DNA from: a virus | IMG/VR virus record: IMGVR_UViG_3300050016_000310 | Strand: one strand, 5' to 3' | DNA length: 64,000 bases | Shown here: positions 1 through 64,000 of the stretch, in pieces | How positions within the stretch are numbered: the stretch's first letter is position 1 | Layout: each line of letters starts with the position of its first letter | The notes under the pieces: generated by a model | Told to the model about the DNA's origin: nothing | Databases searched by the model: none | Seen by the model: only the letters and a program-made list of their open reading frames with translations | Translations under genes and position numbers: made by a program

Positions 1-835
1 AAATTTCCTCTGCTGCGGTATCGATATAAAAATCGCCGTTGGATCCAACTCCCCCGGTAGGGGCTCCGGTTCCATTCAAAACGGTATTACCATCAACACC
101 GGTCGCGCCTGTGCCGCCAGTCCCACCAACTGCGCCGGTAGGCCCGGTAGCCCCGGCCGCGCCAGTTCCACCCGTGCCACCCGTGCCGCCAACCGCGCCC
201 GTGCCACCCGTGCCGCCAACCGCGCCCGTCGGACCGGTACCGCCCGTTCCACCAACTGCGCCTGTGGGGCCCGTTGAGCCATTTGTGCCGTTTGAACCCG
301 CAGTCCCTGTCTGGCCGGTCCCACCCGTACCTCCGACAGCTCCAGTTGATCCAGTTGAACCGGTAGCCCCGGCCGCGCCGGTCGCCCCCGTCGGACCCGT
401 CACGTTAAAATTGTCGATGACTTCCTGAAATTCGTAATTGCGAACGTAAATGCCGAAGCGATCCGACAGCAGTTGGACGCTGGGGGAGGGTGTGATGGCG
501 AAGCCGTTCTTGGAAGTCGGCGCGCAGATGAAATGGTCGAACCCTTCCGAATACGACAAGTCAGGTGGCGTGGCATTCATCGTCGGATCGTCCAGCACGA
601 TCGTGCAAGAGACGCTGCCGACAGATTGAGAGGAAATGCTCGTTACCACATAACGCGTGATCGTGTCGTTGATGTAAGCGCTGGTGTCGATCGCGAGCAA
701 GTTGCCTTCCGCTACAGAAGTCCCATCAAAGACACCCTCATTATCCGTAACCGTGAAAACGACGGTCCAGGTGATGAAATCCCCAGAGGTGGCGGAGGAG
801 AGATTTATTTTTGCATTAAATAACGGCAATGCCAT
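1..835 (-). CDS. Collagen-like (G-X-T repeat) tail fibre/virion protein, truncated by the window edge
   Basis: Manual translation from ATG at 835 gives [14 protein letters not shown]..., then GPTGATG repeats and [19 protein letters not shown]. The frame stays open to position 2 and is absent from the ORF track. Confidence 0.8.
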
Positions 836-847
836 TTAGCTCTCCCC

Positions 848-2716
848 TTAGAACAAAATGCACGAGGTAATGACCGTGGAAGAGGTCAATCCGGTTTGCT
901 GACATGAGACGGTCCCACTCGCATTCGTGACAGTGATGAGCGTCGAAGCTTGAATCGCTCCCGAAGCGTTGTATTTGGTGTAGATCGGGTACCGGAACAG
1001 GGTAGCGCTCGTGGAGCCCGACAATTCCGGATAGATGAAGACAACCGCAGCAGTTCCCGGACCGCTTCCGAAATAAACCGAGCACTGATTGAGAATGATC
1101 CCCGAGAGATTGCCGAACGTCACGGTAGTCGTCGCGCCCACCGCGAGTACCACCGTCACGGCATTCAGATCTCCCTGGCTCGCGGCGAAGCCCGACAAAA
1201 TAGCCGTCGCGCCACTGCCCAACGAATAGGTGTTGAAGTAGAGTTGGAGGCCACCCCCAGCTCCCGTGGCGCCCGTTGCACCCGTTGAGCCAGATCCCGT
1301 TGGCCCCGTCGCTCCAGTAGAGCCCGTGTTGCCCGTCGGGCTGGTGGCGCCGGTCGGACCTGTCGCCCCGGATCCCGTCGGTCCGGTTGAGCCGGTCGCA
1401 CCCGTATTGCCGGTTGGACTCGTGGCACCCGTCGCACCTGTCGAGCCGGACCCGGTCGCCCCTGTCGCCCCCGCCGCCCCGCCCGAGCCCGTCGGACCTA
1501 CCGCGCCCGTCGGCCCGGTCGAGCCCGTAGTACCCGCTCCAGTTGGTCCAGTACTCCCATCATTTCCGTTAGTGCCGGTCGGGCCCATGGCTCCGGTCGG
1601 TCCGGTCGAGCCGGTTGCGCCTGAGCCGGTTGCGCCGGTTGCGCCTGCCACTCCCGCAAGCCCCGTGGCCCCCGTCGAGCCCGTCTGGCCCGTGGTGCCG
1701 GTCGAGCCCGTCTGGCCCGCAGCTCCTGATCCTGTCGTACCGGTTGCACCACTCGCGCCGGTCGAACCCGTGGCTCCCGTCGGACCCGTCACGGTCGAAG
1801 CTGCACCCGTAGCGCCCGTATTACCTGAGCCGGTAGCTCCCGTGTTTCCGGTTGGTCCCGTCGCGCCCGTATTGCCTGTGGCACTCGTCGAGCCCGTCGG
1901 CCCAGTATTACCCGAGCCCGTAGCCCCCGTTGAACCATTCGTACCTGCTGTGCCCGTGCCGCCGGTCGAGCCCGTGGCACCAGTCTGCCCTGCCCCCGTG
2001 GGCCCCGTCGTTCCGGTATTGCCCGCCGCGCCGCCCGAACCCGTAGGGCCCATTGCACCGGTCGCGCCCGTGTTCCCTGAACCGGTCGGACCGGTCGAGC
2101 CCGTGCTGCCATTCGTGCCATTGGTGCCGGTCGAGCCTGTCGCTCCAGTCTTACCCGTCGCCCCATCAGTTCCGTTCGTCCCCGCCGTACCGGCGAGCCC
2201 CGTAGGGCCAGTTGAACCTGTCGAGCCCGATCCCGTTGGACCTGTACTCCCGGAGGGCCCGGTCGAGCCCGTGCCGCCTGTTCCGCCCGTGTTACCTGAA
2301 CCGGTAATACCCATCGAGCCAGTCGCCCCGGCCGCCCCAGTAGCGCCCATCGAGCCAGTCGGACCTGTCTGGCCTGTCTGTCCTGTCGGAGCGCCCGCCG
2401 GACCGGTTGGACCTGTCGAGCCCGTCTCGCCTGCTCCCGTCGGGCCCGTCGCACCAGAAGGACCTGTTGGGCCGGTCGGTCCATAAAGAGGGCCGGTCGG
2501 ACCGGTGGGGGTCGGCGGAGGGACGGGATGGCCATCGTAAATGATCTGGAAAATGTCGGGGTTGTAGGGAGCGACGATCGCCGCGTTGTACTGGGCTCGG
2601 CTAATCCCGATCGAATCCGCACCATCAACATTCAGCCCCTGCTGAACTCCATTCAGCGTGAGAACAAATGTCTGGGGAAGGTTCGTGAGATTTTGGATCA
2701 GTGCAACATTGGCCAT
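848..2716 (-). CDS. Collagen-like G-X-T repeat fibre protein, 622 aa
   Basis: About 400 aa of [12 protein letters not shown] triplets between short non-repetitive N- and C-terminal domains. Confidence 0.85.
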
Positions 2717-2727
2717 CGAATCCCCCG

Positions 2728-3093
2728 TTACGGCGCGGTGTAGGCGAGAATTTGTTTCGACGTCAGCGCAGGGGTGGTCTCATCCTGGTTGACCTGAATG
2801 ATGTTCCGGGCCACCAGGGTAATCAGCCGATTCAAAAAGCTGACATCGCCCCCACCCGTGGCGTTCTCGATGAGCACTTGAAACTCCGTGTCCTCCAACG
2901 AGATGCTTTCGTTGAGTCGGAGCTGAAGCTGAAAACCGCTGCCATTTCGCAGGGGGTTGCCCAGTGGATTGGAAGTATCGCGGGGGATTAGGACATTGCG
3001 GACCGGCCCCAATTGTAAAACGAAGTTGTGATCCGCCACACTGATGATCGGATCCGAAGCGAGCGCCGCAGCAGTGAAAGAGATATTGATCAC
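2728..3093 (-). CDS. Hypothetical, probably small virion protein
   Basis: GTG start with upstream AGAGGA; co-oriented with the fibre genes. Confidence 0.6.
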
Positions 3094-3181
3094 GTCTATG
3101 TCCTCTCTTTAAAAAGATAACCTCCATTCCAGGGGATCTGATGCCCCTCAGCTCGGCAGAAAATCAGAGTATTTTTACTTC

Positions 3182-4147
3182 ATGGCAACCATGCGGGGCC
3201 CCAACCCTCTACGCAATGTGCGGCAAGCAGTTCCTGACCGCACAGAAGCACCCAGCCGCACCGCCGTCCTCGAAGATCAGGTCCATCAACAAATGGTCGA
3301 TCAGTTCCTTCCCCAAGTCGCAGAAGAGAGCGAACAAGCAGCCAAGCCCGCTCGCGTCGCTTTCCTCTATTACAGGAAGAAGCGCACAGGCCGCCGCTGC
3401 TCCTGCTACCACGTCGAGACGACCCCCGAAGGCCAATGCCAGATCTGCTACGGGGGCGGCTTCGTGGGTGGTTGGGACCTCCACGGCTGCCGCACGGAAT
3501 GGATCGACGTGACCCATGAGAACCTCCGGCTCGTCAATTGCCGGGCCGACTTCAACGCCGGTACTCGACCGATCTACTTTACCATCGATAGTGGGGAGAC
3601 CTCGGCCTTCATTGAGACTGACATCAACGTCCTGCGAAACATCCAGCGCCTGGAGGGCTTCCAGCTCGGCGTCGGCAACCGCCAGAAGAACTCTTCCATC
3701 CAGGCATTCGTCCAGGCGGAGGGCGACCTCGCCCCCGTCCCCTTCACCGAAGCGGCCCTCAATGCGCGCCTGGGGAACTTGAGCCTGAAGATTCGCATCG
3801 AGCTGAAACGGAACAACACTTCAATCGAATCGCCACGCCTCAGCCACCTAATGATTCGCTACCGGCTGATCCCTGAGATCAAGATGTTCGGCGACATGAA
3901 CCTGGGTGACAGCTCGTTTGAATTGGGAGATTTGGGTTTTACCGACACCTTCACGACCTTGAGTCTCTTCCTGCCAAAGAGCTTCGACTACGTGAGCAAC
4001 GAGGATTTCATGGTCAGGCTTTCCGACCAGAAGCGGTTCAAGGTGACGAAGTTCACCCGCAACGCCGTCTCCGGGATCCTCCTCAGCCATTTGGTCCTGG
4101 CCCGCCTGCTGGTCCCGGGGACGGATCTGCTGAACAGTTTTCCTTGA
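3182..4147 (+). CDS. Hypothetical virion (neck/head-completion-like) protein with Cys cluster
   Basis: 321-aa ORF with RRCSC...CQICYGGG motif; structural role is inferred. Confidence 0.45.
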   Translation: MATMRGPNPLRNVRQAVPDRTEAPSRTAVLEDQVHQQMVDQFLPQVAEESEQAAKPARVAFLYYRKKRTGRRCSCYHVETTPEGQCQICYGGGFVGGWDLHGCRTEWIDVTHENLRLVNCRADFNAGTRPIYFTIDSGETSAFIETDINVLRNIQRLEGFQLGVGNRQKNSSIQAFVQAEGDLAPVPFTEAALNARLGNLSLKIRIELKRNNTSIESPRLSHLMIRYRLIPEIKMFGDMNLGDSSFELGDLGFTDTFTTLSLFLPKSFDYVSNEDFMVRLSDQKRFKVTKFTRNAVSGILLSHLVLARLLVPGTDLLNSFP

Positions 4148-4631
4148 TGTGAAATGACTTCCGGCGTCCAAACTCTGAAATTAGAACCGCATCGACAATG
4201 CCGTCATGAGGGTTTTTATGTTTGGGCGTCAGTCTAAAATCCACCCCTGGAAAAAGCCGAGCAATGGCGATAGCTGATTTTGCTTTGGCTTTCAGGTTGG
4301 AGTCGATGCCCTGGTGCATCTCCTTTCCCCACTTGGCGGCTTCAATAAAGGTAATCGGATATTTTTGCTGCCAAATCATCTGCTCCAGCATCCCGAGCAT
4401 CCGACCAAAGGTCATGGCGGAGGAGCCGGTCATCGCATAAGGCGTGATTCGCTCAAAGAAAATATGGAAGGAGCCTAAAGCAGCCCACTCCGTAAAGAGA
4501 TTTGAAGTCGCCTGCTTGTCCAGATCCTTAGCTGCATCGATCGGCATCACCCGTTTGTCAATAATGCCGCCCGTGGGATTGAGCAGGACCAACGCGCCGC
4601 TCTGTCCCGGATCGATTCCAAGAATGTTCAT
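4083..4631 (-). CDS. ruvC: RuvC-like Holliday junction resolvase
   Basis: ILGIDPG, FFER, FGRMLG and HDGIVDAVLI motifs supply the acidic catalytic residues. Confidence 0.85.
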   Translation of the reverse strand: MNILGIDPGQSGALVLLNPTGGIIDKRVMPIDAAKDLDKQATSNLFTEWAALGSFHIFFERITPYAMTGSSAMTFGRMLGMLEQMIWQQKYPITFIEAAKWGKEMHQGIDSNLKAKAKSAIAIARLFPGVDFRLTPKHKNPHDGIVDAVLISEFGRRKSFHIKENCSADPSPGPAGGPGPNG

Positions 4632-4656
4632 TCTCTATCTTTACCGAAAGTCCCCA

Positions 4657-5097
4657 TCAATCCAAACGGGACTTGAGCAGACCAGATTCCTGATGTTTCT
4701 TCAGGGTTTTCATCATGAACTTATGTTTCTTGCTGCGTTGCCGGATCTCGTCATTCCAGCTCTTTTTGTACGCCGCCACATCTTCCTTGGCCTGAACGTG
4801 GTCCTTGCTCATATGATTGAGCTTCGCCAGGGCCAGCGCTTCTGAGGCTTCTGTTTCGATCTTCTGAGCCTCGACGACCTCTTCTTCCTTGTCCCGGGCC
4901 TCGTCGTACTTGTCCAGGCTCCGCTTGAGATCCTCCAGCTTGCCATCTTCCTTGAGCTGCTTCTTCGAAAGATCCAAGTCGTTTTGCTCGCGGACCGCTT
5001 CGATCGCCAGATCCTCCGGCCTCATCTTGTTAATCTGATCGATGAATCCTTGGGGCAATGCCCCCTTCTTCGGCTTCTTAAACTTTCCCTTTGCCAC
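4657..5097 (-). CDS. Hypothetical coiled-coil protein
   Basis: 146-aa charged helical ORF in a minus-strand operon. Confidence 0.65.
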   Translation of the reverse strand: MAKGKFKKPKKGALPQGFIDQINKMRPEDLAIEAVREQNDLDLSKKQLKEDGKLEDLKRSLDKYDEARDKEEEVVEAQKIETEASEALALAKLNHMSKDHVQAKEDVAAYKKSWNDEIRQRSKKHKFMMKTLKKHQESGLLKSRLD

Positions 5098-5198
5098 GCA
5101 CGTACCCCTTCACGCTCTCTCCAATTGAAATTAATTAGGAGAGAAATTTATGAAGGAGAATTGGAAGGCTGTCAATCGGTTGATTTAACGCAATCAGT

Positions 5199-7748
5199 CT
5201 ACTTGGCCTTATTGTTTTTCAACGATTCGATCTGCTTACCTAACTCCTCGATCCTTTTCTTGTCCGCTGGAGTCAATTCCGATTCATGTTTATCTTCGAG
5301 TTTAGCCATCTCATCTTCCAAAGAGACAAGCTCTCCGGAAGCGGCTTCCAAGATTTCCAGCGCGGCTTTCGTGCGCAGGACCTTCTTCAGACCCTGGTAC
5401 TTCACGAAGTGCTCGGGAGAGGCTTTGGTCTTCTTGCCCTTCCCCTTGCCTGCCTTCGTCCGTTTGCCCTTGCCCTTCTTGGCGCGAGCTTCGACGACCG
5501 CAAGAGCCGCCGCGATGCCGGGATACTGCGCGGCATTCACATCGAGATGCGTGACCATCTCTTTGACCTTGCCGCCGGTCATGGGAGGCAGCAAATCTTC
5601 GCCCCCCTCATCAACACCTTCTTCCGCGCCTTCGCCTTCTTCCGAGCCGCCTTCGCCCATGAAGGGCTCGACCGCCATCAGGATCTCTTCCGCCCACTCA
5701 CGGTCCTGCTCCTTGGCGCCGTCGTCCAGCTGGTCATAGGGGACCATCCGGGGCTCCCACTCAGTCTTCAGCTCCTCGCTGACTTCGCCCTTTACCGATT
5801 CGGCAAACTCCAGCCATTGCTCATGGGCCACGGCAGCCAGGGCTTCAACCATTGCGTCTCGTTGTTCTTTTTCCATAGATTCCTCTGCTGCCTGAACCGA
5901 GTTGTTGACCCTCGGGCTGTGGTTGACGAAAATATATTCGAAGCCGTCCTTCTCCGCCTGCTCGATTGCGTCTTCGATGTCGCGCTCTTCCGGATCCTCA
6001 AGGTGAATCCCGATCATGCCTCTGTGCGAGGGATGCGTCTCCTGCACGATCTTGATGACGTTGCCGTCACCCAAATCCACTTCCCGGATCGGCTTGGGTG
6101 GATTGAGCGCCATCTTCTGCGCCATCGGTTCGACCCCCAGCTTTTCGTACATCTGCTGGGGGGAATCATCCTCATCAAACGGGCTCGCCGCTTCCACCGT
6201 CGGATAGCTTCGTTCCGCGCTGGATTTGGAGCCGTAGAGGCTGTGCAGCTTCTCCTTGGCGTTCTCCAGCTTCTTCTTGTCCTCGGCGCTGAGATTTCCC
6301 CCGGCCCGATTGATATAGAAATTCAACCGAGACATCGCCTGCTTCAGATCCTTCGCCCCACGCTTCAAACCTTCCGCGATCTTCTCAGCCGACTGCTTAA
6401 AGAAGCCTTCTTTGGGGTGCCATTCGGGTGAAACATTATGCGACCACTTCTTGGCCGTAACGGCTCCCTTGGCAGGGCCGTCGCCCTTCTCCACCACCCC
6501 GGCGGGCGGATTGTGGCCGGTGACTTCGATTACATCACCATCCTTGCTGACGATGTAGCCACCAAAGAGGTTGTTGTCTTTCTTCCACTTCCAGTTGCCC
6601 TGGCCGAAAAGGCGGTCCGCTTCCCGCTCGGCTTCGCCCTTGGGATCGCCTGAGATGTACTTCATCCAAGGCTTGCCCATGGCGGACGATTCGTCGTCAT
6701 GGATCAGAAGCCGGTCCCAAACTTCTTTGTTGCCCGCCGCCACCCGCATGTAGCCCGGAGGGAATTTTTCCTTGGCCGCAGACTGCGCCACTTCAGCTTC
6801 CTCGAAAGCTTTGACCAACGAGTAGGATTGGAGAGACGCCAACGCCTCTGGATTGGGTGGGAGCGCGGGCGGAGGCGTGTCCTTCGTTTCCTGCAATCCC
6901 CCCGTCTCGTCCAACTCCTTGCCCAACTCCACCAGAACTTCCTGAGGCACTTCGTTCGTAGAAGGCCCATGGTGGTCCTTCGCCAGTTGAATGTAATAGG
7001 CGTCCGTCTTGGGTTCCGCAGCCGACTGGGCCTTATCCGGATCCATCGAGGTACCGTCCAGGCAAGCGTCTCGGCCATCGTCGTAATTCTTGCAGCCCGC
7101 GCCGGGGCCATTGACGGGGGCTGGGGCGGCTCCGGCCGCCTCATTCCCGCGCTCCTTCGGTTCGCTATCGACAGAAAGAATCGAGCCGGGCCCACCAAAC
7201 TTCTCGACCATCTCCTTGACGGCCTGGATATCCTTCGGATCTTGGATGTCCACCCAGAACTCAATGACACCTGCCTTCCGCTCATCCGCAGCCGCCCCGC
7301 ATTCAAACTTGCCTTCCATCTCGGCGGCCAGCTCTTCCGCGTTAATCAGAGAATCTTCCCCACCGGGATCTTTGACTTCGAGGTGCATGGCCCAGTCTCG
7401 GATTGATAGGGTGTCGTCACCGCCCGTGCTCACAGTAGGTCCCTTGGCGGGCTCGGGGCTCTTGTTAGTCCAGTGCTGTCCATAAAAATGAGTCACCTCA
7501 TAGGGGGGCTTCGAATCGTAATGGGTTTCCTCGATCCACTTCGTAAGACCTGCGACATCCAAATCTTTTAGATTGGTGTCTTGAATGTAGACATACTCGT
7601 GGCCGTTGATCGATCCGATCACGTCGCCTTGCTTCTCCACGAATTCAATCTTGCCCTCGGGGCTATCAATCGTTTCCTTGCCACCCACGGCGGGACCGGA
7701 AGCGGTCGTTTTTTTAAGCTCTCTCCAGGCTGCTTGAAGTGAGGACAT
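5199..7748 (-). CDS. Large acidic mosaic protein with DUF3175-like and RyR-like domains; probable internal head protein
   Basis: KKWS...AMSRLNFYINRAGGNL...AKEKLHSLYG resembles DUF3175; AHEQW...VPYDQLDDGAKEQDR resembles the RyR domain; lies directly downstream of the putative protease. Confidence 0.6.
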   Translation of the reverse strand: MSSLQAAWRELKKTTASGPAVGGKETIDSPEGKIEFVEKQGDVIGSINGHEYVYIQDTNLKDLDVAGLTKWIEETHYDSKPPYEVTHFYGQHWTNKSPEPAKGPTVSTGGDDTLSIRDWAMHLEVKDPGGEDSLINAEELAAEMEGKFECGAAADERKAGVIEFWVDIQDPKDIQAVKEMVEKFGGPGSILSVDSEPKERGNEAAGAAPAPVNGPGAGCKNYDDGRDACLDGTSMDPDKAQSAAEPKTDAYYIQLAKDHHGPSTNEVPQEVLVELGKELDETGGLQETKDTPPPALPPNPEALASLQSYSLVKAFEEAEVAQSAAKEKFPPGYMRVAAGNKEVWDRLLIHDDESSAMGKPWMKYISGDPKGEAEREADRLFGQGNWKWKKDNNLFGGYIVSKDGDVIEVTGHNPPAGVVEKGDGPAKGAVTAKKWSHNVSPEWHPKEGFFKQSAEKIAEGLKRGAKDLKQAMSRLNFYINRAGGNLSAEDKKKLENAKEKLHSLYGSKSSAERSYPTVEAASPFDEDDSPQQMYEKLGVEPMAQKMALNPPKPIREVDLGDGNVIKIVQETHPSHRGMIGIHLEDPEERDIEDAIEQAEKDGFEYIFVNHSPRVNNSVQAAEESMEKEQRDAMVEALAAVAHEQWLEFAESVKGEVSEELKTEWEPRMVPYDQLDDGAKEQDREWAEEILMAVEPFMGEGGSEEGEGAEEGVDEGGEDLLPPMTGGKVKEMVTHLDVNAAQYPGIAAALAVVEARAKKGKGKRTKAGKGKGKKTKASPEHFVKYQGLKKVLRTKAALEILEAASGELVSLEDEMAKLEDKHESELTPADKKRIEELGKQIESLKNNKAK

Positions 7749-7760
7749 GAAGCTCTCCCT

Positions 7761-8534
7761 TTACTTGAAAATGACGTCACTGACAGCTGTATGATCAGCC
7801 GGGGGTGCGCCCGGATCCCCTCGGCCAAAATCACCCAGGCAACTGGTCTCGAAATAAGTCGCGCCGACGCACGCCAGGTACCGCAGCCGCCGGGAAGTCT
7901 TCTCGATCTGTCCCCGATTCCGCTTATACTCCGGATCCGCCAGGCCCACGTAGCGGCCGGACAACGTGTCCAGGAACGTCTCGACCATCGCGCCCATCGA
8001 GTAGCCGGTCACACCGACGTTCTTCTCGATCGCGCTGGTGAGCCCCGGGTCCTTCACTTTGTCGAAGCCGAGCAGGACGTTGATCTTGTACAGGCCGTTC
8101 TTGCCGTATCCCGGCATGAAGTCGAGCGTGCTGTCAAAATGCACACCCTTCGCCAGATGCGGGACCGTGTTGTTCTTGTGATTCGTGTAAGTGGGCTTGC
8201 CGACGAAGGTCTTGTAGACCGGCCTGCCCTGGTGGACGTCCCACGAACTGACCTCCAGAAACGGGAAAGCCTGAAGGTTCCGGTTCGGAACATCGCACGT
8301 GATGATTGGAACAGAGACGAAAAGGTAATCCTCGATGTTGGCAGAAATCTTGTAGGTATCGGCGCACATCGGCAGCCAGGAGTAGTCGATTTCTTGGAAG
8401 GTTTTGGCTGACTCGTCCGAGGCCCGGACGATGAAACTCGTACCCCGGCGCGGAACATCGTCCAACCGGACCAGGCTACTTTCCTGGGCCGTAACGACCG
8501 TGCCAAATACAGGAGTTTTTTCAGGGGATCTCAC
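7761..8534 (-). CDS. Putative prohead/capsid maturation protease
   Basis: PNRNLQAF, FVGKPTYTNH, AKG and GYSMGA motifs recall large-phage prohead proteases; recognised by eye only. Confidence 0.5.
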   Translation of the reverse strand: MRSPEKTPVFGTVVTAQESSLVRLDDVPRRGTSFIVRASDESAKTFQEIDYSWLPMCADTYKISANIEDYLFVSVPIITCDVPNRNLQAFPFLEVSSWDVHQGRPVYKTFVGKPTYTNHKNNTVPHLAKGVHFDSTLDFMPGYGKNGLYKINVLLGFDKVKDPGLTSAIEKNVGVTGYSMGAMVETFLDTLSGRYVGLADPEYKRNRGQIEKTSRRLRYLACVGATYFETSCLGDFGRGDPGAPPADHTAVSDVIFK

Positions 8535-8595
8535 TCTTCAAAAATAACCCTGTCGCTTCGGGAACTTATGTTGACTGAAAAGGTATCCTATTTTC

Positions 8596-8625
8596 TTTAC
8601 TTTGGGAGCTAATTCTACTTATAAT
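8596..8625 (+). promoter_or_regulatory. Sigma70-like promoter
   Basis: TTTACT-N18-TATAAT just upstream of the ATG at 8632. Confidence 0.55.
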
Positions 8626-8631
8626 GGACGT

Positions 8632-8856
8632 ATGGCGACTTCCTTCAACCGCTTGGATCAAAACAGCCTAGACTCGATGGGCCGCACGTATTGGCACCGC
8701 ACCCGCTACGAAGGGCACAGCCATCACAGTACCTGCGACTACATCGAAGACCTCGGCTATACTGAAGCACAGGTTTGCCGGATCGTCCGCTGGGCTCAGA
8801 TCCAGAGCCCTTCCTGGGAACAGGAAGAACGTGCTACCCCCAGGAGAGCCTCATGA
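8632..8856 (+). CDS. Hypothetical protein
   Basis: ATG follows the promoter; stop overlaps the next start. Confidence 0.55.
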   Translation: MATSFNRLDQNSLDSMGRTYWHRTRYEGHSHHSTCDYIEDLGYTEAQVCRIVRWAQIQSPSWEQEERATPRRAS

Positions 8857-9167
8857 ACGAACTCCAACGCGAACTTGCCCAATGCCTCCAGTATTACGGC
8901 CCGATGACGGCCGAGCAGATCATCGAAAAGATGAACCTGCGGCCCCGGGAGCCGATCGCGTGCGCCAAGATCCGGGAGGAGCTGACCAACATGAGCACGC
9001 CGGAAAAGTGTGAGATCTGCGAGGACGGCAGGGTCTATCCCCACCCCGAAAGTCACGTGTCTTACGCCTGCCACCGTTGCGCCAAGGCCAAGGCCGCCTC
9101 GATCCATTTCATTCTCCGCGTTAGCAGGGGCCTCTACTCCTGCAACCGCGCGATCGGTGGGTTGTGA
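8853..9167 (+). CDS. Hypothetical protein with C-terminal CxxC...CxxC zinc ribbon
   Basis: CEIC...CHRC; ATGA coupling with neighbours. Confidence 0.6.
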   Translation: MNELQRELAQCLQYYGPMTAEQIIEKMNLRPREPIACAKIREELTNMSTPEKCEICEDGRVYPHPESHVSYACHRCAKAKAASIHFILRVSRGLYSCNRAIGGL

Positions 9168-10117
9168 TCCAACTCACCGTCCTCTCTTTCGGCGGCGGCC
9201 AAGACTCGACGGCGATCCTCTATCGTTACGTCTACGACCCCGCCTTCCGCGCTGAATACGCGCCGGGAGAATTTTTGGTCGTGATGGCCTCAACCGGCGA
9301 CGAGCACGATTATACTTATAACCATGTCCAGGAGATCAAACGCTTCTGCCTGATCCACAAAATTGAGTTCGTCCACCTGACTTCCGACATGGGCTACCAC
9401 TCGCCCGCGTGGCCCAACATCATCGAGCCCCAACTCCGCGATGAAGGCGGGGAATTCGAACCCACCCTCATCCAACTCGGCACCAAGAGCTGCACGATCA
9501 AAGTGAAGGTGGATCCGATCTACAAGTACCTAGACGCCTGGGTCAACAAGCGCTACGGCTACGGCTTCAAGGTCAATCCCAAGACCGGAGGCTGTGACAA
9601 GAAGCCGATCAAACGGTTCCATCGCGAGAATGGCCAGATCAACGTGCTGATCGGATTCGCCGCAGGGGAAGAGAAGCGGGCCGAGAAATCCCTGCGCCTG
9701 GAGGCCGCGCAAGCCCGCTCCAAGGAAGACTGCTTCTGGAAGGCGGTCCACCGCCGATTCCCCCTGATTGATCTCGGGCTCACCCGCCAAGGCTGCCAGG
9801 CATACATCAAGTCGGTCGGCCACACCGTCCCGCTCCCCTCTAACTGCATGCGCTGCCCCTACATGAGCGCGGAGGAACTCTACTGGCTCTTCCTCAACTC
9901 CCCCGACAAGTTTGAAGAATGGTGCCTGATGGAAGCGCGCAAGCTGGCGCGGCACGTGGGCGCGGAGAAGAACCACGGCGTCTTCAACACCAAGAAGACG
10001 ATCCAGGACAGGTTAGACGCGGTTCAGAAAAAGTACGCCCATCTGGCGCGGCCCGAGCTAGATGCGCTGCTAGGCAACTGGAAAATGAACCACGGCTGCG
10101 GGTCCGGCGGCTACTGA
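9164..10117 (+). CDS. PAPS-reductase-family (PP-loop) protein
   Basis: LSFGGGQDS PP-loop, STGDEH, SNCMRCPY. Confidence 0.8.
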   Translation: MIQLTVLSFGGGQDSTAILYRYVYDPAFRAEYAPGEFLVVMASTGDEHDYTYNHVQEIKRFCLIHKIEFVHLTSDMGYHSPAWPNIIEPQLRDEGGEFEPTLIQLGTKSCTIKVKVDPIYKYLDAWVNKRYGYGFKVNPKTGGCDKKPIKRFHRENGQINVLIGFAAGEEKRAEKSLRLEAAQARSKEDCFWKAVHRRFPLIDLGLTRQGCQAYIKSVGHTVPLPSNCMRCPYMSAEELYWLFLNSPDKFEEWCLMEARKLARHVGAEKNHGVFNTKKTIQDRLDAVQKKYAHLARPELDALLGNWKMNHGCGSGGY

Positions 10118-10539
10118 CGAAACCAAGTACGCGTTTGTTCCGAGAGCATCTTGAAAAAATCCTTCGCCATGGCGTCCAGATCTACACGAGGGGTTCTCGC
10201 AAGTTTGAAGTCCCGTTGGATTTCATTCATTGCCATCGTTCTAAAATTTTTATCCCGATATTGCGCCACGTACTGAATCACTTCTGAGAAAGCTTTCCTC
10301 TTGTCCTTAAATCCTCGAATAGCGTGATCCACCACCAAATAGAGTTCTCGGTAAAGCAAACGGTTCACTTCACGCTGCCAGTGCTCCACCCACTTCGTTT
10401 TTCCAATTTCTTTAGCGATCCGCACCTTGTAATACTCGACCATCGCGCCCGCGAGTTTCTCTTCGATGCGATCCTTAAAGGTTTCCCTGGAGTAAGCCAT
10501 CGAAAGAACAGTGGTGGCGAGAGCGTTTAATTTCTTCAT
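10111..10539 (-). CDS. Hypothetical protein
   Basis: 142-aa ORF with ATG start. Confidence 0.6.
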   Translation of the reverse strand: MKKLNALATTVLSMAYSRETFKDRIEEKLAGAMVEYYKVRIAKEIGKTKWVEHWQREVNRLLYRELYLVVDHAIRGFKDKRKAFSEVIQYVAQYRDKNFRTMAMNEIQRDFKLARTPRVDLDAMAKDFFKMLSEQTRTWFRQ

Positions 10540-10578
10540 CCCCGATAGCTTATATCATAATACTTAAATTGTCAAGTA

Positions 10579-11601
10579 TTATTGACCCAACCCCATCGCC
10601 CACGAGCGCAGGAACAGAAGCGGCTTATCGGTCAGTGCGGCAAATTCCTTGTGCAACCGGCCGATGTATCGGGCCCGAAGCTTCTTGATTTCCGCGACCT
10701 GTGCCTCCGGCTCGATCGCTTTCGATTGGTAATTCAATCGACCTACCTGGGCTTTGATGAACGCGACATCCTTTACGCTCATCGTCGAGGTTAGATCGTA
10801 GCAGGTAAGCCACCCGGCCTCCAGGAACTGAAGAACCCGCTCGAAGAAGGCCGTGCGGGTGTCTTCCTTCACCATCCGGGAGTACAGGAAAAGCTTCTGC
10901 ACATTGTTCTCGAAGAGGGCCGCGACGAAGTTCTCAATCACCACCAGCTCTTCCGCGAGAGCCTTGCCTTGATCGACATCCCCTCCGACGACGTTGGATT
11001 CCGCCAGCTTGATGGCCCGGCCAGGGTTCCCATTTGCCAGCGTCGCGATCGTGACCATCGTGGCGGGCTTGAGCTTCTGGGGAAGGTTGCTCAGGATCTC
11101 GATCAGCGAGTCTTCCGAGTACTCGCCCAGCTTGATCTCATAAAAGCGGCGCTTGAACTCCGGACTGAGCAGGTTAGGCTTCGACGTGCATCCGACCAGA
11201 AGGGTCGTGCGGGACATATTTTCGATCGGAGTCAGGAAAGCATCCCAGGCGTTCGCCACCATCTTGTGGCACTCATCCAGCAGGAGCACTCGGTAATCGC
11301 CCTTCGCAGGCGAGATGTCCAGGGTCCGGATCAACGCCCGGGCATCTTCGAGCGTGCGGGCGCTCGCGCAGTTCTCCTCCTGGATATCTGAGGCATTCGC
11401 GCCAAGCTGCATGCAGGCCGCGAGACCCAGCGTCGTCTTCCCCAAACCAGAATCCCCGGTGATAAGAAGCGCCCGTGAGACCGATCCATCCTTCACCCCG
11501 GCGATCCAGGTATTGACTTGCGCCTGGATCTCTGGGGAACTGAAGACGTACGAATCAAAAACAGGCCGGTAGGTTCTAAGTCCATTAGCCAACTCGGTCA
11601 T
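10579..11601 (-). CDS. AAA+ clamp loader (DNA pol III gamma/tau-like)
   Basis: Walker A GDSGLGKTT, Walker B LLLDECH, AWDAFLTPIE, GNPGRAI. Confidence 0.85.
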   Translation of the reverse strand: MTELANGLRTYRPVFDSYVFSSPEIQAQVNTWIAGVKDGSVSRALLITGDSGLGKTTLGLAACMQLGANASDIQEENCASARTLEDARALIRTLDISPAKGDYRVLLLDECHKMVANAWDAFLTPIENMSRTTLLVGCTSKPNLLSPEFKRRFYEIKLGEYSEDSLIEILSNLPQKLKPATMVTIATLANGNPGRAIKLAESNVVGGDVDQGKALAEELVVIENFVAALFENNVQKLFLYSRMVKEDTRTAFFERVLQFLEAGWLTCYDLTSTMSVKDVAFIKAQVGRLNYQSKAIEPEAQVAEIKKLRARYIGRLHKEFAALTDKPLLFLRSWAMGLGQ

Positions 11602-11654
11602 ACGGCACGTAACTCCTGGTTATTATCAAGGGGTAGCCCCTTGGGGTAAACCAT

Positions 11655-11903
11655 ATGAACAAAGACTTTGCCAAGTTAAAAGAAGTTCTCGCCACCTCCC
11701 CCGACGCCAGAGCTTCGCTCAAAATTTTCCAGGACACGGGGGTCGTGACCGTCACGGATGCCCGCGCACTTGAAGCGGAAATCCTCGCGCGGGAAGAAGC
11801 TGCCGCCAATTCCATGCCCTTTGACGAGATCATAGCGGCTTTAGAAGAAGAAGGCTGCTCGGATATCGCGGAACGGCTCCACCAAATCCTTCTGGAGAAA
11901 TAA
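11655..11903 (+). CDS. Hypothetical protein
   Basis: First gene of a plus-strand operon. Confidence 0.6.
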   Translation: MNKDFAKLKEVLATSPDARASLKIFQDTGVVTVTDARALEAEILAREEAAANSMPFDEIIAALEEEGCSDIAERLHQILLEK

Positions 11904-12680
11904 ATGTCTGATTTCCAGAAAATGCTCGACCGATTCAACGAGCATGAATCCCACCTCCGCGAGCTGGGCGATGCCCTGGTTCAACGCTACCCCCAATCCC
12001 AAAACCTGATCCAACTCTCCCAGGAACTCGGCGCCGCCATCGATGGCTTGGGCGCCCTCAAGACCCGCCTGGGTGACGCCATCCATGAAGCGGAGAGTCA
12101 GACGACCTTAGCGGCCGACTTGAAGCTCAAGATGGATGCCTCCCCAGTCTATCAGCAGCTCACGGAACGGGACCGCGCGAAGCTCACCGAGTACCTGCTG
12201 GCCAACGAGGCAGGGCTCGCGACCGATGCTGAGCTGGAAGCCTACGTGCTGCGCTCGCTCGAACAGAAATCAGAAGCCGAGCTTTTGGCTGAATTTTCCA
12301 AGGCCCACATCCTGGAGCTGGGCCAAGCGATCCAGCCGGGGGTGGGTGAGTTTGACGCCTACAAGTTCGGCACGGAAGCGCTCCGCAAGCAGTTTGGCGA
12401 TCCCCAGCAGAAGCAGGAAATCCTTGCGGATCTGGCCAAGGTTCTTCTGAAGGAGAGCCCCGGGACCGTGCTCAAGCTCTTCTACGCGGCGGCCTTCAAA
12501 CAGGACGAGACGCCGGAGCCCCCTGCCCAGCCCGCCACCCCGGCCGCCCCAAAACCGGCAGAACTCAAAGCGGATCCCGGCCCGGCCCCCATCGTGCAGC
12601 CGGAGGTTCCTGAAAACGCCAGTCCTTACACGCCGGAGCCCTCCACGAATGCTCCTGAGCCCGAGGCGGCGGCCGTATGA
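11904..12680 (+). CDS. Hypothetical helical protein with Pro/Ala-rich tail
   Basis: 258 aa, directly abuts the upstream stop codon. Confidence 0.7.
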   Translation: MSDFQKMLDRFNEHESHLRELGDALVQRYPQSQNLIQLSQELGAAIDGLGALKTRLGDAIHEAESQTTLAADLKLKMDASPVYQQLTERDRAKLTEYLLANEAGLATDAELEAYVLRSLEQKSEAELLAEFSKAHILELGQAIQPGVGEFDAYKFGTEALRKQFGDPQQKQEILADLAKVLLKESPGTVLKLFYAAAFKQDETPEPPAQPATPAAPKPAELKADPGPAPIVQPEVPENASPYTPEPSTNAPEPEAAAV

Positions 12681-13372
12681 GCGATATCTACGAGTTGCAG
12701 CAGCCAAGCCCCCACCAATCGGGGGCGGATCAATCGGGCACTCAGGAGGGACAACTTCCTTCGGTGCGCGATACGATTGACCCGGCTACCGTGGGGGACA
12801 AGGCGTTTGAGTGCAAGGAAGCGCTCATGATTCGACCTTATTATTTAGACATGAAGACCCAAAAGCTCAACGATTCCTATCCGACGCTTTCGAAGCTTTT
12901 GGAGCAGGGTGCCTACCCGACAACCGAACGCTTGCTCGCGGCGGAAGGCGACGGGGAAATGGAAGCTCCTCAGATGATCCAGACGGACCCAGCTGAGTCC
13001 GAAGAGCCCCCGATGGAGCCCGGCGCCGACGTGAGCCCTGCCGGTGACGACGCAGGCACCCGCGAAGCGACCAAGGCCGCGAACATGGAGAAGCTTGGGA
13101 TCGCGACCCCGGAAGAATTTGCCGCCAAGTTCAAGGGCAAGCTGGAAGAATTGGGCGAAGAGCACGGCATTGGTGATCCCCTGGCCTACAGCTTTCGCAC
13201 GAACAAGATCGAGCTGATCGGCACGGAAGCGATCTTGCTGATCGACTACGACATGAATGCGCTGCACACGCGCCCCATGTACCCGATCGAAGAATCCGAA
13301 CCCGCTACTCCTCCAGAAGAGGGTGGGGAAGGCGAGCCCGCTGCTCCGCCCGCTGAAGACAGCGGCGAATAA
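12677..13372 (+). CDS. Hypothetical acidic protein
   Basis: 231 aa, ATGA overlap with upstream gene. Confidence 0.7.
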   Translation: MSDIYELQQPSPHQSGADQSGTQEGQLPSVRDTIDPATVGDKAFECKEALMIRPYYLDMKTQKLNDSYPTLSKLLEQGAYPTTERLLAAEGDGEMEAPQMIQTDPAESEEPPMEPGADVSPAGDDAGTREATKAANMEKLGIATPEEFAAKFKGKLEELGEEHGIGDPLAYSFRTNKIELIGTEAILLIDYDMNALHTRPMYPIEESEPATPPEEGGEGEPAAPPAEDSGE

Positions 13373-13394
13373 ACCGAAAGCCTGAGGAGATTTT

Positions 13395-13637
13395 ATGAGC
13401 CAAGGATTACTGAAAGCCCTGATCGAAAAGAAATTGACCGTGAAGAAGGCGCCGAATGTCCAAGGCACGGTTCGCCTCCACTTCCCGAATCCCGAGATTC
13501 AAGATTTCATCCTGACGAGCTTCCAGCCGGTGGACGTGTTCGCCCGCATCGGCATGACCGCCGATGACGTGAAGAAATCAAACATCGCCGCGCTCCTGAC
13601 CGCCGGACATATCGTCAAGGTCACGCCTAAAAAGTAA
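13395..13637 (+). CDS. Hypothetical protein
   Basis: GAGGAG RBS; 80 aa. Confidence 0.65.
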   Translation: MSQGLLKALIEKKLTVKKAPNVQGTVRLHFPNPEIQDFILTSFQPVDVFARIGMTADDVKKSNIAALLTAGHIVKVTPKK

Positions 13638-13650
13638 TCTCGGGGATTTC

Positions 13651-14175
13651 ATGAAGTTGAGCCACGACCGGGCCCTGAAGGACCGGGGCTGGAAAAGCCC
13701 CGCTGAACTTCCCAAGGGTCCGAATGGCTATGCCCTCTGCCGCCAATGCCAGACCGAGGTCAAGCCGCCGCAGCGGACCTTTTGTTCTCAGGCGTGTATT
13801 CATACTTGGAAGATCCGCTCCAGCCCGAGCTACGCCCGCGAGCAAGTCTTCCTCCGAGACAAAGGTGTCTGCGCGGTCTGCAAGCTCGATACGGAGAAGC
13901 TCCGCGAGATCCTCTATGCGATCCGCATCCAAAGCGAGGAACATTACCAACAATTAACTGTTCTGTATCGGCTGAAGTATGGTTTCGGATTCAATCTTGC
14001 GGCGCATTTCTTCGAGATGGATCATATTCTCCCCGTTGCACAGGGGGGAGGATCCTGTGGATTAGAAAATCTACAATCCCTGTGTTTACCCTGCCACCGA
14101 GATAAAACGAGGGAGCAGATGCGAGCTAAGCGGCTCAGGCGCAAGGGCCGCCACCCGGGGAATTCCCGGTTTTAG
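13651..14175 (+). CDS. HNH endonuclease with N-terminal zinc finger
   Basis: CRQC...FCSQAC; EMDHILPVAQGGG...ENLQSLCLPCHRDKT. Confidence 0.85.
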   Translation: MKLSHDRALKDRGWKSPAELPKGPNGYALCRQCQTEVKPPQRTFCSQACIHTWKIRSSPSYAREQVFLRDKGVCAVCKLDTEKLREILYAIRIQSEEHYQQLTVLYRLKYGFGFNLAAHFFEMDHILPVAQGGGSCGLENLQSLCLPCHRDKTREQMRAKRLRRKGRHPGNSRF

Positions 14176-14187
14176 TAAAGGATTTTT

Positions 14188-14646
14188 ATGCTGAGGGACG
14201 AGTTGGATAAAAATCTGTGTTTAGCCTTTCCCAATCTGTACCGAGAGAGGTACAAGACCCGCTTCGGGCTGCGTTACGGTTTTGAGATCCCGGAGGGTTG
14301 GTTCTTTCTCGTGGAGGAATTATCCACCCAGCTGGAGGCTGAGATCCTGAAAGCCAAGCCCGCAAAACGTCCCACCTATCATGCACTCCAGGTGAAAGAG
14401 AAGTTTGCCCACCTGAGATTTTACATGCACGACATGACGGACGCGATGGAGCGGCTGATCGATCAGGCAACGGAAAAGAGTGGAAAGACATGCCAAGAGT
14501 GCGGAAAAGCGGGGACAATGTATCCCCCAAACGAGCAAAGAAAGCCCGGGTCCTTCGTCTGGTTGGAAACGCTATGCCCCCAGCACCAGGACGAAAGGGA
14601 AAAGAGCAAGTTGAAGACCCCGGCACTCCCGGCGCCCACCTCGTAG
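14188..14646 (+). CDS. Conserved phage hypothetical protein (QVKEKFxxLRFY family)
   Basis: GWFFLVEEL...QVKEKFAHLRFY...TCQECG. Confidence 0.7.
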   Translation: MLRDELDKNLCLAFPNLYRERYKTRFGLRYGFEIPEGWFFLVEELSTQLEAEILKAKPAKRPTYHALQVKEKFAHLRFYMHDMTDAMERLIDQATEKSGKTCQECGKAGTMYPPNEQRKPGSFVWLETLCPQHQDEREKSKLKTPALPAPTS

Positions 14647-15107
14647 CCACTTCCTACTACGGGTTCGATCACGAAGCTGTGAAGAAAAAGTTCGAGGGCG
14701 CCCCCGAGTTCATCCGCGAGTTCTGCCTAAACGGCGCTACCCTGCCGGTCGCGGTTTACCGCGTCCGGAAGCCGGATCGGAAGAAGGGACATAAAGACTT
14801 CCTGCTCCTCTCCCGGCCGCTCTTTGAGGCCCACCTCACGCTGGTGATGGGGATGAACCGTGCGCAGATGGTGAAGCACCGGTTTCAGCAGGGGCTCCAA
14901 TGCACCCAATGCGCGAACGTGCTATTCAGCCCCTCCGTCCACGCGACCCGGACCTGCTTCTGCAAAAAAGTCTGGGTCGATGGAGGCAAGGATTACCTGC
15001 ATGCGAGCTGCAACCGGTATAGCCAGCCCGTGGAGATCGATCTCCTGACCGGAAAATTCAAGGTCACGAAAGTCCCAAAAAGCAAAAAAGTCCGTCGTTT
15101 AATTTGA
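14574..15107 (+). CDS. Hypothetical protein with C-terminal Zn-binding domain (start uncertain)
   Basis: CTQC...SVHATRTCFCKKVWVDGGKDY. Confidence 0.6.
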   Translation: MPPAPGRKGKEQVEDPGTPGAHLVATSYYGFDHEAVKKKFEGAPEFIREFCLNGATLPVAVYRVRKPDRKKGHKDFLLLSRPLFEAHLTLVMGMNRAQMVKHRFQQGLQCTQCANVLFSPSVHATRTCFCKKVWVDGGKDYLHASCNRYSQPVEIDLLTGKFKVTKVPKSKKVRRLI

Positions 15108-15131
15108 CACTTGGTATTAAATCATTATCTT
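15104..15131 (+). promoter_or_regulatory. Sigma70-like promoter
   Basis: TTGACA-N16-TATCTT. Confidence 0.45.
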
Positions 15132-15195
15132 TAGAGTGTGAAGCTCTGTGATTTGGGATATTTTTGCATCGTAGCAACAGCACTCGTGGTGACGC

Positions 15196-15705
15196 TTGCG
15201 TACCTTCGTGTGTGAAATCTGCTCACGTGCCCAGCCTGAATCCCTCCACAATTCGCATCACAAGATCCCCCAGTCCCTAGGGGGACCGGACGACGCGTCC
15301 AACAAAGTGAACCTAGATTCCGGTTGTCACCAAAACCTCCATTCTATTGCATACATGATGCTGAATCCCAAAAGGCAGCACGAAGTCGAACCGACCTCGG
15401 TCGCGCTCTTTCCCCATGACACGAAGGCCAGGGCCAAGCTGATCGAATTCGCCCGACTGGTCGCCCGCGAGATGTCGCTCCGGAAGGAGATCCGGAAGGC
15501 GCCGGGGGAAGAGGTCCGGACGATGATCGAACTGCCCGGCCTCTATCTGGAGCTGATCCGTCTGGCCGGGTACGACATGCCGAGCGCGGCCGGGAAGCCT
15601 GCGGGGGTCGCCCGCGTGCTTCGCACCTGGGTCGCCCAGGAGCTGATGCGGAAATTTCCCCTGCGGCGCTCCGAGATCGAGGCATATCGCAAGCCCCGGA
15701 AGTAG
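15196..15705 (+). CDS. HNH-like protein with possible C-terminal ribbon-helix-helix
   Basis: CEIC...HHKIPQSLGG...NKVNLDSGCHQNLH. Confidence 0.65.
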   Translation: MRTFVCEICSRAQPESLHNSHHKIPQSLGGPDDASNKVNLDSGCHQNLHSIAYMMLNPKRQHEVEPTSVALFPHDTKARAKLIEFARLVAREMSLRKEIRKAPGEEVRTMIELPGLYLELIRLAGYDMPSAAGKPAGVARVLRTWVAQELMRKFPLRRSEIEAYRKPRK

Positions 15706-15892
15706 ACGTTAATTTAACGCACTGTTTCAAGTGATCTACCACGTCACGAGTTATCATTCAAGAAACAGATGATTCCCCTATTCTTACACTAGGATAATCT
15801 TGCCGGTATCATTCACGTTTCCATTCATTCCGCAATGAGTGTAGAAATTAAAAATTGCAAGATGCTCGATTCCCCCTCAGCATCTATTGCAC

Positions 15893-16825
15893 ATGTTCAT
15901 GAAGCGAATTCGCCAGTTGGCGATTGAGTGGGGGAAGGCGCCGCACGAAATGGAGTGCGTGGCCAGGGAATCTCTACTGTATGGGATGCGGCTCGTTACC
16001 AGGCCCACGCGCCTCAAAAGCGAGCTGAAAAAAATAGGAATCGACAGCAAGCTGGCGACTCCGCTCTGGTCAGGCAATTTCTACTTGCTCCAGATCCTGC
16101 CGACCGTGCTGCTCGACAAGAAAAAGAAGATCCCGAGCCTGGAGGACTTCCAGTTCGCCCGGAAGGTCCTCAAGAAGTTTGACTTGAAGCTCCTTGAAGC
16201 CCGCGTCAAAAATCTCTCGGGGCTCTGCCGGGACGAGATGCTCGCGAAGCTCCTAAAGACCGCGACTCTCCAGCAATCCTACCGGGGTCGCTTCCTACCC
16301 AAGTTTGATCGCATGCACGAGCACAAGCACGACATCCAGCATGACCTGGCTTGCGAAACGCTCGCGATCATCAACAAAGAGTGGACCAACTTCAAGACCA
16401 ACGACCCAAACGAGATCCAGGGCTACCTCTCCTACTGCCTGAAGAACAAGGCCAATACCTATCTGGAGAACCGGGCCCCCAAGCTCCACCGGGCCGAAAT
16501 GGAGGACGATGAAGCGCTGGATCGGGCAGCCCACCAGAGGCAATCCCTCGATTACAACCTGGACCTCGACCACTCCACCGTGATCCTCCGGACGGATCTG
16601 CAAAAGATCTTGAGCCCCCAGGCATACCGGGGGATCTCCCTGCTGCTGAACTTCGCGCGGAAACCCGACGAGCACGAGTTCCTTCAATTCCTCCAGGCGA
16701 AGGGGTTGAAGCGCGATGGCCTCTCCTACTCGAAGCTCAAGGTTCACATCGAGCGGCATCTGGGCGTCAAGGTCTTCCAGGAGATGAAAACAACCCCGCA
16801 ACTGGTAGAGTACCTGCGGGGGTAG
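15893..16825 (+). CDS. Hypothetical protein, possibly sigma-factor-like
   Basis: HDLACETL...GYLSYCLKNKANTYL resembles sigma region 2; weak match. Confidence 0.45.
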   Translation: MFMKRIRQLAIEWGKAPHEMECVARESLLYGMRLVTRPTRLKSELKKIGIDSKLATPLWSGNFYLLQILPTVLLDKKKKIPSLEDFQFARKVLKKFDLKLLEARVKNLSGLCRDEMLAKLLKTATLQQSYRGRFLPKFDRMHEHKHDIQHDLACETLAIINKEWTNFKTNDPNEIQGYLSYCLKNKANTYLENRAPKLHRAEMEDDEALDRAAHQRQSLDYNLDLDHSTVILRTDLQKILSPQAYRGISLLLNFARKPDEHEFLQFLQAKGLKRDGLSYSKLKVHIERHLGVKVFQEMKTTPQLVEYLRG

Positions 16826-16826
16826 C

Positions 16827-17246
16827 ATGGCCAAACCGATCCGCATCCTGCTCGATTCCTTCGACGAAACCTTCGGCGTGGGGGTAGTCGCCCCCTGCGA
16901 AAGCAATATCGTCTGGGTCCGCTCCTGTCTGGTGGACCCCACCACCGAAACGGAAGGAATCTATCTCCCGCTCTCACCCAAGAAACTCTGGGACGGGCCC
17001 ATGCTGGACGGCTACTTCCAGAGCCTTCCCAAGAAGCGGGTAGGCTTCTACGACCCTAAAATCGTGGAGAAGTTCCTGAAGGCCAACCGGGATCTACACT
17101 TCGATCCGCTCCCCTTTGGCAGTGGCCCGCTGCGGATGTACTCCGGCTGGCTCCCCGTTCTCTGCCAGCGCGATCCCGGGCATCCCATCTGGGGCCGTTT
17201 CTATGGCAAGAAAGTCATTCTGGTCTACCCTACGGCCGTGCTTTAA
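16827..17246 (+). CDS. Hypothetical protein
   Basis: 139 aa, immediately after the upstream stop. Confidence 0.65.
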   Translation: MAKPIRILLDSFDETFGVGVVAPCESNIVWVRSCLVDPTTETEGIYLPLSPKKLWDGPMLDGYFQSLPKKRVGFYDPKIVEKFLKANRDLHFDPLPFGSGPLRMYSGWLPVLCQRDPGHPIWGRFYGKKVILVYPTAVL

Positions 17247-17373
17247 GGGTTCCAGTCCAAGGCCGTCATCGCCAGCTCCCAGAGCTTGGAGACGGCCAGC
17301 GCGATGATGACCAGACAGAGGAAACTTCCGAAAGCTAACGCTAGAGCTTGCAGGCGGAGCCTCCAGATCCTCA

Positions 17374-18408
17374 TCATCGGGGTGTGACCTTGATCGTCTG
17401 GTACGCCACCACGTCATAGCTCGCGCCGTCCTGATTATCGAATCCACCCGTCCCGACAGTCGTTCGCTGCTTCAACACCTGGAGCTGAAACGTACCGAGC
17501 CTACGCGGCGTGAGCGTGCGCGACTTGGGCTCATACGTCGCGATGTTCGGATCCGAAATAACGATCCGCTGAGTCTTGGGCTGAAATTTGGTGATGGAGA
17601 CGAGCGTGCTCTGATTCATCGGGATGGTGGTGGGCGCATTGATGATCGGCACGACGTTCGTGATATCGCCGCCGGGCGGATTCATGATGCCGCCCTGGAT
17701 CCCGCCATTACGATCCAGCTTCTGCTGGATGATGATGCAATCCTCGAACAAGACGTTGGGAATCTCGACCGTCGTGCTCCAAACTCGATCGGTAGGCGAT
17801 TCGCCCACGGGCGTCTGCGTGATGCTCGTGAACTGCGGCACGCCCATCGTCATGACCCAGGTCTCCCCCAGATCCCGGTTGCCGGTCATACGGGTTCCCC
17901 CGGCCAGCCACTTCAGCTCTCCGAACATCGTCGAGAGAAGCCCCTGGAGGAAGTCCGTGTTGCTCTGGGCGACCGTACCGGCCACCACCGAGATGCTCAG
18001 CTCGCGAATCACCTGGACCGTTCCGTACCAGTATCCATTTTGCGTGCGCGCCCGCTGCAACCCCGTGAAATTCATCGGAACGATCTTGAACTCGGAATCG
18101 ACAATCAGAATGGCGGGCAATTGTTGATGGATCTGCTCGAACAAACGCGCCAGCTGGAGCTTGCGAAGCGTGGGGTCGCTCGTTGGATCAAAAGATTTGT
18201 CTGTGATGTAACTGAGCCCCAACTTGGTAAAAGTCTCATACAGGGAGCGGTTTCCGCCGTCTTTGTTCATGAAGCTTTCGATGTACCGCTGGATGCCCGC
18301 TTTCACGAGCATTTTGATATGGTCCACCGTGTAGGACTGGACCGCCTCTTCCATCGACTGGGCGATTTTCCGGTTCAAGTATCCGCTAGGAGGGGGTGGG
18401 AGGGCCAT
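17374..18408 (-). CDS. Putative tail-completion-like structural protein with C-terminal Ig-like domain
   Basis: C-terminal SDPNIATYE...LTPRRLGTFQLQV resembles bacterial Ig-like folds. Confidence 0.45.
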   Translation of the reverse strand: MALPPPPSGYLNRKIAQSMEEAVQSYTVDHIKMLVKAGIQRYIESFMNKDGGNRSLYETFTKLGLSYITDKSFDPTSDPTLRKLQLARLFEQIHQQLPAILIVDSEFKIVPMNFTGLQRARTQNGYWYGTVQVIRELSISVVAGTVAQSNTDFLQGLLSTMFGELKWLAGGTRMTGNRDLGETWVMTMGVPQFTSITQTPVGESPTDRVWSTTVEIPNVLFEDCIIIQQKLDRNGGIQGGIMNPPGGDITNVVPIINAPTTIPMNQSTLVSITKFQPKTQRIVISDPNIATYEPKSRTLTPRRLGTFQLQVLKQRTTVGTGGFDNQDGASYDVVAYQTIKVTPR

Positions 18409-18488
18409 ACCCTAAAACTAACCGACCCCTTGCCGGAAGGGGTTTGGCCTGTTACTCAAACTTTTTACAGCGTGGGGAGTGTGCGTAG

Positions 18489-19799
18489 TTGAATACTTTT
18501 GATCCGGTCCTTGAGACTCGTGTGCTCAAGACCGTCTTGGAGAAAAAAGATCCAAGATTCATCGTCAATTTGTCCTCAGACTGGTTCGGACTCCCGATTG
18601 CTCGGGAGATCTGGGAGCGCATCAATTCGCTCAAAACCAACGGCAAACAAATCCCCTCCGTCATCACCTTCGCCAGCGATCCCGTCCTCTCCGAGAATGC
18701 CCAGGCGCTCCTCAAAGGCGCCATCACGTCGTTCGAAACGAACGAAGTGGAAGCGGCCATGGATCAGCTCAACTACTTCCGGCAGGGCCGGGTGCTGCTC
18801 GCTTCCTCCAAAAAAGTGACGGAGCTGCTTGTACCCCAGACGGGGAACATCGCAGAAGCCAAGATCACGTTGGAGCGGGCGCTCGCCGCCCTCCAGAGTG
18901 CGGACCTGGAAGACGACTTTCTCTCCTATGGCCGTAACAGCGAGAAGACGCTCGAACTCTACGACACGGTGATGAGCCAGACCGCGACAGAGCGGTTCAT
19001 CCCGATCGGCTTCAAATTCGTGGATAAGAAACAAGGGGGCCTGGGGCGCGGGCGCCTCTACACGATTGGGGCGCCGAGCGGGGGAGGCAAGAGCACGATT
19101 GTTAACCAAATGTGTATTAATACATACCAGCAATTTGGTTATTCCTGCCTCTACAACTCGTTCGAAATGGGCAAGGAAGAATGCCTGCTCCGCACGCAGG
19201 CCAATATCACCCGGATCCCGAACGATCGTTTCCAGCTCAATACCCTCACAGCCCAAGAAATCATCCATTCCAACAAGACTCTTCTCAAGTTCATGGCCCT
19301 TGGAGAAAAGACGGGGAAGACGCTGGAGTACCATTGCCCGAAGCGCGACATCAATATCGCCCAGCTGATCTCGATCATCGAGCCGATGAGCTTCGATGTG
19401 GTCGTGGTCGATTACATCAACCTGATGGCTCACCTGAACCCCAAGGAGGGGCTATGGTGGAACATCGGCGAAGCCTTCCGCCTGATGAAGCGTTTCGCCG
19501 AGCGCACCCGCTGCGCCGTCATTATGGTCGTGCAGATCGACGAAGAAACCAAAGGCATCAAGTACGCCAAGTCCATCAAACACCATTCAGATGGTGTGTG
19601 GATCTGGGACTGGAACGACCAGATCAAAGAAGCGGGTGGACTGGTGGAAGTTGAGCAGGTTAAGCTCCGAAACTTCGCGCCAGAGAAGTTCAGCCTCCAA
19701 GCAGAATTCGAATACTGCGCGTTCAGCGAATCCTTCGGAACCGGCGCAAGCCCTACCGGCGTGGTCCCGGTGAAATTTTTGAAACCCATGACGTTATGA
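18489..19799 (+). CDS. dnaB: DnaB-like replicative helicase
   Basis: GAPSGGGKST, SFEM, VVVVDYINLM, VVQ. Confidence 0.9.
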   Translation: MNTFDPVLETRVLKTVLEKKDPRFIVNLSSDWFGLPIAREIWERINSLKTNGKQIPSVITFASDPVLSENAQALLKGAITSFETNEVEAAMDQLNYFRQGRVLLASSKKVTELLVPQTGNIAEAKITLERALAALQSADLEDDFLSYGRNSEKTLELYDTVMSQTATERFIPIGFKFVDKKQGGLGRGRLYTIGAPSGGGKSTIVNQMCINTYQQFGYSCLYNSFEMGKEECLLRTQANITRIPNDRFQLNTLTAQEIIHSNKTLLKFMALGEKTGKTLEYHCPKRDINIAQLISIIEPMSFDVVVVDYINLMAHLNPKEGLWWNIGEAFRLMKRFAERTRCAVIMVVQIDEETKGIKYAKSIKHHSDGVWIWDWNDQIKEAGGLVEVEQVKLRNFAPEKFSLQAEFEYCAFSESFGTGASPTGVVPVKFLKPMTL

Positions 19800-20989
19800 G
19801 CAAATCTTCTCAAATCCAAATCCCGATCAAACCCTTCGCGCTCTTCATCAAAGCGGCGTCTAAGTGGCTCGCAGAAAATACCGAAGTCAAAACCGGCCTG
19901 GAGTTGCGACTCGCGGCTGAGGGCCCGGACCTCCACGTCTCGGTCGGCGCCAACTCCAGCTACCTGGAGGCGTTGCTCGTCGCCGACGTTTCTCTGCTCA
20001 CCGAGCCCATCTTCTTGGACATGTCCTACCTGTCGAATTACCCATTCGATTCTGAGCCCCTCATACTCATCAAGCCCGAAGTCGGACGCAATACCGAAAA
20101 CAAAGACAAGCGGGCGCAGTTCAAGGCGCCGAGCCAAAACTTCCGGATCCCGATCCGCTCGGGCGATGCCTGGGAACGAAACCACCAGGACCTGGAGCAG
20201 TTCAAGGAAACTCAGGGATTTTTCCTGACCCAGGAATTGATGAGCGAGGTCTACCCGAATCTGGATCTGCCGGACAGCTTCGGTCAGAAGAAAAAGGTCC
20301 CGCAACGGGTGGCGTTTGAAAAGCTGGAGGGGAACCAGTTCCAGGCGTACTCGGAGGACGACTTCGGCGCGCTCTGGCATAAATTCAAGTCCGACGACTT
20401 TCAATCTCTCAACGACTTCCAAAAGATCGTCGTCATGTACGATTTCTTCATCCCCTACGCCCAAGTGCCTGGCTACACCGGGATCATTCTGAAGCAATCC
20501 AACCGGCTGACGATCGGGGAACTCAAGATCAACAAGGGCGGGTTCAAGCGCTTTCGTTGGATGCAACCGAACCATACGAAAACGATGGGCAACATCCCGG
20601 TAGACGCGACCAAAGTCCGGGAGAAGGTCAGCACATGCTTGACCTTCGATGCTGACGACTTTACCAAGAAGGTGGAACAGGCGATCATTTTTTATCGGGG
20701 CGAGAAGGAGTTGCAAGACATGCCGCTCGAATTCTCCATTATCCAGGACAGCTACACGCTCTCCGCGCGGCTCCAGAGCAGCGAGATGCAGATTGAGGGC
20801 AAGACGAAAGAGCCGGTACCGTCGCCCCTTAGGATCAACTTCCAAGCTGCTTGCTTGAGGGATTACTTGAAATGCCTGAAAAAGAAGGAGACGCTCCACA
20901 TGGAAATATTTCCTCAGAGCGTGATCCTCTATCAGCAGAAGGAAAACCAGAGCCTGCTCTATTGGATGCCGACAAGATCAACGAGGTAA
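19796..20989 (+). CDS. Putative sliding clamp (beta-clamp-like)
   Basis: 397 aa, coupled to the helicase; C-terminal LRINFQAACLRDYL pattern; a clamp loader is present in the window. Confidence 0.5.
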   Translation: MSKSSQIQIPIKPFALFIKAASKWLAENTEVKTGLELRLAAEGPDLHVSVGANSSYLEALLVADVSLLTEPIFLDMSYLSNYPFDSEPLILIKPEVGRNTENKDKRAQFKAPSQNFRIPIRSGDAWERNHQDLEQFKETQGFFLTQELMSEVYPNLDLPDSFGQKKKVPQRVAFEKLEGNQFQAYSEDDFGALWHKFKSDDFQSLNDFQKIVVMYDFFIPYAQVPGYTGIILKQSNRLTIGELKINKGGFKRFRWMQPNHTKTMGNIPVDATKVREKVSTCLTFDADDFTKKVEQAIIFYRGEKELQDMPLEFSIIQDSYTLSARLQSSEMQIEGKTKEPVPSPLRINFQAACLRDYLKCLKKKETLHMEIFPQSVILYQQKENQSLLYWMPTRSTR

Positions 20990-20992
20990 CGA

Positions 20993-21421
20993 ATGGCCAA
21001 GTCTTCACCGCTCACGCCAGAACTGTATGCCGAGATCCTGAAGGTCGCTCAAACATCACCTGCGCATAAGCTTATCCATGGCAAAGCCTATCTGTACTTC
21101 GCCCTCACTCCCACTCAGGAGAACATTACAGTCCACGAAGTGGCGAAGAAGACCCCCTACGTCCATTGCCTGGCGGTCAAGAACTTCAAGAAGGTTACGA
21201 TCGGGTATCTGGTTTTACTTTCCAAAAAACCCAAGCACTTGGCGCTCCACGAATACGGCGCAGCTATCTACCATTCGAAGATCCCTCCGGGCAAAGAGCC
21301 CGATATGAGTTACGCTAAACTAGAGCTGGTCTATTCGGATGCTAAATTCAGAATTCTCGCCTTTGATAAAACCGATAGCTTTATCAGCGTGAAGTGGAAA
21401 TCTTCAAACCCAGAGGCGTGA
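20993..21421 (+). CDS. Hypothetical protein
   Basis: 142 aa in the replication operon. Confidence 0.65.
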   Translation: MAKSSPLTPELYAEILKVAQTSPAHKLIHGKAYLYFALTPTQENITVHEVAKKTPYVHCLAVKNFKKVTIGYLVLLSKKPKHLALHEYGAAIYHSKIPPGKEPDMSYAKLELVYSDAKFRILAFDKTDSFISVKWKSSNPEA

Positions 21422-21566
21422 GTAAAAATAACTGGCGAGCGCGGGTTACTGTGCAAGGCAACGACATACACCTTGGGACATTTAGCACCCGGGAGAAAGC
21501 CGAAGAAGTAGCGACTAGTGCTCGGAAGCGTCACTTCAAAAATTTTAATGAAAGTAGAAAAAATAA

Positions 21567-22613
21567 ATGACAATAAAATTCCTTCATTCAAGTGATTTTC
21601 ATGCTGGTGCCGGTCGCAGGCTCACAGCCAAGGAAGAAAACCCATTGGCCTATTTGGAGCGTCAGGTTTGGCATTGGAACCGCGTGGTAGAGACGGCTCG
21701 CCATGAGAAAGTGGACTTCGCTATAATAGCTGGTGACCTGTTTGAGAACGCCGCCACGACGATCGAGGAGCTGCTGGCGCTCTACCGGGTGCTCCAGGAC
21801 TTCGGCAAGGTCTGCCCCGTCCTGGTGACCCCCGGGAATCACGATGAAACCACCGTGGGAGAATTCCAACAGAGCTACCTGAAACTGCTCGGAATCCCAA
21901 ACGTGACCGTCACGCTCCAGGCTCCCCAGTCGCTCAAATTCGGCGAGATCTCGGTTCTAGCGTGTCCATGGACAGGACTGAAGAAGCAGGACGAGTTCGA
22001 GGCTTACCTGGCCCAGCACCACAAGGGCGAACAAATCGTCGTACTTCATGAATGTTTTAAGGGAATCGTCACAGACGTCGGTTGGAAGGCCACCTCCGGG
22101 GTCCACATCCCGGATATCGAAGGCGTGAAGTACTTCGCCTGCGGCGACATCCACCGGCACCAGAAACTGAACCTGCCCCACGCCTGGTACTCCGGGGCGC
22201 CCGGTCCCTGGACCTTTGGCGATCTCCCCAACAAGGGCTGTATCGTCGTGGAAGTGCGGGATCTGAAGTTTGACTGGCAGCCTCGCTTTGTCCCGATCGC
22301 CTCGGCAATCGAACTCCACACGGTCCGAAGCCTGGAGGACATCCCTAAGGACAGCCCCCACTGGTATAAGCTCCGCGTGGAAGCGAGCAAGGTCCCGCCC
22401 TACATCCCGCCTTGCGTGAAGGACATCGATATCTTGCCTGCGAAGATCGATAACTCGGCTCTGCCGACCGAGCTGGCACCGACGGGAGAAACCCAACTGG
22501 CCCAGCTCGATTATTCCGAAGGTGTCGAGGAACTCCTGACCGCTGCCGGATACGAGGCCAAAGAGATCGGCGAAACGATCGCGGAGATCCAGCAGGTGGC
22601 GGCCAGTGGCTGA
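21567..22613 (+). CDS. sbcD: SbcD/Mre11-like metallophosphoesterase nuclease
   Basis: HSSDFH, AGDLFE, PGNHD, LHE, GDIHRHQ. Confidence 0.85.
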   Translation: MTIKFLHSSDFHAGAGRRLTAKEENPLAYLERQVWHWNRVVETARHEKVDFAIIAGDLFENAATTIEELLALYRVLQDFGKVCPVLVTPGNHDETTVGEFQQSYLKLLGIPNVTVTLQAPQSLKFGEISVLACPWTGLKKQDEFEAYLAQHHKGEQIVVLHECFKGIVTDVGWKATSGVHIPDIEGVKYFACGDIHRHQKLNLPHAWYSGAPGPWTFGDLPNKGCIVVEVRDLKFDWQPRFVPIASAIELHTVRSLEDIPKDSPHWYKLRVEASKVPPYIPPCVKDIDILPAKIDNSALPTELAPTGETQLAQLDYSEGVEELLTAAGYEAKEIGETIAEIQQVAASG

Positions 22614-22971
22614 GTCTCAAGTCTACGAAGGGGCGGCGATCTCAGTGAACGGCGTGAAGGTCGGAACCGTCATGGGGTTCGCCCTAAGGGATCCAGAGCT
22701 TGAGGCGCGGATCTGTGCGATCGATCCCACAGACGTCGCGGAAATCATCCCCGGGCAGAGCGGGCCCTACGAGATCTCTATCTCTCGCACCGAGGTCTGG
22801 AGCCCTGCTTTGGAAAAAGCTTTAGGCTTCACCCGCTTCCCAAAACGAGATTCCAACAAGATCTACCGGGCCTGGATGAAGGCGCACTGTCCTGACAAAC
22901 GCCAACGCCGCAAGCTCCGGCGCCTGGGCTTAACCTTCCGGGTCCGGGTCCGAGGGTTTCTTGGAGAATAA
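22606..22971 (+). CDS. Hypothetical protein; N-terminal part resembles tail-tube proteins
   Basis: AISVNGVKVG...EIIPG...ISISRTEVW. Confidence 0.4.
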   Translation: MAESQVYEGAAISVNGVKVGTVMGFALRDPELEARICAIDPTDVAEIIPGQSGPYEISISRTEVWSPALEKALGFTRFPKRDSNKIYRAWMKAHCPDKRQRRKLRRLGLTFRVRVRGFLGE

Positions 22972-23065
22972 CCAAGTGAGCTTCTTGGTCAGCCAGTCGA
23001 TCGGGATTGACACGGAGATCCCCCGATTCAACCAGTACGTGATCAGATCTTGAAGGTCTCCCACG

Positions 23066-23308
23066 TTACCACCATTCGTCCGGACATTTCGCGGCTTCGA
23101 GCCGCGTCTTGACCCCCACGATACAATAACACTCCGTGCAGAGGTCCTGCTTCTTCAGATACTTCGGGCAGACGTGACAAAGCTGCTGGCGCTCGCGGGC
23201 CCATTTGGGAGAAGCCCAAAACCGCCCATGCCAGAGAAGCTCCGCCAGAACCTGGCCAAAAGTCTTCAGGGCGTGCCAAACCACCCTGATCGGTTTGTTT
23301 CTGCCCAC
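23066..23308 (-). CDS. Small Cys-rich protein (DUF6171-like)
   Basis: RQQLCHVC...CTECYCIVGVKTRL...CPDEWW. Confidence 0.65.
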   Translation of the reverse strand: MGRNKPIRVVWHALKTFGQVLAELLWHGRFWASPKWARERQQLCHVCPKYLKKQDLCTECYCIVGVKTRLEAAKCPDEWW

Positions 23309-23314
23309 AGGACT

Positions 23315-24109
23315 TTATTCTTTGATTTCCCGCATCAGCGCTTCCAGCTGGGATGTCGTCAGACCGAGCGGGGTCTTGCCCATCTTCGCGATCCAATTCT
23401 TGTCCACGATCGCGTAGGCTTCCTCGCAGTAATTAGCGAAGAAGGCCCAGGTCATCTTGAACAACTGACCCCAGGAGATGAACGTGAAGCCTCCCGCGTC
23501 GTATCCGACGAGAATAATCGCATGGCCCCCCTCAATCTGAGCGTTCGGGACGTAGTCCCAAACCGACAGGGGGGTTCCATTGGCGTCGTAGATGCTGGTC
23601 GGCACCGCGATGCCAAGATAGGCCAGGCCGAACTCGTTGATCGCGATCTTCATCTCTGGAAGATTTCCGTGATTCACTTCGACGTAGCCCAGGATCTTGT
23701 CCACCGTCCCGTCGGCAAGCGGGATGCCGGTGTTGTACAGGTAGCTGAGCACGTGCTGCTCGACCCCGCCGCCATCCGTGTTGGGATCGGCGGGATTATA
23801 CCCACAAGCCCGCTCGTACAGTTTCAGGACCATCGCATCTGGCTCGGTGCTTTCAACTCCGGTGTTGGCCGTCCAGATCTGGCGGGCATGGAACACGGCC
23901 GCGCACGTGCAGTCGCCGAGACGGTCGTTCAGCATCATCCCAAAGTTTTTGATCCCCTTGGTCCAATTGACTTCGGCCGGGACCGAAGGCAGCGGCATGC
24001 TGGCCAACACCGCTCCCATGCGCTTGACACGGGGGTCAAACGCTCTCGGCTTGCGCCCGAGCTGAAACTTTTTCGTCATCGTTGTTTTGGGCTGGGTAGA
24101 ATTTTCCAT
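23315..24109 (-). CDS. Papain-like cysteine peptidase
   Basis: NDRLGDCTCAA catalytic Cys; GGHAIILVGYD His; ISWG. Confidence 0.8.
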   Translation of the reverse strand: MENSTQPKTTMTKKFQLGRKPRAFDPRVKRMGAVLASMPLPSVPAEVNWTKGIKNFGMMLNDRLGDCTCAAVFHARQIWTANTGVESTEPDAMVLKLYERACGYNPADPNTDGGGVEQHVLSYLYNTGIPLADGTVDKILGYVEVNHGNLPEMKIAINEFGLAYLGIAVPTSIYDANGTPLSVWDYVPNAQIEGGHAIILVGYDAGGFTFISWGQLFKMTWAFFANYCEEAYAIVDKNWIAKMGKTPLGLTTSQLEALMREIKE

Positions 24110-24179
24110 ATCTAAAACTAAGCCCGGGTTGGCGCGAAGCCGAACTCGGGCTTAAGTCATGGAAATCAAAGCGGACCGC

Positions 24180-24413
24180 TTATCCCTGCGGGCCGCTGTG
24201 GGGAGGGCAAAAACAGTGAAAATGAGGATGGCAATGGCCATAAACTGGATCCGGATCCGTGCAGGTGGGAAGCGGTGTCGGGCTCGCTTCCGGAAGAGGC
24301 GAAACCTCAATGACCGGGACGGGACTCGGCTCCGTTATGACTACGAAGACTTCCTGTGGACCACAGGCAACAAGGTAGAGGCTGAGAATGAAGGCGAGCA
24401 AAAACTTTTTCAT
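24180..24413 (-). CDS. Small Pro-rich lipoprotein
   Basis: Signal peptide with lipobox LVAC. Confidence 0.6.
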   Translation of the reverse strand: MKKFLLAFILSLYLVACGPQEVFVVITEPSPVPVIEVSPLPEASPTPLPTCTDPDPVYGHCHPHFHCFCPPHSGPQG

Positions 24414-27269
24414 TTAGATTTTCCTTTGCTTCGTAATTTCGTTCCAGAGCTTGAGGGCTGCCCCCAGCACCGTATCCTCTGATAATAGATCCATACAGGC
24501 ATGTTGGGGCTCCTCGTACGTCTGGCCCCCCGGATTAGGGCATACGCCCAGCGGAACCTGCGAGATCTTCGGATTCTCTCTGAAACATGGACTGCAAGGC
24601 AGCTTCGAGGACAAGTTCCGGTTGGTCTGGTAGCCTGCGGCGGAGGATTGGGTAGAGCCCCACAGGATCACCGCACGAGTCCGGCGCGCCGAGCTGCCGC
24701 CGCAATCCTTCGCCCGGTCGATCCAGCTGATGTTGGTCGCGTGGTTCGTCCAAGAATCAACGCCCATGTGCATGGTCGCATTCGCCAAGTAGGCCAGGTT
24801 GTCATCAAACGAGGCCCCCATAGCGTAGCCAAACAGCCCCGGGATCTTCGGATCATCCGGACCCCCGAGTTGGACGACCTGAATGTCCAACTGCTTCTGG
24901 AGCGAGTTACAAACGGAAGCCCATCGATCCATCGGCCAGTTTTTGTACATGGACCAACCAGCTTTCGGGTGGACCGTGATGTAGCAATTTCTCACCAGCG
25001 CCAGGTTGGTGGTCAAAGGCCCTTCAGGCAGCGGCGGAAGCGATAAGAAGAGCTGGTTGAAGCTTGGGGTCACGCCCATCTCGGCCGCGAAGTATTCAAT
25101 CAAATGCCGCTTCATCGGGTGATGCGGATAGTTCTCCGCTTGAACGGGGTAGCCGATCAGGTTGACGGTCCTGTGGGGGCCCGGCTCCGTCTCTGTGCTG
25201 TTCAGGTTCGCGCTCGGCTCCACTTCGTCCACGCCCGCCGCCCGGATGAGATTCGTCATCTGGGACAAGATAGAGGGGTGGCAATGGTAGATGATCTTGG
25301 CACTCGGATGTAGGGCTTTGAGTGCCGGTATACAGTTAAGCGTCACGATGATGTCGCCCATCGCGCCCGGCCGGTTCAGCCGAATCGTCCGGAGATCCGA
25401 AGGGGGGAGAGGCTTCGGCGTGATGTCGGCCACCAGAGGTACGAGATTGGGAGCGTAAACCATCGAGCCTAGCGGTCCTTCCTCCGGCTTCGGCGTCTTC
25501 GCGCGAAGCTCCTTATTGAGTCGTTCAGTCCGCTTCTCCCAATCTGCATCAGGGCCGCCGATCTGAGCCCGCGCCTGCCTCGCATACTTGAGTGCCATCT
25601 CAATCTCACCCAGCTTCTCATACGCCCATGAGACGTTCCGATACGGCTGATCCGTGTAGGCGTTGCGCTCGCGGAACAACGCGGTAGGAGCGACCGGTCG
25701 ATCCTTCGCCTGAAGTGCGAAGCTCAGGGCCTTCTCCGTGTGGCCCTGGGAATCCTCCAGGACACATAGCTCCATCCAGAATTCCGCCCACTCCGGCCAC
25801 TCGGCCGCATACTTGAGCAAATGCGTGCGCGCCTCTTCGATCTTGCCCCCGCGCCGCAGGCACCGGCCCATGTAAAGTGCGGCGAACCGGTACTCATCCA
25901 GGTAGCCTGGGCCATAGGCCAGCCGGGCTCGGTACGTCTCGACCGCCTTGTCCCACTGGCTGGAATCCTTGTACGTGTTGGCCAGGTAGAAGGCGCAGCG
26001 GGCTGTCGGCTCTTCTTTGAATTCTCTCGCCAAAATCCGGAGGTTGCGGGGATTCGAGTTCTCCCCAGTCCCCGGAGCCGCGTCGTGGAAGATCTCGATG
26101 TCCGTGTGGTAATAATCTCGGTTGGTCCCGAAGTGCGGGTATTCGTGGCAGCGGCCCGAGAACTTGATCCCGAGCCCGGTCTTCCACAGCCGATGGTGTG
26201 GCCACCGGAGGTCTCCAGAATTCATCTGGACAGCCTGCACGGGGAACTGATCGAGGAAGCGGAGATTCTTCAGCCGCTTCTGCTTGAGTTCGTCGTCCGC
26301 ATCCATCCACAAGACGTAATCGAAGCCCATCGCTTCGATCTGATCGACAAACTGGTTGCGGGCCTTGCCGAAGTCCCAGAGCTTCCAGTCGCCCTTCTCG
26401 TCTTTTTCCGAGGCTCCCAGGTACTGCTCGATATGGTAGCGATTGATCTGCGCCTTCGGATCCGTCCCATCGATAGACGTGAACCCCTGACTCTTGGCCC
26501 ACGTGCGGGCGATCTCCATCGTCTTGTCCGTTGAGCCCGTGTCGATCAGGACCAGCCCATCGGCCACGCCATCTAGGGACTTCAGGCACCGAGGAAGATC
26601 TCGTTCTTCATTCTTCGCGATCATCCCGATGCAGACGGTTGGCCGCTTCGTGAGCGGGCGCAAGATGTAGTCGCGCTGGCCGGGCTCGATCGTATAGGTC
26701 TCGGCGATCGTGAACAGCGGATACTGCGAGAGCAGCTCCAGGAAGGCTTCCAGGTTCCAAAAACAAGCAGCCGTCTGATAACGCTCAGGCGTGAGGTCCC
26801 GTTCGTAGCCCTTCACGTCCCGGTCCGGCATCCGGAGGAACAGGTGACCGTCAAACTTGAGATTTTTGTGTGCCTGTTTGAGAAAGAGGGGTGCCGTTTC
26901 GACGGAAAGTTTTTGAAAGCCGTGAACACAAGTGAAGAGGCTGTAGTGGGGGCCGTCCGTAAAAGAGACTAGCGGCCACGAGGACGAGTTGGTGACGGCT
27001 TGGCCGGTGCGTTTGCTGATGGCATCCGCCAAACTGGTGTTGGTCACCATGAGGTCCGCCACGAGCCCCGGTATCTTCTTCATCCAGTTGACCCAGAGCG
27101 CTTCGGCCAATTGTTCGTTTACTTTTACTTCAGCTTCCGGGATCTGAGATTTTTCCAGGTATTTAACTAATTCAGTCTGACACTGAAATCCAGGTTGATA
27201 CCAAAGACCTGAGGTCTGACCGACGACGTAGGGGGTATTGGGGACGGGCCTCGATTCGGGAGATTCCAT
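24414..27269 (-). CDS. Multidomain glycosyltransferase (GT2 + TPR + GT9-like), 951 aa
   Basis: IAKNEERDLPRCL, LIDTGSTD, WMDADD; TPR-like helices; RPGAMGDII, HPKAG...KNWP, GVDS. Confidence 0.85.
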   Translation of the reverse strand: MESPESRPVPNTPYVVGQTSGLWYQPGFQCQTELVKYLEKSQIPEAEVKVNEQLAEALWVNWMKKIPGLVADLMVTNTSLADAISKRTGQAVTNSSSWPLVSFTDGPHYSLFTCVHGFQKLSVETAPLFLKQAHKNLKFDGHLFLRMPDRDVKGYERDLTPERYQTAACFWNLEAFLELLSQYPLFTIAETYTIEPGQRDYILRPLTKRPTVCIGMIAKNEERDLPRCLKSLDGVADGLVLIDTGSTDKTMEIARTWAKSQGFTSIDGTDPKAQINRYHIEQYLGASEKDEKGDWKLWDFGKARNQFVDQIEAMGFDYVLWMDADDELKQKRLKNLRFLDQFPVQAVQMNSGDLRWPHHRLWKTGLGIKFSGRCHEYPHFGTNRDYYHTDIEIFHDAAPGTGENSNPRNLRILAREFKEEPTARCAFYLANTYKDSSQWDKAVETYRARLAYGPGYLDEYRFAALYMGRCLRRGGKIEEARTHLLKYAAEWPEWAEFWMELCVLEDSQGHTEKALSFALQAKDRPVAPTALFRERNAYTDQPYRNVSWAYEKLGEIEMALKYARQARAQIGGPDADWEKRTERLNKELRAKTPKPEEGPLGSMVYAPNLVPLVADITPKPLPPSDLRTIRLNRPGAMGDIIVTLNCIPALKALHPSAKIIYHCHPSILSQMTNLIRAAGVDEVEPSANLNSTETEPGPHRTVNLIGYPVQAENYPHHPMKRHLIEYFAAEMGVTPSFNQLFLSLPPLPEGPLTTNLALVRNCYITVHPKAGWSMYKNWPMDRWASVCNSLQKQLDIQVVQLGGPDDPKIPGLFGYAMGASFDDNLAYLANATMHMGVDSWTNHATNISWIDRAKDCGGSSARRTRAVILWGSTQSSAAGYQTNRNLSSKLPCSPCFRENPKISQVPLGVCPNPGGQTYEEPQHACMDLLSEDTVLGAALKLWNEITKQRKI

Positions 27270-27299
27270 GCCGAACTTTTACCAATTCGGCAGGTCTTC

Positions 27300-27620
27300 C
27301 TACTTGGTCTTTTTCATGGGTGCTCTCCACTCCAGCGCGTAGACCCTTGGGTAGTTCATGTCCATCGCCAGGTAGACGCCCGGCCCATAATCCGGGCTCA
27401 TGTTGTCAGAATGTCTAGGCGGATTCTTAAGCCAATAGTCCTTCAACTGTCCCAGAGTAACGCGGAAGGAAGCCGCTTTCAGATACCGGAGTGCCTCCTC
27501 CCGGGATTCCGCAATCACGACCGCCGCGCGCTGCTTATTATCCTTATCCAGCGCTCCGTAAAACCAGCTGACCTGTCTGCCCATAGAACCCCCCAACTTA
27601 CTGGTTACTGGACACGACAC
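27300..27620 (-). CDS. Hypothetical protein
   Basis: 106-aa ORF. Confidence 0.55.
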   Translation of the reverse strand: MSCPVTSKLGGSMGRQVSWFYGALDKDNKQRAAVVIAESREEALRYLKAASFRVTLGQLKDYWLKNPPRHSDNMSPDYGPGVYLAMDMNYPRVYALEWRAPMKKTK

Positions 27621-27668
27621 ATCTAGTCAATTCCTAACTCGCTCCCGGGGATGGATTATTTATAGGTA

Positions 27669-28241
27669 ATGAACGTCCGTTATGTACAGCTAGAGGCGGC
27701 GTACTGCTCCTACGTCGCAAACAACTTCAAGCGCCTGGGACTTTTCTCGGAAGCGACCCCAGTCTATGTGATCGATCCCAACGCCATCAACGCGGACAGC
27801 AGCGGTCCTTCCAGCACCGTCACGCCCTCCTTCCTCAACTCCCAAATCCAAACCTTTTCCAGCGATTACGTGATTGCGTCAAACGACATGCGCTACTCCG
27901 AATGGTTGAGTAACGCCTGGCTGACCGATGTCGATGGGCCCACGGGATCCGGCACCCTCCAGACTTTTTTGGAAAACCTCAAAGTTTTCCTCTCCCGCAG
28001 TTTCAACAACACGACGGTCAATCCCAACGGTTGGGATCTCAATTTGGTTTACGCCCAGCTCCCCAACGGTGATGGCGACTATTTGATGCCAGTCTTTTGT
28101 TATTTCGGCAACAGCGGCGGAGCCATGAACTTGAACTTGAATGAAGGCAACTTCACCGATTCCTTTTCCGGCATCGCTTTGGACGAAGGCAACTTCACCG
28201 ATGCCTTCAACGGCGTCAGCGCAGATGAAGGTTCCGTTTAA
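27669..28241 (+). CDS. Hypothetical virion protein with C-terminal (L/D)xEGNFTD repeats
   Basis: LNEGNFTDSF, LDEGNFTDAF, DEGS; upstream of a fibre gene. Confidence 0.65.
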   Translation: MNVRYVQLEAAYCSYVANNFKRLGLFSEATPVYVIDPNAINADSSGPSSTVTPSFLNSQIQTFSSDYVIASNDMRYSEWLSNAWLTDVDGPTGSGTLQTFLENLKVFLSRSFNNTTVNPNGWDLNLVYAQLPNGDGDYLMPVFCYFGNSGGAMNLNLNEGNFTDSFSGIALDEGNFTDAFNGVSADEGSV

Positions 28242-28255
28242 TTTAGGAGACGAAA

Positions 28256-30106
28256 ATGGCCGATCAATTACAACACAAACGCGGTATATTCGCTGATATT
28301 GGTGTCCTCCTGGACGGACAGTTCGGCTTTGCCACCGATACCCTCCAGCTCTATATGGGGTGGAGCGGGACCAATCGCCAGGTCAACGCCTATTACCTTC
28401 CCGGCGAAGCAACCCTTTCCGGAACTTATTACGGGAATGTCTACGTTAACGGCCCTGCCATTTTGGACGGAACGACGGTCATCAACGGGGATTTGATCAT
28501 CACCAACGACATCTCCTGTACCTCCGCCTATGCCGGAATCCAAGTCTACGGTGATTGCATGGTCAACCTCGTCGATCTATCCGCCACCACCGAAAGCTCC
28601 AACAACTTCGTCGTGGAAGGTGACCTGACCCTCTACGCGGGTGCCTTCACGGGCGCGCCCCTCGGCCAGAGCGTCCAAGTGGGCGGAGATCTGAACACTG
28701 GCTCCTCGACGGCAGCAGCGATCAATCTGACCTCTACGCTCTACAGTCCTGGGGGGACTCTTCAGGTGGGGGGTAATCTAATCGCCCCTATGGGCGGAGC
28801 TTTCACTTCCACCGCCGCAGGAAACACCACAGGCGGTTCATTCGCTGTGCTCGGCTCTGTGCTCGGCTTCTTCCCAAGCGGGGCTTTTCAAGTCAACAAC
28901 CATGGAACAAACGACGGAACGGTTGGAACCGGAAACGGTGGGAGCATCTCGATCGGTGGCGATTTCTATGGGGCGGGTTTCAGCTCTCATGGGGGTGACT
29001 GGACGGGCGGCAACAACGCGGAATCCGGGGGCGCCGGAGGTAACGTCACGATCGGAGGCAGCTGCTATGCCACTGACCATCTCTACGCTTACGGCGGCGC
29101 GGCTTATGGAGCTTGCGGCTCGGCCGGAACCGTCATCATCGGCGGCTCTCTGGTATGCCCCGATATTGAAGTTACCGGAGGTTCCTCCTCGAACAACGGC
29201 GCCGGAGGATCCGGCGGATCCATCACGGTCAGGGGCGATCTCATCAATACAGGGGGCCCGCTCGCGACGAATGCTGGAACCAGCGGCACTGGCTCTTCCT
29301 CAGCTGCCGGTGGCGCAATCTCAGTAGGGGGCCATCTCCTGGGAAATCCCACGATCACTACTTCGGGGAATAACAGTACGGCGACGGGCGCTGGAGGCGC
29401 GGCAGGTAATGTCACGGTCGGAGGCAATCTCGTCGCCGCTTCTTTCACAGCCAATGGAGGAGCTGGCGTCTCTGCTGTTGGTGGAGCGGCAGGCAATCTC
29501 TCTGTCGCTGGAAATACTGTCATTACTGGCAATGTCAGCTTGACTGGCGGCGCAACATCCTCCAGCACGGGGGGCGTGGGCGGCAGCATCACTTGTTCTG
29601 GCAGTTTTACCTGTAGCGTGAATGTCACAAGCACAGGGGGCGCTGGATCTACCGGAACGGGAGGAGCGGGAGGAGTCCTCTCCTTTTATGGCTTCTGCAC
29701 GGTCTACGGTACGCTGGCTTCCAACGGGGGCCTTTCCTCCAGTGGGATTGCAGGAGCCGGGGGTTCCATTTTCCTTTACGGAGGCACCACATGTGGGGCT
29801 GTCAGCTCTCAGTTCGGAGCTTCCGGTACGCTGTCCGGATCCTCTTTGATTGTTCTCAACGGGACCTGCGCGATCGAGCAAATCGATCTAACCGTTCAGA
29901 CAGGCAGCTTCATCCAGGCGGGCACTCCAGTTGGAGCTGGAAGCGCGGTCGCGACTCTGAAGGTCGGATCCTTCGGATTCACCAACGTGCTGGTGAACGC
30001 CTCCCAGGGCAGCCCCACCTCCGCCTTGACGGCACCAGCAGCCAATCTCTACTCGTACAGCAATACCACCGCGATATGGTACGTCCACACCGGAACAGCC
30101 GCCTAA
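28256..30106 (+). CDS. Gly-rich tail fibre/adhesin with Mtd/hyaluronidase-type N-terminal anchor
   Basis: QLQHKRG...GQFGFATDTLQLYMG, then GGxGGxITVxG beta-helix-like repeats. Confidence 0.75.
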   Translation: MADQLQHKRGIFADIGVLLDGQFGFATDTLQLYMGWSGTNRQVNAYYLPGEATLSGTYYGNVYVNGPAILDGTTVINGDLIITNDISCTSAYAGIQVYGDCMVNLVDLSATTESSNNFVVEGDLTLYAGAFTGAPLGQSVQVGGDLNTGSSTAAAINLTSTLYSPGGTLQVGGNLIAPMGGAFTSTAAGNTTGGSFAVLGSVLGFFPSGAFQVNNHGTNDGTVGTGNGGSISIGGDFYGAGFSSHGGDWTGGNNAESGGAGGNVTIGGSCYATDHLYAYGGAAYGACGSAGTVIIGGSLVCPDIEVTGGSSSNNGAGGSGGSITVRGDLINTGGPLATNAGTSGTGSSSAAGGAISVGGHLLGNPTITTSGNNSTATGAGGAAGNVTVGGNLVAASFTANGGAGVSAVGGAAGNLSVAGNTVITGNVSLTGGATSSSTGGVGGSITCSGSFTCSVNVTSTGGAGSTGTGGAGGVLSFYGFCTVYGTLASNGGLSSSGIAGAGGSIFLYGGTTCGAVSSQFGASGTLSGSSLIVLNGTCAIEQIDLTVQTGSFIQAGTPVGAGSAVATLKVGSFGFTNVLVNASQGSPTSALTAPAANLYSYSNTTAIWYVHTGTAA

Positions 30107-30148
30107 TCGCCTCTGACAGCTGTTCCTTTAGGCTCTGAGGGTTATTCT

Positions 30149-31537
30149 TTGACTATGTGGTCCCGGGCCCCCTCAGCACCTCGTTACCCCTCCCTGAACC
30201 GGCTATTAGCCCATGCGCCCGCGTCCTGCTTCCGGATCCAATACCCCTGCCTGGCCGAGCTGGTCTTGGCCCGCAACGTCATCAATACCGAGCAGATTGA
30301 TCAGTTTCTCACCGGCATGCACGTCGAGGATATCCAGGAGATTAACGGCTGGCTCGATACGACGCTCCGCAAGTTCCTCATCAACCGCTACGACAAGGTG
30401 ATACCGTACAAACCCCTCCCCTCGGATCCGGCCTTCATGCAGGGCAAGACAGATCTGGAGAAGGTCGTACTGAGCGATGAGCTGACCAACAAGGTCCAGC
30501 ATATCGTCGATTATCTGAAGAACAAGCTGACGGCTGAGCCGACTTTCAAGCTCGGCGCCTTCCAGGCCGAGGAGGCGTTCAAGCAATCGGAGGAATGGTC
30601 CAAGCAGCTTGCGAAAAAGAAAACGACCGAAGAGGAAGAGGGCGTCGATTACAAAATCGTGATGCCGCTCGGGGAAGGTTACAACTGGGTCGATCTCATC
30701 AGCCAGAACTCCTTGCTCAAAGAAGGCAAGTCAATGGGCCACTGCGTAGGGGGCTATTGGGACCGGGTGAAGGCCGGGGTGGACCAGATCTTTTCGCTTC
30801 GCGACGATAAGAACGCGCCGCATGCAACGATCGAGTACAGCCCCCGCTCCCGGACCATCAGACAGATCAAGGGCAAGCAAAACCGGGGCCTGGTGGCCGA
30901 GTACATGCCCTACCTGTTGGAGTTTCTGAAGAATCCACCAGTCCCGGTTCGCAAAGTCGAGGAGTACGAGCTGGCCTTGAACGGCCTCCTCAAGGCCAAA
31001 GACGGGTACTTGTCGCTTCAAAACCTCCCCGAGGGAGCGCATATCGATCAGAATATGGATCTGTCCAAGTTCAAGGACATCACGCTGCCGAAAAATATGA
31101 CAGTCTCGGGCGACCTAAAAGTCACGAGTAGTAACTTCCTGCCGGAAGGACTCACGGTTACCGGCACACTCAACTTGACCAAGTCCGATCTCCGCGAACT
31201 CCCCGCCCGGCTTACGGTCGGGACGCTCAATATTTTCGGACTGGGCCGGATGGAGACGCTCCCGGACGATATCAAGATCTCCAAGGAGCTGAACGCGGAG
31301 TTCTCGGGGCTGGAAAAGTTGCCTGACAACTTCACGCTCAAGGGGGACTGCACGGTCAGCGACACGGCCCTCAAGGTACTCCCCAAGAAGCTCAAAGTGG
31401 GGGGTGAGCTGGATATCATGAATACCCAGATCGAGACCCTCCCGAAAGATCTGAAGGTCGGCAAAGCCATCTTCGTGGACGATCCCGACACGATGGAAGA
31501 TGAAGCGCCTGAGCATCTGAAAGATTTGGTGCACTGA
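30149..31537 (+). CDS. PcfJ-like domain protein with C-terminal LRR-like repeats
   Basis: EGKSMGHCVG...IFSLRD...PHATIE...QIKGKQN; LPEGLTV/LPDNFTL repeats. Confidence 0.8.
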   Translation: MTMWSRAPSAPRYPSLNRLLAHAPASCFRIQYPCLAELVLARNVINTEQIDQFLTGMHVEDIQEINGWLDTTLRKFLINRYDKVIPYKPLPSDPAFMQGKTDLEKVVLSDELTNKVQHIVDYLKNKLTAEPTFKLGAFQAEEAFKQSEEWSKQLAKKKTTEEEEGVDYKIVMPLGEGYNWVDLISQNSLLKEGKSMGHCVGGYWDRVKAGVDQIFSLRDDKNAPHATIEYSPRSRTIRQIKGKQNRGLVAEYMPYLLEFLKNPPVPVRKVEEYELALNGLLKAKDGYLSLQNLPEGAHIDQNMDLSKFKDITLPKNMTVSGDLKVTSSNFLPEGLTVTGTLNLTKSDLRELPARLTVGTLNIFGLGRMETLPDDIKISKELNAEFSGLEKLPDNFTLKGDCTVSDTALKVLPKKLKVGGELDIMNTQIETLPKDLKVGKAIFVDDPDTMEDEAPEHLKDLVH

Positions 31538-33420
31538 TGCCGCCTCTTGCCACCAAGCTCAAGCTCACCGCCCCACAAATCAAACTGCTCGTCGAAACGC
31601 TCAACAAAGCGTTCAAGGAAAAATCTCACAAAGAGAAGGCGAGTCTGGCGGATTACACGTTTGATCCGGTCACTTCGGGCGAGATCCGGACGGCCTTGGA
31701 AAAGGGGAGTCCGGAAGGGCTTGCGCTCTTCGATCAGGTGAGCAAGCTTCTGGACGAGGACGACCTTCGGAAATCCCTGGGGGGCGCGATCACCTACGAC
31801 ACCCATCACGACAAACAAGGCGCAGTGCCCGACTATTACGGCGCTATGGCGATCAAAAGTTTCAAGGGGCCTAAGACTAAAAAAGAGCACATCAATATTT
31901 ACGACTGGCAGTGGAGGATGGATCACAAGGGAGCCTTTACGGAGGACTCCGATAAGATCCTGACGAAGCTCCCGGCCGCCGAGCGGAAGGCTCTGATCGC
32001 CAAACTAGATTTCCCTGCTCGGTGGGAAGTGGAGAAGGACCCCCAGAAGGGCTGGACGGGTCTAGTGGCCGATGTCCCGCTCAAGAAGTGCTTCCTCAAC
32101 ATCAACTTCTACACGGAAAAGTTTATCAAGGCAGCCCAGACCCGGTTGAAGGTCGCGGGAGCCGATGCCGATACAATCGATCACGAAAAGCTCGTGGAGA
32201 ATTTGGCCGCATGGTTCAATGACAAGATCCGCCAAGAAGACGAGTACCACGACTCCGAGGAGTACGCGTTGGAACAAGACGACGGCTACTCAAAGGGGGA
32301 GGCCGAAGAGAAAGATTTCAAAAAGCTCCGCGACGATTCCAACTTTGACGATTCGGTCCTCACCTACATCCAACGTCTTGAAGATATTGGGGTAGATGAA
32401 AACGAGATCCAAAATTTGTTGGTAGGGAATGGTGAGAAAGAATTCTCCAGCAGCTACCACAACGTAGACAATTCAATGGGAAGTTTCGAGGGAGGGAGGG
32501 ATGAGCAAATCGATTTCGGCCGGGATGACGACCAGGGCTTTGCGGACGACAACAAGGATAAGAAGGACTTGTTCCCTTTCCCCGAGGATCTGGACGCCAA
32601 CATCGCCCTAATGGACACCGAGGATGTGGAGAAATTCCAAAAGGAGATCGATATCGGAGCAGTGGACATCCGATATAACGCTACCGACGGTTGCTATGAG
32701 GTTAAGGACATGACCGTCTATACAAGCGATAGCAATTCGGTCCATTGGGTCCTCGACGTCCCTGCCTTCATCTCCCAAGCTAAACGCCTCATCAAGAACG
32801 ACAAACTCTCGCTCAAAGAAGAGCGCCGAGAGCAGAAGCGCCTGGCCGGTCCTAAGAAGAAGCACCCGTCCGATGAAGCGATGGAACGGATCGCAGAGGA
32901 AGATGCAGCCGAAAGGAAGCGCACCGGGGTGGATGAGGACGACAACACGGCCGCATCGAGCTACCCCACCGTCTCCAGCGTTCTGGCTGATCCCTACGCC
33001 ACCGTCTCGCGGGTCTTGGCCGCCAAAAAGAAACCCCCAACCGATGATGAGCTGATGGACGCGCTGAAGTTCCTGAAGGACTCTGGCCTGGTCCCGACCG
33101 GCCACGGTAAGCCGACTCTACCCAGCCAGACCCCACCCTTCACGATCACCCTGGATCCAGCAGAGAATCTGTACTACCTGCTGGCGGACTACGGGAACGA
33201 CAAGAAAGATCTCTGGACCGTCACGCCCACGGGCGATTCCGAATACGTGGGGAGCGTCAAGGGGCACTTCCAAGTCCAACCTGGCTGGCACGAGTATTCC
33301 GACTCTGATTTCTACGATTATGTCCCGTTGGAAGTCATCCAAGAAGTTCTTGGGCTCCTCGATCCCACCTTCGAAAAAGACGACGAAGATTTTGGCGCCG
33401 GAGGTCCGGGGCATGGGTAA
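31537..33420 (+). CDS. Large acidic hypothetical protein
   Basis: 627 aa; internal SYPTVSSVLA/PYATVSRVLAA motifs. Confidence 0.7.
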   Translation: MPPLATKLKLTAPQIKLLVETLNKAFKEKSHKEKASLADYTFDPVTSGEIRTALEKGSPEGLALFDQVSKLLDEDDLRKSLGGAITYDTHHDKQGAVPDYYGAMAIKSFKGPKTKKEHINIYDWQWRMDHKGAFTEDSDKILTKLPAAERKALIAKLDFPARWEVEKDPQKGWTGLVADVPLKKCFLNINFYTEKFIKAAQTRLKVAGADADTIDHEKLVENLAAWFNDKIRQEDEYHDSEEYALEQDDGYSKGEAEEKDFKKLRDDSNFDDSVLTYIQRLEDIGVDENEIQNLLVGNGEKEFSSSYHNVDNSMGSFEGGRDEQIDFGRDDDQGFADDNKDKKDLFPFPEDLDANIALMDTEDVEKFQKEIDIGAVDIRYNATDGCYEVKDMTVYTSDSNSVHWVLDVPAFISQAKRLIKNDKLSLKEERREQKRLAGPKKKHPSDEAMERIAEEDAAERKRTGVDEDDNTAASSYPTVSSVLADPYATVSRVLAAKKKPPTDDELMDALKFLKDSGLVPTGHGKPTLPSQTPPFTITLDPAENLYYLLADYGNDKKDLWTVTPTGDSEYVGSVKGHFQVQPGWHEYSDSDFYDYVPLEVIQEVLGLLDPTFEKDDEDFGAGGPGHG

Positions 33421-33426
33421 TCCCCG

Positions 33427-33858
33427 ATGATCCCGATCACGCAGGACCAGTTCGGCGAAGAAGGCAACTGCATGGCGGCTTGCGTCGCCTCAATCCTGGA
33501 GCTGTCGCTCGATCAGGTCCCCAACTTCGCCGCAGGAAACAACAGCTCGGGCGCCTGGTTCCCCAAGATGTGGGACTTCCTCTATCCACGCGGCTTCGAG
33601 ATCGTCCCTTACTACCTGTCCGGCCGGGTCAATCCCGACGACACACCCCTACCAGATGAAGTGCTCAACTTTCTGGATCTACCTGAGCATCTCCTCAAGG
33701 TTCATCCGTACTACCTGCAATGCGGACCGGCCGCCCGAGGCTTCAGCCACGCGACCGTGGGACGCGGTGGCCTCATCGTCCATGATCCCCACCCGAGCCG
33801 GGCGGGCCTCATCAAGACCGACCACTACCTGTTTCTCTGCCCCCTCTCGAAAGAGTAG
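33427..33858 (+). CDS. Possible papain-fold (C39-like) protein
   Basis: QDQFGEEGNCMAACVASIL...SHATV...HDPHP. Confidence 0.55.
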   Translation: MIPITQDQFGEEGNCMAACVASILELSLDQVPNFAAGNNSSGAWFPKMWDFLYPRGFEIVPYYLSGRVNPDDTPLPDEVLNFLDLPEHLLKVHPYYLQCGPAARGFSHATVGRGGLIVHDPHPSRAGLIKTDHYLFLCPLSKE

Positions 33859-33861
33859 GAC

Positions 33862-35532
33862 CTACTTCTTTTTCTTGGCGGCCTTCTTAGTGGGTTTGGC
33901 GGCCGGTTTTTTGTGTCGCTTCTTGCCAACTTTTTTGCTGACTTTTTTCTTTTCCGGTTCCGGCACCATGTAGCCGGTGTCGTGCAGCCGCTCAGGGAAG
34001 CGCTCGATCGCGGCCGACTCGTCAAAGCCGTTATCGTAGCTCCAATCTTTCCCGATAGGAGTTTCGGTTTCGAGGTGGTATCCAGACCCGGCGCCGTTTT
34101 CCGACAGGTTGTTGAAAATTCTCGCGAGCGGAACCACCAGATAAAATTTCCCGTCCGATAGAACGGTGGACTCTCCGTTGGGAAACTCAATACCCTCCAG
34201 CTCTCGGACGATCATCTTGTACATCTCGTCTTCGGTGCCTACCTGATGCCCGTCGTGAGCGGCATCCCGGAGTGCCTGGATCAAGTCCTCCGGCAACTCG
34301 TCCGCATGCTGCTTGTACCAATCCCCATTACTATAACCTTTGGAGGGGGACGAATCGGTCTCCCGCTCGACCTGCTTCACCGCTTCCTGAATCTTCGCAT
34401 AGGTCAGAGGATTGTCTTTTTGAAGGCTATCGATCAGCTGGGTGCAATCCAAATATTCAAGATCGTCAACGTCACTGTAGTAATCAAAATCTTCCATGGA
34501 GGGCAGGTCTACCTTGGCGCCCAGATCTTTCAACTTTTGGGAAAATTCTTCCGGGTAAGTACCATATAGCCAAACGTCATCCCCCTCCAGAGAGATCTCG
34601 GAACCCTCCCCGTCTTTGCTCAGGTTGTGGAACATCTGCTGAACGACTTTTTTAATCAGCTTCGGCTTATTTTTGACCACTTCGATATCTTGGACTTTGC
34701 CGTCCAATTTAATCAAACCGGCATTGCTCAAATCGCGACTATCCACATCCGCCGTTTTGAAATCGGTGAGTAGGAGATCCTTCACGTAGGAGTGATATTT
34801 TTCAACTACCTCCGCATTGCCTTTGCCCTTGATCTGATTGACGGACTTGCTGGTATCAGCACCGTGTCCGTGCAACCCCACCTCGATCGTCACGTGAGGT
34901 TCGTTCTGCGGATCCCTAAGAGAGAGGATCTGGACATTCCCTGAGTTTACATTTCTCCAGTAGCTTCCCACGCAATGGCCCATCTTGGTACCCTCTTGCG
35001 ACAGGGTCGCCTCAGAGGTTAGATCACGCCAGGTAAATCCATCCGAATACTTCTTGAAAATCTTCTCACCCTCAAGCGCTTCCCCTTGATCGACCTTCTT
35101 CTTGGTCAGCTGCTTTGTCCACGCGTCCGACTGCTTGAGTGCCTCCGGCACCGTCAGGGCATCGAGCTTAGCCGGAGCCTGCTCCGACTTCAGATAATCG
35201 ATGACGTGACGGATCTTGTCCCGAAGAGGCTTGTCGATCTGGACCCTGAAAATCTCTTTGCCTTCATCCAGGGCCTTTTGAAGCCAGGGGGGTGATGTCG
35301 GATCAGTCTGATGAACCTGCCGGGCCTCTTCGTAATCCCGAATCAGATACTTGCGGAGGTTCGAGTTCAACCATTGGCGGATCGGTTCGTCTTCCTGAAC
35401 CCCCACCGTCTGCACGAACCGGTCAATGTCCTCGACGTTGACGACGTTGCGCGCCAACACCACCTGGGCGAGCGTCCGGTATCGCCAGTTATTTCCAAGG
35501 ACTTGCGCGAGGGTGGGATAACGCGGCGGCAT
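33862..35532 (-). CDS. PcfJ-like domain protein, paralogue of 30149-31537
   Basis: LARNVVN, EGTKMGHCVG, ILSLRDPQNEPHVTIE, QIKGKGN. Confidence 0.8.
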   Translation of the reverse strand: MPPRYPTLAQVLGNNWRYRTLAQVVLARNVVNVEDIDRFVQTVGVQEDEPIRQWLNSNLRKYLIRDYEEARQVHQTDPTSPPWLQKALDEGKEIFRVQIDKPLRDKIRHVIDYLKSEQAPAKLDALTVPEALKQSDAWTKQLTKKKVDQGEALEGEKIFKKYSDGFTWRDLTSEATLSQEGTKMGHCVGSYWRNVNSGNVQILSLRDPQNEPHVTIEVGLHGHGADTSKSVNQIKGKGNAEVVEKYHSYVKDLLLTDFKTADVDSRDLSNAGLIKLDGKVQDIEVVKNKPKLIKKVVQQMFHNLSKDGEGSEISLEGDDVWLYGTYPEEFSQKLKDLGAKVDLPSMEDFDYYSDVDDLEYLDCTQLIDSLQKDNPLTYAKIQEAVKQVERETDSSPSKGYSNGDWYKQHADELPEDLIQALRDAAHDGHQVGTEDEMYKMIVRELEGIEFPNGESTVLSDGKFYLVVPLARIFNNLSENGAGSGYHLETETPIGKDWSYDNGFDESAAIERFPERLHDTGYMVPEPEKKKVSKKVGKKRHKKPAAKPTKKAAKKKK

Positions 35533-35545
35533 ACTTAAAACTAAC

Positions 35546-35686
35546 CTATCTGCCCGTCATCCTCAGGTACTGAGCATACACCAGCAGCCCGGCCGCAATC
35601 ACAAGTAAGACCCCAGCCCGCCTACAGATTTTCCTAAAATGCTCTCGCTGGCGAGACCAGATCCGAACGATTTCCTCATCCATCAT
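35546..35686 (-). CDS. Small membrane protein (46 aa)
   Basis: Manual translation MMDEEIVRIW...GVLLVIAAGLLVYAQYL. Confidence 0.5.
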   Translation of the reverse strand: MMDEEIVRIWSRQREHFRKICRRAGVLLVIAAGLLVYAQYLRMTGR

Positions 35687-35857
35687 CCCCCTGCCTTACA
35701 CCGCCGCCCGCCTCGCGTCAAATCGACCGGGCATTCTGCAATTAATTTGACTTGAACCGTCAACCCCGCCGGGGTAGGCACAAAGGACACGTCGATCCCG
35801 GTCCAAACGACTCCAAATAAGATGGACCACTCTCCTTCACCACTCAAAGGAAACTAG

Positions 35858-37318
35858 ATGTCAAAAAAAGTGAAAGCTCCCAAGAAAGAAAAGATCGCGA
35901 AGGTCACCAAGGTCACGAAGGCCAAGAAGACGATCGCGCAGGATGAACCCGGCTCTCTCGTGGCCGGGTCCGCCAATCTCCAGGCGATCGAAGGCTTCCT
36001 AGAGAAGCAGCTCAAGTGGACGGATCGTGTCCGCGCCAAAGAAGTGGCGTCCAATGAAGCTCTCGACCTGACGCTCCCCCAGTTCCTCTCCAAGTCCCTC
36101 GAAGCCTCCGTGAACCAGGAGGACGAAGCCTACGCGGAAGCGCTGAAGGCCCGCTCGGCCGACGATAAGCACACGGCGATCGTCAAGATCATCGAAGCGC
36201 GCCAGCGGGCGCTCACCGACACGACCGAAGATGAAGCGGCCGTAGAGGAAACTCAATACCTGGATGACGCCGGGGCAGAGCCCGACGCACTGAAGACCCC
36301 CCGCAAGAAGGGCTGGCTGGAGCGCACGTTCGATGAACTTTGCGTCCAATACCAAGCAGATCCATCCGATGACGTCCGCGACAGCCTCTTGGGCCTCATC
36401 GCCCAGATGGAAACGAATCGCCGAGTCCGGTTCTTCTACGATCTCCAGCAGCTCCGAATCGGCGCCTCCAACCGCTCCTCGACCTACGCTCGCGAGTTCG
36501 GGGTCAAGGACAGCTTCATCGATTACGCAGGCACCCAGCTGGAACGGCTGGAGCGTCACAGCGAGAAGATGGTGGACCGGATCCTGGCCCGCTCACCTGA
36601 CGGCGAGTTCTACGCCTATCTGATCGAGACCTACCTGGGTGTCGGCACGATGATGGCTGGTTGCATGATCTCCGAGATCTCCGCGCCGGAGCGGTTCCGT
36701 ACCGTCTCCTGCCTGTGGAAGTACGCGGGGCTCGCGGTCGTCAACAACGATCCCGCGACCGGCCGGGGCGGCCATTCACAGCGTCGGATGAAGGGGGAGG
36801 CGGCGGCCTGGAATCATTTCCTGCGCACCAAGCTCCTGGGAGTCCTGGCAAGCTGCATGATTAAAGCCCAAACCCGTCACATCGGGACGCCCGAGGAGAG
36901 CACGAAAGGTCGGAACGTCAAGGTCCTGAACGACTACAAGAACCGGCTCGCGACTCAGAACGATCTGGTCCCGGCATCCCAGCGGGTCTATAACGCGAAG
37001 GGCAAGGAAATCTTCACGTACCAGACGAACAAGCCAATCCAGGTCTACTCGGAAACCAAGCAGGGGCTTGGGGAAGTCCGGCCGTGCGACATCAAGCGCC
37101 GCTCCAAGGCCCACATCAACAAGATGGCAACCCGGTACATGATCAAAATGTTCCTGGTTGAGATCCTGAACAAGTGGAGAAACCTGAAGGGCTATGAATC
37201 TCTCCCGACGTACGACGAAGCGAAGCTGCGCGGTGGGATTCCCCACGGCGGATTCAACAACCGTCCGCTCCCAGTTCCGGCCGGGCGGAATCTCCCGCAG
37301 CCCAATCAGCACGCGTAA
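35858..37318 (+). CDS. tasA: Tas-like (Nop/IS110 C-terminal-domain) RNA-guided protein without evident nuclease, with long N-terminal extension
   Basis: YDLQQLRIGASNR, GVGTMMAGCMISEI, FRTVSCLWKYAGL, WNHFLRTKL, YKNRL, HINKMATRYMIKMFL; immediately upstream of dual-repeat arrays. Confidence 0.8.
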   Translation: MSKKVKAPKKEKIAKVTKVTKAKKTIAQDEPGSLVAGSANLQAIEGFLEKQLKWTDRVRAKEVASNEALDLTLPQFLSKSLEASVNQEDEAYAEALKARSADDKHTAIVKIIEARQRALTDTTEDEAAVEETQYLDDAGAEPDALKTPRKKGWLERTFDELCVQYQADPSDDVRDSLLGLIAQMETNRRVRFFYDLQQLRIGASNRSSTYAREFGVKDSFIDYAGTQLERLERHSEKMVDRILARSPDGEFYAYLIETYLGVGTMMAGCMISEISAPERFRTVSCLWKYAGLAVVNNDPATGRGGHSQRRMKGEAAAWNHFLRTKLLGVLASCMIKAQTRHIGTPEESTKGRNVKVLNDYKNRLATQNDLVPASQRVYNAKGKEIFTYQTNKPIQVYSETKQGLGEVRPCDIKRRSKAHINKMATRYMIKMFLVEILNKWRNLKGYESLPTYDEAKLRGGIPHGGFNNRPLPVPAGRNLPQPNQHA

Positions 37319-37328
37319 AATTGCTATC

Positions 37329-37373
37329 CTAATGGCAAGTCTGGGGGCATCTTGGGCCTCAACTTGCCATTAG
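37329..37373 (+). other. Stem-loop between tas and array 1
   Basis: 12-bp inverted repeat CTAATGGCAAGT / ACTTGCCATTAG. Confidence 0.6.
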
Positions 37374-37399
37374 AATGGCAACTCGTTCTTTGAAAAGAC

Positions 37400-38210
37400 C
37401 TGCGCCTCAGAAACTTTGAAACCCCTACGGAAAGATGCGCGCCCTAGTAGAAGTGAAATCCAATAATAAGCTGCTTGCCTAGATGTACGTGACGCCCTAA
37501 TGCCGCCCGCGAGCCTTTTTCCCGTTGTCACCCTAAGGTGAAATGCCTGCCTTTGGCCCTCTGAAATCCTATCAGCTATTGCGTGCCTACAAAAGGATGA
37601 AACCCAACCTCAACGGCGTGCCTCCGAATCGTTTGAATCCCTGCCAATTAGTGCTGGCCTCCGTGGACGTATTGAAATCCAGAATTGAATTGCTTGCCTT
37701 GCTTTCTTTGACGCCCCGAACTTAATCGCGTGCCCCTGCGGTCCTGAAGCCCTAAAATAAAATGCTCGCCCCTTATTGAGTGACGAAGCCCATAAGTGAA
37801 CTGCGAGCCCTGGAAGGTCTCGAAACCCCTATTGACCTGTGCGAGCCCAGCGCCTGTGAAACCCATAAGGAACATGCGAGCCCTGAGAATTCTGAACACC
37901 CTCTTTGATCTGCAAGCCAAGGATCGTGTGAAACCCTTTATAAGATTTGCGAGCCTAGATGCGAGTCCTTATCCCCGATCTACGTTGCGAGCCCTGAGAA
38001 TTCTGAACACCCTCTTTGATCTGCATGCCAAAAAGTTAATGAAACCCCTTCTCGTACTACGTGCCCGAGCTTATTTGAATCCCCCGTCTAAGTGCCTGCC
38101 CCTGATCCATGAAACCCAGACCTGGGTCGCGTGCCCTTCGTGTCGTGAAACCCATAATCTTATTGCGAGCCTCTCCTCCATTGAAACCCTACATCTCAAT
38201 GCGTGCCTCT
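37400..38210 (+). repeat. TIGR-like array 1 (~22 units of ~36 nt)
   Basis: Alternating TGCGAGCC-like and TGAAACCC-like octamers separated by ~10 variable nt. Confidence 0.9.
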
Positions 38211-38279
38211 CCGCCGTCCGATAGTCCGTCACGGGCCTTGCAAGCTAGAGGGCACCTGGGGGCTAGGAAGGGACTTAAA

Positions 38280-38564
38280 ATGAAGCGACCTACTTGGCGA
38301 GGCTTGGTGTTCTTGAGTCTATTGAGCCTCGGCGGCTTCGCGCTCGCCGATGGCGGTCCCTCTCCTACCCCTTCAACCTCCCCCACGACTCAACCGACAG
38401 AACAACCAGCGCCCACTCCCCTCGTCACGATCCCACCCATCATCAACAGCTGCACGCTCGTTGGATGGGCAGAAGGCAATACCGTGCAACTCTACACGTG
38501 CCCCGTGAACGGAAAGACTTGTGTTCTAGCTGCGGGCAATACGACTCAGCTTACCTGTTACTGA
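38280..38564 (+). CDS. Small secreted Pro/Thr-rich protein with Cys-rich C-terminus
   Basis: Signal-peptide-like N-terminus MKRPTWRGLVFLSLLSLGGFALA; four Cys. Confidence 0.65.
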   Translation: MKRPTWRGLVFLSLLSLGGFALADGGPSPTPSTSPTTQPTEQPAPTPLVTIPPIINSCTLVGWAEGNTVQLYTCPVNGKTCVLAAGNTTQLTCY

Positions 38565-38902
38565 TCAGAAGGGTTCGCAAGCTCAACAAGGGTCTGGCCA
38601 TGACAGGGCAACGGAAAACAGAAACATCCGAGGACCAACCCCTTCAGTTCCGGGATCCGGGCCAGCACCTCCGGCTGCGCCCGGATCCATTCCCGATGCC
38701 GGGCAATCGCCTCTAAATGGCTCGTGACCTTCACGCGGACGCCCGGCCCCCACTGCGTGGCGAACGGATTCCCCCAAAACGAAGGGCGACCCACGAAAAT
38801 ATCGTAGGGCTGCCGGAGGCAATGGACGACGAGCTGTTTTTTTATTTGTGCTCGCACCAGCGGCAGATCCCGTGAAGAAACATATCCCAATCTCCAGTCC
38901 AC
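38558..38902 (-). CDS. DUF4326-like protein (start uncertain)
   Basis: DIFVGRPSFWGNPF...LKGLVLGCFCFPLPCHGQTL. Confidence 0.8.
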   Translation of the reverse strand: MDWRLGYVSSRDLPLVRAQIKKQLVVHCLRQPYDIFVGRPSFWGNPFATQWGPGVRVKVTSHLEAIARHREWIRAQPEVLARIPELKGLVLGCFCFPLPCHGQTLVELANPSDQ

Positions 38903-39188
38903 TTCTTACACTGGCGGCATCGGCTCTCGCCAAATCCCCCAACCCAATCCGCGATTCTTCCCGCCCACCTAGACATGCGCCCTTATCGCTCCCCCGCTCC
39001 GCCCTGTCCACTAGAAGTTGCTGCGGGCCATCGCTAGAAGTTAGAGTTCCCTATCTGGCCATATTATGGTTCATGATTTCTGATATTCGTTGTTTTAATT
39101 GCTGAATTTGACTCGCCCCAGACCATATTATGGTCTGACATCCCTAGAACTTACTGCCGCCTCTGCCCCTTTTGGTAAAAGGAAATCC

Positions 39189-39458
39189 ATGTTCGACTCA
39201 CTGAATTCCCCGCGCCACATGCTGCTCAACGCGCAACAGGCCAAGGAATACCTGGGACAAGCCGACCGCCCCGCGTGGCTCCAAGCCGAATGGCTCAGAC
39301 GTCAGGAAGCTGCCCAGATCCAGGCCGCCTTGCCTCCACCCCCACCCAAGACCTTCCGAGAATGCCTAGCCGAGATATCGGCGATGCCCTTGATGCCTCA
39401 AGATTACTACCTGACAGTGGGGCTCTGGGAAGATCTCTTCGATCACGACTGGACATAA
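39189..39458 (+). CDS. Hypothetical protein
   Basis: ATG with AAGGA RBS. Confidence 0.55.
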   Translation: MFDSLNSPRHMLLNAQQAKEYLGQADRPAWLQAEWLRRQEAAQIQAALPPPPPKTFRECLAEISAMPLMPQDYYLTVGLWEDLFDHDWT

Positions 39459-39484
39459 TTAATTTAACGCGATAGCCAATTAAT

Positions 39485-39823
39485 ATGATCCATCCCGGCG
39501 CCATCGTCACCGTTCCGATCCAGGGCAAGCTCGCTCGCTGCTACGTCAAAACGATCCACGTCAATGCGTTGCTCGAAGCGATACTCGATGTCTCCCCGGT
39601 GGACTCGCCGAACTATACGTGCCCGGTACGGGCGCTCAATGTCACTCACATCGAGAACCAGGGCAAGCCTCAGCAGTGGTACCTGGGGGTCCACCGGTCC
39701 TCCGAATATCCCTATCCCCCTCTCTTCCACATCCATTCTAACGGCGGCATACCTCCGTCCCGCCCTCTCCACCTCGACGGCACTCCCTTCACCCGAGAAG
39801 AACTCCGAGATACCCGGCGATGA
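39485..39823 (+). CDS. Hypothetical protein
   Basis: 112 aa, ATGA-coupled to the next gene. Confidence 0.6.
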   Translation: MIHPGAIVTVPIQGKLARCYVKTIHVNALLEAILDVSPVDSPNYTCPVRALNVTHIENQGKPQQWYLGVHRSSEYPYPPLFHIHSNGGIPPSRPLHLDGTPFTREELRDTRR

Positions 39824-40407
39824 GTACTTGGGATCAGATTGGAGGGTTCTGGGGACTCGGGATCAGCCTTGCCGTGCTCGTCCTCTGCACCTGGCGCATC
39901 GTAAAATTAAATCAGGCTGACCTCTGGCGGCGCGGGATCTGCCCCTACTGCCGGATCACCATCCAGAATGAAGCCTGCATTGCTTGCGAGAAAAAATCCA
40001 AGCGCTCTGACGAGATCATCCAGCGCGAAGGGCGCATCAACAAAATCATGCTGGAGCAGCGGGCCCGCCAAGAAGCCTGCAAAGCAGGCAGCGCACCTCC
40101 CCCACCCGATATGTCACTGACCGAATTCCAGGGACAGCTCCTGGTGGCGATCAAAAAGTCTCCAGCCGAATGGCACCAGTTCATTGACGATGTGGTGGCG
40201 GGGAAGCTCGATCCGGATCCCTGGTGGAAGATCAACCTGGCCCACGGCCGCGTGATCCTCCACTCCTACACGCCCCACTCCCCTACCCGCGCCGAGCTGG
40301 ACGCAATCATTAAATCAGGTCAGCACCTGCGCGGCCATGACGTGCAGCTATCTCCTGGGTACGTCGCGAACGGCTCGATCCAGGGTGCCGATCAATTCCC
40401 CAAGTAG
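39820..40407 (+). CDS. Membrane-anchored hypothetical protein with zinc ribbon
   Basis: N-terminal TM segment, CPYC...CIAC. Confidence 0.65.
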   Translation: MSTWDQIGGFWGLGISLAVLVLCTWRIVKLNQADLWRRGICPYCRITIQNEACIACEKKSKRSDEIIQREGRINKIMLEQRARQEACKAGSAPPPPDMSLTEFQGQLLVAIKKSPAEWHQFIDDVVAGKLDPDPWWKINLAHGRVILHSYTPHSPTRAELDAIIKSGQHLRGHDVQLSPGYVANGSIQGADQFPK

Positions 40408-40539
40408 AATTTTACATCTGGGTTTACACGATGGGCCCTAACGGCCCACAGCCCCACAGCGTTTCCCTCCAGGGGTCTTTTCATTTCGGCCGAATCTGTT
40501 AGGCTGCCCGGGCCTCTGCCCATAGGGTGAACCGTAGAG

Positions 40540-41885
40540 TGCGAGCCTTGTGATGGGTGAAGTCCCTCGTGTATTTGCGAGCCTATGCTCCTCTGAAAAC
40601 CAAAACCTAGATGCGTGCCCCAATGGAAACGAATTCCTCCGAGACATTGCGAGCCTTAAGAAAAATGAAACCCCTATCCCTGGCGCGAGCCCCAAAAGAA
40701 TTGAAACCCTAAAGACCCACGCGAGCCCTTTCATAACTGAAGCCCCGACCTTTGGTGCATGCCAGCCTCATTTGTAGCCCCATAAAGCATTGCTAGTCTT
40801 TTAACCCAATGCTAGGGAACGCGAGCCTCGATCTGCTTGCCGAATGATCTTTGAAAACCTGCCAATACCTGCTCGCCTTGAATAAGGTGAAGCCCAATGC
40901 TCACATGCGCGCCTTAAAACGACTGAAGCCCGATATGTGATTGCGTGCCTGATGACAGATGAATCCCTAGCAAGGAGGGCGAGCCCCATGTCTCATGCCG
41001 ACCTACCAGCTCGTGCTTGCCCGATAGAATGTTGAACCCCTAACTATCTCTGCGAGCCCGGCAGCCCATGAATCCCAAAAACTGCGAGCGAGCCACAGAT
41101 GAATTGAAGCCCATAACATGCCTGCAAGCCTGGATACTTTTTGCAACCCTAAGTAGCCCCGCGAGCCTTCAGCCCAGGTGACCCCCTATATAATTGTGCG
41201 AGCCTTCAGCTTTGTGAGATCCAATTTTGTTCTGCGAGCCTTCCCATTTTTGAAATCCTTCGATGAAGTGCAGGCCCTATCAAAAATGAAACCCAATGCT
41301 ATCATTGCGAGCCCTAGCTCCCATGAAATCCTCAATCGGTGTGCGAGCCCTAGCTCCCATGAAATCCTCAATCGGTGTGCGAGCCCTTCGTACAATGCCA
41401 CCCTGTGTACTGTTGCGTGCCTTACTGGCCACGAAACCCGCAACCAATCTGCACGCCGTCCATAAAGTGAACCCCTACAGAAACCTGCGAGCCTATACCG
41501 CTGTGAATTCCAAAAACCATATGCAAGCTCTTACATTTCTGAACCCCTAATTGGACATGCGAGCCTCCAGACATCTGATGCCCCAGTCCGTTCTGCCTGC
41601 CTCAAAACTTTTGAAACCCCTACGCCGATTGCGTGCCAGAAACTGTATGAACCCCATAGTGTTTTTGCGTGCCAAGACAGCACCGAAACCCCCCATTAAT
41701 GTGCGAGCCCCGTTCATGGTGAAATCCAAAACCACTCTGCGTGCCGACGAACCGGTGAAATCCCTAATCTGACAACGGGCCTTGACAGCCATGCCATCCA
41801 AAAATTCGGTGCAAGCCCAACCTCTCCTGAAACCCAAAAGGCACTTGCAAGCCCTTCAGTCCATGACGCCCTTTTAGTTGCTGCT
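40540..41885 (+). repeat. TIGR-like array 2 (~37 units)
   Basis: Same dual repeats and ~36-nt period; exact tandem unit duplication at 41306-41377. Confidence 0.9.
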
Positions 41886-41912
41886 GGCCCCCGGAGCAAT
41901 CCGGGGGCCTTT
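41886..41912 (+). terminator. Intrinsic terminator closing array 2
   Basis: GGCCCCCGGA-GCAA-TCCGGGGGCC followed by TTT. Confidence 0.75.
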
Positions 41913-41926
41913 AGTAAAAGCTTTCC

Positions 41927-42271
41927 ATGGCTACTACTCACGGTCTCATCGTCATGCTCAAGCAACCGGCAACCGTTACGGCCGATCTCGGCTTCCCTAT
42001 CGGCAGAATTCAGAAACTCCAGATCACCGCCTCTCTCGATGATGGCGGCCTTCTACGGGCGGTAGCGATCCAGCATGATCCTGACAAAAAGTCAGATCGA
42101 ATCCTTCATTTCATCGTACGAGAGATGGTCTTCACCGAAAAAGAACAAAAAGTTTGGGTGGACATAGACATAGAAGATGCTACCTCGATCCCCTACGGAT
42201 TTTACTGGGACGCCAAGAGAGGCAAAATTGACCGCTGTTATCCCCAGCCCGATTCCCAGAAGGTCACTTGA
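41927..42271 (+). CDS. Hypothetical protein (IPYGFYWD family; paralogue at 51405-51760)
   Basis: AIQHDPDKK...IPYGFYWDAKRG. Confidence 0.7.
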   Translation: MATTHGLIVMLKQPATVTADLGFPIGRIQKLQITASLDDGGLLRAVAIQHDPDKKSDRILHFIVREMVFTEKEQKVWVDIDIEDATSIPYGFYWDAKRGKIDRCYPQPDSQKVT

Positions 42272-42302
42272 CCTGAGCGGGCCGGTCAGATAGGCACGAA
42301 CC

Positions 42303-42944
42303 ATGGCAGATCTCCAGCTCCGCGAAGAAATCTCGTACCTCAAGCTCCAGCTCGACAAGACGGAGGGCCGCCTGCTTCTGCAAGCCGCCCACACCCACAC
42401 GCTCCGCGATGGGATCTATCAGATCGAGGCCGTCCTCCGCGACCGGAGCAGCCTAGTCCAAACCACCCTTGCCGTAGCAGAGAAGCTGCTGGCGCTCTCC
42501 CCCACCGACGACGAAACCGGCTTCATGACCCAGCTCCGGGAGACCGAGCTGGCGCTACATGCCGACCTCAAGGAAGCCCGGGTCCAGATCAACCGGCTCC
42601 AGGTCCAGCTGGATCTGCTCCAGGACCGCTGTCGCCAGGCCATTACGGCCCAACGGAACATGAAAGACCTGTCTGGGCCTGTCCATCGGATCGGCCTCGC
42701 CATTGCCAACCTGGGAGAGCCGGTGACCTCCACCGGGCTCCTGGCCACACAAAGCGTGGCCCGCGCGGGCGGGCTCATGAAGGCGGTAGAAATAGTCAAC
42801 TATCATGCTTCGCTCCCCAGCCGGAATGAAGCCTGGAAGGCCGCCTGCCGGGACATCGCCGTGAGCTGCGAGGCGACTGCCGGGCGGATCCTGCGCGGCG
42901 AATACGAAGAGCCCACGAGTGATGTGATGGGATCCCAGGACTAA
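42303..42944 (+). CDS. Coiled-coil hypothetical protein
   Basis: 213-aa Leu-rich helical ORF. Confidence 0.7.
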   Translation: MADLQLREEISYLKLQLDKTEGRLLLQAAHTHTLRDGIYQIEAVLRDRSSLVQTTLAVAEKLLALSPTDDETGFMTQLRETELALHADLKEARVQINRLQVQLDLLQDRCRQAITAQRNMKDLSGPVHRIGLAIANLGEPVTSTGLLATQSVARAGGLMKAVEIVNYHASLPSRNEAWKAACRDIAVSCEATAGRILRGEYEEPTSDVMGSQD

Positions 42945-42994
42945 GACACCCCGCACAATAAGCATAGCGTGGCGGTGCGCCCCATGGTATCGGA

Positions 42995-43575
42995 GGGGGC
43001 CCTCGGAGAGATGAAACCCAAAATGGTCTTGCACGCCTGATATGCATCGAAACCCAAAGAGCTGATGCGAGCCCTTGTTAACGTGACACCCCCGTCGTCG
43101 ATGCGAGCCTTAGAAATTTTGCCACCCGAATAAACCTGCGAGCCCTCGTATCCGTGAAACCCCTAAGTCTAGTGCAAGCCAGCTTGGGCGTTGAAACCCC
43201 TGACATTGCTGCAAGCCAAGTCCGTTTGAAACCCGAAGAGTGCATTCGAGCCCTGTATAGATTGGAACCCCTTGTGCCGTTGCGAGCCCAGGATGACGCG
43301 AAACCCCAAAGTATGGTGCGAGCCAGATTTCGAATCGAATCCCAAAAGTCGGTTGCGAGCCCCTGATGAAATGAAACCCAGACGTCTCCTGCAAGCCCCT
43401 CAGGATGTGGAACCCAAAATCATTATGCAAGCCTATGAGGCCATGAAAACCTAAACAACAACGCAAGCCTTCTCAATAGTGAAGCCCTGAAATATCGCCG
43501 CGAGCCAAAATCCTCCTGAAGCCCTTTTCATTTTTGCGAGCCTTAACAAGGCTGAATCCCTCCTTCTGTTTGCTG
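42995..43575 (+). repeat. TIGR-like array 3 (~16 units)
   Basis: Same dual repeats and ~36-nt period. Confidence 0.9.
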
Positions 43576-43607
43576 CCCTCCAGGAATCTCCTGGAGGGCT
43601 TATTTTT
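43575..43607 (+). terminator. Intrinsic terminator closing array 3
   Basis: GCCCTCCAGGA-ATC-TCCTGGAGGGC followed by TTATTTTT. Confidence 0.8.
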
Positions 43608-43612
43608 AGGGT

Positions 43613-43897
43613 ATGCGGTTCCCGACGGTTGAGCTAGTCCTCGCCTCCATGTACGAATTCAGACTCGTCGTCCAATATTCAAATGGGGAGCTGGAAGGCT
43701 TCGCCGGATCTAGCCTTTCCGAAAAAGGTGCCCACCAGGATGCTGAACGCAAGGCCCTGGACAAGATTGAAGAGCTTCAACGGTCCGGCAGATCCGGGCG
43801 GTTCCTCGGCCAAGCCGAGTACGAAAAACTCTCCCCCGAGAAGAAACAGGCGCTCAAGCAAGATTGGGAAATGTCTCTTCAAGGCAAAGGCGAATGA
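43613..43897 (+). CDS. Hypothetical protein with N-terminal FPTVELVLA motif
   Basis: 94 aa, ATGA-coupled. Confidence 0.65.
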   Translation: MRFPTVELVLASMYEFRLVVQYSNGELEGFAGSSLSEKGAHQDAERKALDKIEELQRSGRSGRFLGQAEYEKLSPEKKQALKQDWEMSLQGKGE

Positions 43898-44868
43898 ACC
43901 CTGTCAAGTATCCCCATCTTCACCGGGTCCTGGCCGCCGCCCCCCTAACAGGCTACAAAGTCATGCGCTACCAGCCCGTCCGGGGGCCTGGGGCGGGCGA
44001 TGCGGTGTCGGGCGCCGACTCCCGCATCAGCTTCAAACTCCAAAAGGGCGCCCGTGTCCAAATGCGGGACCCGGGGATCTGGATGAGCCTGAGCCGACAA
44101 TACGTGCTCGACCACTATTCAATCCACGACCAGAACGTACTCATCACGTTCGCGTTCAACCCGGCTGACGTGACCCACGGCAACCTGACGGACCGCGAGA
44201 CCGAGTTCACCGTCCCCTCCGCGATCATCAAAGACTTCGAGATCCTTCCGGCTGAAGACGACGCAGCTCAACCCGGCCGCCCCTTTGGTGCGCTCGCTCA
44301 AGTCCTCGCAGGAAAGCTCGACAGCTTCAACGTCTTCCGTGGCGTGAAGGACATCTATCTGAGCCAGGTCGATCCTCGCCATGTGGGTGATGGCTACTGG
44401 GGCCAGGGCACCTACTACGCTCTCTACAAAAGCGACGCGGAGGACTACGCGACCCAAGACATCACGGGCGAGATGGACCGGTGGGCCTTTGTCATCCAGT
44501 ACGCGTTCTCAGGATCCTGCAAAGAATTTGGCCAAGGCGAATTGCTGAACCTGGACAAAAATTATATGGGAGTGGATCTCCCGAAACGCTACCCACGCGA
44601 ATCGATTTTCGTACTGACCCAGGACGAAGATGGAATCAATCCGCCCGAGGGCGGAGAGCAAGTCCTCATCACCCAAAAAGCAAAGCCCACTCTCAAGGCC
44701 CAACAGTTCTGGGTCTACCTGGCAGAATCGGAGAACGCGGAGATCCTGGGCAAGATGTTCAAGCTGAAAATGGGGCCGCTCAATAGCGTAGGCCCGTTCA
44801 AGATGTCGATGGCCACCAAGATCGACAATGCTCTCAAGACTTTGGTCTACGCGCAGGTGGGCGAATGA
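43894..44868 (+). CDS. Putative two-domain ADP-ribosyltransferase-fold protein
   Basis: GIWMS...ETEFTV, and VFRG...GDGYWGQGTYYA...AEDYA; each domain preceded by a VLA motif. Confidence 0.55.
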   Translation: MNPVKYPHLHRVLAAAPLTGYKVMRYQPVRGPGAGDAVSGADSRISFKLQKGARVQMRDPGIWMSLSRQYVLDHYSIHDQNVLITFAFNPADVTHGNLTDRETEFTVPSAIIKDFEILPAEDDAAQPGRPFGALAQVLAGKLDSFNVFRGVKDIYLSQVDPRHVGDGYWGQGTYYALYKSDAEDYATQDITGEMDRWAFVIQYAFSGSCKEFGQGELLNLDKNYMGVDLPKRYPRESIFVLTQDEDGINPPEGGEQVLITQKAKPTLKAQQFWVYLAESENAEILGKMFKLKMGPLNSVGPFKMSMATKIDNALKTLVYAQVGE

Positions 44869-45623
44869 ATCCCCTTCACTACCCAGCGCTCGCCCGCGTG
44901 CTGGCCTCCTCTGTGCCGACCGAAAAGGAATTCTTCCAGATGGCTCGTCGGGGCAAGCTCCACCAGGACGCGGGCAAGCCCACGCCTGGCGAGACCCCCA
45001 CGAGCACGCCCCTTCAACTCGGCCGGTTGAACGGATACTCGATGGACGACATCGCCCACTTCTACGCGAAGCGCGGCGGCTTCCAACCCTTCACCTACCA
45101 AGAATTCCTGGCCGATCTTAAGGCCGCCCCTGGACCAGCTCTATCCGCCCTGCTAAGCAAGGACGATAAGGGTCTCATCAAAGTTTTGAAGATCCTCAAT
45201 CAGTATGGGGAGGCGCAGGGACTCACGCCTCAAATACTCAAGCAGCTTATGCCCTATCGTCCGGATCATCCGATCCAAGTGTTCCGAGGGTTGTCGTTCA
45301 CCGACGAGAAGGAAATGAAGCAGCTCATCGGGATCAGCCCCAAAGACATCGGACCCAAGACCCAGGTGCGGGGGAAGTTGGGAATCCACTGGACCACTTC
45401 GTACGACACCGCATCAGATTTCGCCATGCACCCGGATCGCCCCCTCCGCCTGATCGTAGAAGCGCTAGTCGCCCCGGCTCAAGTTTTAGTGGAGATGGAC
45501 CGATTACCTCCCGAGATCCTAGCCCAACTGGAATGGGTGAACGAAGAAGAAATCACCCTATTACCTGACGTAAAGGTCCAGGCCCGGGTGGTGGACTTCT
45601 CGGATCTTTCGGAGGCGCGATGA
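44865..45623 (+). CDS. Putative ADP-ribosyltransferase-fold protein
   Basis: VFRGL...GIHWTT...ASDFA...NEEEITL. Confidence 0.55.
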   Translation: MNPLHYPALARVLASSVPTEKEFFQMARRGKLHQDAGKPTPGETPTSTPLQLGRLNGYSMDDIAHFYAKRGGFQPFTYQEFLADLKAAPGPALSALLSKDDKGLIKVLKILNQYGEAQGLTPQILKQLMPYRPDHPIQVFRGLSFTDEKEMKQLIGISPKDIGPKTQVRGKLGIHWTTSYDTASDFAMHPDRPLRLIVEALVAPAQVLVEMDRLPPEILAQLEWVNEEEITLLPDVKVQARVVDFSDLSEAR

Positions 45624-46126
45624 ACCCCCTCCACTACCCAGCACTCGCGCAAGTCCTAGCAGCCTTCAAACCCTGGACGGTCGAACAGGTCTGGAAATCG
45701 GTTCCTTGGCAAGATAGTTATCACGATCTATACCCGGGCTACAGCAAGCCCGCTGACGACGAACACTTCGAATCCTACTACCCGGATGAAGCAGCGGCCC
45801 GCGAGGATGCGCTGGATATGATCGCTCGCTTCACCGATCTCCCCGATCCGATCCCGATCTTCCGAGTCATCCACGCCAAATCGGAAAAAGACATCAAGCT
45901 GGATCGGTTGGGCAACCACTGGGCGTGGGTCAAGAAATCCGCTCTGAGCTTTGCCTCCCACAATATCTCGGGCAAGCCCTGGTTTCTCCTCACCGCCGAA
46001 ATCCCAAAAGCCAAAGTCGATTGGCCTACCACGCTCCGGAAGCAGTTCCATTTCCCAGAGGAAAATGAAATTAACCTGGCCTCTTGGAACCAGCCAAAGC
46101 TGCTGGAGATCGAAAAGCTCAAATAG
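45620..46126 (+). CDS. Putative ADP-ribosyltransferase-fold protein
   Basis: IFRVI...LGNHWAW...EENEINL. Confidence 0.55.
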   Translation: MNPLHYPALAQVLAAFKPWTVEQVWKSVPWQDSYHDLYPGYSKPADDEHFESYYPDEAAAREDALDMIARFTDLPDPIPIFRVIHAKSEKDIKLDRLGNHWAWVKKSALSFASHNISGKPWFLLTAEIPKAKVDWPTTLRKQFHFPEENEINLASWNQPKLLEIEKLK

Positions 46127-46142
46127 TTGGTAAATCAATCTC

Positions 46143-46418
46143 ATGACCCTCTGGGACGGCATGATGGACTCGGTCAAGATCTTCGGAACCATCCTGGCCG
46201 TCTGGTGGGGCTCCCTGCTCTTTTTCAGAGCCCGCCGGATCCACCGAAACTGGCGATTCCGGCGTTACTGGAAACGCCTGCCCCAGGTCAATCCGAACGA
46301 CCCCGAGACCTTCCTGTCTCTCAAATCTGGCGAGATCTACGTGATCTGTGCCCCTGAACAGTTGGGGAAGATGACGGTCCGGCAGGATCTGACCTGTGGC
46401 CCCATTTCTCTGGATTGA
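46143..46418 (+). CDS. Small membrane protein
   Basis: One TM helix. Confidence 0.55.
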   Translation: MTLWDGMMDSVKIFGTILAVWWGSLLFFRARRIHRNWRFRRYWKRLPQVNPNDPETFLSLKSGEIYVICAPEQLGKMTVRQDLTCGPISLD

Positions 46419-46454
46419 TTTGACTCACCTGTCTATTTCTTGTACAGATCCGGC

Positions 46455-46766
46455 ATGACAGGCTTTGATAAACGATACCCCACAGTCGCCAAAACGCTCG
46501 TAGAAGCTATCTTTCCACCCCCTAAGGACGGCAAGGTATTTGCTACATTGCGTAAATACAAGGCTGTAGGGGGCCGTCAGGTATACTCAAATGGAGCTGG
46601 GCGTAAAATCGTACACTTCGTTTGGGATGCCCAACATGGGCATTGGGAAGTCTATACACGCCTCGGAGTAAACACTCATTCCATAAAAAACGATGGCAGC
46701 GTGGTGGACACTTTTGCAAAACGTGATGACAGGAAAAGGTTAATATTATATACCTGGACCCTTTGA
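46455..46766 (+). CDS. Hypothetical protein with RYPTVAKTL motif
   Basis: ATG at 46455; lower GC than flanks. Confidence 0.55.
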   Translation: MTGFDKRYPTVAKTLVEAIFPPPKDGKVFATLRKYKAVGGRQVYSNGAGRKIVHFVWDAQHGHWEVYTRLGVNTHSIKNDGSVVDTFAKRDDRKRLILYTWTL

Positions 46767-46810
46767 GTGTGCGGAAAATAGGCTAATAAATCTGTGCTAT
46801 AAGGAGTTTT

Positions 46811-47005
46811 ATGAAAGATGAGCGTAACCCCTGCACGGCAAATTACTGTTTTTGTTTTTTCGATAAGAAGAACAAACCCTGCTCACCCGAAGAAGTCGCG
46901 GCTATGGAAGATTCCGTTATGCGGATGAATAGGAATTTGGACATAACGCAAGAGCTTTGCCGCCAAGTGCGCGAGGCGGCAAAGAGATGGAAACCGTTGT
47001 GTTAA
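46811..47005 (+). CDS. Hypothetical small protein
   Basis: AAGGAG RBS. Confidence 0.55.
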   Translation: MKDERNPCTANYCFCFFDKKNKPCSPEEVAAMEDSVMRMNRNLDITQELCRQVREAAKRWKPLC

Positions 47006-47140
47006 GGCGAGACTCCCCTGAATTCAAATATATGATTGCTACCTACGCGATCATCTATGGGGGGTCATCTTTTAGCTACAACAGGTTAGCTGAAAACTAG
47101 GATTTTGAACGCACACTCAAAGGGTCCAGGTATTAATATT

Positions 47141-47392
47141 ATGAATAATTTTTATGATCCCCATAGGACCTTCCTGGATCTGGTGCAAGGTTACTCCGGA
47201 GATATGGAGGATGCCTGGAATTTATTTTCAGACGCCTGGTCTCTTGCTGTTTTGGCAAAGACCGAGGACCGAACTATCGCCCAAGCAATGGGGGTCACGC
47301 CGGATGAATCAGTCGCATTTTCCATAGGAGACCTCTCAATCCCTGCCCTACTCCAAAAGTATGGCAAGGCGGCAGCCTCCCTCTCTCACTAA
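47141..47392 (+). CDS. Hypothetical protein
   Basis: ATG at 47141. Confidence 0.5.
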   Translation: MNNFYDPHRTFLDLVQGYSGDMEDAWNLFSDAWSLAVLAKTEDRTIAQAMGVTPDESVAFSIGDLSIPALLQKYGKAAASLSH

Positions 47393-47746
47393 CAGTCCCT
47401 TTAGGAACCCCAGGCCCACCGCACGGAGCCTGGCGGTGGCGAAAAACCTCTCGTGTCACTCATCGTGGGGCTGCGGCCCTTGCGGGCGGACACTTCCGAT
47501 TTACGAGGCACCCAAAGTTAAGAGACCGTCAGGATTTAATACCTGACTCTAGCGGTAATATGACGTTCGCGACGGCTTTCTAACCCGCACCGGGCTTACC
47601 CTCCGGCTTACTTGCATCCCGTACTAACGTGCGATTTGGGGACACTTAGTGAAGATTTCTATCCCCCGACTCTACACCGAATCTGTGGCAATGCAACTGC
47701 ACAGCAGACCCTTGACGGACATGCCGCTACCCGTTACGGTCCCGAC

Positions 47747-47962
47747 ATGATCTCAAAATCTCCCGGGCGAACTGCCCATGAAGCCCACGTGAAGCGAGAA
47801 TGCGCCTACTCCGCCATTATGGTGCTGGGCCTCATGGCATTCTGGGTAGGACTCGGTTACGGATTCTTCCGCCATCCCTGGTGGACCTCCGGAGTCCTCG
47901 GCCTCCTGCTGGCGGTCACCGGAATACTATTTTCAATTCTCCTGAAAGGGTACGGCGGATGA
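47747..47962 (+). CDS. Small two-TM membrane protein
   Basis: Two hydrophobic segments. Confidence 0.55.
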   Translation: MISKSPGRTAHEAHVKRECAYSAIMVLGLMAFWVGLGYGFFRHPWWTSGVLGLLLAVTGILFSILLKGYGG

Positions 47963-48117
47963 AATGGCTCCGAACGATGCCCTGGGATGAAGTAGCGGTC
48001 AGCATGCTCCTATTCCTCCTGCGCGTCGGAGGCGGAACTTTCCTAGTCACCTATCTGACCCACGACAAAAAGCTCGCCATCGTAACTCTCGTGATCCTGA
48101 TAGTGACGGCCAAATGA
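47959..48117 (+). CDS. Small membrane protein
   Basis: ATGA-coupled on both sides. Confidence 0.55.
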   Translation: MKWLRTMPWDEVAVSMLLFLLRVGGGTFLVTYLTHDKKLAIVTLVILIVTAK

Positions 48118-48728
48118 CCCAACCGATCACACCTGAGCAAGCCGCCGCCAATACCCGTACGGCTCGAAATATCCAAAACCCCCGCGTGGTGGCCCGAATA
48201 TTCGAAGAGATCGAACGCAGCTCCCGCGCAGGCGATAGCTTTGTTGACGTCTGCCCGGAAGATTATACCGATCGAGATTGGATCGTCTCCCAAATAAAAC
48301 AGGCCGGTCAGGGCTACCGGGTCCGCCTCGGTTCCTGTTCCTGCCGCTTCGGCAGCTATCGGGTCGATTGGGATCTGCTCCCACCTGCCCCACACGATCC
48401 CAAGTTCGGATCCTATCCGATCGGATCCGATTGCGTCTCAGCCGGAGGATCGGGTGGAGGTCGTCCAGCTCCCCTCCCGGCTGCGCCCGGACGCCGATCC
48501 AAGCCCTCCCCTACCAAAACCCCTTCAGGAGGCTTCCCTCCTTCTACATTGGAAGAGAACATCCAGATAGCGGAAGAAAACCAAAAAGCTGGGATCCATC
48601 CCTACCCGATTCAACGCCGCCTCGCCTGGCCCTGGGCCGTCCTCCTCGCAGGATCCGCCAGTGCTGGATTCTTCGTCTTCCTAATCTGGGTCACACACTG
48701 GCTATTCTACCTCCGCAGCCAAGCATGA
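48114..48728 (+). CDS. Hypothetical protein with C-terminal TM helix
   Basis: 204 aa. Confidence 0.65.
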   Translation: MTQPITPEQAAANTRTARNIQNPRVVARIFEEIERSSRAGDSFVDVCPEDYTDRDWIVSQIKQAGQGYRVRLGSCSCRFGSYRVDWDLLPPAPHDPKFGSYPIGSDCVSAGGSGGGRPAPLPAAPGRRSKPSPTKTPSGGFPPSTLEENIQIAEENQKAGIHPYPIQRRLAWPWAVLLAGSASAGFFVFLIWVTHWLFYLRSQA

Positions 48729-48868
48729 AGCTCACATGGCATCTCCGCAGCTTACAAAACTATTACCCCGTAATAACTTCCCAATCTACTTTGTAAGAAA
48801 AAGTCCGAGTCGAACTCCGGTCAGGAGTCGTCACTTTCAAATTCCCAGCAAACCCTAGATCTTTCAAT

Positions 48869-49234
48869 TCACTGAGGAGGTAAAGGTTTCTCCTCCGGCG
48901 GCTTCGTCGCGAGACAGCCCAGACAAGTCACGACCCGAGCCTCCCCCCTCTCCTGCGGCTGACTCCATTCCCCGATCGCAGGCGCGCCCAGGTCCACCGC
49001 CCCACACGCGAACCTACTCGGCAACGGAATCTTTCCATCCGCATCCACCTCCAGCTTGTGGACCGGATCAATCGGATAACGCGGACTGGCCTGCCGGTCC
49101 TGCTCCATCGCCCGCTTCCCAGCCAGCACCAACAGATCAATGTATCGCCGCTGCTCCAACACTTTGTACTGGAGCCACTCGGCCGACTCCCAGTTGGCAG
49201 GCGAGATGTCGTCAGGTCTTTGTGGCGCGCTCAT
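48869..49234 (-). CDS. Hypothetical protein
   Basis: ATG at 49234 overlaps the upstream stop. Confidence 0.55.
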   Translation of the reverse strand: MSAPQRPDDISPANWESAEWLQYKVLEQRRYIDLLVLAGKRAMEQDRQASPRYPIDPVHKLEVDADGKIPLPSRFACGAVDLGAPAIGEWSQPQERGEARVVTCLGCLATKPPEEKPLPPQ

Positions 49235-49572
49235 ACGACCGACTCCTGAGTGTGAGGACAATCCAGCCCCCCGGGATGCCGCATGTCCTGGCAACCCTTG
49301 TTCCCTTCGCGGAGCTGCCGACAGGTCTCGCACTCGTGATTGGTCTTGGAGTTCTGCTTGCCACATTGGCAAACCCAGACGTTACGAGCCGGAGGTTCCC
49401 AGCAAACATTGGAGTCATGATCCTCACTCCCACACCACTTGCAAGGACCTAACTGGTTCCTTCGATGCTCCCGAAGCTCCTCGGAGAGAGCATCAATCTC
49501 CTTCCCGATTCGATCCAAACTTCCCAAGAGAGACTTGTAGAATAGGTCAAACGCTTTCAATTTGTTCTTCAT
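49231..49572 (-). CDS. Hypothetical zinc-finger protein
   Basis: CKWC...C, CQCG...CETC. Confidence 0.6.
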   Translation of the reverse strand: MKNKLKAFDLFYKSLLGSLDRIGKEIDALSEELREHRRNQLGPCKWCGSEDHDSNVCWEPPARNVWVCQCGKQNSKTNHECETCRQLREGNKGCQDMRHPGGLDCPHTQESVV

Positions 49573-49584
49573 GACGTCTCTCCC

Positions 49585-49959
49585 TCAAACCAACGGCTTC
49601 AGCTGATAGGTTCCGTCCGGCCGGAGTTGCAACTGAAAATTCCCCTTCACAAAGGACAACCCGCTCTCCCGGATAGCCTGAGCAATCAACTGAACCGTCT
49701 GATTCTTCCGGGTCGGCTCCCCATCAATAAACTTCAAAGCCTCCACCGAGATCACGTCGTAATCATCCGCCACCGCATGCGGAAGGAAGTCCTTCGAGTT
49801 GTTCGTCAGGATCGCCGTCCCCTCCGCCAACTCCCGGATCTCCTCATCTGCCATCCCCTTCTTCAAAACCAAAACCTTAAAGCCCGAATCTTTCAATCCG
49901 GCTTTCAATTGAAAGAGGTTCTCGTCCAACAGGATCGTAAGCTTCGAACGCAGGTCCAC
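49585..49959 (-). CDS. PIN-like (DUF5615/Mut7-C-type) domain protein
   Basis: ILLDENL...GMADEEI...ILTNNSKDF. Confidence 0.75.
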   Translation of the reverse strand: MDLRSKLTILLDENLFQLKAGLKDSGFKVLVLKKGMADEEIRELAEGTAILTNNSKDFLPHAVADDYDVISVEALKFIDGEPTRKNQTVQLIAQAIRESGLSFVKGNFQLQLRPDGTYQLKPLV

Positions 49960-50250
49960 TCAATCATCTCGTCGGCCATGGCCGTGGATCTCGTCGTTTT
50001 TCCCGACGCCCGGTGTCGCCGGTTTCGGGCCCGCAAGAGCGCGGTCGATCTCAGCGACGATATCGTGCGACATAAGACCCTCGCCGTTTTTGCGGCCCGG
50101 CGTGCCGTGCAGCACGCACAAGAAGTCATCGATAGCCGTCAGACGAATCGATTGCCTATCGTTTTGCGAGCGTAAATCAAGAATCTCTTCCCGAGCCCTT
50201 TTGAGAATTTCGGTTTGTTCCACGGTGAATGCCATGAGATCCCCTTTCAA
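49960..50250 (-). CDS. Hypothetical protein
   Basis: 96-aa ORF; start may be the internal ATG. Confidence 0.55.
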   Translation of the reverse strand: MKGDLMAFTVEQTEILKRAREEILDLRSQNDRQSIRLTAIDDFLCVLHGTPGRKNGEGLMSHDIVAEIDRALAGPKPATPGVGKNDEIHGHGRRDD

Positions 50251-50296
50251 ATTTGAGACGTAATTTTTCTCTTCCTTAAGTTGACCGCCATCGTCT

Positions 50297-50383
50297 TCAT
50301 ATCGATGGAATTTTCATAAAGTAAATAATACGTTTGGAATGGGCTAGGACTTGCTCCAGATGCGGGTACTTCGGTTCAGTCAT
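50297..50383 (-). CDS. 28-aa mini-ORF (or gene remnant) carrying the YPHLEQVLA motif
   Basis: Manual translation MTEPKYPHLEQVLAHSKRIIYFMKIPSI; AAGGA RBS. Confidence 0.45.
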   Translation of the reverse strand: MTEPKYPHLEQVLAHSKRIIYFMKIPSI

Positions 50384-50744
50384 CGGTTCCTTCTTTCGTC
50401 ACTCCCCTTACCCCAGGTCGGCGCCCCGCGCCAAGACAGTCCACCCCACGACAGCCTCTCATACTATAGTAGATGTGTCAACTATTATCTTTCCCCGTGT
50501 CAAGTGAACTTGACCCGCTCCGCTATGTCTTTTTTAGACATACGATTTCCCGATCTCCGCACCTGAGTTTTTGGTAAAGACTCCGCATGCCCAAACTCAA
50601 AAGCTTGACCGACGGCTTAGATCTTTCGAAGGTTCCGTTTCGCCTGGAACTGAAGCTCTACCGGGCGGGGGAAGGGAACGAGTATCCCGCGACCGTTTAC
50701 CAATGCGTGCGCAGTCGGAGGAATGAACGCGCAGGAAGTCCGCG

Positions 50745-50954
50745 ATGGCTGCGAGTCCTATGAAAGGTTTCACGCTCACGCAGGAGATCGGGATCGGCAG
50801 CCAAAACCCGAGCAGCGCATTCGCCACCCTCATCGACTGGGAACGGTTGCGTCGCGAGCACCCGGGCAAGTCAGACCAGGAGATCCAAGCCTGGATCGAA
50901 GCCCTGATAGACGAAGGGAATGCGGAAGCGGAAGCCAGGTTATCTCTCAGGTAG
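50745..50954 (+). CDS. Hypothetical protein
   Basis: 69 aa. Confidence 0.5.
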   Translation: MAASPMKGFTLTQEIGIGSQNPSSAFATLIDWERLRREHPGKSDQEIQAWIEALIDEGNAEAEARLSLR

Positions 50955-51019
50955 GAACCGTTCGGTTCCCACTCCCCCCTCCAACTCAATCCCACCCCAC
51001 ACAACCGAAAGGTCCCCCC

Positions 51020-51760
51020 ATGTCTAAACCAGCCCGCACGGGCCGCGTCCGCTTGACCCTCGACTACCTGGATACCGGAGCGCATTACACCCGCCAGTAC
51101 GACGGCTCCGACTTCAACTTCTCCCGCTCGGGCCAACACCTGTACCGAGAGTCTGACCCGACCGGTGGACCCTTCTCCTACCTGCCAGGAGAAGCGTTGC
51201 GGGCCACCTACCACTTCTGGACCGCACCCCACACGTCCAAGGATTCCCCCGAGCCCCCCGCCCGTCTACCTACTCATCACCGATCCGGTTGCCGACCAGA
51301 TCGCCGCCATCCCGATGGACGAAGCGGGAGGCTACCTCCCCGAACAGTTCGCCCAGATCCGAAAGCTCTGCCAGGATGCCACACCCTTGCGCGAGCACGC
51401 CCCCGTCCTGACCACCCACTCATGTCAGATCAACCTGGAGAATCCATCCCCCGATCCCCGTGAGCCCGACTGGATCATCAGCCGCATCCAATCCCTCGCG
51501 ATCAAAGCCTCACCTCAGTGGATAGCGATGCGTTCTGGACCGTCTCGGCTATCCAGTACGATCCGGATAAGAAGCTGAATGTGATGCTGGAGTTCTACCT
51601 GATCGGCATCGACTTCCAGGCACCGACTGAGGGACGCCCGGCCTGGGAGTTCCAACAGAACATCACCGTCCGGCTCAAGCAAGAATCGGAGATCCCCTAC
51701 GGCTTCTACTGGGACGACAAGCGCGGCCGGGTGGATGTGCGCAGCCTACCGCAGCTCTAG
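51020..51760 (+). pseudogene. Apparently frameshifted region containing a paralogue of 41927-42271
   Basis: Paralogue similarity is split between frames at ~51515; probable earlier shift at C-tracts 51246-51259. Confidence 0.5.
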
Positions 51761-52221
51761 CGGGCCAGGCCGAGAAGCTTGGCCAGCTCGAACCCCCGGC
51801 GGGAGATCGTCCCGCGCGGAGTCTGGATGGCCCCCCGGAAGAATGCCGCGTGACGACCTCGCTCCCATGCGCCTGGGCACCAACGCTTACCAAACTGCCG
51901 CCACGTCCAGTCCAACACCTGATGGTACGGGGGAGACCACACAGTCCCTTGCGTCAGCGGCTGCACCAGATACCAATGCGTCTCCCCCCGAATCTTTACA
52001 TAGTAGGGCTCGGCAGTCAGGTATACATAGTGGTAGAGAACCTCCGACAGCAGGTAGCAGAAGCCGGTCGTGGGGTTCCGCCGGGACCAGCGGGATCGCC
52101 AAGGCTCACGCAGCAGGCCCGGCCCCACCGCACACAGACGGATTAGGAGATCGTTGGGCCGAAGGAACTGGGGCACCCTGAGCTGGGGAGGAGGAATGAG
52201 AGGACGCTGGAAGAGACTCAT
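51757..52221 (-). CDS. Conserved phage hypothetical protein
   Basis: NPTTGFCYLLSEVLYH...ETHWYL. Confidence 0.6.
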   Translation of the reverse strand: MSLFQRPLIPPPQLRVPQFLRPNDLLIRLCAVGPGLLREPWRSRWSRRNPTTGFCYLLSEVLYHYVYLTAEPYYVKIRGETHWYLVQPLTQGTVWSPPYHQVLDWTWRQFGKRWCPGAWERGRHAAFFRGAIQTPRGTISRRGFELAKLLGLAR

Positions 52222-52520
52222 GACTTCTCCGTTCTAAATCCCGGGGGGATCTGACCCCCGTTGTACGTGCTGAACTCCTTCACCAGCTCCTCGACCTCGG
52301 CCGTGTAGCTGCGCAGGCTCCTGCGCCTGCTGCGTGCTTCCCAGTAGAACCGGCTACCCCTGCGGTCGAACCAGAACCGCAAGCTCCCATCCCGGTTCGC
52401 CCGGCCGTAGAACGAATAGTGTTCCGAGATCGTGATGCCTACGTCCCCGGATGTCACGCCGTTCACCGTGATGCCTCTGGCCTTGAGTGCTTGAGCGATC
52501 TGTTTTGGGAGTGCGATCAT
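52218..52520 (-). CDS. Hypothetical protein
   Basis: ATGA-coupled operon. Confidence 0.6.
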   Translation of the reverse strand: MIALPKQIAQALKARGITVNGVTSGDVGITISEHYSFYGRANRDGSLRFWFDRRGSRFYWEARSRRRSLRSYTAEVEELVKEFSTYNGGQIPPGFRTEKS

Positions 52521-52909
52521 AACTTCTCCTTCTCCTCGCGGATCTCCGCCAGCTCCTTCGGGTTCAAGATCTCTCCACCCAGACAGTAGGCCCAGTCGGC
52601 CGAGCGTAGCTCCTCCTCGATCGCCTCCAAAGCAATCCAGATCGGGAAGTCATGGCGATCCCGGTTGATGCGATCCCAGTTGATATCCAACTGCTTCCCA
52701 TTCACCAGGAGAAAGGCCGAGCCCATGCCCTCGAAGATCTTGATCTCATGCCGGTGCAGCTTAAACCGGGACAATACCTGACGGAAGTGTACCGGGTACT
52801 TGGCGGCGTACCGCTCGCACACGGCTGTCTTCGCCGCGTCCATCGCGTTCTGGAACTGGGCTTCGAGCTTCTCGTTACGGGGGGCCTTCCGCTTGTTAGG
52901 CTTCCTCAT
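52517..52909 (-). CDS. Hypothetical protein
   Basis: ATGA-coupled operon. Confidence 0.6.
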   Translation of the reverse strand: MRKPNKRKAPRNEKLEAQFQNAMDAAKTAVCERYAAKYPVHFRQVLSRFKLHRHEIKIFEGMGSAFLLVNGKQLDINWDRINRDRHDFPIWIALEAIEEELRSADWAYCLGGEILNPKELAEIREEKEKL

Positions 52910-53241
52910 GGCTTCCTCATCCTCTCCCCTCCCAGCGGGCCTTCGAGTAGCTGGGTCAGGTAGTCTTGTTTAGTCAGGCCGGGATACTGGGCGAGCTGCT
53001 CTTGGAGGAGACCTTCCAGTCGGGGGGAGAGGTTGAGCTGGAAGGCTTCGAGGGATTCGGGCGCGGTCGGGACACGGGGGATGAAGCGGTTCTCCAACGC
53101 CTGAACGAGGAGCATCCGGTAGGTCTCCGAGCGGGTCATGCCCCACTGGTTGGCCGTGGCCTGAAGCATCTTCTGCTGAGCCGTGTTGAGCTTCAGCTGG
53201 TTCGAGACGTTCCGCTTGGCAGGATTCCGAGGCCGACTCAT
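52906..53241 (-). CDS. Putative tandem ribbon-helix-helix regulator
   Basis: QLKLNTAQQKML...WGMTRSETYR and QLNLSPRL...TKQDYL. Confidence 0.55.
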   Translation of the reverse strand: MSRPRNPAKRNVSNQLKLNTAQQKMLQATANQWGMTRSETYRMLLVQALENRFIPRVPTAPESLEAFQLNLSPRLEGLLQEQLAQYPGLTKQDYLTQLLEGPLGGERMRKP

Positions 53242-53663
53242 GACGCCGCCTTCCGGGGAACAACGGGGGTCTTGTGCTCGGGCTTGATCTCGATGATCTG
53301 GATGTCCATGTGGCGGGAAACATCCCAGCCAGAGGTCAGCTTCTGCGCCAGCTTGAGACTGCCCGCATAACCGATCAAACCCCGAGGGCGGGCGAGCGCC
53401 AACAGGGCCTGGGCCGGAGGAACGGCGAGCCGGGCTTCCAGATCGGCGATCCACTTGGGGTAGTCGTGGCGGGGATCCGGGCTCTTCGCCAGCTCCGCCC
53501 GGTGCTGGGCCAGACTGTTCTGCAAGGCCGTGACGGTCTCGGCATGGAGCTTGGTGATCTCTGCCGCCTTCAAGGAGCCCGCCACCACCACGTGCGTGTA
53601 CTCCCGGTGGGACGTGCGGGTCTCGGTTCCGTAGGGCGTCGGGATCGCGTATTTGATCTTCAT
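53238..53663 (-). CDS. Hypothetical protein
   Basis: 141 aa, TGAGG RBS. Confidence 0.65.
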   Translation of the reverse strand: MKIKYAIPTPYGTETRTSHREYTHVVVAGSLKAAEITKLHAETVTALQNSLAQHRAELAKSPDPRHDYPKWIADLEARLAVPPAQALLALARPRGLIGYAGSLKLAQKLTSGWDVSRHMDIQIIEIKPEHKTPVVPRKAAS

Positions 53664-53716
53664 ACCTCAATCCTATCTTATAAGTAGAATTAGGTCTAGT
53701 TGTGTCAGGATTGACC

Positions 53717-54502
53717 TCAGGCTTTGCGGGCCGGGACGCCCGTGATCTCTTCCAGGGGAAGCTGGATGAGCTTCTTGTCCTCGCCCTTGCCCGTGGTCTT
53801 GGCGAACAGGGTCTTGCCGATTTCCTTTTCCTTCGCCACATACGCGGCGTAGAGTTCCGGGTTGAGCTGAGCGGCGGCCGTCAGATCCGCCCGGTTGCCC
53901 ATGATACAGAACACACAGCTGAGCCGGGAGACGTGGGCATAGGCCCAGTGGAGCTGCTGGCCTGCCTTCTTGACCGACAGGATCACGTCGTCCTTCGTCC
54001 AGGTGAAGATCGGGAGCCAGTCGTACCACTCACGGCCCGCCTTCGAGTTGCGCTCGTTCTTCTTGAAAGGCGTCGCCTTGGCCCGGATGCAGGACTCCTG
54101 CGCCCGAAGTCCCATGCAGTTCACGACCAGGCCGGAGAGCGCGTGCTCCTTGATCCAGTGACGGATCGCCTTCTCGATCGGGCCGCGCTTCAGGTCGGAC
54201 GTGCATTGGCGGTACTGAGGGGAGGGCCAGTTCTGCCGCGAGTCCACCATCTCCATGAACGTCTTGGTCGCCCGCACGGTCACGAACGGAAGGCCCGCCG
54301 AGATGTCCCGGGCGTGTTCCAGTGTGCCCTGCCACTCGACACCCGGCAGCTCCGCGTGGATCACCATCAGCTGGGCGGCCGGGACCAGGGCCTTCAGGAA
54401 GAGCAGCATCGCCTGGCTGTCCTTGCCACCCGAGTTGTTGGCCACGAAGAGAGCGCCGCGAGCGATCAGATCCAGGATCTCTTGGGGGGTTGAAGTGTTC
54501 AT
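53717..54502 (-). CDS. PAPS-reductase-family protein (second copy)
   Basis: NNSGGKDS, CTSDLKRGP, GLRAQES, RLSCVFC. Confidence 0.85.
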   Translation of the reverse strand: MNTSTPQEILDLIARGALFVANNSGGKDSQAMLLFLKALVPAAQLMVIHAELPGVEWQGTLEHARDISAGLPFVTVRATKTFMEMVDSRQNWPSPQYRQCTSDLKRGPIEKAIRHWIKEHALSGLVVNCMGLRAQESCIRAKATPFKKNERNSKAGREWYDWLPIFTWTKDDVILSVKKAGQQLHWAYAHVSRLSCVFCIMGNRADLTAAAQLNPELYAAYVAKEKEIGKTLFAKTTGKGEDKKLIQLPLEEITGVPARKA

Positions 54503-54645
54503 ACTTAAAGCTTCTCATAGTAGACCGGCCCGGTCAACTATATAAAGGAAGGGGGTGTCACGCCAGACCCCCGCTGCATAATTATACGTATATGCATGCA
54601 TAAGATCTGTGGAAGCCCATACGTATAATACGTATGGGCTGCGCG

Positions 54646-54819
54646 TCACCGATGCCGCCACAGCCCCCAGGCGAGCGGGACGCCGATCAAGAGGACCATG
54701 GCGAGCCAGCGGATCCAGTCGGTCTTGGCCGCCTCGATCGCCTGGCGTTCCGCTTCCTCCGGAGTGCAGCCCAGGTAGGGGCCGTGCTCGATGATGCGGG
54801 AGTAGGAGCCCCGGTTCAT
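54646..54819 (-). CDS. Small membrane protein (57 aa)
   Basis: Manual translation MNRGSYSR...WLAMVLLIGVPLAWGLWRHR. Confidence 0.55.
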   Translation of the reverse strand: MNRGSYSRIIEHGPYLGCTPEEAERQAIEAAKTDWIRWLAMVLLIGVPLAWGLWRHR

Positions 54820-55190
54820 GCCAGCCCCAGCGCAGCCTGGATCTCCGCGACCGCATCCCGCTTGGCCTGCATCCGAAGCTTGTATCCCATAAGCAATTCC
54901 TCCAGCCCCGCCTTCGGAGACCTTGCGCTCTTCACCCAGAACTGATTCCCGTAGGTCAGATCATAGGTACGATCCTCCCGCTGGCGGATGTCGATCGCCC
55001 CGTACGTGACCTTCCAGTACCAGTCACCGTTCTCCCACACGTCGGCCTCGAAGCCCGGGCCCAACCGCTTGGCCAGCGTGACCGCCTTCTTCACCGCCAG
55101 CTCGTAGTCCTTCCGCTTGCACCCGAACCCGCAGGCCGGGGAACAGAACACGGCCCCCCGACGGATCGGCCTCCAACTCAGGCTGCTCAT
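54816..55190 (-). CDS. Hypothetical protein
   Basis: CSPACGFGC motif; ATGA-coupled. Confidence 0.65.
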   Translation of the reverse strand: MSSLSWRPIRRGAVFCSPACGFGCKRKDYELAVKKAVTLAKRLGPGFEADVWENGDWYWKVTYGAIDIRQREDRTYDLTYGNQFWVKSARSPKAGLEELLMGYKLRMQAKRDAVAEIQAALGLA

Positions 55191-55588
55191 ACGCTGTCAC
55201 CATTCCCCACCAGATGAGTCCGGCCCGCAGGCCAACCCTTCCCCTCAACGGGAGTAGGCCGGTTCACCGTGGGCGGGAATGTGTGGCGGGTGATCGCGTT
55301 CTCCTTCCCGAAGCGCGGCTCCGCCCGGGAGTTGAGCCCGAGCCGCTTCGCCTCCTGGGCGATCAGCTTGCCCATCTCGCACGCGGCCGTCTTCGGGTTC
55401 CCGTACAGCTCATAGAAAGGGACCAGCTCCTCCGGCCACACCGTCCCGCACATCGCCGGGTCGGACAGGATGAAGCTCGCCACCTCCACCAGATTCCGCA
55501 TCCCCTCGATCCGCTTCACCACCCAGGCCCGCGTCAGCTCTCGCACCGCCTCCCGAGACAACTCCACCGTCACTCGATCCTTTGCCAT
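55187..55588 (-). CDS. Hypothetical protein
   Basis: GGAGGA RBS; first gene of the leftward operon. Confidence 0.65.
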   Translation of the reverse strand: MAKDRVTVELSREAVRELTRAWVVKRIEGMRNLVEVASFILSDPAMCGTVWPEELVPFYELYGNPKTAACEMGKLIAQEAKRLGLNSRAEPRFGKENAITRHTFPPTVNRPTPVEGKGWPAGRTHLVGNGDSV

Positions 55589-56102
55589 ACTCCATCCTCC
55601 AGGCCCCCGCTTCTAGCCGGGAGCAAGGTGGATGACAAGGTGTTTGTTTTTGGGCCTGCAACCCTGCCCAGCCCTTGAGGATTTCCTGGGTGTGGTTCCC
55701 AGGACCAGAACAACCGGGGCCCGCCGGAACCCCGGACTCCCCCAATACAGGATCTCAAACCCTAGTGAACGTGTCAACTACTATCTTTCTTGGGGGTGTC
55801 GGATAAGACACGGCTTTCCCTCCCAGGTGTCAAATCCACTGGACACTGGATACCCGGCTGATCCCCAGCCCCCTTACGGATCAGTATACTGATCCGTTCC
55901 ACGGGGAACCTCCGCCCGCTTCCCCGATCCCCCTGTCAGATTCCTGTCTAATTCCCGTCCAACCCTACGACACCACAGACGATCTGGCAGCCCCTGATCT
56001 CCTACATCCGGTTCCCCGCTTACCCCTCCCAACCCCTGAGATCCCCTGTGGAAGGTGTGTATTACTAGACTCATTGTATACAGTATTAAGAGGTGAGATG
56101 AT

Positions 56103-56294
56103 TTGGGTATGAAGAAACCAAACCGCTCCCAGCTGACCTACCTGATCGAGAGCCTCAACCGGTGCCTGGCCGACGCCCGCTATCACCGCCAGCAGGCCAA
56201 GAAGCCAGGCCGCCTCATCAACGACGCGGGCCTGGCCCGGGCGTTCACCCAGCACGCCGCCAAACTCGCGGCCCAGATCAAGGCCCTCTCATGA
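56103..56294 (+). CDS. Hypothetical small protein
   Basis: ATGA-coupled to the recombinase. Confidence 0.55.
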   Translation: MGMKKPNRSQLTYLIESLNRCLADARYHRQQAKKPGRLINDAGLARAFTQHAAKLAAQIKALS

Positions 56295-56902
56295 AACACC
56301 TCACCCTCACGATCCTCCGCAAGTCGGGCCAACGCCGCCCAATCACTCTCCTCGATCCCCTGAAGATCGAACAGGCGTTCGCCGCCATCCAGGCCGCGCC
56401 CGAGAGCCTGGAGATCCGGACGTTCCTCGCAGTGGCCCTATCGGGCGGCTGCCGGATCTCGGAGGCGCTCGCGCTCCGGCCGCGAGATCTGGATCTCGCG
56501 GCCGGGACCTTCCAGGTGAAAGTCCTGAAGAAGCGCCGGTCCTACACCTCCCGCCACACCGGGAAGGAACTCGCTTGCACCCAGGTCCTCCGCACCGCCG
56601 GGCTTCATCCGGTGGCGATCCAACTTCTTCAAGAGTTGACCAGCCTTACCAAGCCCAAGCACTTCGAACATCTGTTCAAAGTCTCCAACTCCACGATCGA
56701 TCGGGCCATCGCCCGGCTGCTGGGTGAATCAGCGTGCGCTCATTCGCTGCGCCACTCCCATATTTCCTGGCAGGCCCACGTGCTGGGGCGCAGTGAGATG
56801 GAAGTGATGGAGTCGATGGAGATCTCGCGCTCCGCCCTCCCGACTTACTTCCACGTCGAAAAGACTCGCTACGCCCAGAACCTCTATCGCCGGTCCGAAT
56901 GA
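56291..56902 (+). CDS. Minimal tyrosine recombinase (catalytic domain only)
   Basis: GCRISEALAL (R), KVLKK (K), HSLRHSH (HxxR), LPTYFH (Y). Confidence 0.85.
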   Translation: MKHLTLTILRKSGQRRPITLLDPLKIEQAFAAIQAAPESLEIRTFLAVALSGGCRISEALALRPRDLDLAAGTFQVKVLKKRRSYTSRHTGKELACTQVLRTAGLHPVAIQLLQELTSLTKPKHFEHLFKVSNSTIDRAIARLLGESACAHSLRHSHISWQAHVLGRSEMEVMESMEISRSALPTYFHVEKTRYAQNLYRRSE

Positions 56903-56927
56903 GAACCCCCTCGGTTATTCTTTCCGT

Positions 56928-57101
56928 ATGGGTATCCGCGTCATAACCATCCTGCTTCTGGTGTTCCTGCCCGCCTGCGCCGGGCTCCGCGTCGCGACCT
57001 GCCGGTGTGACCAAACATTAGACCGAAAGCTGTTCCACGAGCGCGGCCGGGATTGCGACGACGCCTGCGTGACGGCGGGAGAACGACTCCCCACCCCTTA
57101 G
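56928..57101 (+). CDS. Small Cys-rich lipoprotein
   Basis: MGIRVITILLLVFLPAC lipobox. Confidence 0.5.
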   Translation: MGIRVITILLLVFLPACAGLRVATCRCDQTLDRKLFHERGRDCDDACVTAGERLPTP

Positions 57102-57136
57102 CCCAACTAAATCGTTAGTTGGGCTAAGGGGTGGGG
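57089..57136. repeat. Perfect 22-bp inverted repeat with 4-nt centre
   Basis: CCCCACCCCTTAGCCCAACTAA-ATCG-TTAGTTGGGCTAAGGGGTGGGG. Confidence 0.95.
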
Positions 57137-57184
57137 CTCACCAGCCCCCCGGTTGCGCCTCACTTCGTGCGGCGCAATAGCTTC

Positions 57185-57267
57185 TCTATTCTAAACGCCC
57201 GTCCTCCCCCACCCAACTCCCGGCACGCCTAAGGGAATCCCCCGAGCCGGATCTATTCTAAACGCCC
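57185..57267. repeat. 16-bp direct repeat, two copies
   Basis: TCTATTCTAAACGCCC at 57185 and 57252. Confidence 0.9.
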
Positions 57268-57374
57268 CGTTTCTTTTCGATAGCGAGGGAACGGCTTTCA
57301 AGTTAGAGCTGGGGGGTCCGCAGGAAGCGGCTCATACTACTCCTCTCTCTCTCTCAAGGCCCGGCCGACGCAAG

Positions 57375-58313
57375 TCAGTCGGGCCTTTTCCCTTCCAACG
57401 CCGCCGCCACCACCGCCTCCGCCGGGATCTCATCCTCCGCGCCCAGCCGGATCTCCACGACCCGATAACCCAACGCCTCGGCCGCCGGATACTCCCGGGC
57501 CCGCTTCTCACTCCTCCGCCCATGACAGTCGAGGAGCAACTTCAACGACTCAATCCTGAACTGGTAAACTCGCCCCGCCACCGAAACGAATTGCTCAACC
57601 TTGAATCCTAACTGGGTGAGGGCGGCGACGGCCGCCCGGGTTCGGCCTTCGGACTTTGCTTCGAGGAAAAACTGGCGGGGCAATCCATTGGTGATCCGGC
57701 CATGCAGCAGGATGTTGAGCCGCGCGGTCCGGCGCCGCTCGGGCGTGATCGGGTTAACTCGCGACGCGCACGACTTCTTGCAATAGCCTCGGGCGCCCGG
57801 CTGTGCCACGTGGAACATCTCCAGACAGACCGGGCATTGCTTCTCGATTGGACGCGGAGCCGCTCGGGGGCGGAGCTTTCGGCGCCGGGGGGTACGGCGT
57901 TTGCGGGTACGCACCCGAACTCGCGCGGGCTTTGGGTGGCGTCGTTCGCTCCCGATCAGCCGTTGAGCACAAGCGCGGTCGCAGAAGAAGCGGGTCTGAC
58001 CTCGGCGCCGAGCTTGGCGATACCGCCAGTTCGGCAATTCGAACTCGCCGTGGCAAGTCGCGCAGCACACCGGACGAACAGGGCCTCTTCTTCTAAGGGG
58101 GGCTCGAAGTTTCATCAACCCAAAAATAAGACAGGGAATCTCGTAGCGCAAGAGTACCCATTTTAGTCGGGCATTCGGGCGGACCTCATTTCGATTAAAA
58201 TGGATTCCGGCGCGGGACTGCTCGGGCGGGAGAAGTTCCAGGGGGGAGGACCCCGCATTCCCCCTAAAACTCATGTTTGAGAAGTCTTCCGGCTTCGACC
58301 CCCCACCCCCCAT
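57375..58313 (-). CDS. Zinc-finger protein with degenerate DUF559/PD-(D/E)XK-like C-terminus (true start possibly 58115)
   Basis: CATC...FCDRAC, CPVC...YCKKSC; LGFKVEQFV...LLLDCHG...LGYRVVEI. Confidence 0.55.
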   Translation of the reverse strand: MGGGGSKPEDFSNMSFRGNAGSSPLELLPPEQSRAGIHFNRNEVRPNARLKWVLLRYEIPCLIFGLMKLRAPLRRRGPVRPVCCATCHGEFELPNWRYRQARRRGQTRFFCDRACAQRLIGSERRHPKPARVRVRTRKRRTPRRRKLRPRAAPRPIEKQCPVCLEMFHVAQPGARGYCKKSCASRVNPITPERRRTARLNILLHGRITNGLPRQFFLEAKSEGRTRAAVAALTQLGFKVEQFVSVAGRVYQFRIESLKLLLDCHGRRSEKRAREYPAAEALGYRVVEIRLGAEDEIPAEAVVAAALEGKRPD

Positions 58314-58447
58314 CCCCTCCAGCCTGTCTCATAAACAAATCCTCTCGACCCCTAATAAAAACAAAACAGTCGGGTAAGAATCATCTTGGGGAATAACCTG
58401 ACGTGGATCTCTTATCAGTACTGGACTCGTCAGCCTCTACGCGTTAA

Positions 58448-60028
58448 GTGAATCGGATGATCTACTGGCAGCGTCGTCTCTCGTGTCTTGTCGGGCTCCA
58501 TCACCATCTCCTCAATACGCCGGACGGGGTGCTGGGCCTCCGGGGCAGGACGGTTGAAGGTCCGGATGCCCGTCCGGATGCCCGAGGTAGGTCCTGCGTC
58601 GGCTTCCCTCCCACCGCCTTGGACCCTACGGGCCGTTGCCCGGACCAACCGCACTACCACGAGCAGGATGATCCTTACCTGACCTGGATAACCTGGATAC
58701 CCGGACATGATGAGATTGGAAGGGTTTGTCAACGGGGCCTCCAGGACAGGATTGAGACCGACCGGCAGATCCGGGCGCAAGCTGTCGAGCAGGCCGCCTC
58801 ACCCAAGCCCATCGTCGCCCAGCTGTCGGAGGATGCGACGGCGCGAGTTTGGTTTAATCAGGGGGCGTGGGCGGATCCGAAGGTGAATGGCCTGCCGGGG
58901 GCCAGCTGGGCGTGGGCGCCTACCCGATGGATTCGGCTGGCTGAGGGGACGCCGGAGCAGTGCTTGGAGTTCGTGGAGAAGAACCGGAAGGGTGCGGGCG
59001 CGCCTGCTGCCTATTACGAGGTCCTGACGATGGAGGGGAGGCGGCTCAAGACTCGGGAGGAATCGGAATCGGAGCTGACGCGAGCCACTCAGCGGGCCTT
59101 GGAGCTGGAAGCTCGCCAGCAGGATCTCCAGGCCCGCCAGGACGCATCCGCGTCTCAGGAGGCTCAGGAGAAGCCGGTGGGGCTGCCGGGGCCTGTTGAG
59201 CCCCTTATCGTCCCTGGCGCCCCTGGGGAGAAGCCGGTGCTGCCTCCTGGTCATCTCGGTCCTTCGCCGAGCAAGCTTCGGCGGATTGAGGAGAACCGGA
59301 AGCGTCTGGGTGATTGGCCGGTCGGGAAGGAGCTGGTGACGTTATCTCGGAACGAGTGGATGAGGATCTGGTTGGCGGTCCGCACGTTGCGGGATTCGAG
59401 CTTCCCCACCTACTTGACTTCGGAAGAGCTGTCTAAGTTTGAACGGATTTGGTGGGAGCTGGGGGTGATGCGGGAGGCGGAGCGGTTGGAGCGATTGGAG
59501 ACGGCGCCCCTCCCGCCCAACTTCAGTCGGTGTCCCGAGGGGGTTCATTCCCATCCAGGGGCGGGGCAGGACGACTTCAACGCCATGCCGGGGCCGGATC
59601 CTGAGACCGGGTGGACTTGTCCGGCGGGGTGGGGGAAGCGGCCGGTTGGGAAGCCGTGGCGGGTGGCGGGTGAGGCGGTATCGGCGCAGCCCGTCACGGC
59701 GTTACGGGCTCGGATTATTGCGGATGAGGGGGTGCCGAGCGGGTGGGTGACGATTGGGAAGCCGTTGACGTTGGAGGAGGCGGCGCGAGCGGAGGCGTTG
59801 TCGCCGGGCGAGGTGGCGGCGGCGCAGGTCCGGTGGGTGGAGATGACTCGGGCGGAGGCTGACCGGGAGCATGCGCGACAGGAGAAGGGCCTGGGGGGTC
59901 GTTGGGATTGGGATGATGGATTGGAGGCGAAGCTTCGGATCATTGAGGAGGCGATTGAGAGCCCGGCGGGTCAGCGGGCGTTGGGCGCGGTCATACGGCG
60001 GCTGAAGAAGGAATTTAAAGATGAATAA
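58448..60028 (+). CDS. Hypothetical protein (start uncertain)
   Basis: 526-aa ORF; stop overlaps the next gene. Confidence 0.55.
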   Translation: MNRMIYWQRRLSCLVGLHHHLLNTPDGVLGLRGRTVEGPDARPDARGRSCVGFPPTALDPTGRCPDQPHYHEQDDPYLTWITWIPGHDEIGRVCQRGLQDRIETDRQIRAQAVEQAASPKPIVAQLSEDATARVWFNQGAWADPKVNGLPGASWAWAPTRWIRLAEGTPEQCLEFVEKNRKGAGAPAAYYEVLTMEGRRLKTREESESELTRATQRALELEARQQDLQARQDASASQEAQEKPVGLPGPVEPLIVPGAPGEKPVLPPGHLGPSPSKLRRIEENRKRLGDWPVGKELVTLSRNEWMRIWLAVRTLRDSSFPTYLTSEELSKFERIWWELGVMREAERLERLETAPLPPNFSRCPEGVHSHPGAGQDDFNAMPGPDPETGWTCPAGWGKRPVGKPWRVAGEAVSAQPVTALRARIIADEGVPSGWVTIGKPLTLEEAARAEALSPGEVAAAQVRWVEMTRAEADREHARQEKGLGGRWDWDDGLEAKLRIIEEAIESPAGQRALGAVIRRLKKEFKDE

Positions 60029-60866
60029 AAATAAACAATCTGGCAAGGGGATGGACCCTCGCGGGAAAATCTGTGCGGGTGAGCCTGATCGCTTACTCTT
60101 TCCGGATCCCAACTCTGTGCAGAGCAACGTGTTGGACCCGGTGCCTCGTGAGGAGTGGCGAGTGCCGCTCGGCACTCCCTATCCAGGCGAAATCATCACG
60201 CCTCCCGAAGAATTGGCCGAACACTCCCAGTGGGCCCGGCGTCCGGAGGATTGTCCGGCGTGTGCCGCCGGGCTCCCCCTGAAGGAGGCTCGCCTGGCGG
60301 TACCGGCGGTACCGAAGGATGTGTTGGAGGGTTGGACGCCGCAGGATTCGGAAGGGTTGAAGCGATTGTGGACCAAGCTTTACTTGGAGTCGCCGAACGA
60401 GGGGGCGGCCCGCGCGAAGCTCTCGGGTGAGATCCAGGTGCTCCGAGTGCGGGAGTCGCCTTTACCTGGGTTTGGTTATGACGTGAACAAACCTGAGAAG
60501 CTGGTACGGGACCGGATTGAGGAGTTCTCGATTGCCGCGCAGGATGGACGCCGGTTCCGGAAGTCGTATGAGATCGAGCGGTTGGGGTTGCTTGCGCGGA
60601 AGCTGGTGGAGGAAGCAAAGGAAGTCCGGCAGGCTCTCATGACTTATTTCACGACTGGCTCCAAGGTGGATCTGCTTGAGGAGTTGGGGGATTTGAAAGA
60701 AGTGATCCTGGCGATTGAGCGGCAGACCATTACGTCTCCTTCGAGGGTGGAGGAGGTTCGGGTAAAGAAGTTGGAGGCGAAGGGTGGGTTTCAGAACGGG
60801 ACCGTGTTGGAGTGTTTGACCGATATCCCGAGGAGTGTTGGGCCGAAGCGAGAGGGGGAGGAGTAA
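60021..60866 (+). CDS. Protein with C-terminal MazG-superfamily NTP pyrophosphohydrolase domain
   Basis: EKLVRDRI...KLVEEAKEV...EELGDLKEV...KKLEAKGGF. Confidence 0.75.
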   Translation: MNKNKQSGKGMDPRGKICAGEPDRLLFPDPNSVQSNVLDPVPREEWRVPLGTPYPGEIITPPEELAEHSQWARRPEDCPACAAGLPLKEARLAVPAVPKDVLEGWTPQDSEGLKRLWTKLYLESPNEGAARAKLSGEIQVLRVRESPLPGFGYDVNKPEKLVRDRIEEFSIAAQDGRRFRKSYEIERLGLLARKLVEEAKEVRQALMTYFTTGSKVDLLEELGDLKEVILAIERQTITSPSRVEEVRVKKLEAKGGFQNGTVLECLTDIPRSVGPKREGEE

Positions 60867-60869
60867 GGG

Positions 60870-61274
60870 ATGGCCAAGCGATGTCCTTTCGGAGTGCATG
60901 ACTGTCCCTGTGGTTGTATGGCAAAGCGGGATTGGCGGCCGGAGCTGATCGACTGGTGGCGTGGGACTCGTGAGGCGTTCTGGTTGATCTTGTGTCTGGG
61001 TGGGGGTTTCGTGTTGGATCTGGGGGAAGCGATGGTGGGATATCTGAAGGATTATTTGAAACGGTTCGTATTATGTCTCGCGTTCTTCGCGTGTTTGGGC
61101 GGTTGTTTCGCGTTACTGCTTTTGATTCCGACTTCGTGGCTTGAGCCAGGGGATCGGTGGTTGCGGTTTCATCCCGGGTACGTGGCGGTCGGGATGTGTG
61201 TATTCTGCTCTGCTTTATTGGCGACGATCGGTGGACCTCGGACGAGGGGGCGGCGCGGGCCGGGGTTGCCATGA
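60870..61274 (+). CDS. Membrane protein
   Basis: Three hydrophobic segments. Confidence 0.6.
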   Translation: MAKRCPFGVHDCPCGCMAKRDWRPELIDWWRGTREAFWLILCLGGGFVLDLGEAMVGYLKDYLKRFVLCLAFFACLGGCFALLLLIPTSWLEPGDRWLRFHPGYVAVGMCVFCSALLATIGGPRTRGRRGPGLP

Positions 61275-61996
61275 GCCCGGCGAGTTTCTTTGGTCAACCG
61301 CTCCGCGAGGGCGGCGCCTGGGTATCGAGTAAGCCGGTTAAACAGATCCCGTTGAGTTTGCGTGCGGTGGATGTGTTGAAGATCTTGAGCGGCAGTCGGA
61401 CGCAGCTGCGTTCGATCGTGAAGGACGCACCCAATCAGCTTCTCCGCGCGCCGATGTGTGATGCCGACGACGGTTACTGGTGGGGGCCGTGGGACGACAC
61501 GCCTCGGGTCGGTTTGGTGGGATCCCGGACCGGATTCAAATGCCCGTATGGAAAGGTCGGAGATTTTTTGTGGGTTCGGGAGGTTTGGACTCAGCCGTTC
61601 CGGCCGATGCACGAGGGCGCGGAGGGGGAGCAATCGGGCGTGATTTATCGGGCGGATGGGCCGGAGCATCACAACTTGGCCGGGCAGGCGCATAGCTGGG
61701 GTAAGGAATACAAGGGGTGGAAGCTGCCTCGGGCGATGCCCCGGTGGGCTTCGCGGCTGACGCTTGAGGTGGGGGCGATCCGGTGTGAGAAACTTCAGCC
61801 GATGAATCTTGAGGATGCCCAACGGGAGGGCTTCGAGTCTCTGGAGGCTTACGCGAAAGATTGGGATAAGCGCCATTCCCGTGAGGGGATCGGGGCCACT
61901 TGGGCTTACAATCCGATCGTTTGGGTTGTGCAGTTCCGGGTCGTACCGCCCTTTTCCCGGCGCAGTCTCTGGTACGGGGGTGACGATGCCAAATGA
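61271..61996 (+). CDS. ASCH/PUA-like phage protein
   Basis: CPYGKVGDFLWVRE...MPRWASRLTLEV...DAQREG...NPIVWVVQF. Confidence 0.75.
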   Translation: MSPASFFGQPLREGGAWVSSKPVKQIPLSLRAVDVLKILSGSRTQLRSIVKDAPNQLLRAPMCDADDGYWWGPWDDTPRVGLVGSRTGFKCPYGKVGDFLWVREVWTQPFRPMHEGAEGEQSGVIYRADGPEHHNLAGQAHSWGKEYKGWKLPRAMPRWASRLTLEVGAIRCEKLQPMNLEDAQREGFESLEAYAKDWDKRHSREGIGATWAYNPIVWVVQFRVVPPFSRRSLWYGGDDAK

Positions 61997-62384
61997 ATCA
62001 GGCCGGTTGACGGAGGCGGAGTTCGAGGGGATACGGGGGCGAGCGCGGCTGCGCGAGGGGACCTTGCCGGATCTGTTGATTCCGAGAGAACACGTGACCC
62101 AGGTGCAGGAGCTGATCCAGCAGGTAGACCAGGATATCCCGGCGTTGCTCCGGCACGTTGATTACCTGGAGGAGCTGGTGCGGGCGCAGCGCGACCAGCT
62201 CCAGTACGCGGGGCGAGATCGTGCGGCGAATGCCGACACTGGGTTTATGCGGCAGCAATTGAACGAAGCGAGAGCGGAGGCGACAGAATGGAGAAGGAAT
62301 TGGAATCAGGCACAACGGGAGATCGAAAGGGTGATTGGGACTCGTTCACAGACATGGATCCTAAAGCTTTGGAGCAAGCTCTAG
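61986..62384 (+). CDS. Coiled-coil hypothetical protein
   Basis: QDIPALLRHVDYL shared with the next gene. Confidence 0.6.
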   Translation: MPNESGRLTEAEFEGIRGRARLREGTLPDLLIPREHVTQVQELIQQVDQDIPALLRHVDYLEELVRAQRDQLQYAGRDRAANADTGFMRQQLNEARAEATEWRRNWNQAQREIERVIGTRSQTWILKLWSKL

Positions 62385-62659
62385 CGCGGCTTACGAAGTA
62401 CGCGGACGATCAATCGCTCGAACACCAGGACATTCGGATCCTGCTCCGGCATCTCAATGAGTTGAAAAAGAAACATCAGGAAGATGTCTTGACAGTCGAG
62501 GCGGCCCTGGCCCAGCTGGAGGTGGTGAAGCGGCAGCTATGGGATGAGGTCGCGCAGCTGAAGGCTCAGACTGAGCGCCAGGCTGAATGGGATTCAAACT
62601 TGGCGGGCTTTGAACAGGGCAAACGGGTGCGTCGTCCTTGGTGGAGGATCTTCGGATGA
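62354..62659 (+). CDS. Coiled-coil hypothetical protein, tandem paralogue
   Basis: QDIRILLRHLNEL; ends PWWRIFG. Confidence 0.6.
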   Translation: MDPKALEQALARLTKYADDQSLEHQDIRILLRHLNELKKKHQEDVLTVEAALAQLEVVKRQLWDEVAQLKAQTERQAEWDSNLAGFEQGKRVRRPWWRIFG

Positions 62660-62774
62660 CAACTCCGATAGAACCTCATCTACCCCTTACCCCTGAGGAG
62701 TTGTCCTTCTGGCGGGCTGCGCTCGATGCCATCCAGCCTCCTAAGCCCGCGACCTAATCGATACCACGAAATAC

Positions 62775-62803
62775 TTGACCTTTTTAATACTCTATGGTAA
62801 CAT
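62775..62803 (+). promoter_or_regulatory. Sigma70-like extended -10 promoter
   Basis: TTGACC-N17-TAACAT with TG at -15/-14. Confidence 0.7.
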
Positions 62804-62809
62804 GACTAG

Positions 62810-63454
62810 ATGCACCCAATTAAAATGAAAAGGCTCAGTAGGTTAGCGGCGCAGCTCAGGCCCCATTACCCTATCGTGGCGGCCGAGCTGGATCTGTTGG
62901 TAGCGGGGGCGTCCAATAAGCCCCATCCCAATCCGGTCCATATCGTGGCGACTGGCGGGCTATCGGAGGTGCTCCAGCGGGTGGTGGTGGGGTTGCAGGG
63001 GCGTCAAGTCCCGTTTGCCTTGGCTGGGGGTCTTGCGGTGATCTCCTGGGTGGATCTTCGCAAGTCCTTGGACATTGATTTTGCGGTCGTGGGTGAAGCA
63101 CTCCCTGCCGTTCAGCAGATGTTTCCTGGCGGTGCTGATCTTCCGATCATGTACACGACCAACCTGGCAGGAGTAGATGTCGATTTTTTAAAACCTTTGG
63201 GAGCATGGACCGAGCAGGCCATCGCGACGGCGGTCGTTCGGACCGTTTTGGGCGTTCAGGTGCCGGTCGTGTTGCCGGAGTATTTGATCCTGTACAAATT
63301 CCTGGCGGCACGAGAGCGAGATGTTGAGGATATCGTGGGTTTACTTTCTCTGCCGAAGGTGCCGGGTCGCGCCCGGGATCTGATCATTCAATACATGCCG
63401 GAAGAAATTGAAGACTTCGACCAACTGGTAGCTGAAGCGGAATTTGGAGTTTAA
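62810..63454 (+). CDS. Nucleotidyltransferase (DUF6036/AbiEii-like)
   Basis: FALAGGLAV...KSLDIDF...LILYKFLAARERDVED. Confidence 0.75.
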   Translation: MHPIKMKRLSRLAAQLRPHYPIVAAELDLLVAGASNKPHPNPVHIVATGGLSEVLQRVVVGLQGRQVPFALAGGLAVISWVDLRKSLDIDFAVVGEALPAVQQMFPGGADLPIMYTTNLAGVDVDFLKPLGAWTEQAIATAVVRTVLGVQVPVVLPEYLILYKFLAARERDVEDIVGLLSLPKVPGRARDLIIQYMPEEIEDFDQLVAEAEFGV

Positions 63455-63762
63455 CGAATGGCATCCTCAGAAACGAAACCCCGTGAACTCCTGACTCCCC
63501 GTGAACTCCTGACTCCCGAGGAGTTGTCTTATTGGCAGAGCAGCACGGGCTAAGGAAACTATTTTCTAGGGTGGGCATTCATATCCACAAAGTAAAGGAA
63601 GAAGCCTTGTTGGAACGCATGGGCCACCACTGAAGACCAAAAGCGGCGGCCTCCGGGAGTTTGAATTCGATCCGTGCAGATCAACCCGGTCTTATTAAAA
63701 AGATCATGCTGCCCCACTAGACTGCGCCTGACTTCGATTTGAAAATCGGGTTGTGCTAATAC

Positions 63763-63966
63763 TCATTTAATCTCCACCACGCTTTTGTAATCAAAAGAAA
63801 CCAACCCGTGACCACTTGTTTTCCAATCCGTACCTTCTGGTTGCTTTAGGGTTACTTGTCCTAATTCTGGGAGATCTCGGATAAATTCTAATACCTGTCC
63901 ATCAAAATTCTTACCAAAACCTAGCCCTGAGCTATCTAACACCCGGAAGTAGCGTATTTTTTTCAT
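63763..63966 (-). CDS. Hypothetical small protein
   Basis: AGGAGAGG RBS; AT-rich. Confidence 0.55.
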   Translation of the reverse strand: MKKIRYFRVLDSSGLGFGKNFDGQVLEFIRDLPELGQVTLKQPEGTDWKTSGHGLVSFDYKSVVEIK

Positions 63967-64000
63967 ATAAGATAAAATCCTCTCCTAAAATACTTTACCA

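Follow-up and report, generated by a model that had tools for sequence, protein, structure and literature searches.

A short peptide tag shared by unrelated proteins of an uncultured jumbo phage, with possible parallels to T4 capsid targeting

Tagged genes in the window and in related phages

The DNA analysed here (the window) is a stretch of 64,000 nucleotides from an uncultured jumbo phage found in peat metagenomes. About 12 otherwise unrelated proteins encoded in these 64 kb share a nine-residue peptide, in the following called the tag:

11652-11903 (+): 83-aa ORF; tag 11667..11693, divergent FA variant FAKLKEVLA at residue 6
12677-13372 (+): ORF containing a 173-aa protein that starts at 12851; tags 12878..12940, YPTLSKLLE and YPTTERLLA near the start
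30155-31537 (+): PcfJ-like protein; tags 30185..30271 (starting at 30185 and 30242), YPSLNRLLA at residue 11 and YPCLAELVLA at residue 30, N-terminal
31537-33420 (+): 627-aa ORF (W31537); tags 32962..33021 (starting at 32962 and 32995), tandem internal copies YPTVSSVLA and YATVSRVLA at residues 476 and 487, at a domain junction
33862-35532 (-): PcfJ-like protein (W35532); tags 35452..35520 (starting at 35520 and 35481), YPTLAQVLG at residue 5 and YRTLAQVVLA at residue 18, N-terminal
43613..46766 (+): five consecutive tagged genes (43613, 43894, 44865, 45620 and 46455), three of them ADP-ribosyltransferase-like; tags 43619-43645, 43909-43935, 44284-44310 (internal), 44880-44906, 45635-45661 and 46476-46502
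50297-50383 (-): 28-aa ORF; tag YPHLEQVLA 50342..50368

The first-pass annotation had listed peptides of this kind on about ten unrelated proteins. A six-frame scan with exact coordinates found every one of these peptides at its place, and the tally of tagged proteins is now larger: the copies at 12878 and 12914 and the FA variant at 11667 had been overlooked. HYPIVAAEL at 62810, previously listed as a weak copy, is dropped from the set, as its Tyr is at residue 20 and the V-L-A is missing. Start codons were picked with the location of the motif known; an independent gene call concurs for 43894, 44865 and 45620.

The relative G001 (223 kb, 46% GC, head protease 69% identical) has about 24 tagged ORFs, and orthologues retain the tag though its flanks diverge. 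The G001 orthologue of the PcfJ-like protein 30155-31537 is 62% identical and that of the 83-aa ORF 59%. G199560, the orthologue of the protein starting at 12851, begins with MKTQ and carries YPTLSAILA, and the tag is also kept in the L065 orthologue of the 46455 protein. The G001 orthologue of the 627-aa ORF has YSALSKVLA at residue 446, and the C-terminal domain past the tag is unlike in the two phages. Between the tagged 28-aa ORF and a DUF5615-like gene (49585-49959) lies an insertion, about 340 nt long, that parts the tag from its DUF5615 domain; the G001 counterpart has HTH, tag and DUF5615 within one 194-aa protein. An intron at 49960-50340 is without support, as a search of the whole window against Rfam gave no match.

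The motif is also present in two further metagenome relatives and in a PcfJ-like subfamily. Searches of GenBank phages for the tagged proteins (DNA and tblastn) gave no match, and neither W44865 nor W43894 (the proteins encoded at 44865 and 43894) has relatives in IMG/VR or a match in a PDB sequence search; a homology search with W44865 returned only the protein itself. When a degenerate DNA pattern was searched in IMG/VR, only G001 had more than one match and the other 12 correspond to chance; in GTDB genomes the pattern had 61 single matches, in unrelated conserved genes or in wrong frames.

Consensus, placement and carriers of the tag

The consensus of the tag is [KR]-Y-P-[TA]-[LV]-x-[KQR]-[VI]-L-[AS]. 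In 7 of 37 copies Phe stands in place of Tyr, and Ala is frequent in place of Thr3. The strict pattern [YF]P.[LV]..[VIL]L[AGS] has nine matches in the window, with 0.16 expected from residue shuffles (the maximum in 200 shuffles was 2), and 13 matches in G001, with 1.0 expected, far more than chance would give. A position matrix, applied to both phages, gave 33 matches at a threshold of at least 12 bits (1.7 expected) and 18 at a threshold of at least 18 bits (0.1 expected). The strict pattern had no match in unrelated phage loci totalling 417 kb. The tag is found on roughly a tenth of the ORFs.

The tag is under constraint at the protein level, because codon third positions are free to differ between copies: synonymous codons vary at every position, and a codon comparison of the copies found no DNA-level conservation that includes synonymous positions. 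The motif is kept in both phages despite GC contents that are 11 points apart (about 57% in the window, 46% in G001).

In 27 of 31 tagged proteins the aromatic residue is found at position 3-11; the remaining four have internal copies only. Internal copies are found in W31537, W43894 and G180963, and C-terminal copies in G178864 and L136. The placement at N-termini and domain boundaries described in the first-pass annotation is borne out, with the tag near the Met in 27 of 31 proteins and the copies of W31537 at a domain junction. In the AlphaFold2 model of W35532 (pLDDT 87), residues 1-30 have a pLDDT of only 54-64; they include an isolated helix at residues 6-12, and the confident fold begins at about residue 28. 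Structural look-alikes of W45620 (encoded at 45620) align only from residue 13-22 onward. Judging by these models, a flexible arm holds the tag clear of the folded domains. There, Tyr-Pro would cap an amphipathic helix of two turns, with L/V at +3, V/I at +6, L at +7 and A at +8. On direct reading, the tag has just four hydrophobic positions with polar residues between them, and a hydrophobic core of at least ten residues after a basic N-region, typical of a Sec/Tat signal peptide, was not found.

The carriers fall into about 23 groups that are unrelated by BLASTP and differ in predicted folds and lengths. They include PcfJ-like, ADP-ribosyltransferase-like, DUF5615 and PIN-like proteins; an HTH-PIN-like fusion is among them too, as is an ORF of 57 aa that lies immediately upstream of the DNA polymerase gene. 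The carriers of the window have 94-627 aa and one or two domains each. Homologous domains that lack the tag occur in other phages and in stand-alone or embedded form. The tag is portable across unrelated proteins, as had been proposed: this is borne out by the number of groups, the untagged homologues elsewhere and the location outside the modelled folds. Some carriers are paralogues (pairs of PcfJ-like proteins, G127077/G127511 and G47037/G190413), and the proximal copy of PcfJ-like proteins overlaps a helix that this family itself has at its N-terminus, ahead of RNVxN.

Head protease gene, its neighbour and a promoter-like element

Three further features of the window bear on the possible function of the tag:

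7761..8534 (-): candidate head maturation protease, PHROG 18299 (E 2e-37)
5199-7748 (-): acidic 849-aa DUF3175/RyR protein, adjoining the head protease gene; degenerate copies 5373..6206, YPTVEAAS, YPGIAAALA and YQGLKKVLR
43597..43612 (+): promoter-like element GGCTTATTTTTAGGGT, directly 5' of the ATG of the tagged operon; similar elements near 8547(-), 12838(+), 18421(-), 24121(-), 27650(+), 30142(+) and 35544(-)

The protease candidate is 31-37% identical to jumbo-phage head proteases. It had no match in Pfam or in a profile search against PDB sequences, and hhalign gave a probability of 0.4% for its comparison with T4 gp21. A PDB fold search with its AlphaFold2 model, a low-confidence query (pLDDT 46), had no match, and a complex prediction of the protease with residues 1-40 of W45620 reached a score of 0.01 with a protease alignment of four rows.

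The three degenerate copies in the acidic protein are all in its C-terminal third. SYPTVEAAS, the weaker copy previously listed for this ORF, is present and is indeed weak; QYPGIAAALA at 5499-5525(-) is the better degenerate copy and is kept in G001 as RYPGLASIFA. The presence of degenerate copies, at least one of them conserved, in the protein beside the protease was counted in favour of head loading.

The element GGTTATTTTTTAG is found 13 +/- 1 nt ahead of the start codon. In both phages it stands ahead of the head protease gene (at 8547 in the window), and it is likewise present before a polyvalent gene of G001 and many tagged genes; it was not found before the replication genes checked. 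That tagged genes share an element with the head protease gene hints at their co-regulation. The element is also present ahead of many untagged genes, which was counted against head loading.

Possible roles of the tag

[quoted passage not shown] IPII and IPIII start with MKTYQEFIAE and IPI with MKTFKEFTS. Residues 4 and 7 are those on which targeting depends (PMC9026906); this sequence is the sole common feature of the T-even internal proteins (PMC3012670). On indirect support, we tentatively favour the reading that the tag is a head-loading label that would work like the T4 sequence, and give it somewhat less than an even chance. One common partner probably reads the tag; we infer that this partner would most likely be part of the assembling head core, and that the tagged accessory proteins would be packed in the capsid, injected and delivered with the DNA. 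The cargo plausibly fits head loading: ADP-ribosyltransferase-like proteins, PcfJ-like proteins and domains that are also found within the giant polyvalent proteins of G001.

Both the tag and the T4 sequence are short peptides at the extreme N-terminus and the sole trait common to diverse accessory proteins. Both have a basic and an aromatic residue followed by h-x-x-h-h-A (YQEFIA in T4, LAQVLA here), both have an ADP-ribosyltransferase among their cargo (Alt in T4), and in both systems the carrier genes gather in variable regions. However, the likeness is one of pattern only, as the tag has no sequence homology to MKTYQEFIAE or MKTFKEFTS. The T4 sequence ends in a cleavage site, I-A-E (motif L/I-x-E), whereas the tag has no built-in site, and kinship of the protease of the tagged phage to gp21 was not detected. 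Moreover, copies of the tag are also found in linkers and at C-termini, and carriers, known here from sequence alone, are far more numerous (about 12 in 64 kb and about 24 in the 223-kb relative).

In the giant phages phiKZ, 201phi2-1 and SPN3US, propeptides of head and ejection proteins mostly have more than 100 residues, with A/S/G-x-E sites mapped by mass spectrometry; SPN3US gp53 and gp54 are diverged paralogues with conserved N-termini, and a targeting role has been proposed for the propeptides (PMC5694885). These are, likewise, jumbo phages with many accessory head proteins (PMC5694885). In contrast to these propeptides, the tag has 9-10 residues, is common to unrelated families and was recognised purely in silico. 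It resembles in helix form, placement and diversity of cargo another type of peptide too. Encapsulins have cargo-loading peptides and bacterial microcompartments have encapsulation peptides; both kinds are short amphipathic helices, carried by flexible linkers at one end of a protein or the other or between its domains, through which diverse cargo docks to a protein shell. Their consensus is a different one and no gene for such a shell was seen; the shell would here be the capsid.

Several observations were counted against head loading: internal and C-terminal copies are atypical of a T4-type leader, the HTH-PIN-like fusion and the ORF near the DNA polymerase gene are among the carriers, and the tagged share of ORFs is high. 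All of these were counted in favour of an alternative in which the tag would be a docking motif for a non-packaging hub, for example a polymerase, a chaperone, a protease adaptor or a membrane platform of the phage or the host, that gathers or regulates many accessory proteins in the infected cell. In its form, and in being accepted at N-termini, in linkers and at C-termini, the motif is typical of short linear motifs; its flexible arm also speaks for docking, and by position the internal and C-terminal copies appear a better fit to a docking motif than to a trimmed leader. To our knowledge, the tag matches no clamp-binding or other hub motif, and morphogenesis is suggested instead by the kinds of cargo and by the element that tagged genes have in common with the head protease gene; we regard such a hub as unlikely on balance, but as a serious contender. 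Alternatively, the tag could mark proteins for processing or turnover: at a set time, a protease of the phage or the host would recognise it and trim, separate or destroy its carriers. The window encodes a head protease, cleavage at the domain-junction copies of W31537, W43894 and G180963 would free separate domains, and many copies are followed by Glu within a few residues (VLASE, VLAALE, KTLVE). However, Glu is absent near several copies, no residue after position 10 of the tag is conserved, and the trimming of 2-10 residues, as it would be for most carriers, would have no obvious purpose if it had no role in targeting, making this explanation improbable. The papain-like ORF 33427-33858 was rejected as reader of the tag: it has no G001 homologue, although the tag is conserved there. 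Cleavage probably after Ala, as suggested by the first-pass annotation, found no backing: no cleavage motif is kept past the tag, and the sole family match of the protease is a PHROG family that goes by the name of head maturation protease. Removal of the tag by the head protease is possible, but not indicated by the sequence.

Glycosyltransferase genes are found near tagged clusters (24414-27269 in the window; in L134, near the tagged PcfJ-like gene), and all tagged proteins might be marked by a modifying enzyme that recognises the tag, for example a glycosyltransferase, an ADP-ribosyltransferase or a kinase. As the tag has no invariant modifiable residue and no single enzyme gene was seen beside tagged genes in both phages, we consider this very improbable. 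Even harder to credit is a tag with no shared function, being either a remnant inherited from a single, diverged family of paralogues or a nucleotide signal (a downstream box or a repeat). Paralogy among some carriers and the overlap with the family helix in PcfJ-like proteins would agree with a remnant, but not the 23 BLASTP-unrelated groups with their differing predicted folds and lengths; variable third codon positions and the difference in GC content argue against a nucleotide signal, and an RNA signal linked to the start codon is excluded because there are internal and C-terminal copies.

If the tag is a signal for head loading or another form of sorting, the cargo of an uncultured jumbo-phage lineage could be listed from sequence alone, and this list would include ADP-ribosyltransferase-like, PcfJ-like and PIN-like proteins. 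A shared, T4-like targeting peptide on interchangeable accessory proteins would then have arisen independently, on a larger scale and in very different phages, and the tag would offer a short handle for packaging foreign proteins. Should the tag have a partner other than the capsid, it would still point out a hub on which about a tenth of the phage genes depend.

Head loading would also tie these separate effectors, each with its tag, to the polyvalent proteins found in related phages. Polyvalent proteins occur in phages and conjugative elements and are predicted to be packaged in virions (Iyer et al. 2017, PMC5512222). The kinds of effector domains are the same, and giant G001 proteins have segments with homologues in two proteins of the window: residues 112-251 of W44865 match part of a 2451-aa protein (E 4e-8) and residues 115-321 of W43894 part of a 1645-aa protein (E 8e-8). 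The difference is that polyvalent proteins have two to fifteen effector domains covalently joined, while here stand-alone domains have a peptide in common. Conceivably, a nine-residue code replaces covalent fusion, and effectors that are polyvalent-fused in relatives would here be free-standing and recruited non-covalently to one carrier for delivery to the host; we think this rather doubtful. If true, sequence would suffice to read off the whole set of proteins that the phage injects, and attaching the tag would be all that is needed to add a new effector. The tag was rejected as a general linker of polyvalent proteins, as the giant proteins of G001 have no copies. A literature search for PcfJ in phage virions returned nothing relevant. 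PcfJ-like domains are also present in proteins of 2100-3300 aa.

The tag and the phages that bear it

The window is a portion of an uncultured jumbo phage and carries genes for a tail-fibre protein, a head maturation protease, a clamp loader, a DnaB-type helicase and an SbcD-like nuclease. Its DNA is present in peat metagenome runs, one of its proteins is also recorded on a 120-kb contig, and the head protease has 31-37% identity to proteins from 195-263-kb phages of Vibrio, Xanthomonas, Erwinia and Pseudomonas. The single close relative in IMG/VR is G001, a 223-kb contig with 46% GC and a 69% identical protease. The window and G001 have about 25 conserved proteins in common; a portal (155288-157543) and candidates for terminase and capsid are also encoded in G001. 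Tag copies are present, too, on two further metagenome contigs, whose proteases are 64-65% identical, and on one of them the orthologue of W46455 bears the tag. Searches of IMG/VR and GTDB identified no contig with multiple tag matches besides G001. The tag-bearing lineage is small and uncultured, and both motif and lineage are new.

The shared YP-type peptide reported by the first-pass annotation is confirmed and extended. A six-frame scan recovered all peptides that it had listed, each at its position. The pattern [YF]P.[LV]..[VIL]L[AGS] occurs nine times in the ORFs of the window, with 0.16 occurrences expected from residue shuffles (200 shuffles, maximum 2), and has zero matches in 417 kb of unrelated phage loci. 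A back-translated pattern has five matches on G001 (reversed control: 0). A position matrix derived from 16 tag copies finds 33 sites of at least 12 bits in the window and G001 together (1.7 expected) and 18 of at least 18 bits (0.1 expected). Third codon positions vary among all copies (TAC/TAT, CCC/CCA/CCG, five Leu codons, four Ala codons), and selection must therefore act on the peptide rather than on the DNA; an Rfam search of the window had no match.

Position of the tag and domains of its carriers

The consensus is [KR]-Y-P-[TA]-[LV]-[ASE]-[KQR]-[VI]-L-[AS]; beyond it the sequence is variable and often rich in Ser, Pro or Lys. The aromatic residue occupies protein position 3-11 in 27 of 31 carriers, with start codons picked knowing the motif location (an independent gene call concurs for three). 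Four carriers have internal copies only: W31537, G38930, G180963 and G36172.

Internal and C-terminal tag copies (W, window ORF; G, G001 ORF)
W31537 and its orthologue G38930: internal tag at a junction, beyond which the C-terminal domains differ
G180963: internal tag separates an HTH domain from a DUF5615 domain
W43894: second tag copy separates its two halves
G178864 and a 107-aa ORF of another phage (locus L136): C-terminal copies

The carriers fall into 23 groups that are unrelated by BLASTP when motifs are masked. An AlphaFold2 model of the PcfJ-like W35532, built on an alignment of 80 sequences, has high overall confidence (pLDDT 87), but residues 1-30 reach only pLDDT 54-64: the confident fold begins near residue 28, and the first tag is modelled as an isolated helix (residues 6-12). 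Alignments of W45620 with its structural look-alikes begin only at residue 13-22. Taken together, models, alignments and unrelated carrier groups show the tag as a predicted short amphipathic helix on a flexible arm, appended to unrelated domains. The earlier suggestion of a portable tag is thus borne out, by the 23 groups and by its position outside the modelled folds.

Two carriers in the window are PcfJ-like (Pfam PF14284). When the tagged PcfJ-like proteins were used for an exhaustive profile search, 11,252 relatives came back. Of the 80 best, at least 15 cluster representatives show a [YF]P-type motif immediately ahead of RNVxN, which the family conserves, and many of these have a second copy nearer the N-terminus. 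The remaining family has a different short hydrophobic helix at the start. Most members outside the YP lineage have the N-terminal pattern M-K-x-h-x-x-h-h-h-[AE]-RN (MKTYLIA-RN is one example). Its likeness to the T4 targeting sequence is a hint that the family may be N-terminally tagged in many phage lineages. PcfJ-like domains are also found within proteins of 2100-3300 aa. Part of the W35532 model (33862-35532(-)) is weakly GNAT acetyltransferase-like (Foldseek probability up to 0.98, but E >0.02 and TM by target 0.35-0.43).

The nearest look-alikes of W43894, W44865 and W45620, all from the five-gene tagged operon, are ADP-ribosyltransferase families (PARP, ART-PolyVal, exotoxin A, DRAT, NarE and DUF4765 among them; scores 0.90-0.93), which is evidence at the level of a lead. 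Residues 112-251 of W44865 and 115-321 of W43894 are each homologous to a segment of a giant G001 protein:

23504-30859 (-): 2451-aa protein with NUDIX, RNA-ligase-like and ParB-like pieces and the ADP-ribosyltransferase-like segment homologous to W44865
16323-21260 (-): 1645-aa protein, with the segment homologous to W43894

Both giants, which have no tag copies, look like polyvalent proteins, for which capsid packaging and delivery alongside DNA have been predicted (PMC5512222).

The C-terminal domain of W31537 (31537-33420(+)) that follows the internal tags, residues 522-613, is homologous to a stand-alone untagged 99-aa ORF of G001 (L045:8237-8536), and the G001 orthologue of its N-terminal part has a different C-terminal domain; by sequence comparison, a domain swap took place precisely at the internal tags. 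At 49585-50383(-) a DUF5615-like gene is split: a 28-aa tag ORF (ending AHSKR) lies apart from the domain (starting SKLTILLDENL). The two are contiguous in G001 and separated in the window by about 340 nt, which encode a 96-aa ORF (49960-50250) and match no intron family.

Head protease and promoter-like element

The head maturation protease candidate, at 7761-8534(-), matches PHROG 18299 (E 2e-37). It could not be placed in the family of gp21, the T4 prohead protease (no Pfam match, hhalign probability 0.4%, poor model), and therefore no specificity can be derived. The proposed cleavage after Ala is not supported by the sequence: there is no conserved residue downstream of the tag. Encoded directly after the protease gene is an acidic, low-complexity 849-aa protein (5199-7748(-)) with a DUF3175 domain (E 5e-13), a RyR-like domain that falls short of the Pfam cut-off and three degenerate tag copies, one of them kept in G001. 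It is possibly a core or scaffold component, and the degenerate copies beside the protease are a hint towards head assembly. Between tagged genes, a 143-aa protein (33427-33858(+); PHROG 5845, E 3e-26) has a Cys...His pattern and reads like a putative papain-type peptidase; it was ruled out as common reader of the tag because G001 has no homologue.

A promoter-like element with the consensus GGTTATTTTTTAG precedes many of the genes concerned. The distance from TTATT to ATG is 13 +/- 1 nt, with 2-4 nt between the end of the element and the start codon, which suggests a phage promoter that would yield leaderless or near-leaderless mRNAs. The window has 14 sites, versus 1-5 in shuffles.

Element sites before start codons in the window
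8547(-), 12838, 18421(-), 24121(-), 27650, 30142, 35544(-), 43600

Genes preceded by it in the window are the head protease, W12851, W30155, W35532, the five-gene tagged operon and W27669, itself followed by a Gly-rich fibre-like gene; in G001 (stretches L039-L050) they comprise six tagged genes and about a dozen others besides the protease and the 2451-aa gene. The replication genes examined are without it. That head protease and tagged genes share the element is a further hint towards head assembly. In G001, versions of the element also lie farther upstream, followed by a Shine-Dalgarno sequence, ahead of structural-looking genes. The five-gene operon begins immediately after the last of the repeat arrays that follow a 486-aa IS110-type transposase-like protein (Pfam Transposase_20) within 35858-43607.

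Possible partners of the tag

There is good support for the view that the peptide is a portable docking element and that one common partner reads it. The best single reading, held tentatively on indirect evidence and at somewhat less than an even chance, is that this partner is the head core and that tagged proteins would be packaged and then injected. T-even internal proteins are a precedent: they are diverse, with the targeting sequence as their sole common feature (PMC3012670). In T4, IPII and IPIII start MKTYQEFIAE and IPI starts MKTFKEFTS; residues 4 and 7 are needed for targeting, residues 8 and 10 for processing (PMC9026906). The T4 sequence and the present tag share this logic and an h-x-x-h-h-A pattern, but are otherwise unlike in sequence, and only T4 has a built-in Glu cleavage site. 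Propeptides of giant phages are defined by A/S/G-x-E sites and are mostly much longer (PMC5694885). A different hub as the partner ranks second, after the head core, and is only a little less likely. The idea that the tag is a modification site is weakened, as Tyr and Phe, and likewise Thr and Ala, interchange within it.

At 4295-6754 of L136, a ClpP-type protease gene adjoins a PcfJ-like gene with a YP variant, and the next ORF, of 107 aa, ends in RYPTVAAVLW; the tag is therefore not bound to one protease family.

Follow-up and report, generated by a model that had tools for sequence, protein, structure and literature searches.

A nuclease-lacking Tas protein from a peat phage carries a conserved helical N-terminal extension and adjoins three dual-repeat TIGR arrays

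Introduction

Work is under way to develop TIGR-Tas effectors into very small programmable tools that bind or cut DNA and need no PAM. The DNA analysed here, a stretch of 64,000 nucleotides from the IMG/VR virus record IMGVR_UViG_3300050016_000310 (hereafter the 64-kb window), comes from the 120-kb contig of a peat phage and encodes a Tas protein that lacks a recognisable nuclease domain and begins with a long extension. The question raised by this locus is what such an extension contributes to a guided effector: a diverged nuclease, a platform for a partner protein, or a further contact within the Tas dimer.

According to published surveys, dual-repeat Tas proteins are compact and show minimal variation, RuvC and HNH being their only accessory domains, and the long Tas N-terminal regions reported to date come from stem-loop clades and are disordered. 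MbTasA, which has no nuclease, represses both a reporter and a gene on the chromosome (bioRxiv 10.64898/2026.09.09.750476). A preliminary description of the present locus had proposed a TasA-like binder whose extension might recruit a partner or act as a programmable repressor. Since experiments published in 2026 have demonstrated repression by other TasA proteins, the repressor part of that proposal is no longer new, and the novelty lies in the architecture only, because nuclease-free Tas repression is already in the literature.

Results

The tas gene and its family assignment

The ORF of the preliminary description was recovered exactly (35858-37318, plus strand; 486 aa, designated P0001), and an AGGA-type ribosome-binding site precedes it by 8-9 nt; the strings quoted from its translation were located at residues 194-206 (YDLQQLRIGASNR), 360-364 (YKNRL) and 419-428 (HINKMATRYM). 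The gene and its parts are as follows, with the basis of each in brackets.

35858..37318, plus strand: tas gene, 486 aa (P0001), a nuclease-lacking Tas with an N-terminal extension (ORF and translation)
35858..35968, plus strand: Lys-rich tail, residues 1-37, modelled as disordered (pLDDT 29-39, net charge +8)
35969..36229, plus strand: clade-specific three-helix domain, residues 38-124 (helices 38-65, 73-97 and 101-124; AlphaFold2)
36230..36298, plus strand: acidic linker, residues 125-147, modelled as disordered (pLDDT <50 for 123-147)
36299..36358, plus strand: conserved PRKKGWLE..FD motif and helix leading into the coiled coil, residues 148-167 (clade conservation and model)
36368..36589, plus strand: coiled-coil dimerisation hairpin of the Tas core, residues 171-244 (model helices 171-214 and 219-244)
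36602..37252, plus strand: Nop C-terminal (guide-RNA-binding) domain, residues 249-465 (Pfam, PHROG and structural matches)
36962..37096, plus strand: enlarged insertion, modelled as beta hairpins, residues 369-413 (alignment and model)
37211..37246, plus strand: Y452 ... H463, candidate pre-tigRNA processing dyad (alignment and clade conservation)

The Nop domain characteristic of Tas proteins spans residues ~187-465 of P0001. When the structure was compared with the PDB using Foldseek, chains of TasH (9w04, 9vzx) and TasR (9mty) occupied ranks 1-11, all with a probability of 1.00 and TM-scores by target of 0.51-0.66, at a sequence identity of only 17-22%; TasR 9mty was also matched by phmmer against the PDB (E 1.1e-8). 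The NCBIfam profile NF052498 (TIGR_Tas_endo) aligned over positions 5-215 of its 215 (E 1.1e-25), with a score of 90.9 bits that falls below the curated cut-off of 100 and marks the core as divergent, the short TasA relative P0016 reaching 141.7 bits on the same profile. The P0001 sequence is thus that of a divergent Tas member, which automatic annotation would leave unnamed. Applied to the whole protein, Pfam returned only Transposase_20 (the IS110 C-terminal / Nop-type region) at residues 255-314, PHROG 4285 (labelled transposase) matched residues 191-458 (E 6.9e-24), and the IS621 recombinase was also among the structural matches of the Nop domain.

TasA was first defined as a solo Nop domain, a definition that P0001 falls outside, since a conserved three-helix domain lies within the ~186 additional residues at its N-terminus. 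It is a TasA only in the looser sense of a Tas without a nuclease, and in that sense, as a protein without RuvC or HNH that lies beside its own TIGR arrays, the earlier label 'TasA-like' holds.

TIGR arrays and guides

Three co-oriented dual-repeat TIGR arrays, with ~75 units built from the edge repeat TGCGAGCC and the loop repeat TGAAACCC, lie 3' of tas and are preceded by a hairpin:

37321..37381, plus strand: hairpin between the tas stop codon and array 1, with 20-nt arms that are 90% complementary and an inner weak terminator-like stem
37400..38207, plus strand: TIGR array 1, ~22 dual-repeat units with TGCGAGCC-like edge repeats, TGAAACCC-like loop repeats and ~10-nt spacers
40540..41889, plus strand: TIGR array 2, 37 units, repeats and strand as in array 1
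42994..43578, plus strand: TIGR array 3, ~16 units, repeats and strand as in array 1

The repeats alternate with a period of ~36 nt, start with TG and end with CC, the loop repeat being A-rich, and spacers of 10 + 10 nt were found in 53 of the 74 units parsed. TIGR arrays are described as alternating edge and loop repeats of 8-12 nt with a UG start (box D) and a CC(A) end (box C), spacers of ~9-12 nt and a unit of ~36 nt (PMC12045711); judged by their sequence, the three arrays conform to these edge/loop and box D/box C rules. One unit of array 1 is duplicated (37875 and 37986), and array 2 contains an exact tandem duplication (41306 and 41342). Such an array follows tas directly in each of the relatives L001, L002, L003 and L006, with hairpins at the equivalent place in L003 and L006. 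No Rfam family was detected in 35000-44000 (E up to 0.1), and a sigma-70 promoter scan of 35400-38400 found none.

The 74 guides were searched across the 64-kb window in both geometries, rc(A)+B and B+rc(A), and none matched beyond the shuffled-pair control, the best matches carrying 4 mismatches in 20, equal to those of shuffled A/B pairings. Extending the search to 184 guides (from the phage, L001, L002, L003 and L006) and 659 kb of loci yielded 18 matches with at most 3 mismatches, against 28 in the control. That no guide target was found in the window or in the 659 kb of loci counts against the functional reading proposed below.

The N-terminal extension and its clade

The extension, described earlier as ~190 aa, measures ~186 aa, since ordinary TasA-type relatives of ~290 aa begin in the alignment at the equivalent of residue ~187. 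From about residue 40 onwards it is kept, together with the insert of the core, in 14 further protein clusters that are 44-62% identical; this conservation across what amounts to a small clade of 15 clusters argues that neither feature is due to chance or to a gene-calling artefact. The clade architecture is rare: run against 1.84 billion proteins, the N-terminal domain profile matched no more than 7 representatives. The nearest relatives outside the clade (E 1e-18 to 1e-10) are ~290 aa long and consist of the Nop core only, with no Pfam RuvC or HNH on record. A match in the Acidipila MAG L091 (47% local identity) was rejected as a clade member, because the Tas concerned is distant and its core is 26% identical.

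Conservation is distributed unevenly along the extension. The helices are retained, but the Lys-rich tail varies in length, and about half of the clade has a short one or none; P0002, P0003, P0007 and P0011 also carry basic tails, shorter than that of P0001. A divergently transcribed PcfJ-like neighbour of tas ends in a similar Lys-rich tail. The N-terminal domain was modelled with pLDDT values of 60-90, and the three-helix domain has conserved hydrophobic positions at I44, L48, L73, L77, L81 and V85. The linker is acidic in most clade members and variable in length, the segment 119-147 of P0001 having a net charge of -9. In the motif region that follows, R149, G152 and E155 are invariant and K150, L154, F158 and D159 nearly so, and the helix 153-167 reached pLDDT values of ~79-90. 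A noise-level Pfam match to ATG101 (E 0.17) was also recorded in the N-terminus.

The Nop core, its insert and the Tyr/His dyad

The core itself departs from that of short TasA proteins. The first coiled-coil helix is lengthened at its N-terminal end, and in the alignment the coiled-coil tip is ~40 aa and insertion 1 ~14 aa shorter. The insert of ~45 aa noted earlier corresponds to 42 residues (~371-412), located between the YKNRL and K..H.N.MA.RYM blocks and absent from short TasA; the segment is 45 residues long in 12 of the 15 clade members, and its strands 394-397 and 403-407 have pLDDT values >90 (AlphaFold2). SpTasH has ~20 residues at the same site, about half the length of the P0001 insert. 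The insertion-2 / beta-hairpin site of Tas proteins is described as variable in published papers, and the insert occupies this known site and no new position.

In SpTasH, Y289 and H296 are the catalytic residues for pre-tigRNA cutting (PMC13421893). The HMMER alignment places Y289 opposite Y452 of P0001, Y452 and H463 are invariant across the 15 clade members, and the Y...H pattern is also present in aligned short TasA proteins; the Tyr/His processing dyad of dual-repeat Tas is hence retained in P0001 as a candidate activity. The unwinding-junction aromatic W203 of SpTasH aligns with Leu327, a correspondence seen in the HMMER sequence alignment only.

Homodimer prediction

In a controlled prediction, the P0001 homodimer scored 0.50, compared with 0.00 for the best control. 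It thereby passed a mark that had been reached by 20 of the 30 homodimers and 1 of the 23 monomers with solved structures, counts that are approximate, as an alignment of our own was used. Three runs had at least 66% of their contacts in common, with a partner pLDDT of at least 72; the alignment behind them had 15 rows, and models of this kind readily pair amphipathic helices. The lowest-error pairs fell in residues 40-81 (48:48, 52:52, 77:77 and 81:81), and further pairs lay in the coiled coil 199-231, including the symmetric 199:199 and 227:227. The predicted N-terminal interface positions are conserved hydrophobic residues. The coiled-coil part of this result may reflect likeness to solved Tas dimers, whereas the N-terminal part cannot have been copied from a known complex, because the domain has no solved relative. 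As modelled, the three-helix domain (38-124) most likely forms a second symmetric homodimer contact.

Alternative explanations

The extension sits where TasR and TasH carry their nuclease domains (TasR residues 1-118 precede the aligned core), and some TasR proteins are known to carry a RuvC without catalytic activity, both of which would suit a badly diverged RuvC or HNH and make P0001 a degenerate TasR or TasH. An RNase H-like RuvC needs a five-stranded sheet, however, and HNH a beta-beta-alpha unit, and residues 1-250 consist of helices and disorder alone in two independent AlphaFold2 models, without a single beta strand. Pfam gave no match to DEDD_Tnp_IS110, RuvC or HNH, the translation of residues 1-190 contained no Cys/His metal-binding motif, and fold searches with the N-terminal domain returned neither nuclease above the helical background: the best hit in the PDB (Z 6.0) was a 57-residue helical hairpin within that background, the best E-value against AFDB clusters was 0.14, and the ESM Atlas, searched by features and by structure, gave TM-scores of at most 0.35. 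These blank searches do not make the fold new. The absence of strands, of Pfam RuvC or HNH matches and of fold matches argues against a diverged nuclease, a reading that we regard as very improbable; the structural check that the preliminary description had recommended accordingly came out all-helical and bore out its statement that RuvC and HNH are lacking. It is harder still to credit that P0001 is a remnant of an IS110-family transposase and no Tas effector. The Pfam name Transposase_20 and the transposase label of PHROG 4285 suggest it, but the DEDD RuvC domain is absent, TasH and TasR rank above the IS621 and ISCro4 recombinases in the fold search, NCBIfam assigns TIGR_Tas_endo and not transpos_IS110, and ~75 guide units lie downstream of the gene.

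A different possibility is that the extension docks a separate effector acting in trans, such as a nuclease of the phage or its host, or a factor for transcription or replication, with the assembled complex then cutting or modifying the target. Conserved surface motifs such as PRKKGWLE..FD could serve as a binding site, a flexible acidic linker with a basic tail is typical of interaction hubs, TasA genes sometimes share an operon with ParB-like partners (PMC12045711), and this phage has free-standing HNH genes. Yet when every ORF of the window with 70 aa or more was compared by tblastn with the 6-10-kb flanks of five relatives, tas was the only gene in common, so that a partner is not encoded alongside it, which counts against the recruitment proposed earlier. 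As for the nucleases nominated as partners, those at 13651 and 15196 are indeed HNH genes, but ordinary, free-standing ones of a kind common in phages, more than 20 kb away and not syntenic, and the ORFs at 4083 and 49585, taken for RuvC and PIN, have no Pfam match of any sort; nor have the two genes that follow array 3. In the dimer prediction, moreover, the N-terminal domain makes its most confident contacts with its own copy, and we consider a docking role unlikely. Less probable again is that the tail and the helical domain mainly provide non-specific affinity for DNA or RNA, or entry into the virion for injection with the genome, without any dimer contact. The net charge of the tail (+8), the similar tail of the PcfJ-like neighbour and the context of a large phage fit this account; the loss or shortening of the tail in about half of a clade that keeps the helices speaks against it.

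Discussion

The reading that best accommodates these results, to which we assign a probability of about 0.6, is that the phage carries a dual-repeat TIGR-Tas system with P0001 as its sole effector, acting as a TasA-type guided binder or repressor to which a dimerisation module has been added. The programmable repressor envisaged in the preliminary description survives in this form, as opposed to its recruiting role, which found no support.

By homology, P0001 would dimerise and cut array transcripts into tigRNAs of ~36 nt, the two ~10-nt spacers of each guide would pair with opposite target strands, and the DNA would be bound and bent without being cut. Because the DNA would be held in this state uncut, we propose that transcription or replication of the target is blocked, the target probably being a competing mobile element or the host. 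The three-helix domain would be tethered to the core through the flexible acidic linker, the Lys-rich tail may supply non-specific nucleic-acid contact, and the 45-aa beta-hairpin insert would enlarge the insertion-2 site beside the DNA-unwinding junction. As these additions coincide with a tip shortened by ~40 aa, the dimer scaffold looks rebuilt and not simply decorated. More speculatively, and with doubts outweighing confidence, the N-terminal domain might provide the Tas dimer with a second point of closure, tethered flexibly and lying across the DNA path, either closing the dimer round the DNA or bridging two guide-loaded dimers. If this were true, a compact guided binder would become a topological roadblock or a DNA-looping silencer, and the domain would add a third class to the accessory modules of Tas proteins, one with a structural and no nucleolytic role, and the first described for dual-repeat systems.

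Compared with the TasA proteins FpTasA, PlTasA and MbTasA (Faure et al., Science 2025, PMC12045711; bioRxiv 10.64898/2026.09.09.750476, 10.64898/2026.08.11.744272), P0001 is alike in its Nop core and coiled coil, likewise lacks RuvC and HNH, adjoins TIGR arrays, is phage-borne and is expected to act as a guided binder or repressor. It differs in its ~186 added residues, including a folded and conserved three-helix domain where TasA is a solo Nop domain, in having the 45-aa insertion 2, and in lacking the ~40 aa of coiled-coil tip and the ~14 aa of insertion 1. With TaTasR (9mty) and SpTasH (9w04, 9vzx, 21kl) it shares the core fold (probability 1.00) and dual-repeat arrays built from repeats with a UG start and a CC end, and with SpTasH also the Y/H processing dyad and a beta-hairpin insertion at the same site, whereas an all-helical domain replaces their RuvC or HNH. 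The IS110/IS621 bridge-RNA recombinases have the Nop-type RNA-binding domain in common with P0001 (Transposase_20; fold matches 8wt9, 8wt6 and 9t56), which has guide arrays in place of their DEDD RuvC, bridge RNA and transposon ends.

For the Tas family, the clade shows that the N-terminal slot can accommodate a module that is folded but is no nuclease, and that the scaffold of the core dimer, including the coiled-coil tip, insertion 1 and insertion 2, can be rebuilt round such a module. With ~75 guides serving one protein, the phage also offers a rich natural case for the question of what phage TasA proteins target. If the second dimer contact is true, the residence time on DNA may rise, which would be useful for repressors and activator fusions.

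The tas gene and its family assignment

The open reading frame at 35858-37318 (+) was present as first described, preceded 8-9 nt upstream by an AGGA-type ribosome-binding site, and encodes a protein of 486 aa (P0001). Its sole Pfam match was Transposase_20 (the IS110 C-terminal/Nop-type region; residues 255-314, E 5.4e-6), PHROG 4285 spanned residues 191-458 (E 6.9e-24), and phmmer against PDB sequences matched TasR 9mty (E 1.1e-8). The AlphaFold2 model, computed from an alignment of 15 sequences (mean pLDDT 71.8), matched solved chains of TasH (9w04, 9vzx, 9w03, 21kl) and TasR (9mty) with a probability of 1.00, and these chains outranked the IS621 and ISCro4 recombinases. The NCBIfam model TIGR_Tas_endo covered residues 190-441 (E 1.1e-25) with 90.9 bits, below the curated cut-off of 100. 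By its fold, array context and processing dyad, P0001 belongs to the TIGR-Tas family; by analogy it would work like the nuclease-free TasA, while lying outside the original TasA definition of a solo Nop domain.

N-terminal extension and insert

The ~190-aa N-terminal extension and ~45-aa insert reported in the preliminary description were both confirmed. Short relatives of ~290 aa (P0016-P0038) span the Nop core only and start at the equivalent of P0001 residue ~187; aligned with them, P0001 lacks ~40 residues of the coiled-coil tip and ~14 residues of insertion 1. Fourteen other protein clusters (44-62% identity, 376-480 aa) share the insert and, beginning near residue 40, the extension as well; together with P0001 they form a clade with invariant R149, G152, E155, R188, N368, R376, Y378, E384 and R414. 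Two models agreed on the layout of the extension.

Predicted layout of the P0001 N-terminal region
Residues 1-37: disordered Lys-rich tail, net charge +8
Residues 38-65, 73-97 and 101-124: three helices, pLDDT ~60-90
Residues 125-152: disordered acidic segment, net charge -9 across 119-147
Residues 153-167: helix with the conserved PRKKGWLE..FD motif
Residues 171-214 and 219-244: coiled coil

The models place no beta strand before residue 294, which rules out the RNase H-like RuvC and beta-beta-alpha HNH folds, and Pfam found neither domain; a diverged nuclease at the N-terminus was therefore rejected on the predicted structures, in keeping with the original reading. Fold comparison of the isolated N-terminal domain gave nothing beyond generic helical hairpins (best Z 6.0), and neither AFDB clusters (best E 0.14) nor the ESM Atlas yielded a match.

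According to published surveys, dual-repeat Tas proteins vary very little around a compact core, and long N-terminal regions are disordered and occur in stem-loop clades (10.64898/2026.09.09.750476), whereas the extension of P0001 is predicted to be folded and helical and occurs in a dual-repeat system. A full-text literature search found no account of a folded N-terminal extension in TasA; such proteins may already be listed in the surveys' non-public 20,096-locus catalogue.

The insert, located between the YKNRL and K..H.N.MA.RYM helices, adds 42 residues relative to the short relatives (at ~371-412), measures exactly 45 residues in 12 of the 15 clade members, and was modelled as beta hairpins (pLDDT >90). 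SpTasH has ~20 residues at this site (TasH 236-255, aligned by HMMER with P0001 399-418), whereas P0001 carries 44 further residues ahead of the aligned segment. The site is known to be variable: under the name 'insertion 2' it is described as longer in dual-repeat Tas and as a proposed molecular ruler (10.64898/2026.09.09.750476), and in SpTasH and PlTasA as a beta-hairpin close to the displaced strand (10.64898/2026.08.11.744272); the insert thus enlarges a known hot spot rather than defining a new site.

Guide arrays

Three dual-repeat arrays, all in the same orientation and together comprising ~75 units, are served by a single tas gene.

Elements 3' of tas
37321-37381: hairpin directly 3' of tas
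37400-38207 (+): TIGR array 1, ~22 units, beyond the hairpin
40540-41889 (+): TIGR array 2, 37 units, same strand as array 1
42994-43578 (+): TIGR array 3, ~16 units, same strand as array 1

In each unit an edge repeat (TGCGAGCC-like) comes first and an A-rich loop repeat (TGAAACCC-like) second, each followed by ~10 variable nt, the spacers being exactly 10 + 10 nt in 53 of 74 parsed units. Both repeats start with TG and end with CC, in agreement with the published box D/box C rule (PMC12045711). The commonest array size in the published account is 5-15 units; at ~75 units, the number of guides is very high for one TIGR locus. Small unrelated genes sit between the arrays, including an antisense DUF4326 gene (38558-38902). 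Exact whole-unit duplicates, one non-adjacent (37875-37914 and 37986-38025, both with the variant loop repeat TGAACACC) and one in tandem (41306-41377), point to array growth by unit duplication or recombination.

A GC-rich hairpin separates the tas stop codon from the first unit in the window (37321-37381) and at the loci of two relatives (L003, ~6270-6300; L006, ~4432-4465), despite otherwise unrelated flanking genes; its possible role is that of a conserved attenuator or RNA-end element that sets the balance between tas mRNA and guide transcript.

Y452 of P0001 aligns with Y289 of SpTasH, which together with H296 processes pre-tigRNA (PMC13421893), and neither Y452 nor H463 varies across the clade; from these sequence comparisons, P0001 likely processes its own array transcripts.

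Phage context and clade distribution

The window belongs to a large tailed phage from peat metagenomes, with genes for a tail fibre, clamp loader, DnaB-type helicase and SbcD-like nuclease. The tail-fibre protein (848-2716 (-); PHROG 6320, E 4.4e-57) is collagen-like, which accounts for the numerous 9-nt tandem repeats at 135-2387. The divergent neighbour of tas (33862-35532 (-)) encodes a PcfJ-like protein (Pfam E 9.9e-12), whose Lys-rich C-terminal tail resembles the N-terminal tail of P0001.

This is a rare clade: searched with a residue 38-172 profile, 1.84 billion proteins yielded only 7 representatives, each a clade member or a fragment, and IMG/VR contained one member among 117 Tas-like matches. 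All members with DNA available beyond tas (loci L001, L002, L003/L004 and L006) have a dual-repeat array directly 3' of the gene, and their contigs carry phage genes (DNA polymerase A, terminase, endonuclease VII). A large terminase gene is convergent with the tas-array module in three relatives, an arrangement absent from the window.

Large terminase (GpA_ATPase) genes convergent with the tas-array module
L001, 8986-10605 (-)
L003, 7809-9431 (-)
L004, 4591-6213 (-)

A distant Tas homologue on an Acidipila sp. MAG contig (JAAFGT010000063.1, from an Acidobacteriota bin) has 26% identity across the core and 47% across the final 47 residues; it lies outside the clade and gives no usable host clue.

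Targets and partners

Both spacers of a guide would pair with the target, and P0001, having no nuclease, would be expected to bind without cutting. The earlier suggestion of a programmable repressor is reasonable by analogy, since nuclease-free MbTasA and dead TasR act as reversible, guide-dependent transcriptional repressors, but, with that 2026 report (10.64898/2026.09.09.750476), no longer new. Among 74 guides searched against the window in both two-strand geometries, none matched better than shuffled spacer pairs, and 184 guides from the phage and four relatives gave no excess of matches across 659 kb.

The preliminary description also proposed that the extension may recruit a partner and named four nucleases that might act in trans. 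Two of these are genuine free-standing HNH endonuclease genes by Pfam, though distant and non-syntenic; Pfam, searched to E 0.01, matched neither the putative RuvC frame (4083-4631 (-)) nor the putative PIN frame (49585-49959 (-)).

Free-standing HNH endonuclease genes
13651-14175 (+)
15196-15705 (+)

Comparison of the window with the flanks of five relatives left tas as the only common gene, and accordingly no partner is encoded next to it; with lower probability, the extension could still recruit a host factor.

The N-terminal domain as a predicted dimer contact

A controlled homodimer prediction of P0001 passed with a score of 0.50, against 0.00 for three controls, and its three runs had at least 66% of contacts in common, with partner pLDDT of at least 72. 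In calibration, 20 of 30 solved homodimers attained the pass mark, against 1 of 23 solved monomers; these counts are only rough because our own alignment was supplied. One part of the predicted interface is the coiled coil (181-238; symmetric pairs 199:199 and 227:227), as expected from Tas, and may reflect mere likeness to solved Tas dimers. The other involves N-terminal helices 35-92 and 110-121 (pairs 48:48, 52:52, 77:77 and 81:81), has the lowest expected errors, and does not stem from such likeness, since the domain has no solved relative. Across the clade, hydrophobic character is conserved at its residues I44, L48, L73, L77, L81 and V85. On this predicted interface, the N-terminal domain is read as a second homodimer contact, which may make up for the shortening of the coiled-coil tip.

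Follow-up and report, generated by a model that had tools for sequence, protein, structure and literature searches.

TIGR-TasA systems use 36-nt guides for guide-directed DNA binding and repression (PMC12045711; 10.64898/2026.09.09.750476). Spacer acquisition in these systems is called unknown by Faure et al. (PMC12045711), by Xu et al. (10.64898/2026.09.09.750476) and in one more paper, and both founding papers leave the origin and expansion of the arrays open (PMC12045711; bioRxiv 10.64898/2026.09.09.750476). Faure et al. speculate that the short repeats minimise recombination (PMC12045711), and no paper describing duplication or half-guide exchange in TIGR arrays was found in the literature searched. 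The locus analysed here lies in a 64,000-nt stretch of viral DNA (IMG/VR record IMGVR_UViG_3300050016_000310; hereafter the window), and one of its arrays carries the same 40-nt string at two non-adjacent places. How, then, do the units of such an array come to be copied, exchanged and replaced?

The Predicted Tas Protein and Its Genomic Setting

The homologue profile of the protein encoded by tasA (Table 1) matches the structures of TasR (9MTY, E 4.7e-27) and TasH (21KL, E 4.5e-14), with far weaker matches to IS621/ISCro4 (E ~0.002), and the top 11 Foldseek matches to its predicted fold are all TasH or TasR. The single match in a Pfam scan is a weak one to Transposase_20 at residues 255-314. 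In the predicted model, an N-terminal extension of about 190 aa is all-helical. Judging from the Pfam scan and this helical N-terminus, RuvC and HNH domains are absent, and a DEDD recombinase domain is likewise absent from both the Pfam results and the model. The lack of a nuclease domain together with the all-helical N-terminus therefore assigns the product to the TasA subtype, a Nop-only, nuclease-free Tas. Y452 and H463 are invariant in our alignment of Tas homologues (A1). Y452 aligns with Y289 of SpTasH, which forms the C-terminal processing dyad of that protein with H296 (PMC13421893); Y452/H463 is thus a putative tigRNA-processing dyad, in which the histidine is equated by its position.

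Two PcfJ-like paralogues lie near tas. An ORF scan of the window also identified a DnaB-like helicase, a clamp loader, an SbcD-like nuclease and an integrase-family protein, and close Tas homologues adjoin terminase and DNA polymerase genes. The source of the window is likely a large phage. The sequencing runs that contain its DNA are peat metagenomes, the TasA protein is recorded on a 120-kb contig, and a near relative of the phage is absent from the three collections scanned (best identity 56%). Among about 55 distinct ORFs scanned, with about half of the 120-kb contig in view, there was no match to Cas1, Cas2 or reverse transcriptase. Long perfect inverted repeats are found elsewhere in the window (46746-47130, 55876-55897 and 57089-57136; one pair is about 370 bp apart).

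Table 1. Coordinates of the locus features, as positions in the window.
Feature	Position	Strand	Remarks
PcfJ-like paralogue	30149-31537	+	near tas
PcfJ-like paralogue	33862-35532	-	near tas
tasA	35858..37318	+	486-aa Nop-domain protein; profile and fold matches
Hairpin, tas stop to array 1	37321..37381	+	RNA fold, 25 pairs
TIGR array 1	37399..38207	+	22 dual-spacer units of ~36 nt
Shortened first edge repeat of array 1	37401-37406
First unit of array 1	37405..37429	+	resembles 41600-41624, not significantly
Duplicated unit, copy 1	37875..37914	+	40 nt
Broken unit just 5' of copy 2	37948..37985	+	edge, 4 nt, second edge-like repeat, 18 nt without proper loop repeat
Duplicated unit, copy 2	37986..38025	+	three units downstream of copy 1
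Decayed tail of array 1	38208..38247	+	without terminator hairpin (z +0.5)
ORF start downstream of array 1	38280
DUF4326 gene	38558-38902	antisense	between arrays 1 and 2
TIGR array 2	40540..41889	+	37 units; hairpin closes at ~41886-41909
Deletion scar in array 2	40820..40841	+	two edge repeats 6 nt apart
Exact tandem unit duplication in array 2	41306..41387	+	46-nt repeat
TIGR array 3	43012..43578	+	15 full units; terminator-like hairpin closes at 43575-43599

Anatomy of the Three Arrays

Downstream of tasA, three dual-repeat arrays run in the same orientation, with 74 units in total. Most inter-repeat segments (124/148) are 10 nt long, i.e. the third base of box C followed by a 9-nt spacer. 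Both repeats carry TG....CC, namely the UG of box D and the CC of box C. The preliminary description of this DNA had held that only TG...CC is nearly invariant in both repeats; TG and CC are indeed common to edge and loop, but the wording is imprecise, since C3 (76/76) and G6 (75/76) are fixed in the edge as well and vary less than T1 (64/76). A pair between positions 3 and 6 is possible in 75/76 edges versus 15/75 loops; Faure et al. have described such an extra edge base pair (PMC12045711).

Terminator-like hairpins lie 3' of arrays 2 and 3 (z -3.9 and -4.2, respectively). The tail of array 1 lacks one, so read-through into the ORF that follows is likely. No sigma-70 promoter was found for the arrays, and matches to a terminator-like motif are fewer than in shuffles; with neither a terminator behind array 1 nor a promoter found, its co-transcription with tas is plausible.

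In a CRISPR-type array, a single repeat of 23-47 nt alternates with spacers of about that length and cas genes are present, whereas this locus has two alternating 8-nt repeats, no Rfam match and no cas match in the scanned ORFs. It belongs to the described dual-repeat TIGR-TasA family (Faure et al. 2025, PMC12045711; Xu et al., bioRxiv 10.64898/2026.09.09.750476), with which it shares a Nop-only Tas adjoining edge/spacer A/loop/spacer B arrays of 36-nt period, the UG box D, the CC box C, the extra edge pair, an A-rich loop, the shortened first edge seen in array 1, the terminator-like hairpins that close arrays 2 and 3 though not array 1, a phage host and no adaptation genes seen. It is a variant of that family in three respects. 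Its box C is relaxed, with a base other than A at the third position in most cases; its Tas carries the long helical N-terminal extension and a leucine (L437) where TasR and TasH have Trp; and its guide set is large, with 74 units in three arrays where 5-15 is typical. A homologous Nop/RNA-binding domain is also found in IS110 bridge-RNA recombinases and box C/D snoRNPs; an IS110 element, however, has an N-terminal DEDD recombinase domain and a single bridge RNA, whereas this locus lacks both a DEDD/RuvC recombinase domain and IS ends, and its guides form a long regular array.

The third base of box C is A in only 32 of 148 cases (22%) in the window arrays. Across 74 other loci, in which Tas carries an aromatic residue at the site equivalent to L437, the median is 94%. 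In the eight loci of the window's Tas clade, this position is Leu or Ile and the proportion of A is 19-84%. The close clade as a whole (the window and L039-L049) carries one of these two residues, and Trp, Tyr or His is found there in other Tas proteins. Aromatic stacking on the box C adenine has been described for PlTasA (10.64898/2026.08.11.744272). Because it is confined to one lineage, we regard the association as no more than a lead towards possible co-evolution. Both repeats of the window keep UG and CC, and their boxes vary together, a divergence that the TIGR definition permits (PMC12045711).

A Stem Follows the tas Stop Codon

The preliminary description had noted a 12-bp hairpin separating tas from the array. 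Its perfect core is exactly as reported (37329-37340/37362-37373), but the structure was understated: the arms reach 37321-37340/37362-37381, and the core sits in a stem of 25 pairs (-35.6 kcal/mol, z -5.9) that begins 3 nt past the tas stop codon. A strong stem is also found 3' of the tas stop in 7/8 relatives, with unrelated stem sequences; its position is therefore conserved, and its sequence is not. An Rfam scan matched no family. The most likely role of the stem is protection of the tas mRNA at its 3' end, or insulation of that mRNA, after the array is cut off.

Each arm of the hairpin is itself an imperfect 18-bp palindrome (37321-37338 and 37364-37381, 43 bp apart), and a short alternative terminator-like fold is possible at 37364-37381. 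The palindrome has no close recurrence elsewhere in the window, which leaves an operator role for it without support.

Duplications and Scars in the Window

The 40-nt string that had been reported at two positions of array 1 is an exact repeat, maximal at exactly 40 nt, and the loop variant within it is found in only those 2 of the 75 loops. There are 4 exact spacer matches, against 0.02 expected from shuffles.

As the window is a metagenomic assembly, the duplications might have been produced by the assembler, which the preliminary description had named as what would refute its observation. In the Logan unitigs of one run (X1), the 40-mer has a depth of 22.6, compared to 10-12 for its flanks and 10.9 for the 131-nt middle, and the tandem duplicate of array 2 stands at 21 versus 10-13. 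The unitigs across the junctions are single-copy, and contigs of a second run (X2) end at the same bases, 37904 and 41335; it should be noted that X1 is possibly the source sample of the window and that both runs may come from one campaign. With both repeats at twofold depth and the same breakpoint in X2, the duplication is real, and an assembly artefact is hardly credible. Run X2 is almost identical to the window, with one spacer SNP (C>T at 40920, in array 2) and a 6-nt deletion at 42161 in a cargo gene, these differences being read from single low-depth contigs.

Just 5' of copy 2 lies a broken unit, which on its layout appears to be a rearrangement scar; its 18 nt without a loop repeat equal the length of a full target. 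A deletion scar is also present in array 2 (Table 1).

Spacer Sharing in Related Arrays

In order to place these duplications in the family, TIGR loci were gathered through Tas homologues and the repeat pattern, and their arrays were parsed heuristically. Keeping one array per strain group left 148 arrays on 116 contigs, with 1,815 units. Within these arrays there are 43 pairs of units with an identical spacer, where the between-genome rate predicts 0.33. The pairs are, however, not independent of one another, and repeats may be collapsed or joined chimerically in metagenomic contigs. Spacer sharing affects 27 contigs, including a complete chromosome (L184). Thirteen of the pairs share the whole unit and 30 a half-unit, and 30 are non-adjacent. 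Their lags range from 1 to 14, which rules out a fixed X-N-X 'target-site duplication' mechanism, and neighbour similarity by lag is weak (z <=2.5).

The copying is in register. No exact copy from an A slot to a B slot is present among the 148 arrays, and the edges beside a shared spacer show fewer differences than expected (7 vs 15.5; 8 vs 16.8), whereas those distal to it differ as expected (11 vs 10.5; 8 vs 8.2). Co-inheritance of the proximal edge without the distal one is what copying guided by like repeats leaves behind, as opposed to independent acquisition. Acquiring the same or overlapping target sites more than once could account for the families of similar spacers present within lineages, and several guides per target would be useful for repression. 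We nevertheless consider it very improbable as the source of the repeated spacers: rare repeat variants travel with the copies (the loop variant found in 2/75 loops; also in L082), and sharing is never from A to B even though swapped spacers are functional (PMC12045711).

The 40-nt copy stops at the 4|5 boundary of the following edge repeat, which is the mid-edge cut site of tigRNAs (PMC12045711). This, together with the relationship of Tas to IS110 recombinases, would fit a route in which whole mature tigRNAs, from mid-edge to mid-edge, are copied back by RNA-templated or Tas-assisted insertion. However, there is about an 18% chance of sharing that edge prefix anyway (14/76), the 43 pairs appear to co-inherit both halves of the adjoining edges, with no clear mid-edge junction, and half-unit copies outnumber whole-unit copies. 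Moreover, TasA lacks a recombinase domain, and the scanned ORFs yielded no reverse transcriptase. Such copy-back is accordingly an improbable origin of the pairs.

Individual arrays display further features. In L082 (1875-2270, reverse strand), unit 0 matches unit 6 and unit 3 matches unit 9, both at an offset of six, which suggests an old six-unit block duplication whose other units may have been replaced later. In the arrays of L134 and L137, slippage of GA dinucleotides lengthens spacers and creates new units, which amounts to a second route of mutation. Read by eye, the arrays of L041 (~12030-13310) and L049 (~6920-7720) are followed by an apparent tRNA gene cluster.

Turnover Between Close Strains Is Internal

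Comparison of close strains locates the changes. In the closest clade, L034 and L044 (98-99% identical) have X-M versus X-N-X in mid-array and differ in the second-last unit, while their first and last units are the same. A third strain, L038, is a mixture of the two arrangements; across this series, the four possible combinations of alleles are all present at two sites separated by 70 bp, a pattern for which contig chimerism is a possible source. One B spacer is replaced between L082 and L091 (99.9%), and one internal unit differs between L111 and L112. Between L111 and L113, and likewise between L161 and L187, both ends are kept and the middle differs, having been replaced in the former pair. 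Shared units are collinear in 29/31 strain pairs, so turnover consists of internal insertion, deletion and replacement rather than wholesale shuffling.

Array order across related phages, the comparison suggested in the preliminary description, gave no average fall in sharing towards either end: the sharing of units by array fifth is 0.49, 0.41, 0.39, 0.54 and 0.49 (SE ~0.1, 12 groups). There is also no positional gradient in repeat decay on average. The proposal that units are copied 'rather than only added at one end' is thus borne out by differences that are internal and by the lack of average end polarity across the strain groups.

These data bear on a CRISPR-like alternative, namely that some adaptation machinery adds units at one end, with internal duplicates being secondary and strain differences mostly deletions. 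Many spacers are restricted to one strain, and the collinearity of shared units is compatible with such addition. In the L005/9/11/28 group the 3' end is conserved and the 5' part variable, with sharing rising from 0.19 to 0.56, as polar addition would give. Neither sharing nor repeat decay has an average gradient, however, the L034, L111 and L161/L187 groups retain both ends and differ in mid-array, and half-unit swaps and X-N-X patterns cannot arise by deletion. Addition at one end is therefore an unlikely account of the arrays as a whole.

Point drift accompanies the in-register copying. Between strains, 194 spacers are 1 nt apart, versus 6-11 expected, and 202 are two changes apart, versus 60-103 expected. 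In 796 of 1,462 directed between-strain unit comparisons, the unit has no relative in the other strain, and most unshared spacers are at least three changes from any neighbour. Since most unshared spacers look unrelated, a further source of new sequence must exist; recombination reshuffles existing spacers and does not explain unrelated new ones.

Copying Between Arrays

The first unit of array 1 had been described as closely resembling a unit of array 2 near 41598. The strings are present, but the likeness is suggestive only: the repeat (CC + loop) accounts for 10 of the 25 matching letters, the pair scores 12/20, which about 4 window pairs per run also attain after column shuffling, and a statistic tailored post hoc gives 0.09-0.14 such array 1/array 2 pairs expected by chance. 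No spacers are common to different arrays of the window at >=8/9. Another weak likeness, of 37615-37651 in array 1 to 40834-40869 in array 2 (a shared 7-nt B-segment start, 11/20), is within chance.

In the relatives, exact spacer matches between arrays of one genome number 2, against 0.11 expected, and one further case was seen by eye in L042. Such sharing is about ten times rarer per comparison than within arrays. One 72-kb phage contig with at least 5 arrays (L052, L066, L079 and L081) has 12 near-identical spacers between its arrays, versus 0.66 expected.

Taken together, the earlier proposal that units are copied within and between arrays stands for its first part, given the two exact duplications in the window, the 148 related arrays and 13 strain groups, while copying between arrays is unproven in the window.

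A Proposed Route of Array Turnover

Our preferred reading, to which we give a probability of about 0.7, is that the arrays change by in-register internal copying and loss through their own short repeats, followed by point drift, and serve guide-directed binding by TasA. We infer recombination from the sequence pattern. Misaligned recombination or slippage between the short repeats of an array, always in register, would allow two kinds of exchange: edge with edge, by which whole units would be gained, lost or duplicated, and loop with loop, or edge-plus-loop, by which single spacers would be swapped. Such exchanges could occur anywhere along the array, and point mutation would then make the copies diverge. 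The copy at 37986 would be a recent product of exchange, with the scar beside it.

As for function, the array would be transcribed, probably together with tasA. By analogy with published TIGR-TasA, the Nop domain of Tas would cut the edge repeats to give 36-nt tigRNAs; these would guide a TasA dimer to 18-bp DNA sites, which it would bind without cutting, most likely repressing host or competitor genes. Self-targets in the window do not exceed chance in any of four geometries with gaps of 0-2 nt, and no perfect target match was found for 1,602 units in 1.85 Mb of loci. Matches with 1 and 2 mismatches number 6 and 78, close to those of re-paired controls (4.8 and 65).

CRISPR arrays also undergo internal spacer duplication and loss through repeat-mediated recombination. 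Spacer loss in these arrays is cited by Faure et al. (PMC12045711). The likeness extends to internal gain and loss directed by repeats and to non-adjacent duplicate blocks. In contrast to CRISPR, the repeats of the window are 8-9 nt long and of two kinds, so that recombination also makes chimeric guides and new A/B pairs; no Cas1-Cas2 was found among the scanned ORFs, and no average leader polarity is seen.

Implications for TIGR Array Evolution

A wider, tentative and on balance doubtful possibility is that a TIGR array acts as a combinatorial library that diversifies itself. By recombining in register at the 8-9-nt repeats, it would re-pair A and B half-guides and duplicate units anywhere, mutation would retune the copies, and new 18-bp specificities would arise without an adaptation module; in the Tas clade of the window, a relaxed box C, matched by the loss of the aromatic residue in Tas, would let the repeats drift.

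The relaxed box C suggests that there are natural Tas proteins with looser rules for the guide scaffold. The duplications in the window and the strain series constrain how TIGR arrays evolve: their turnover is internal, keeps register and often involves half-guides, unlike CRISPR adaptation at the leader end.
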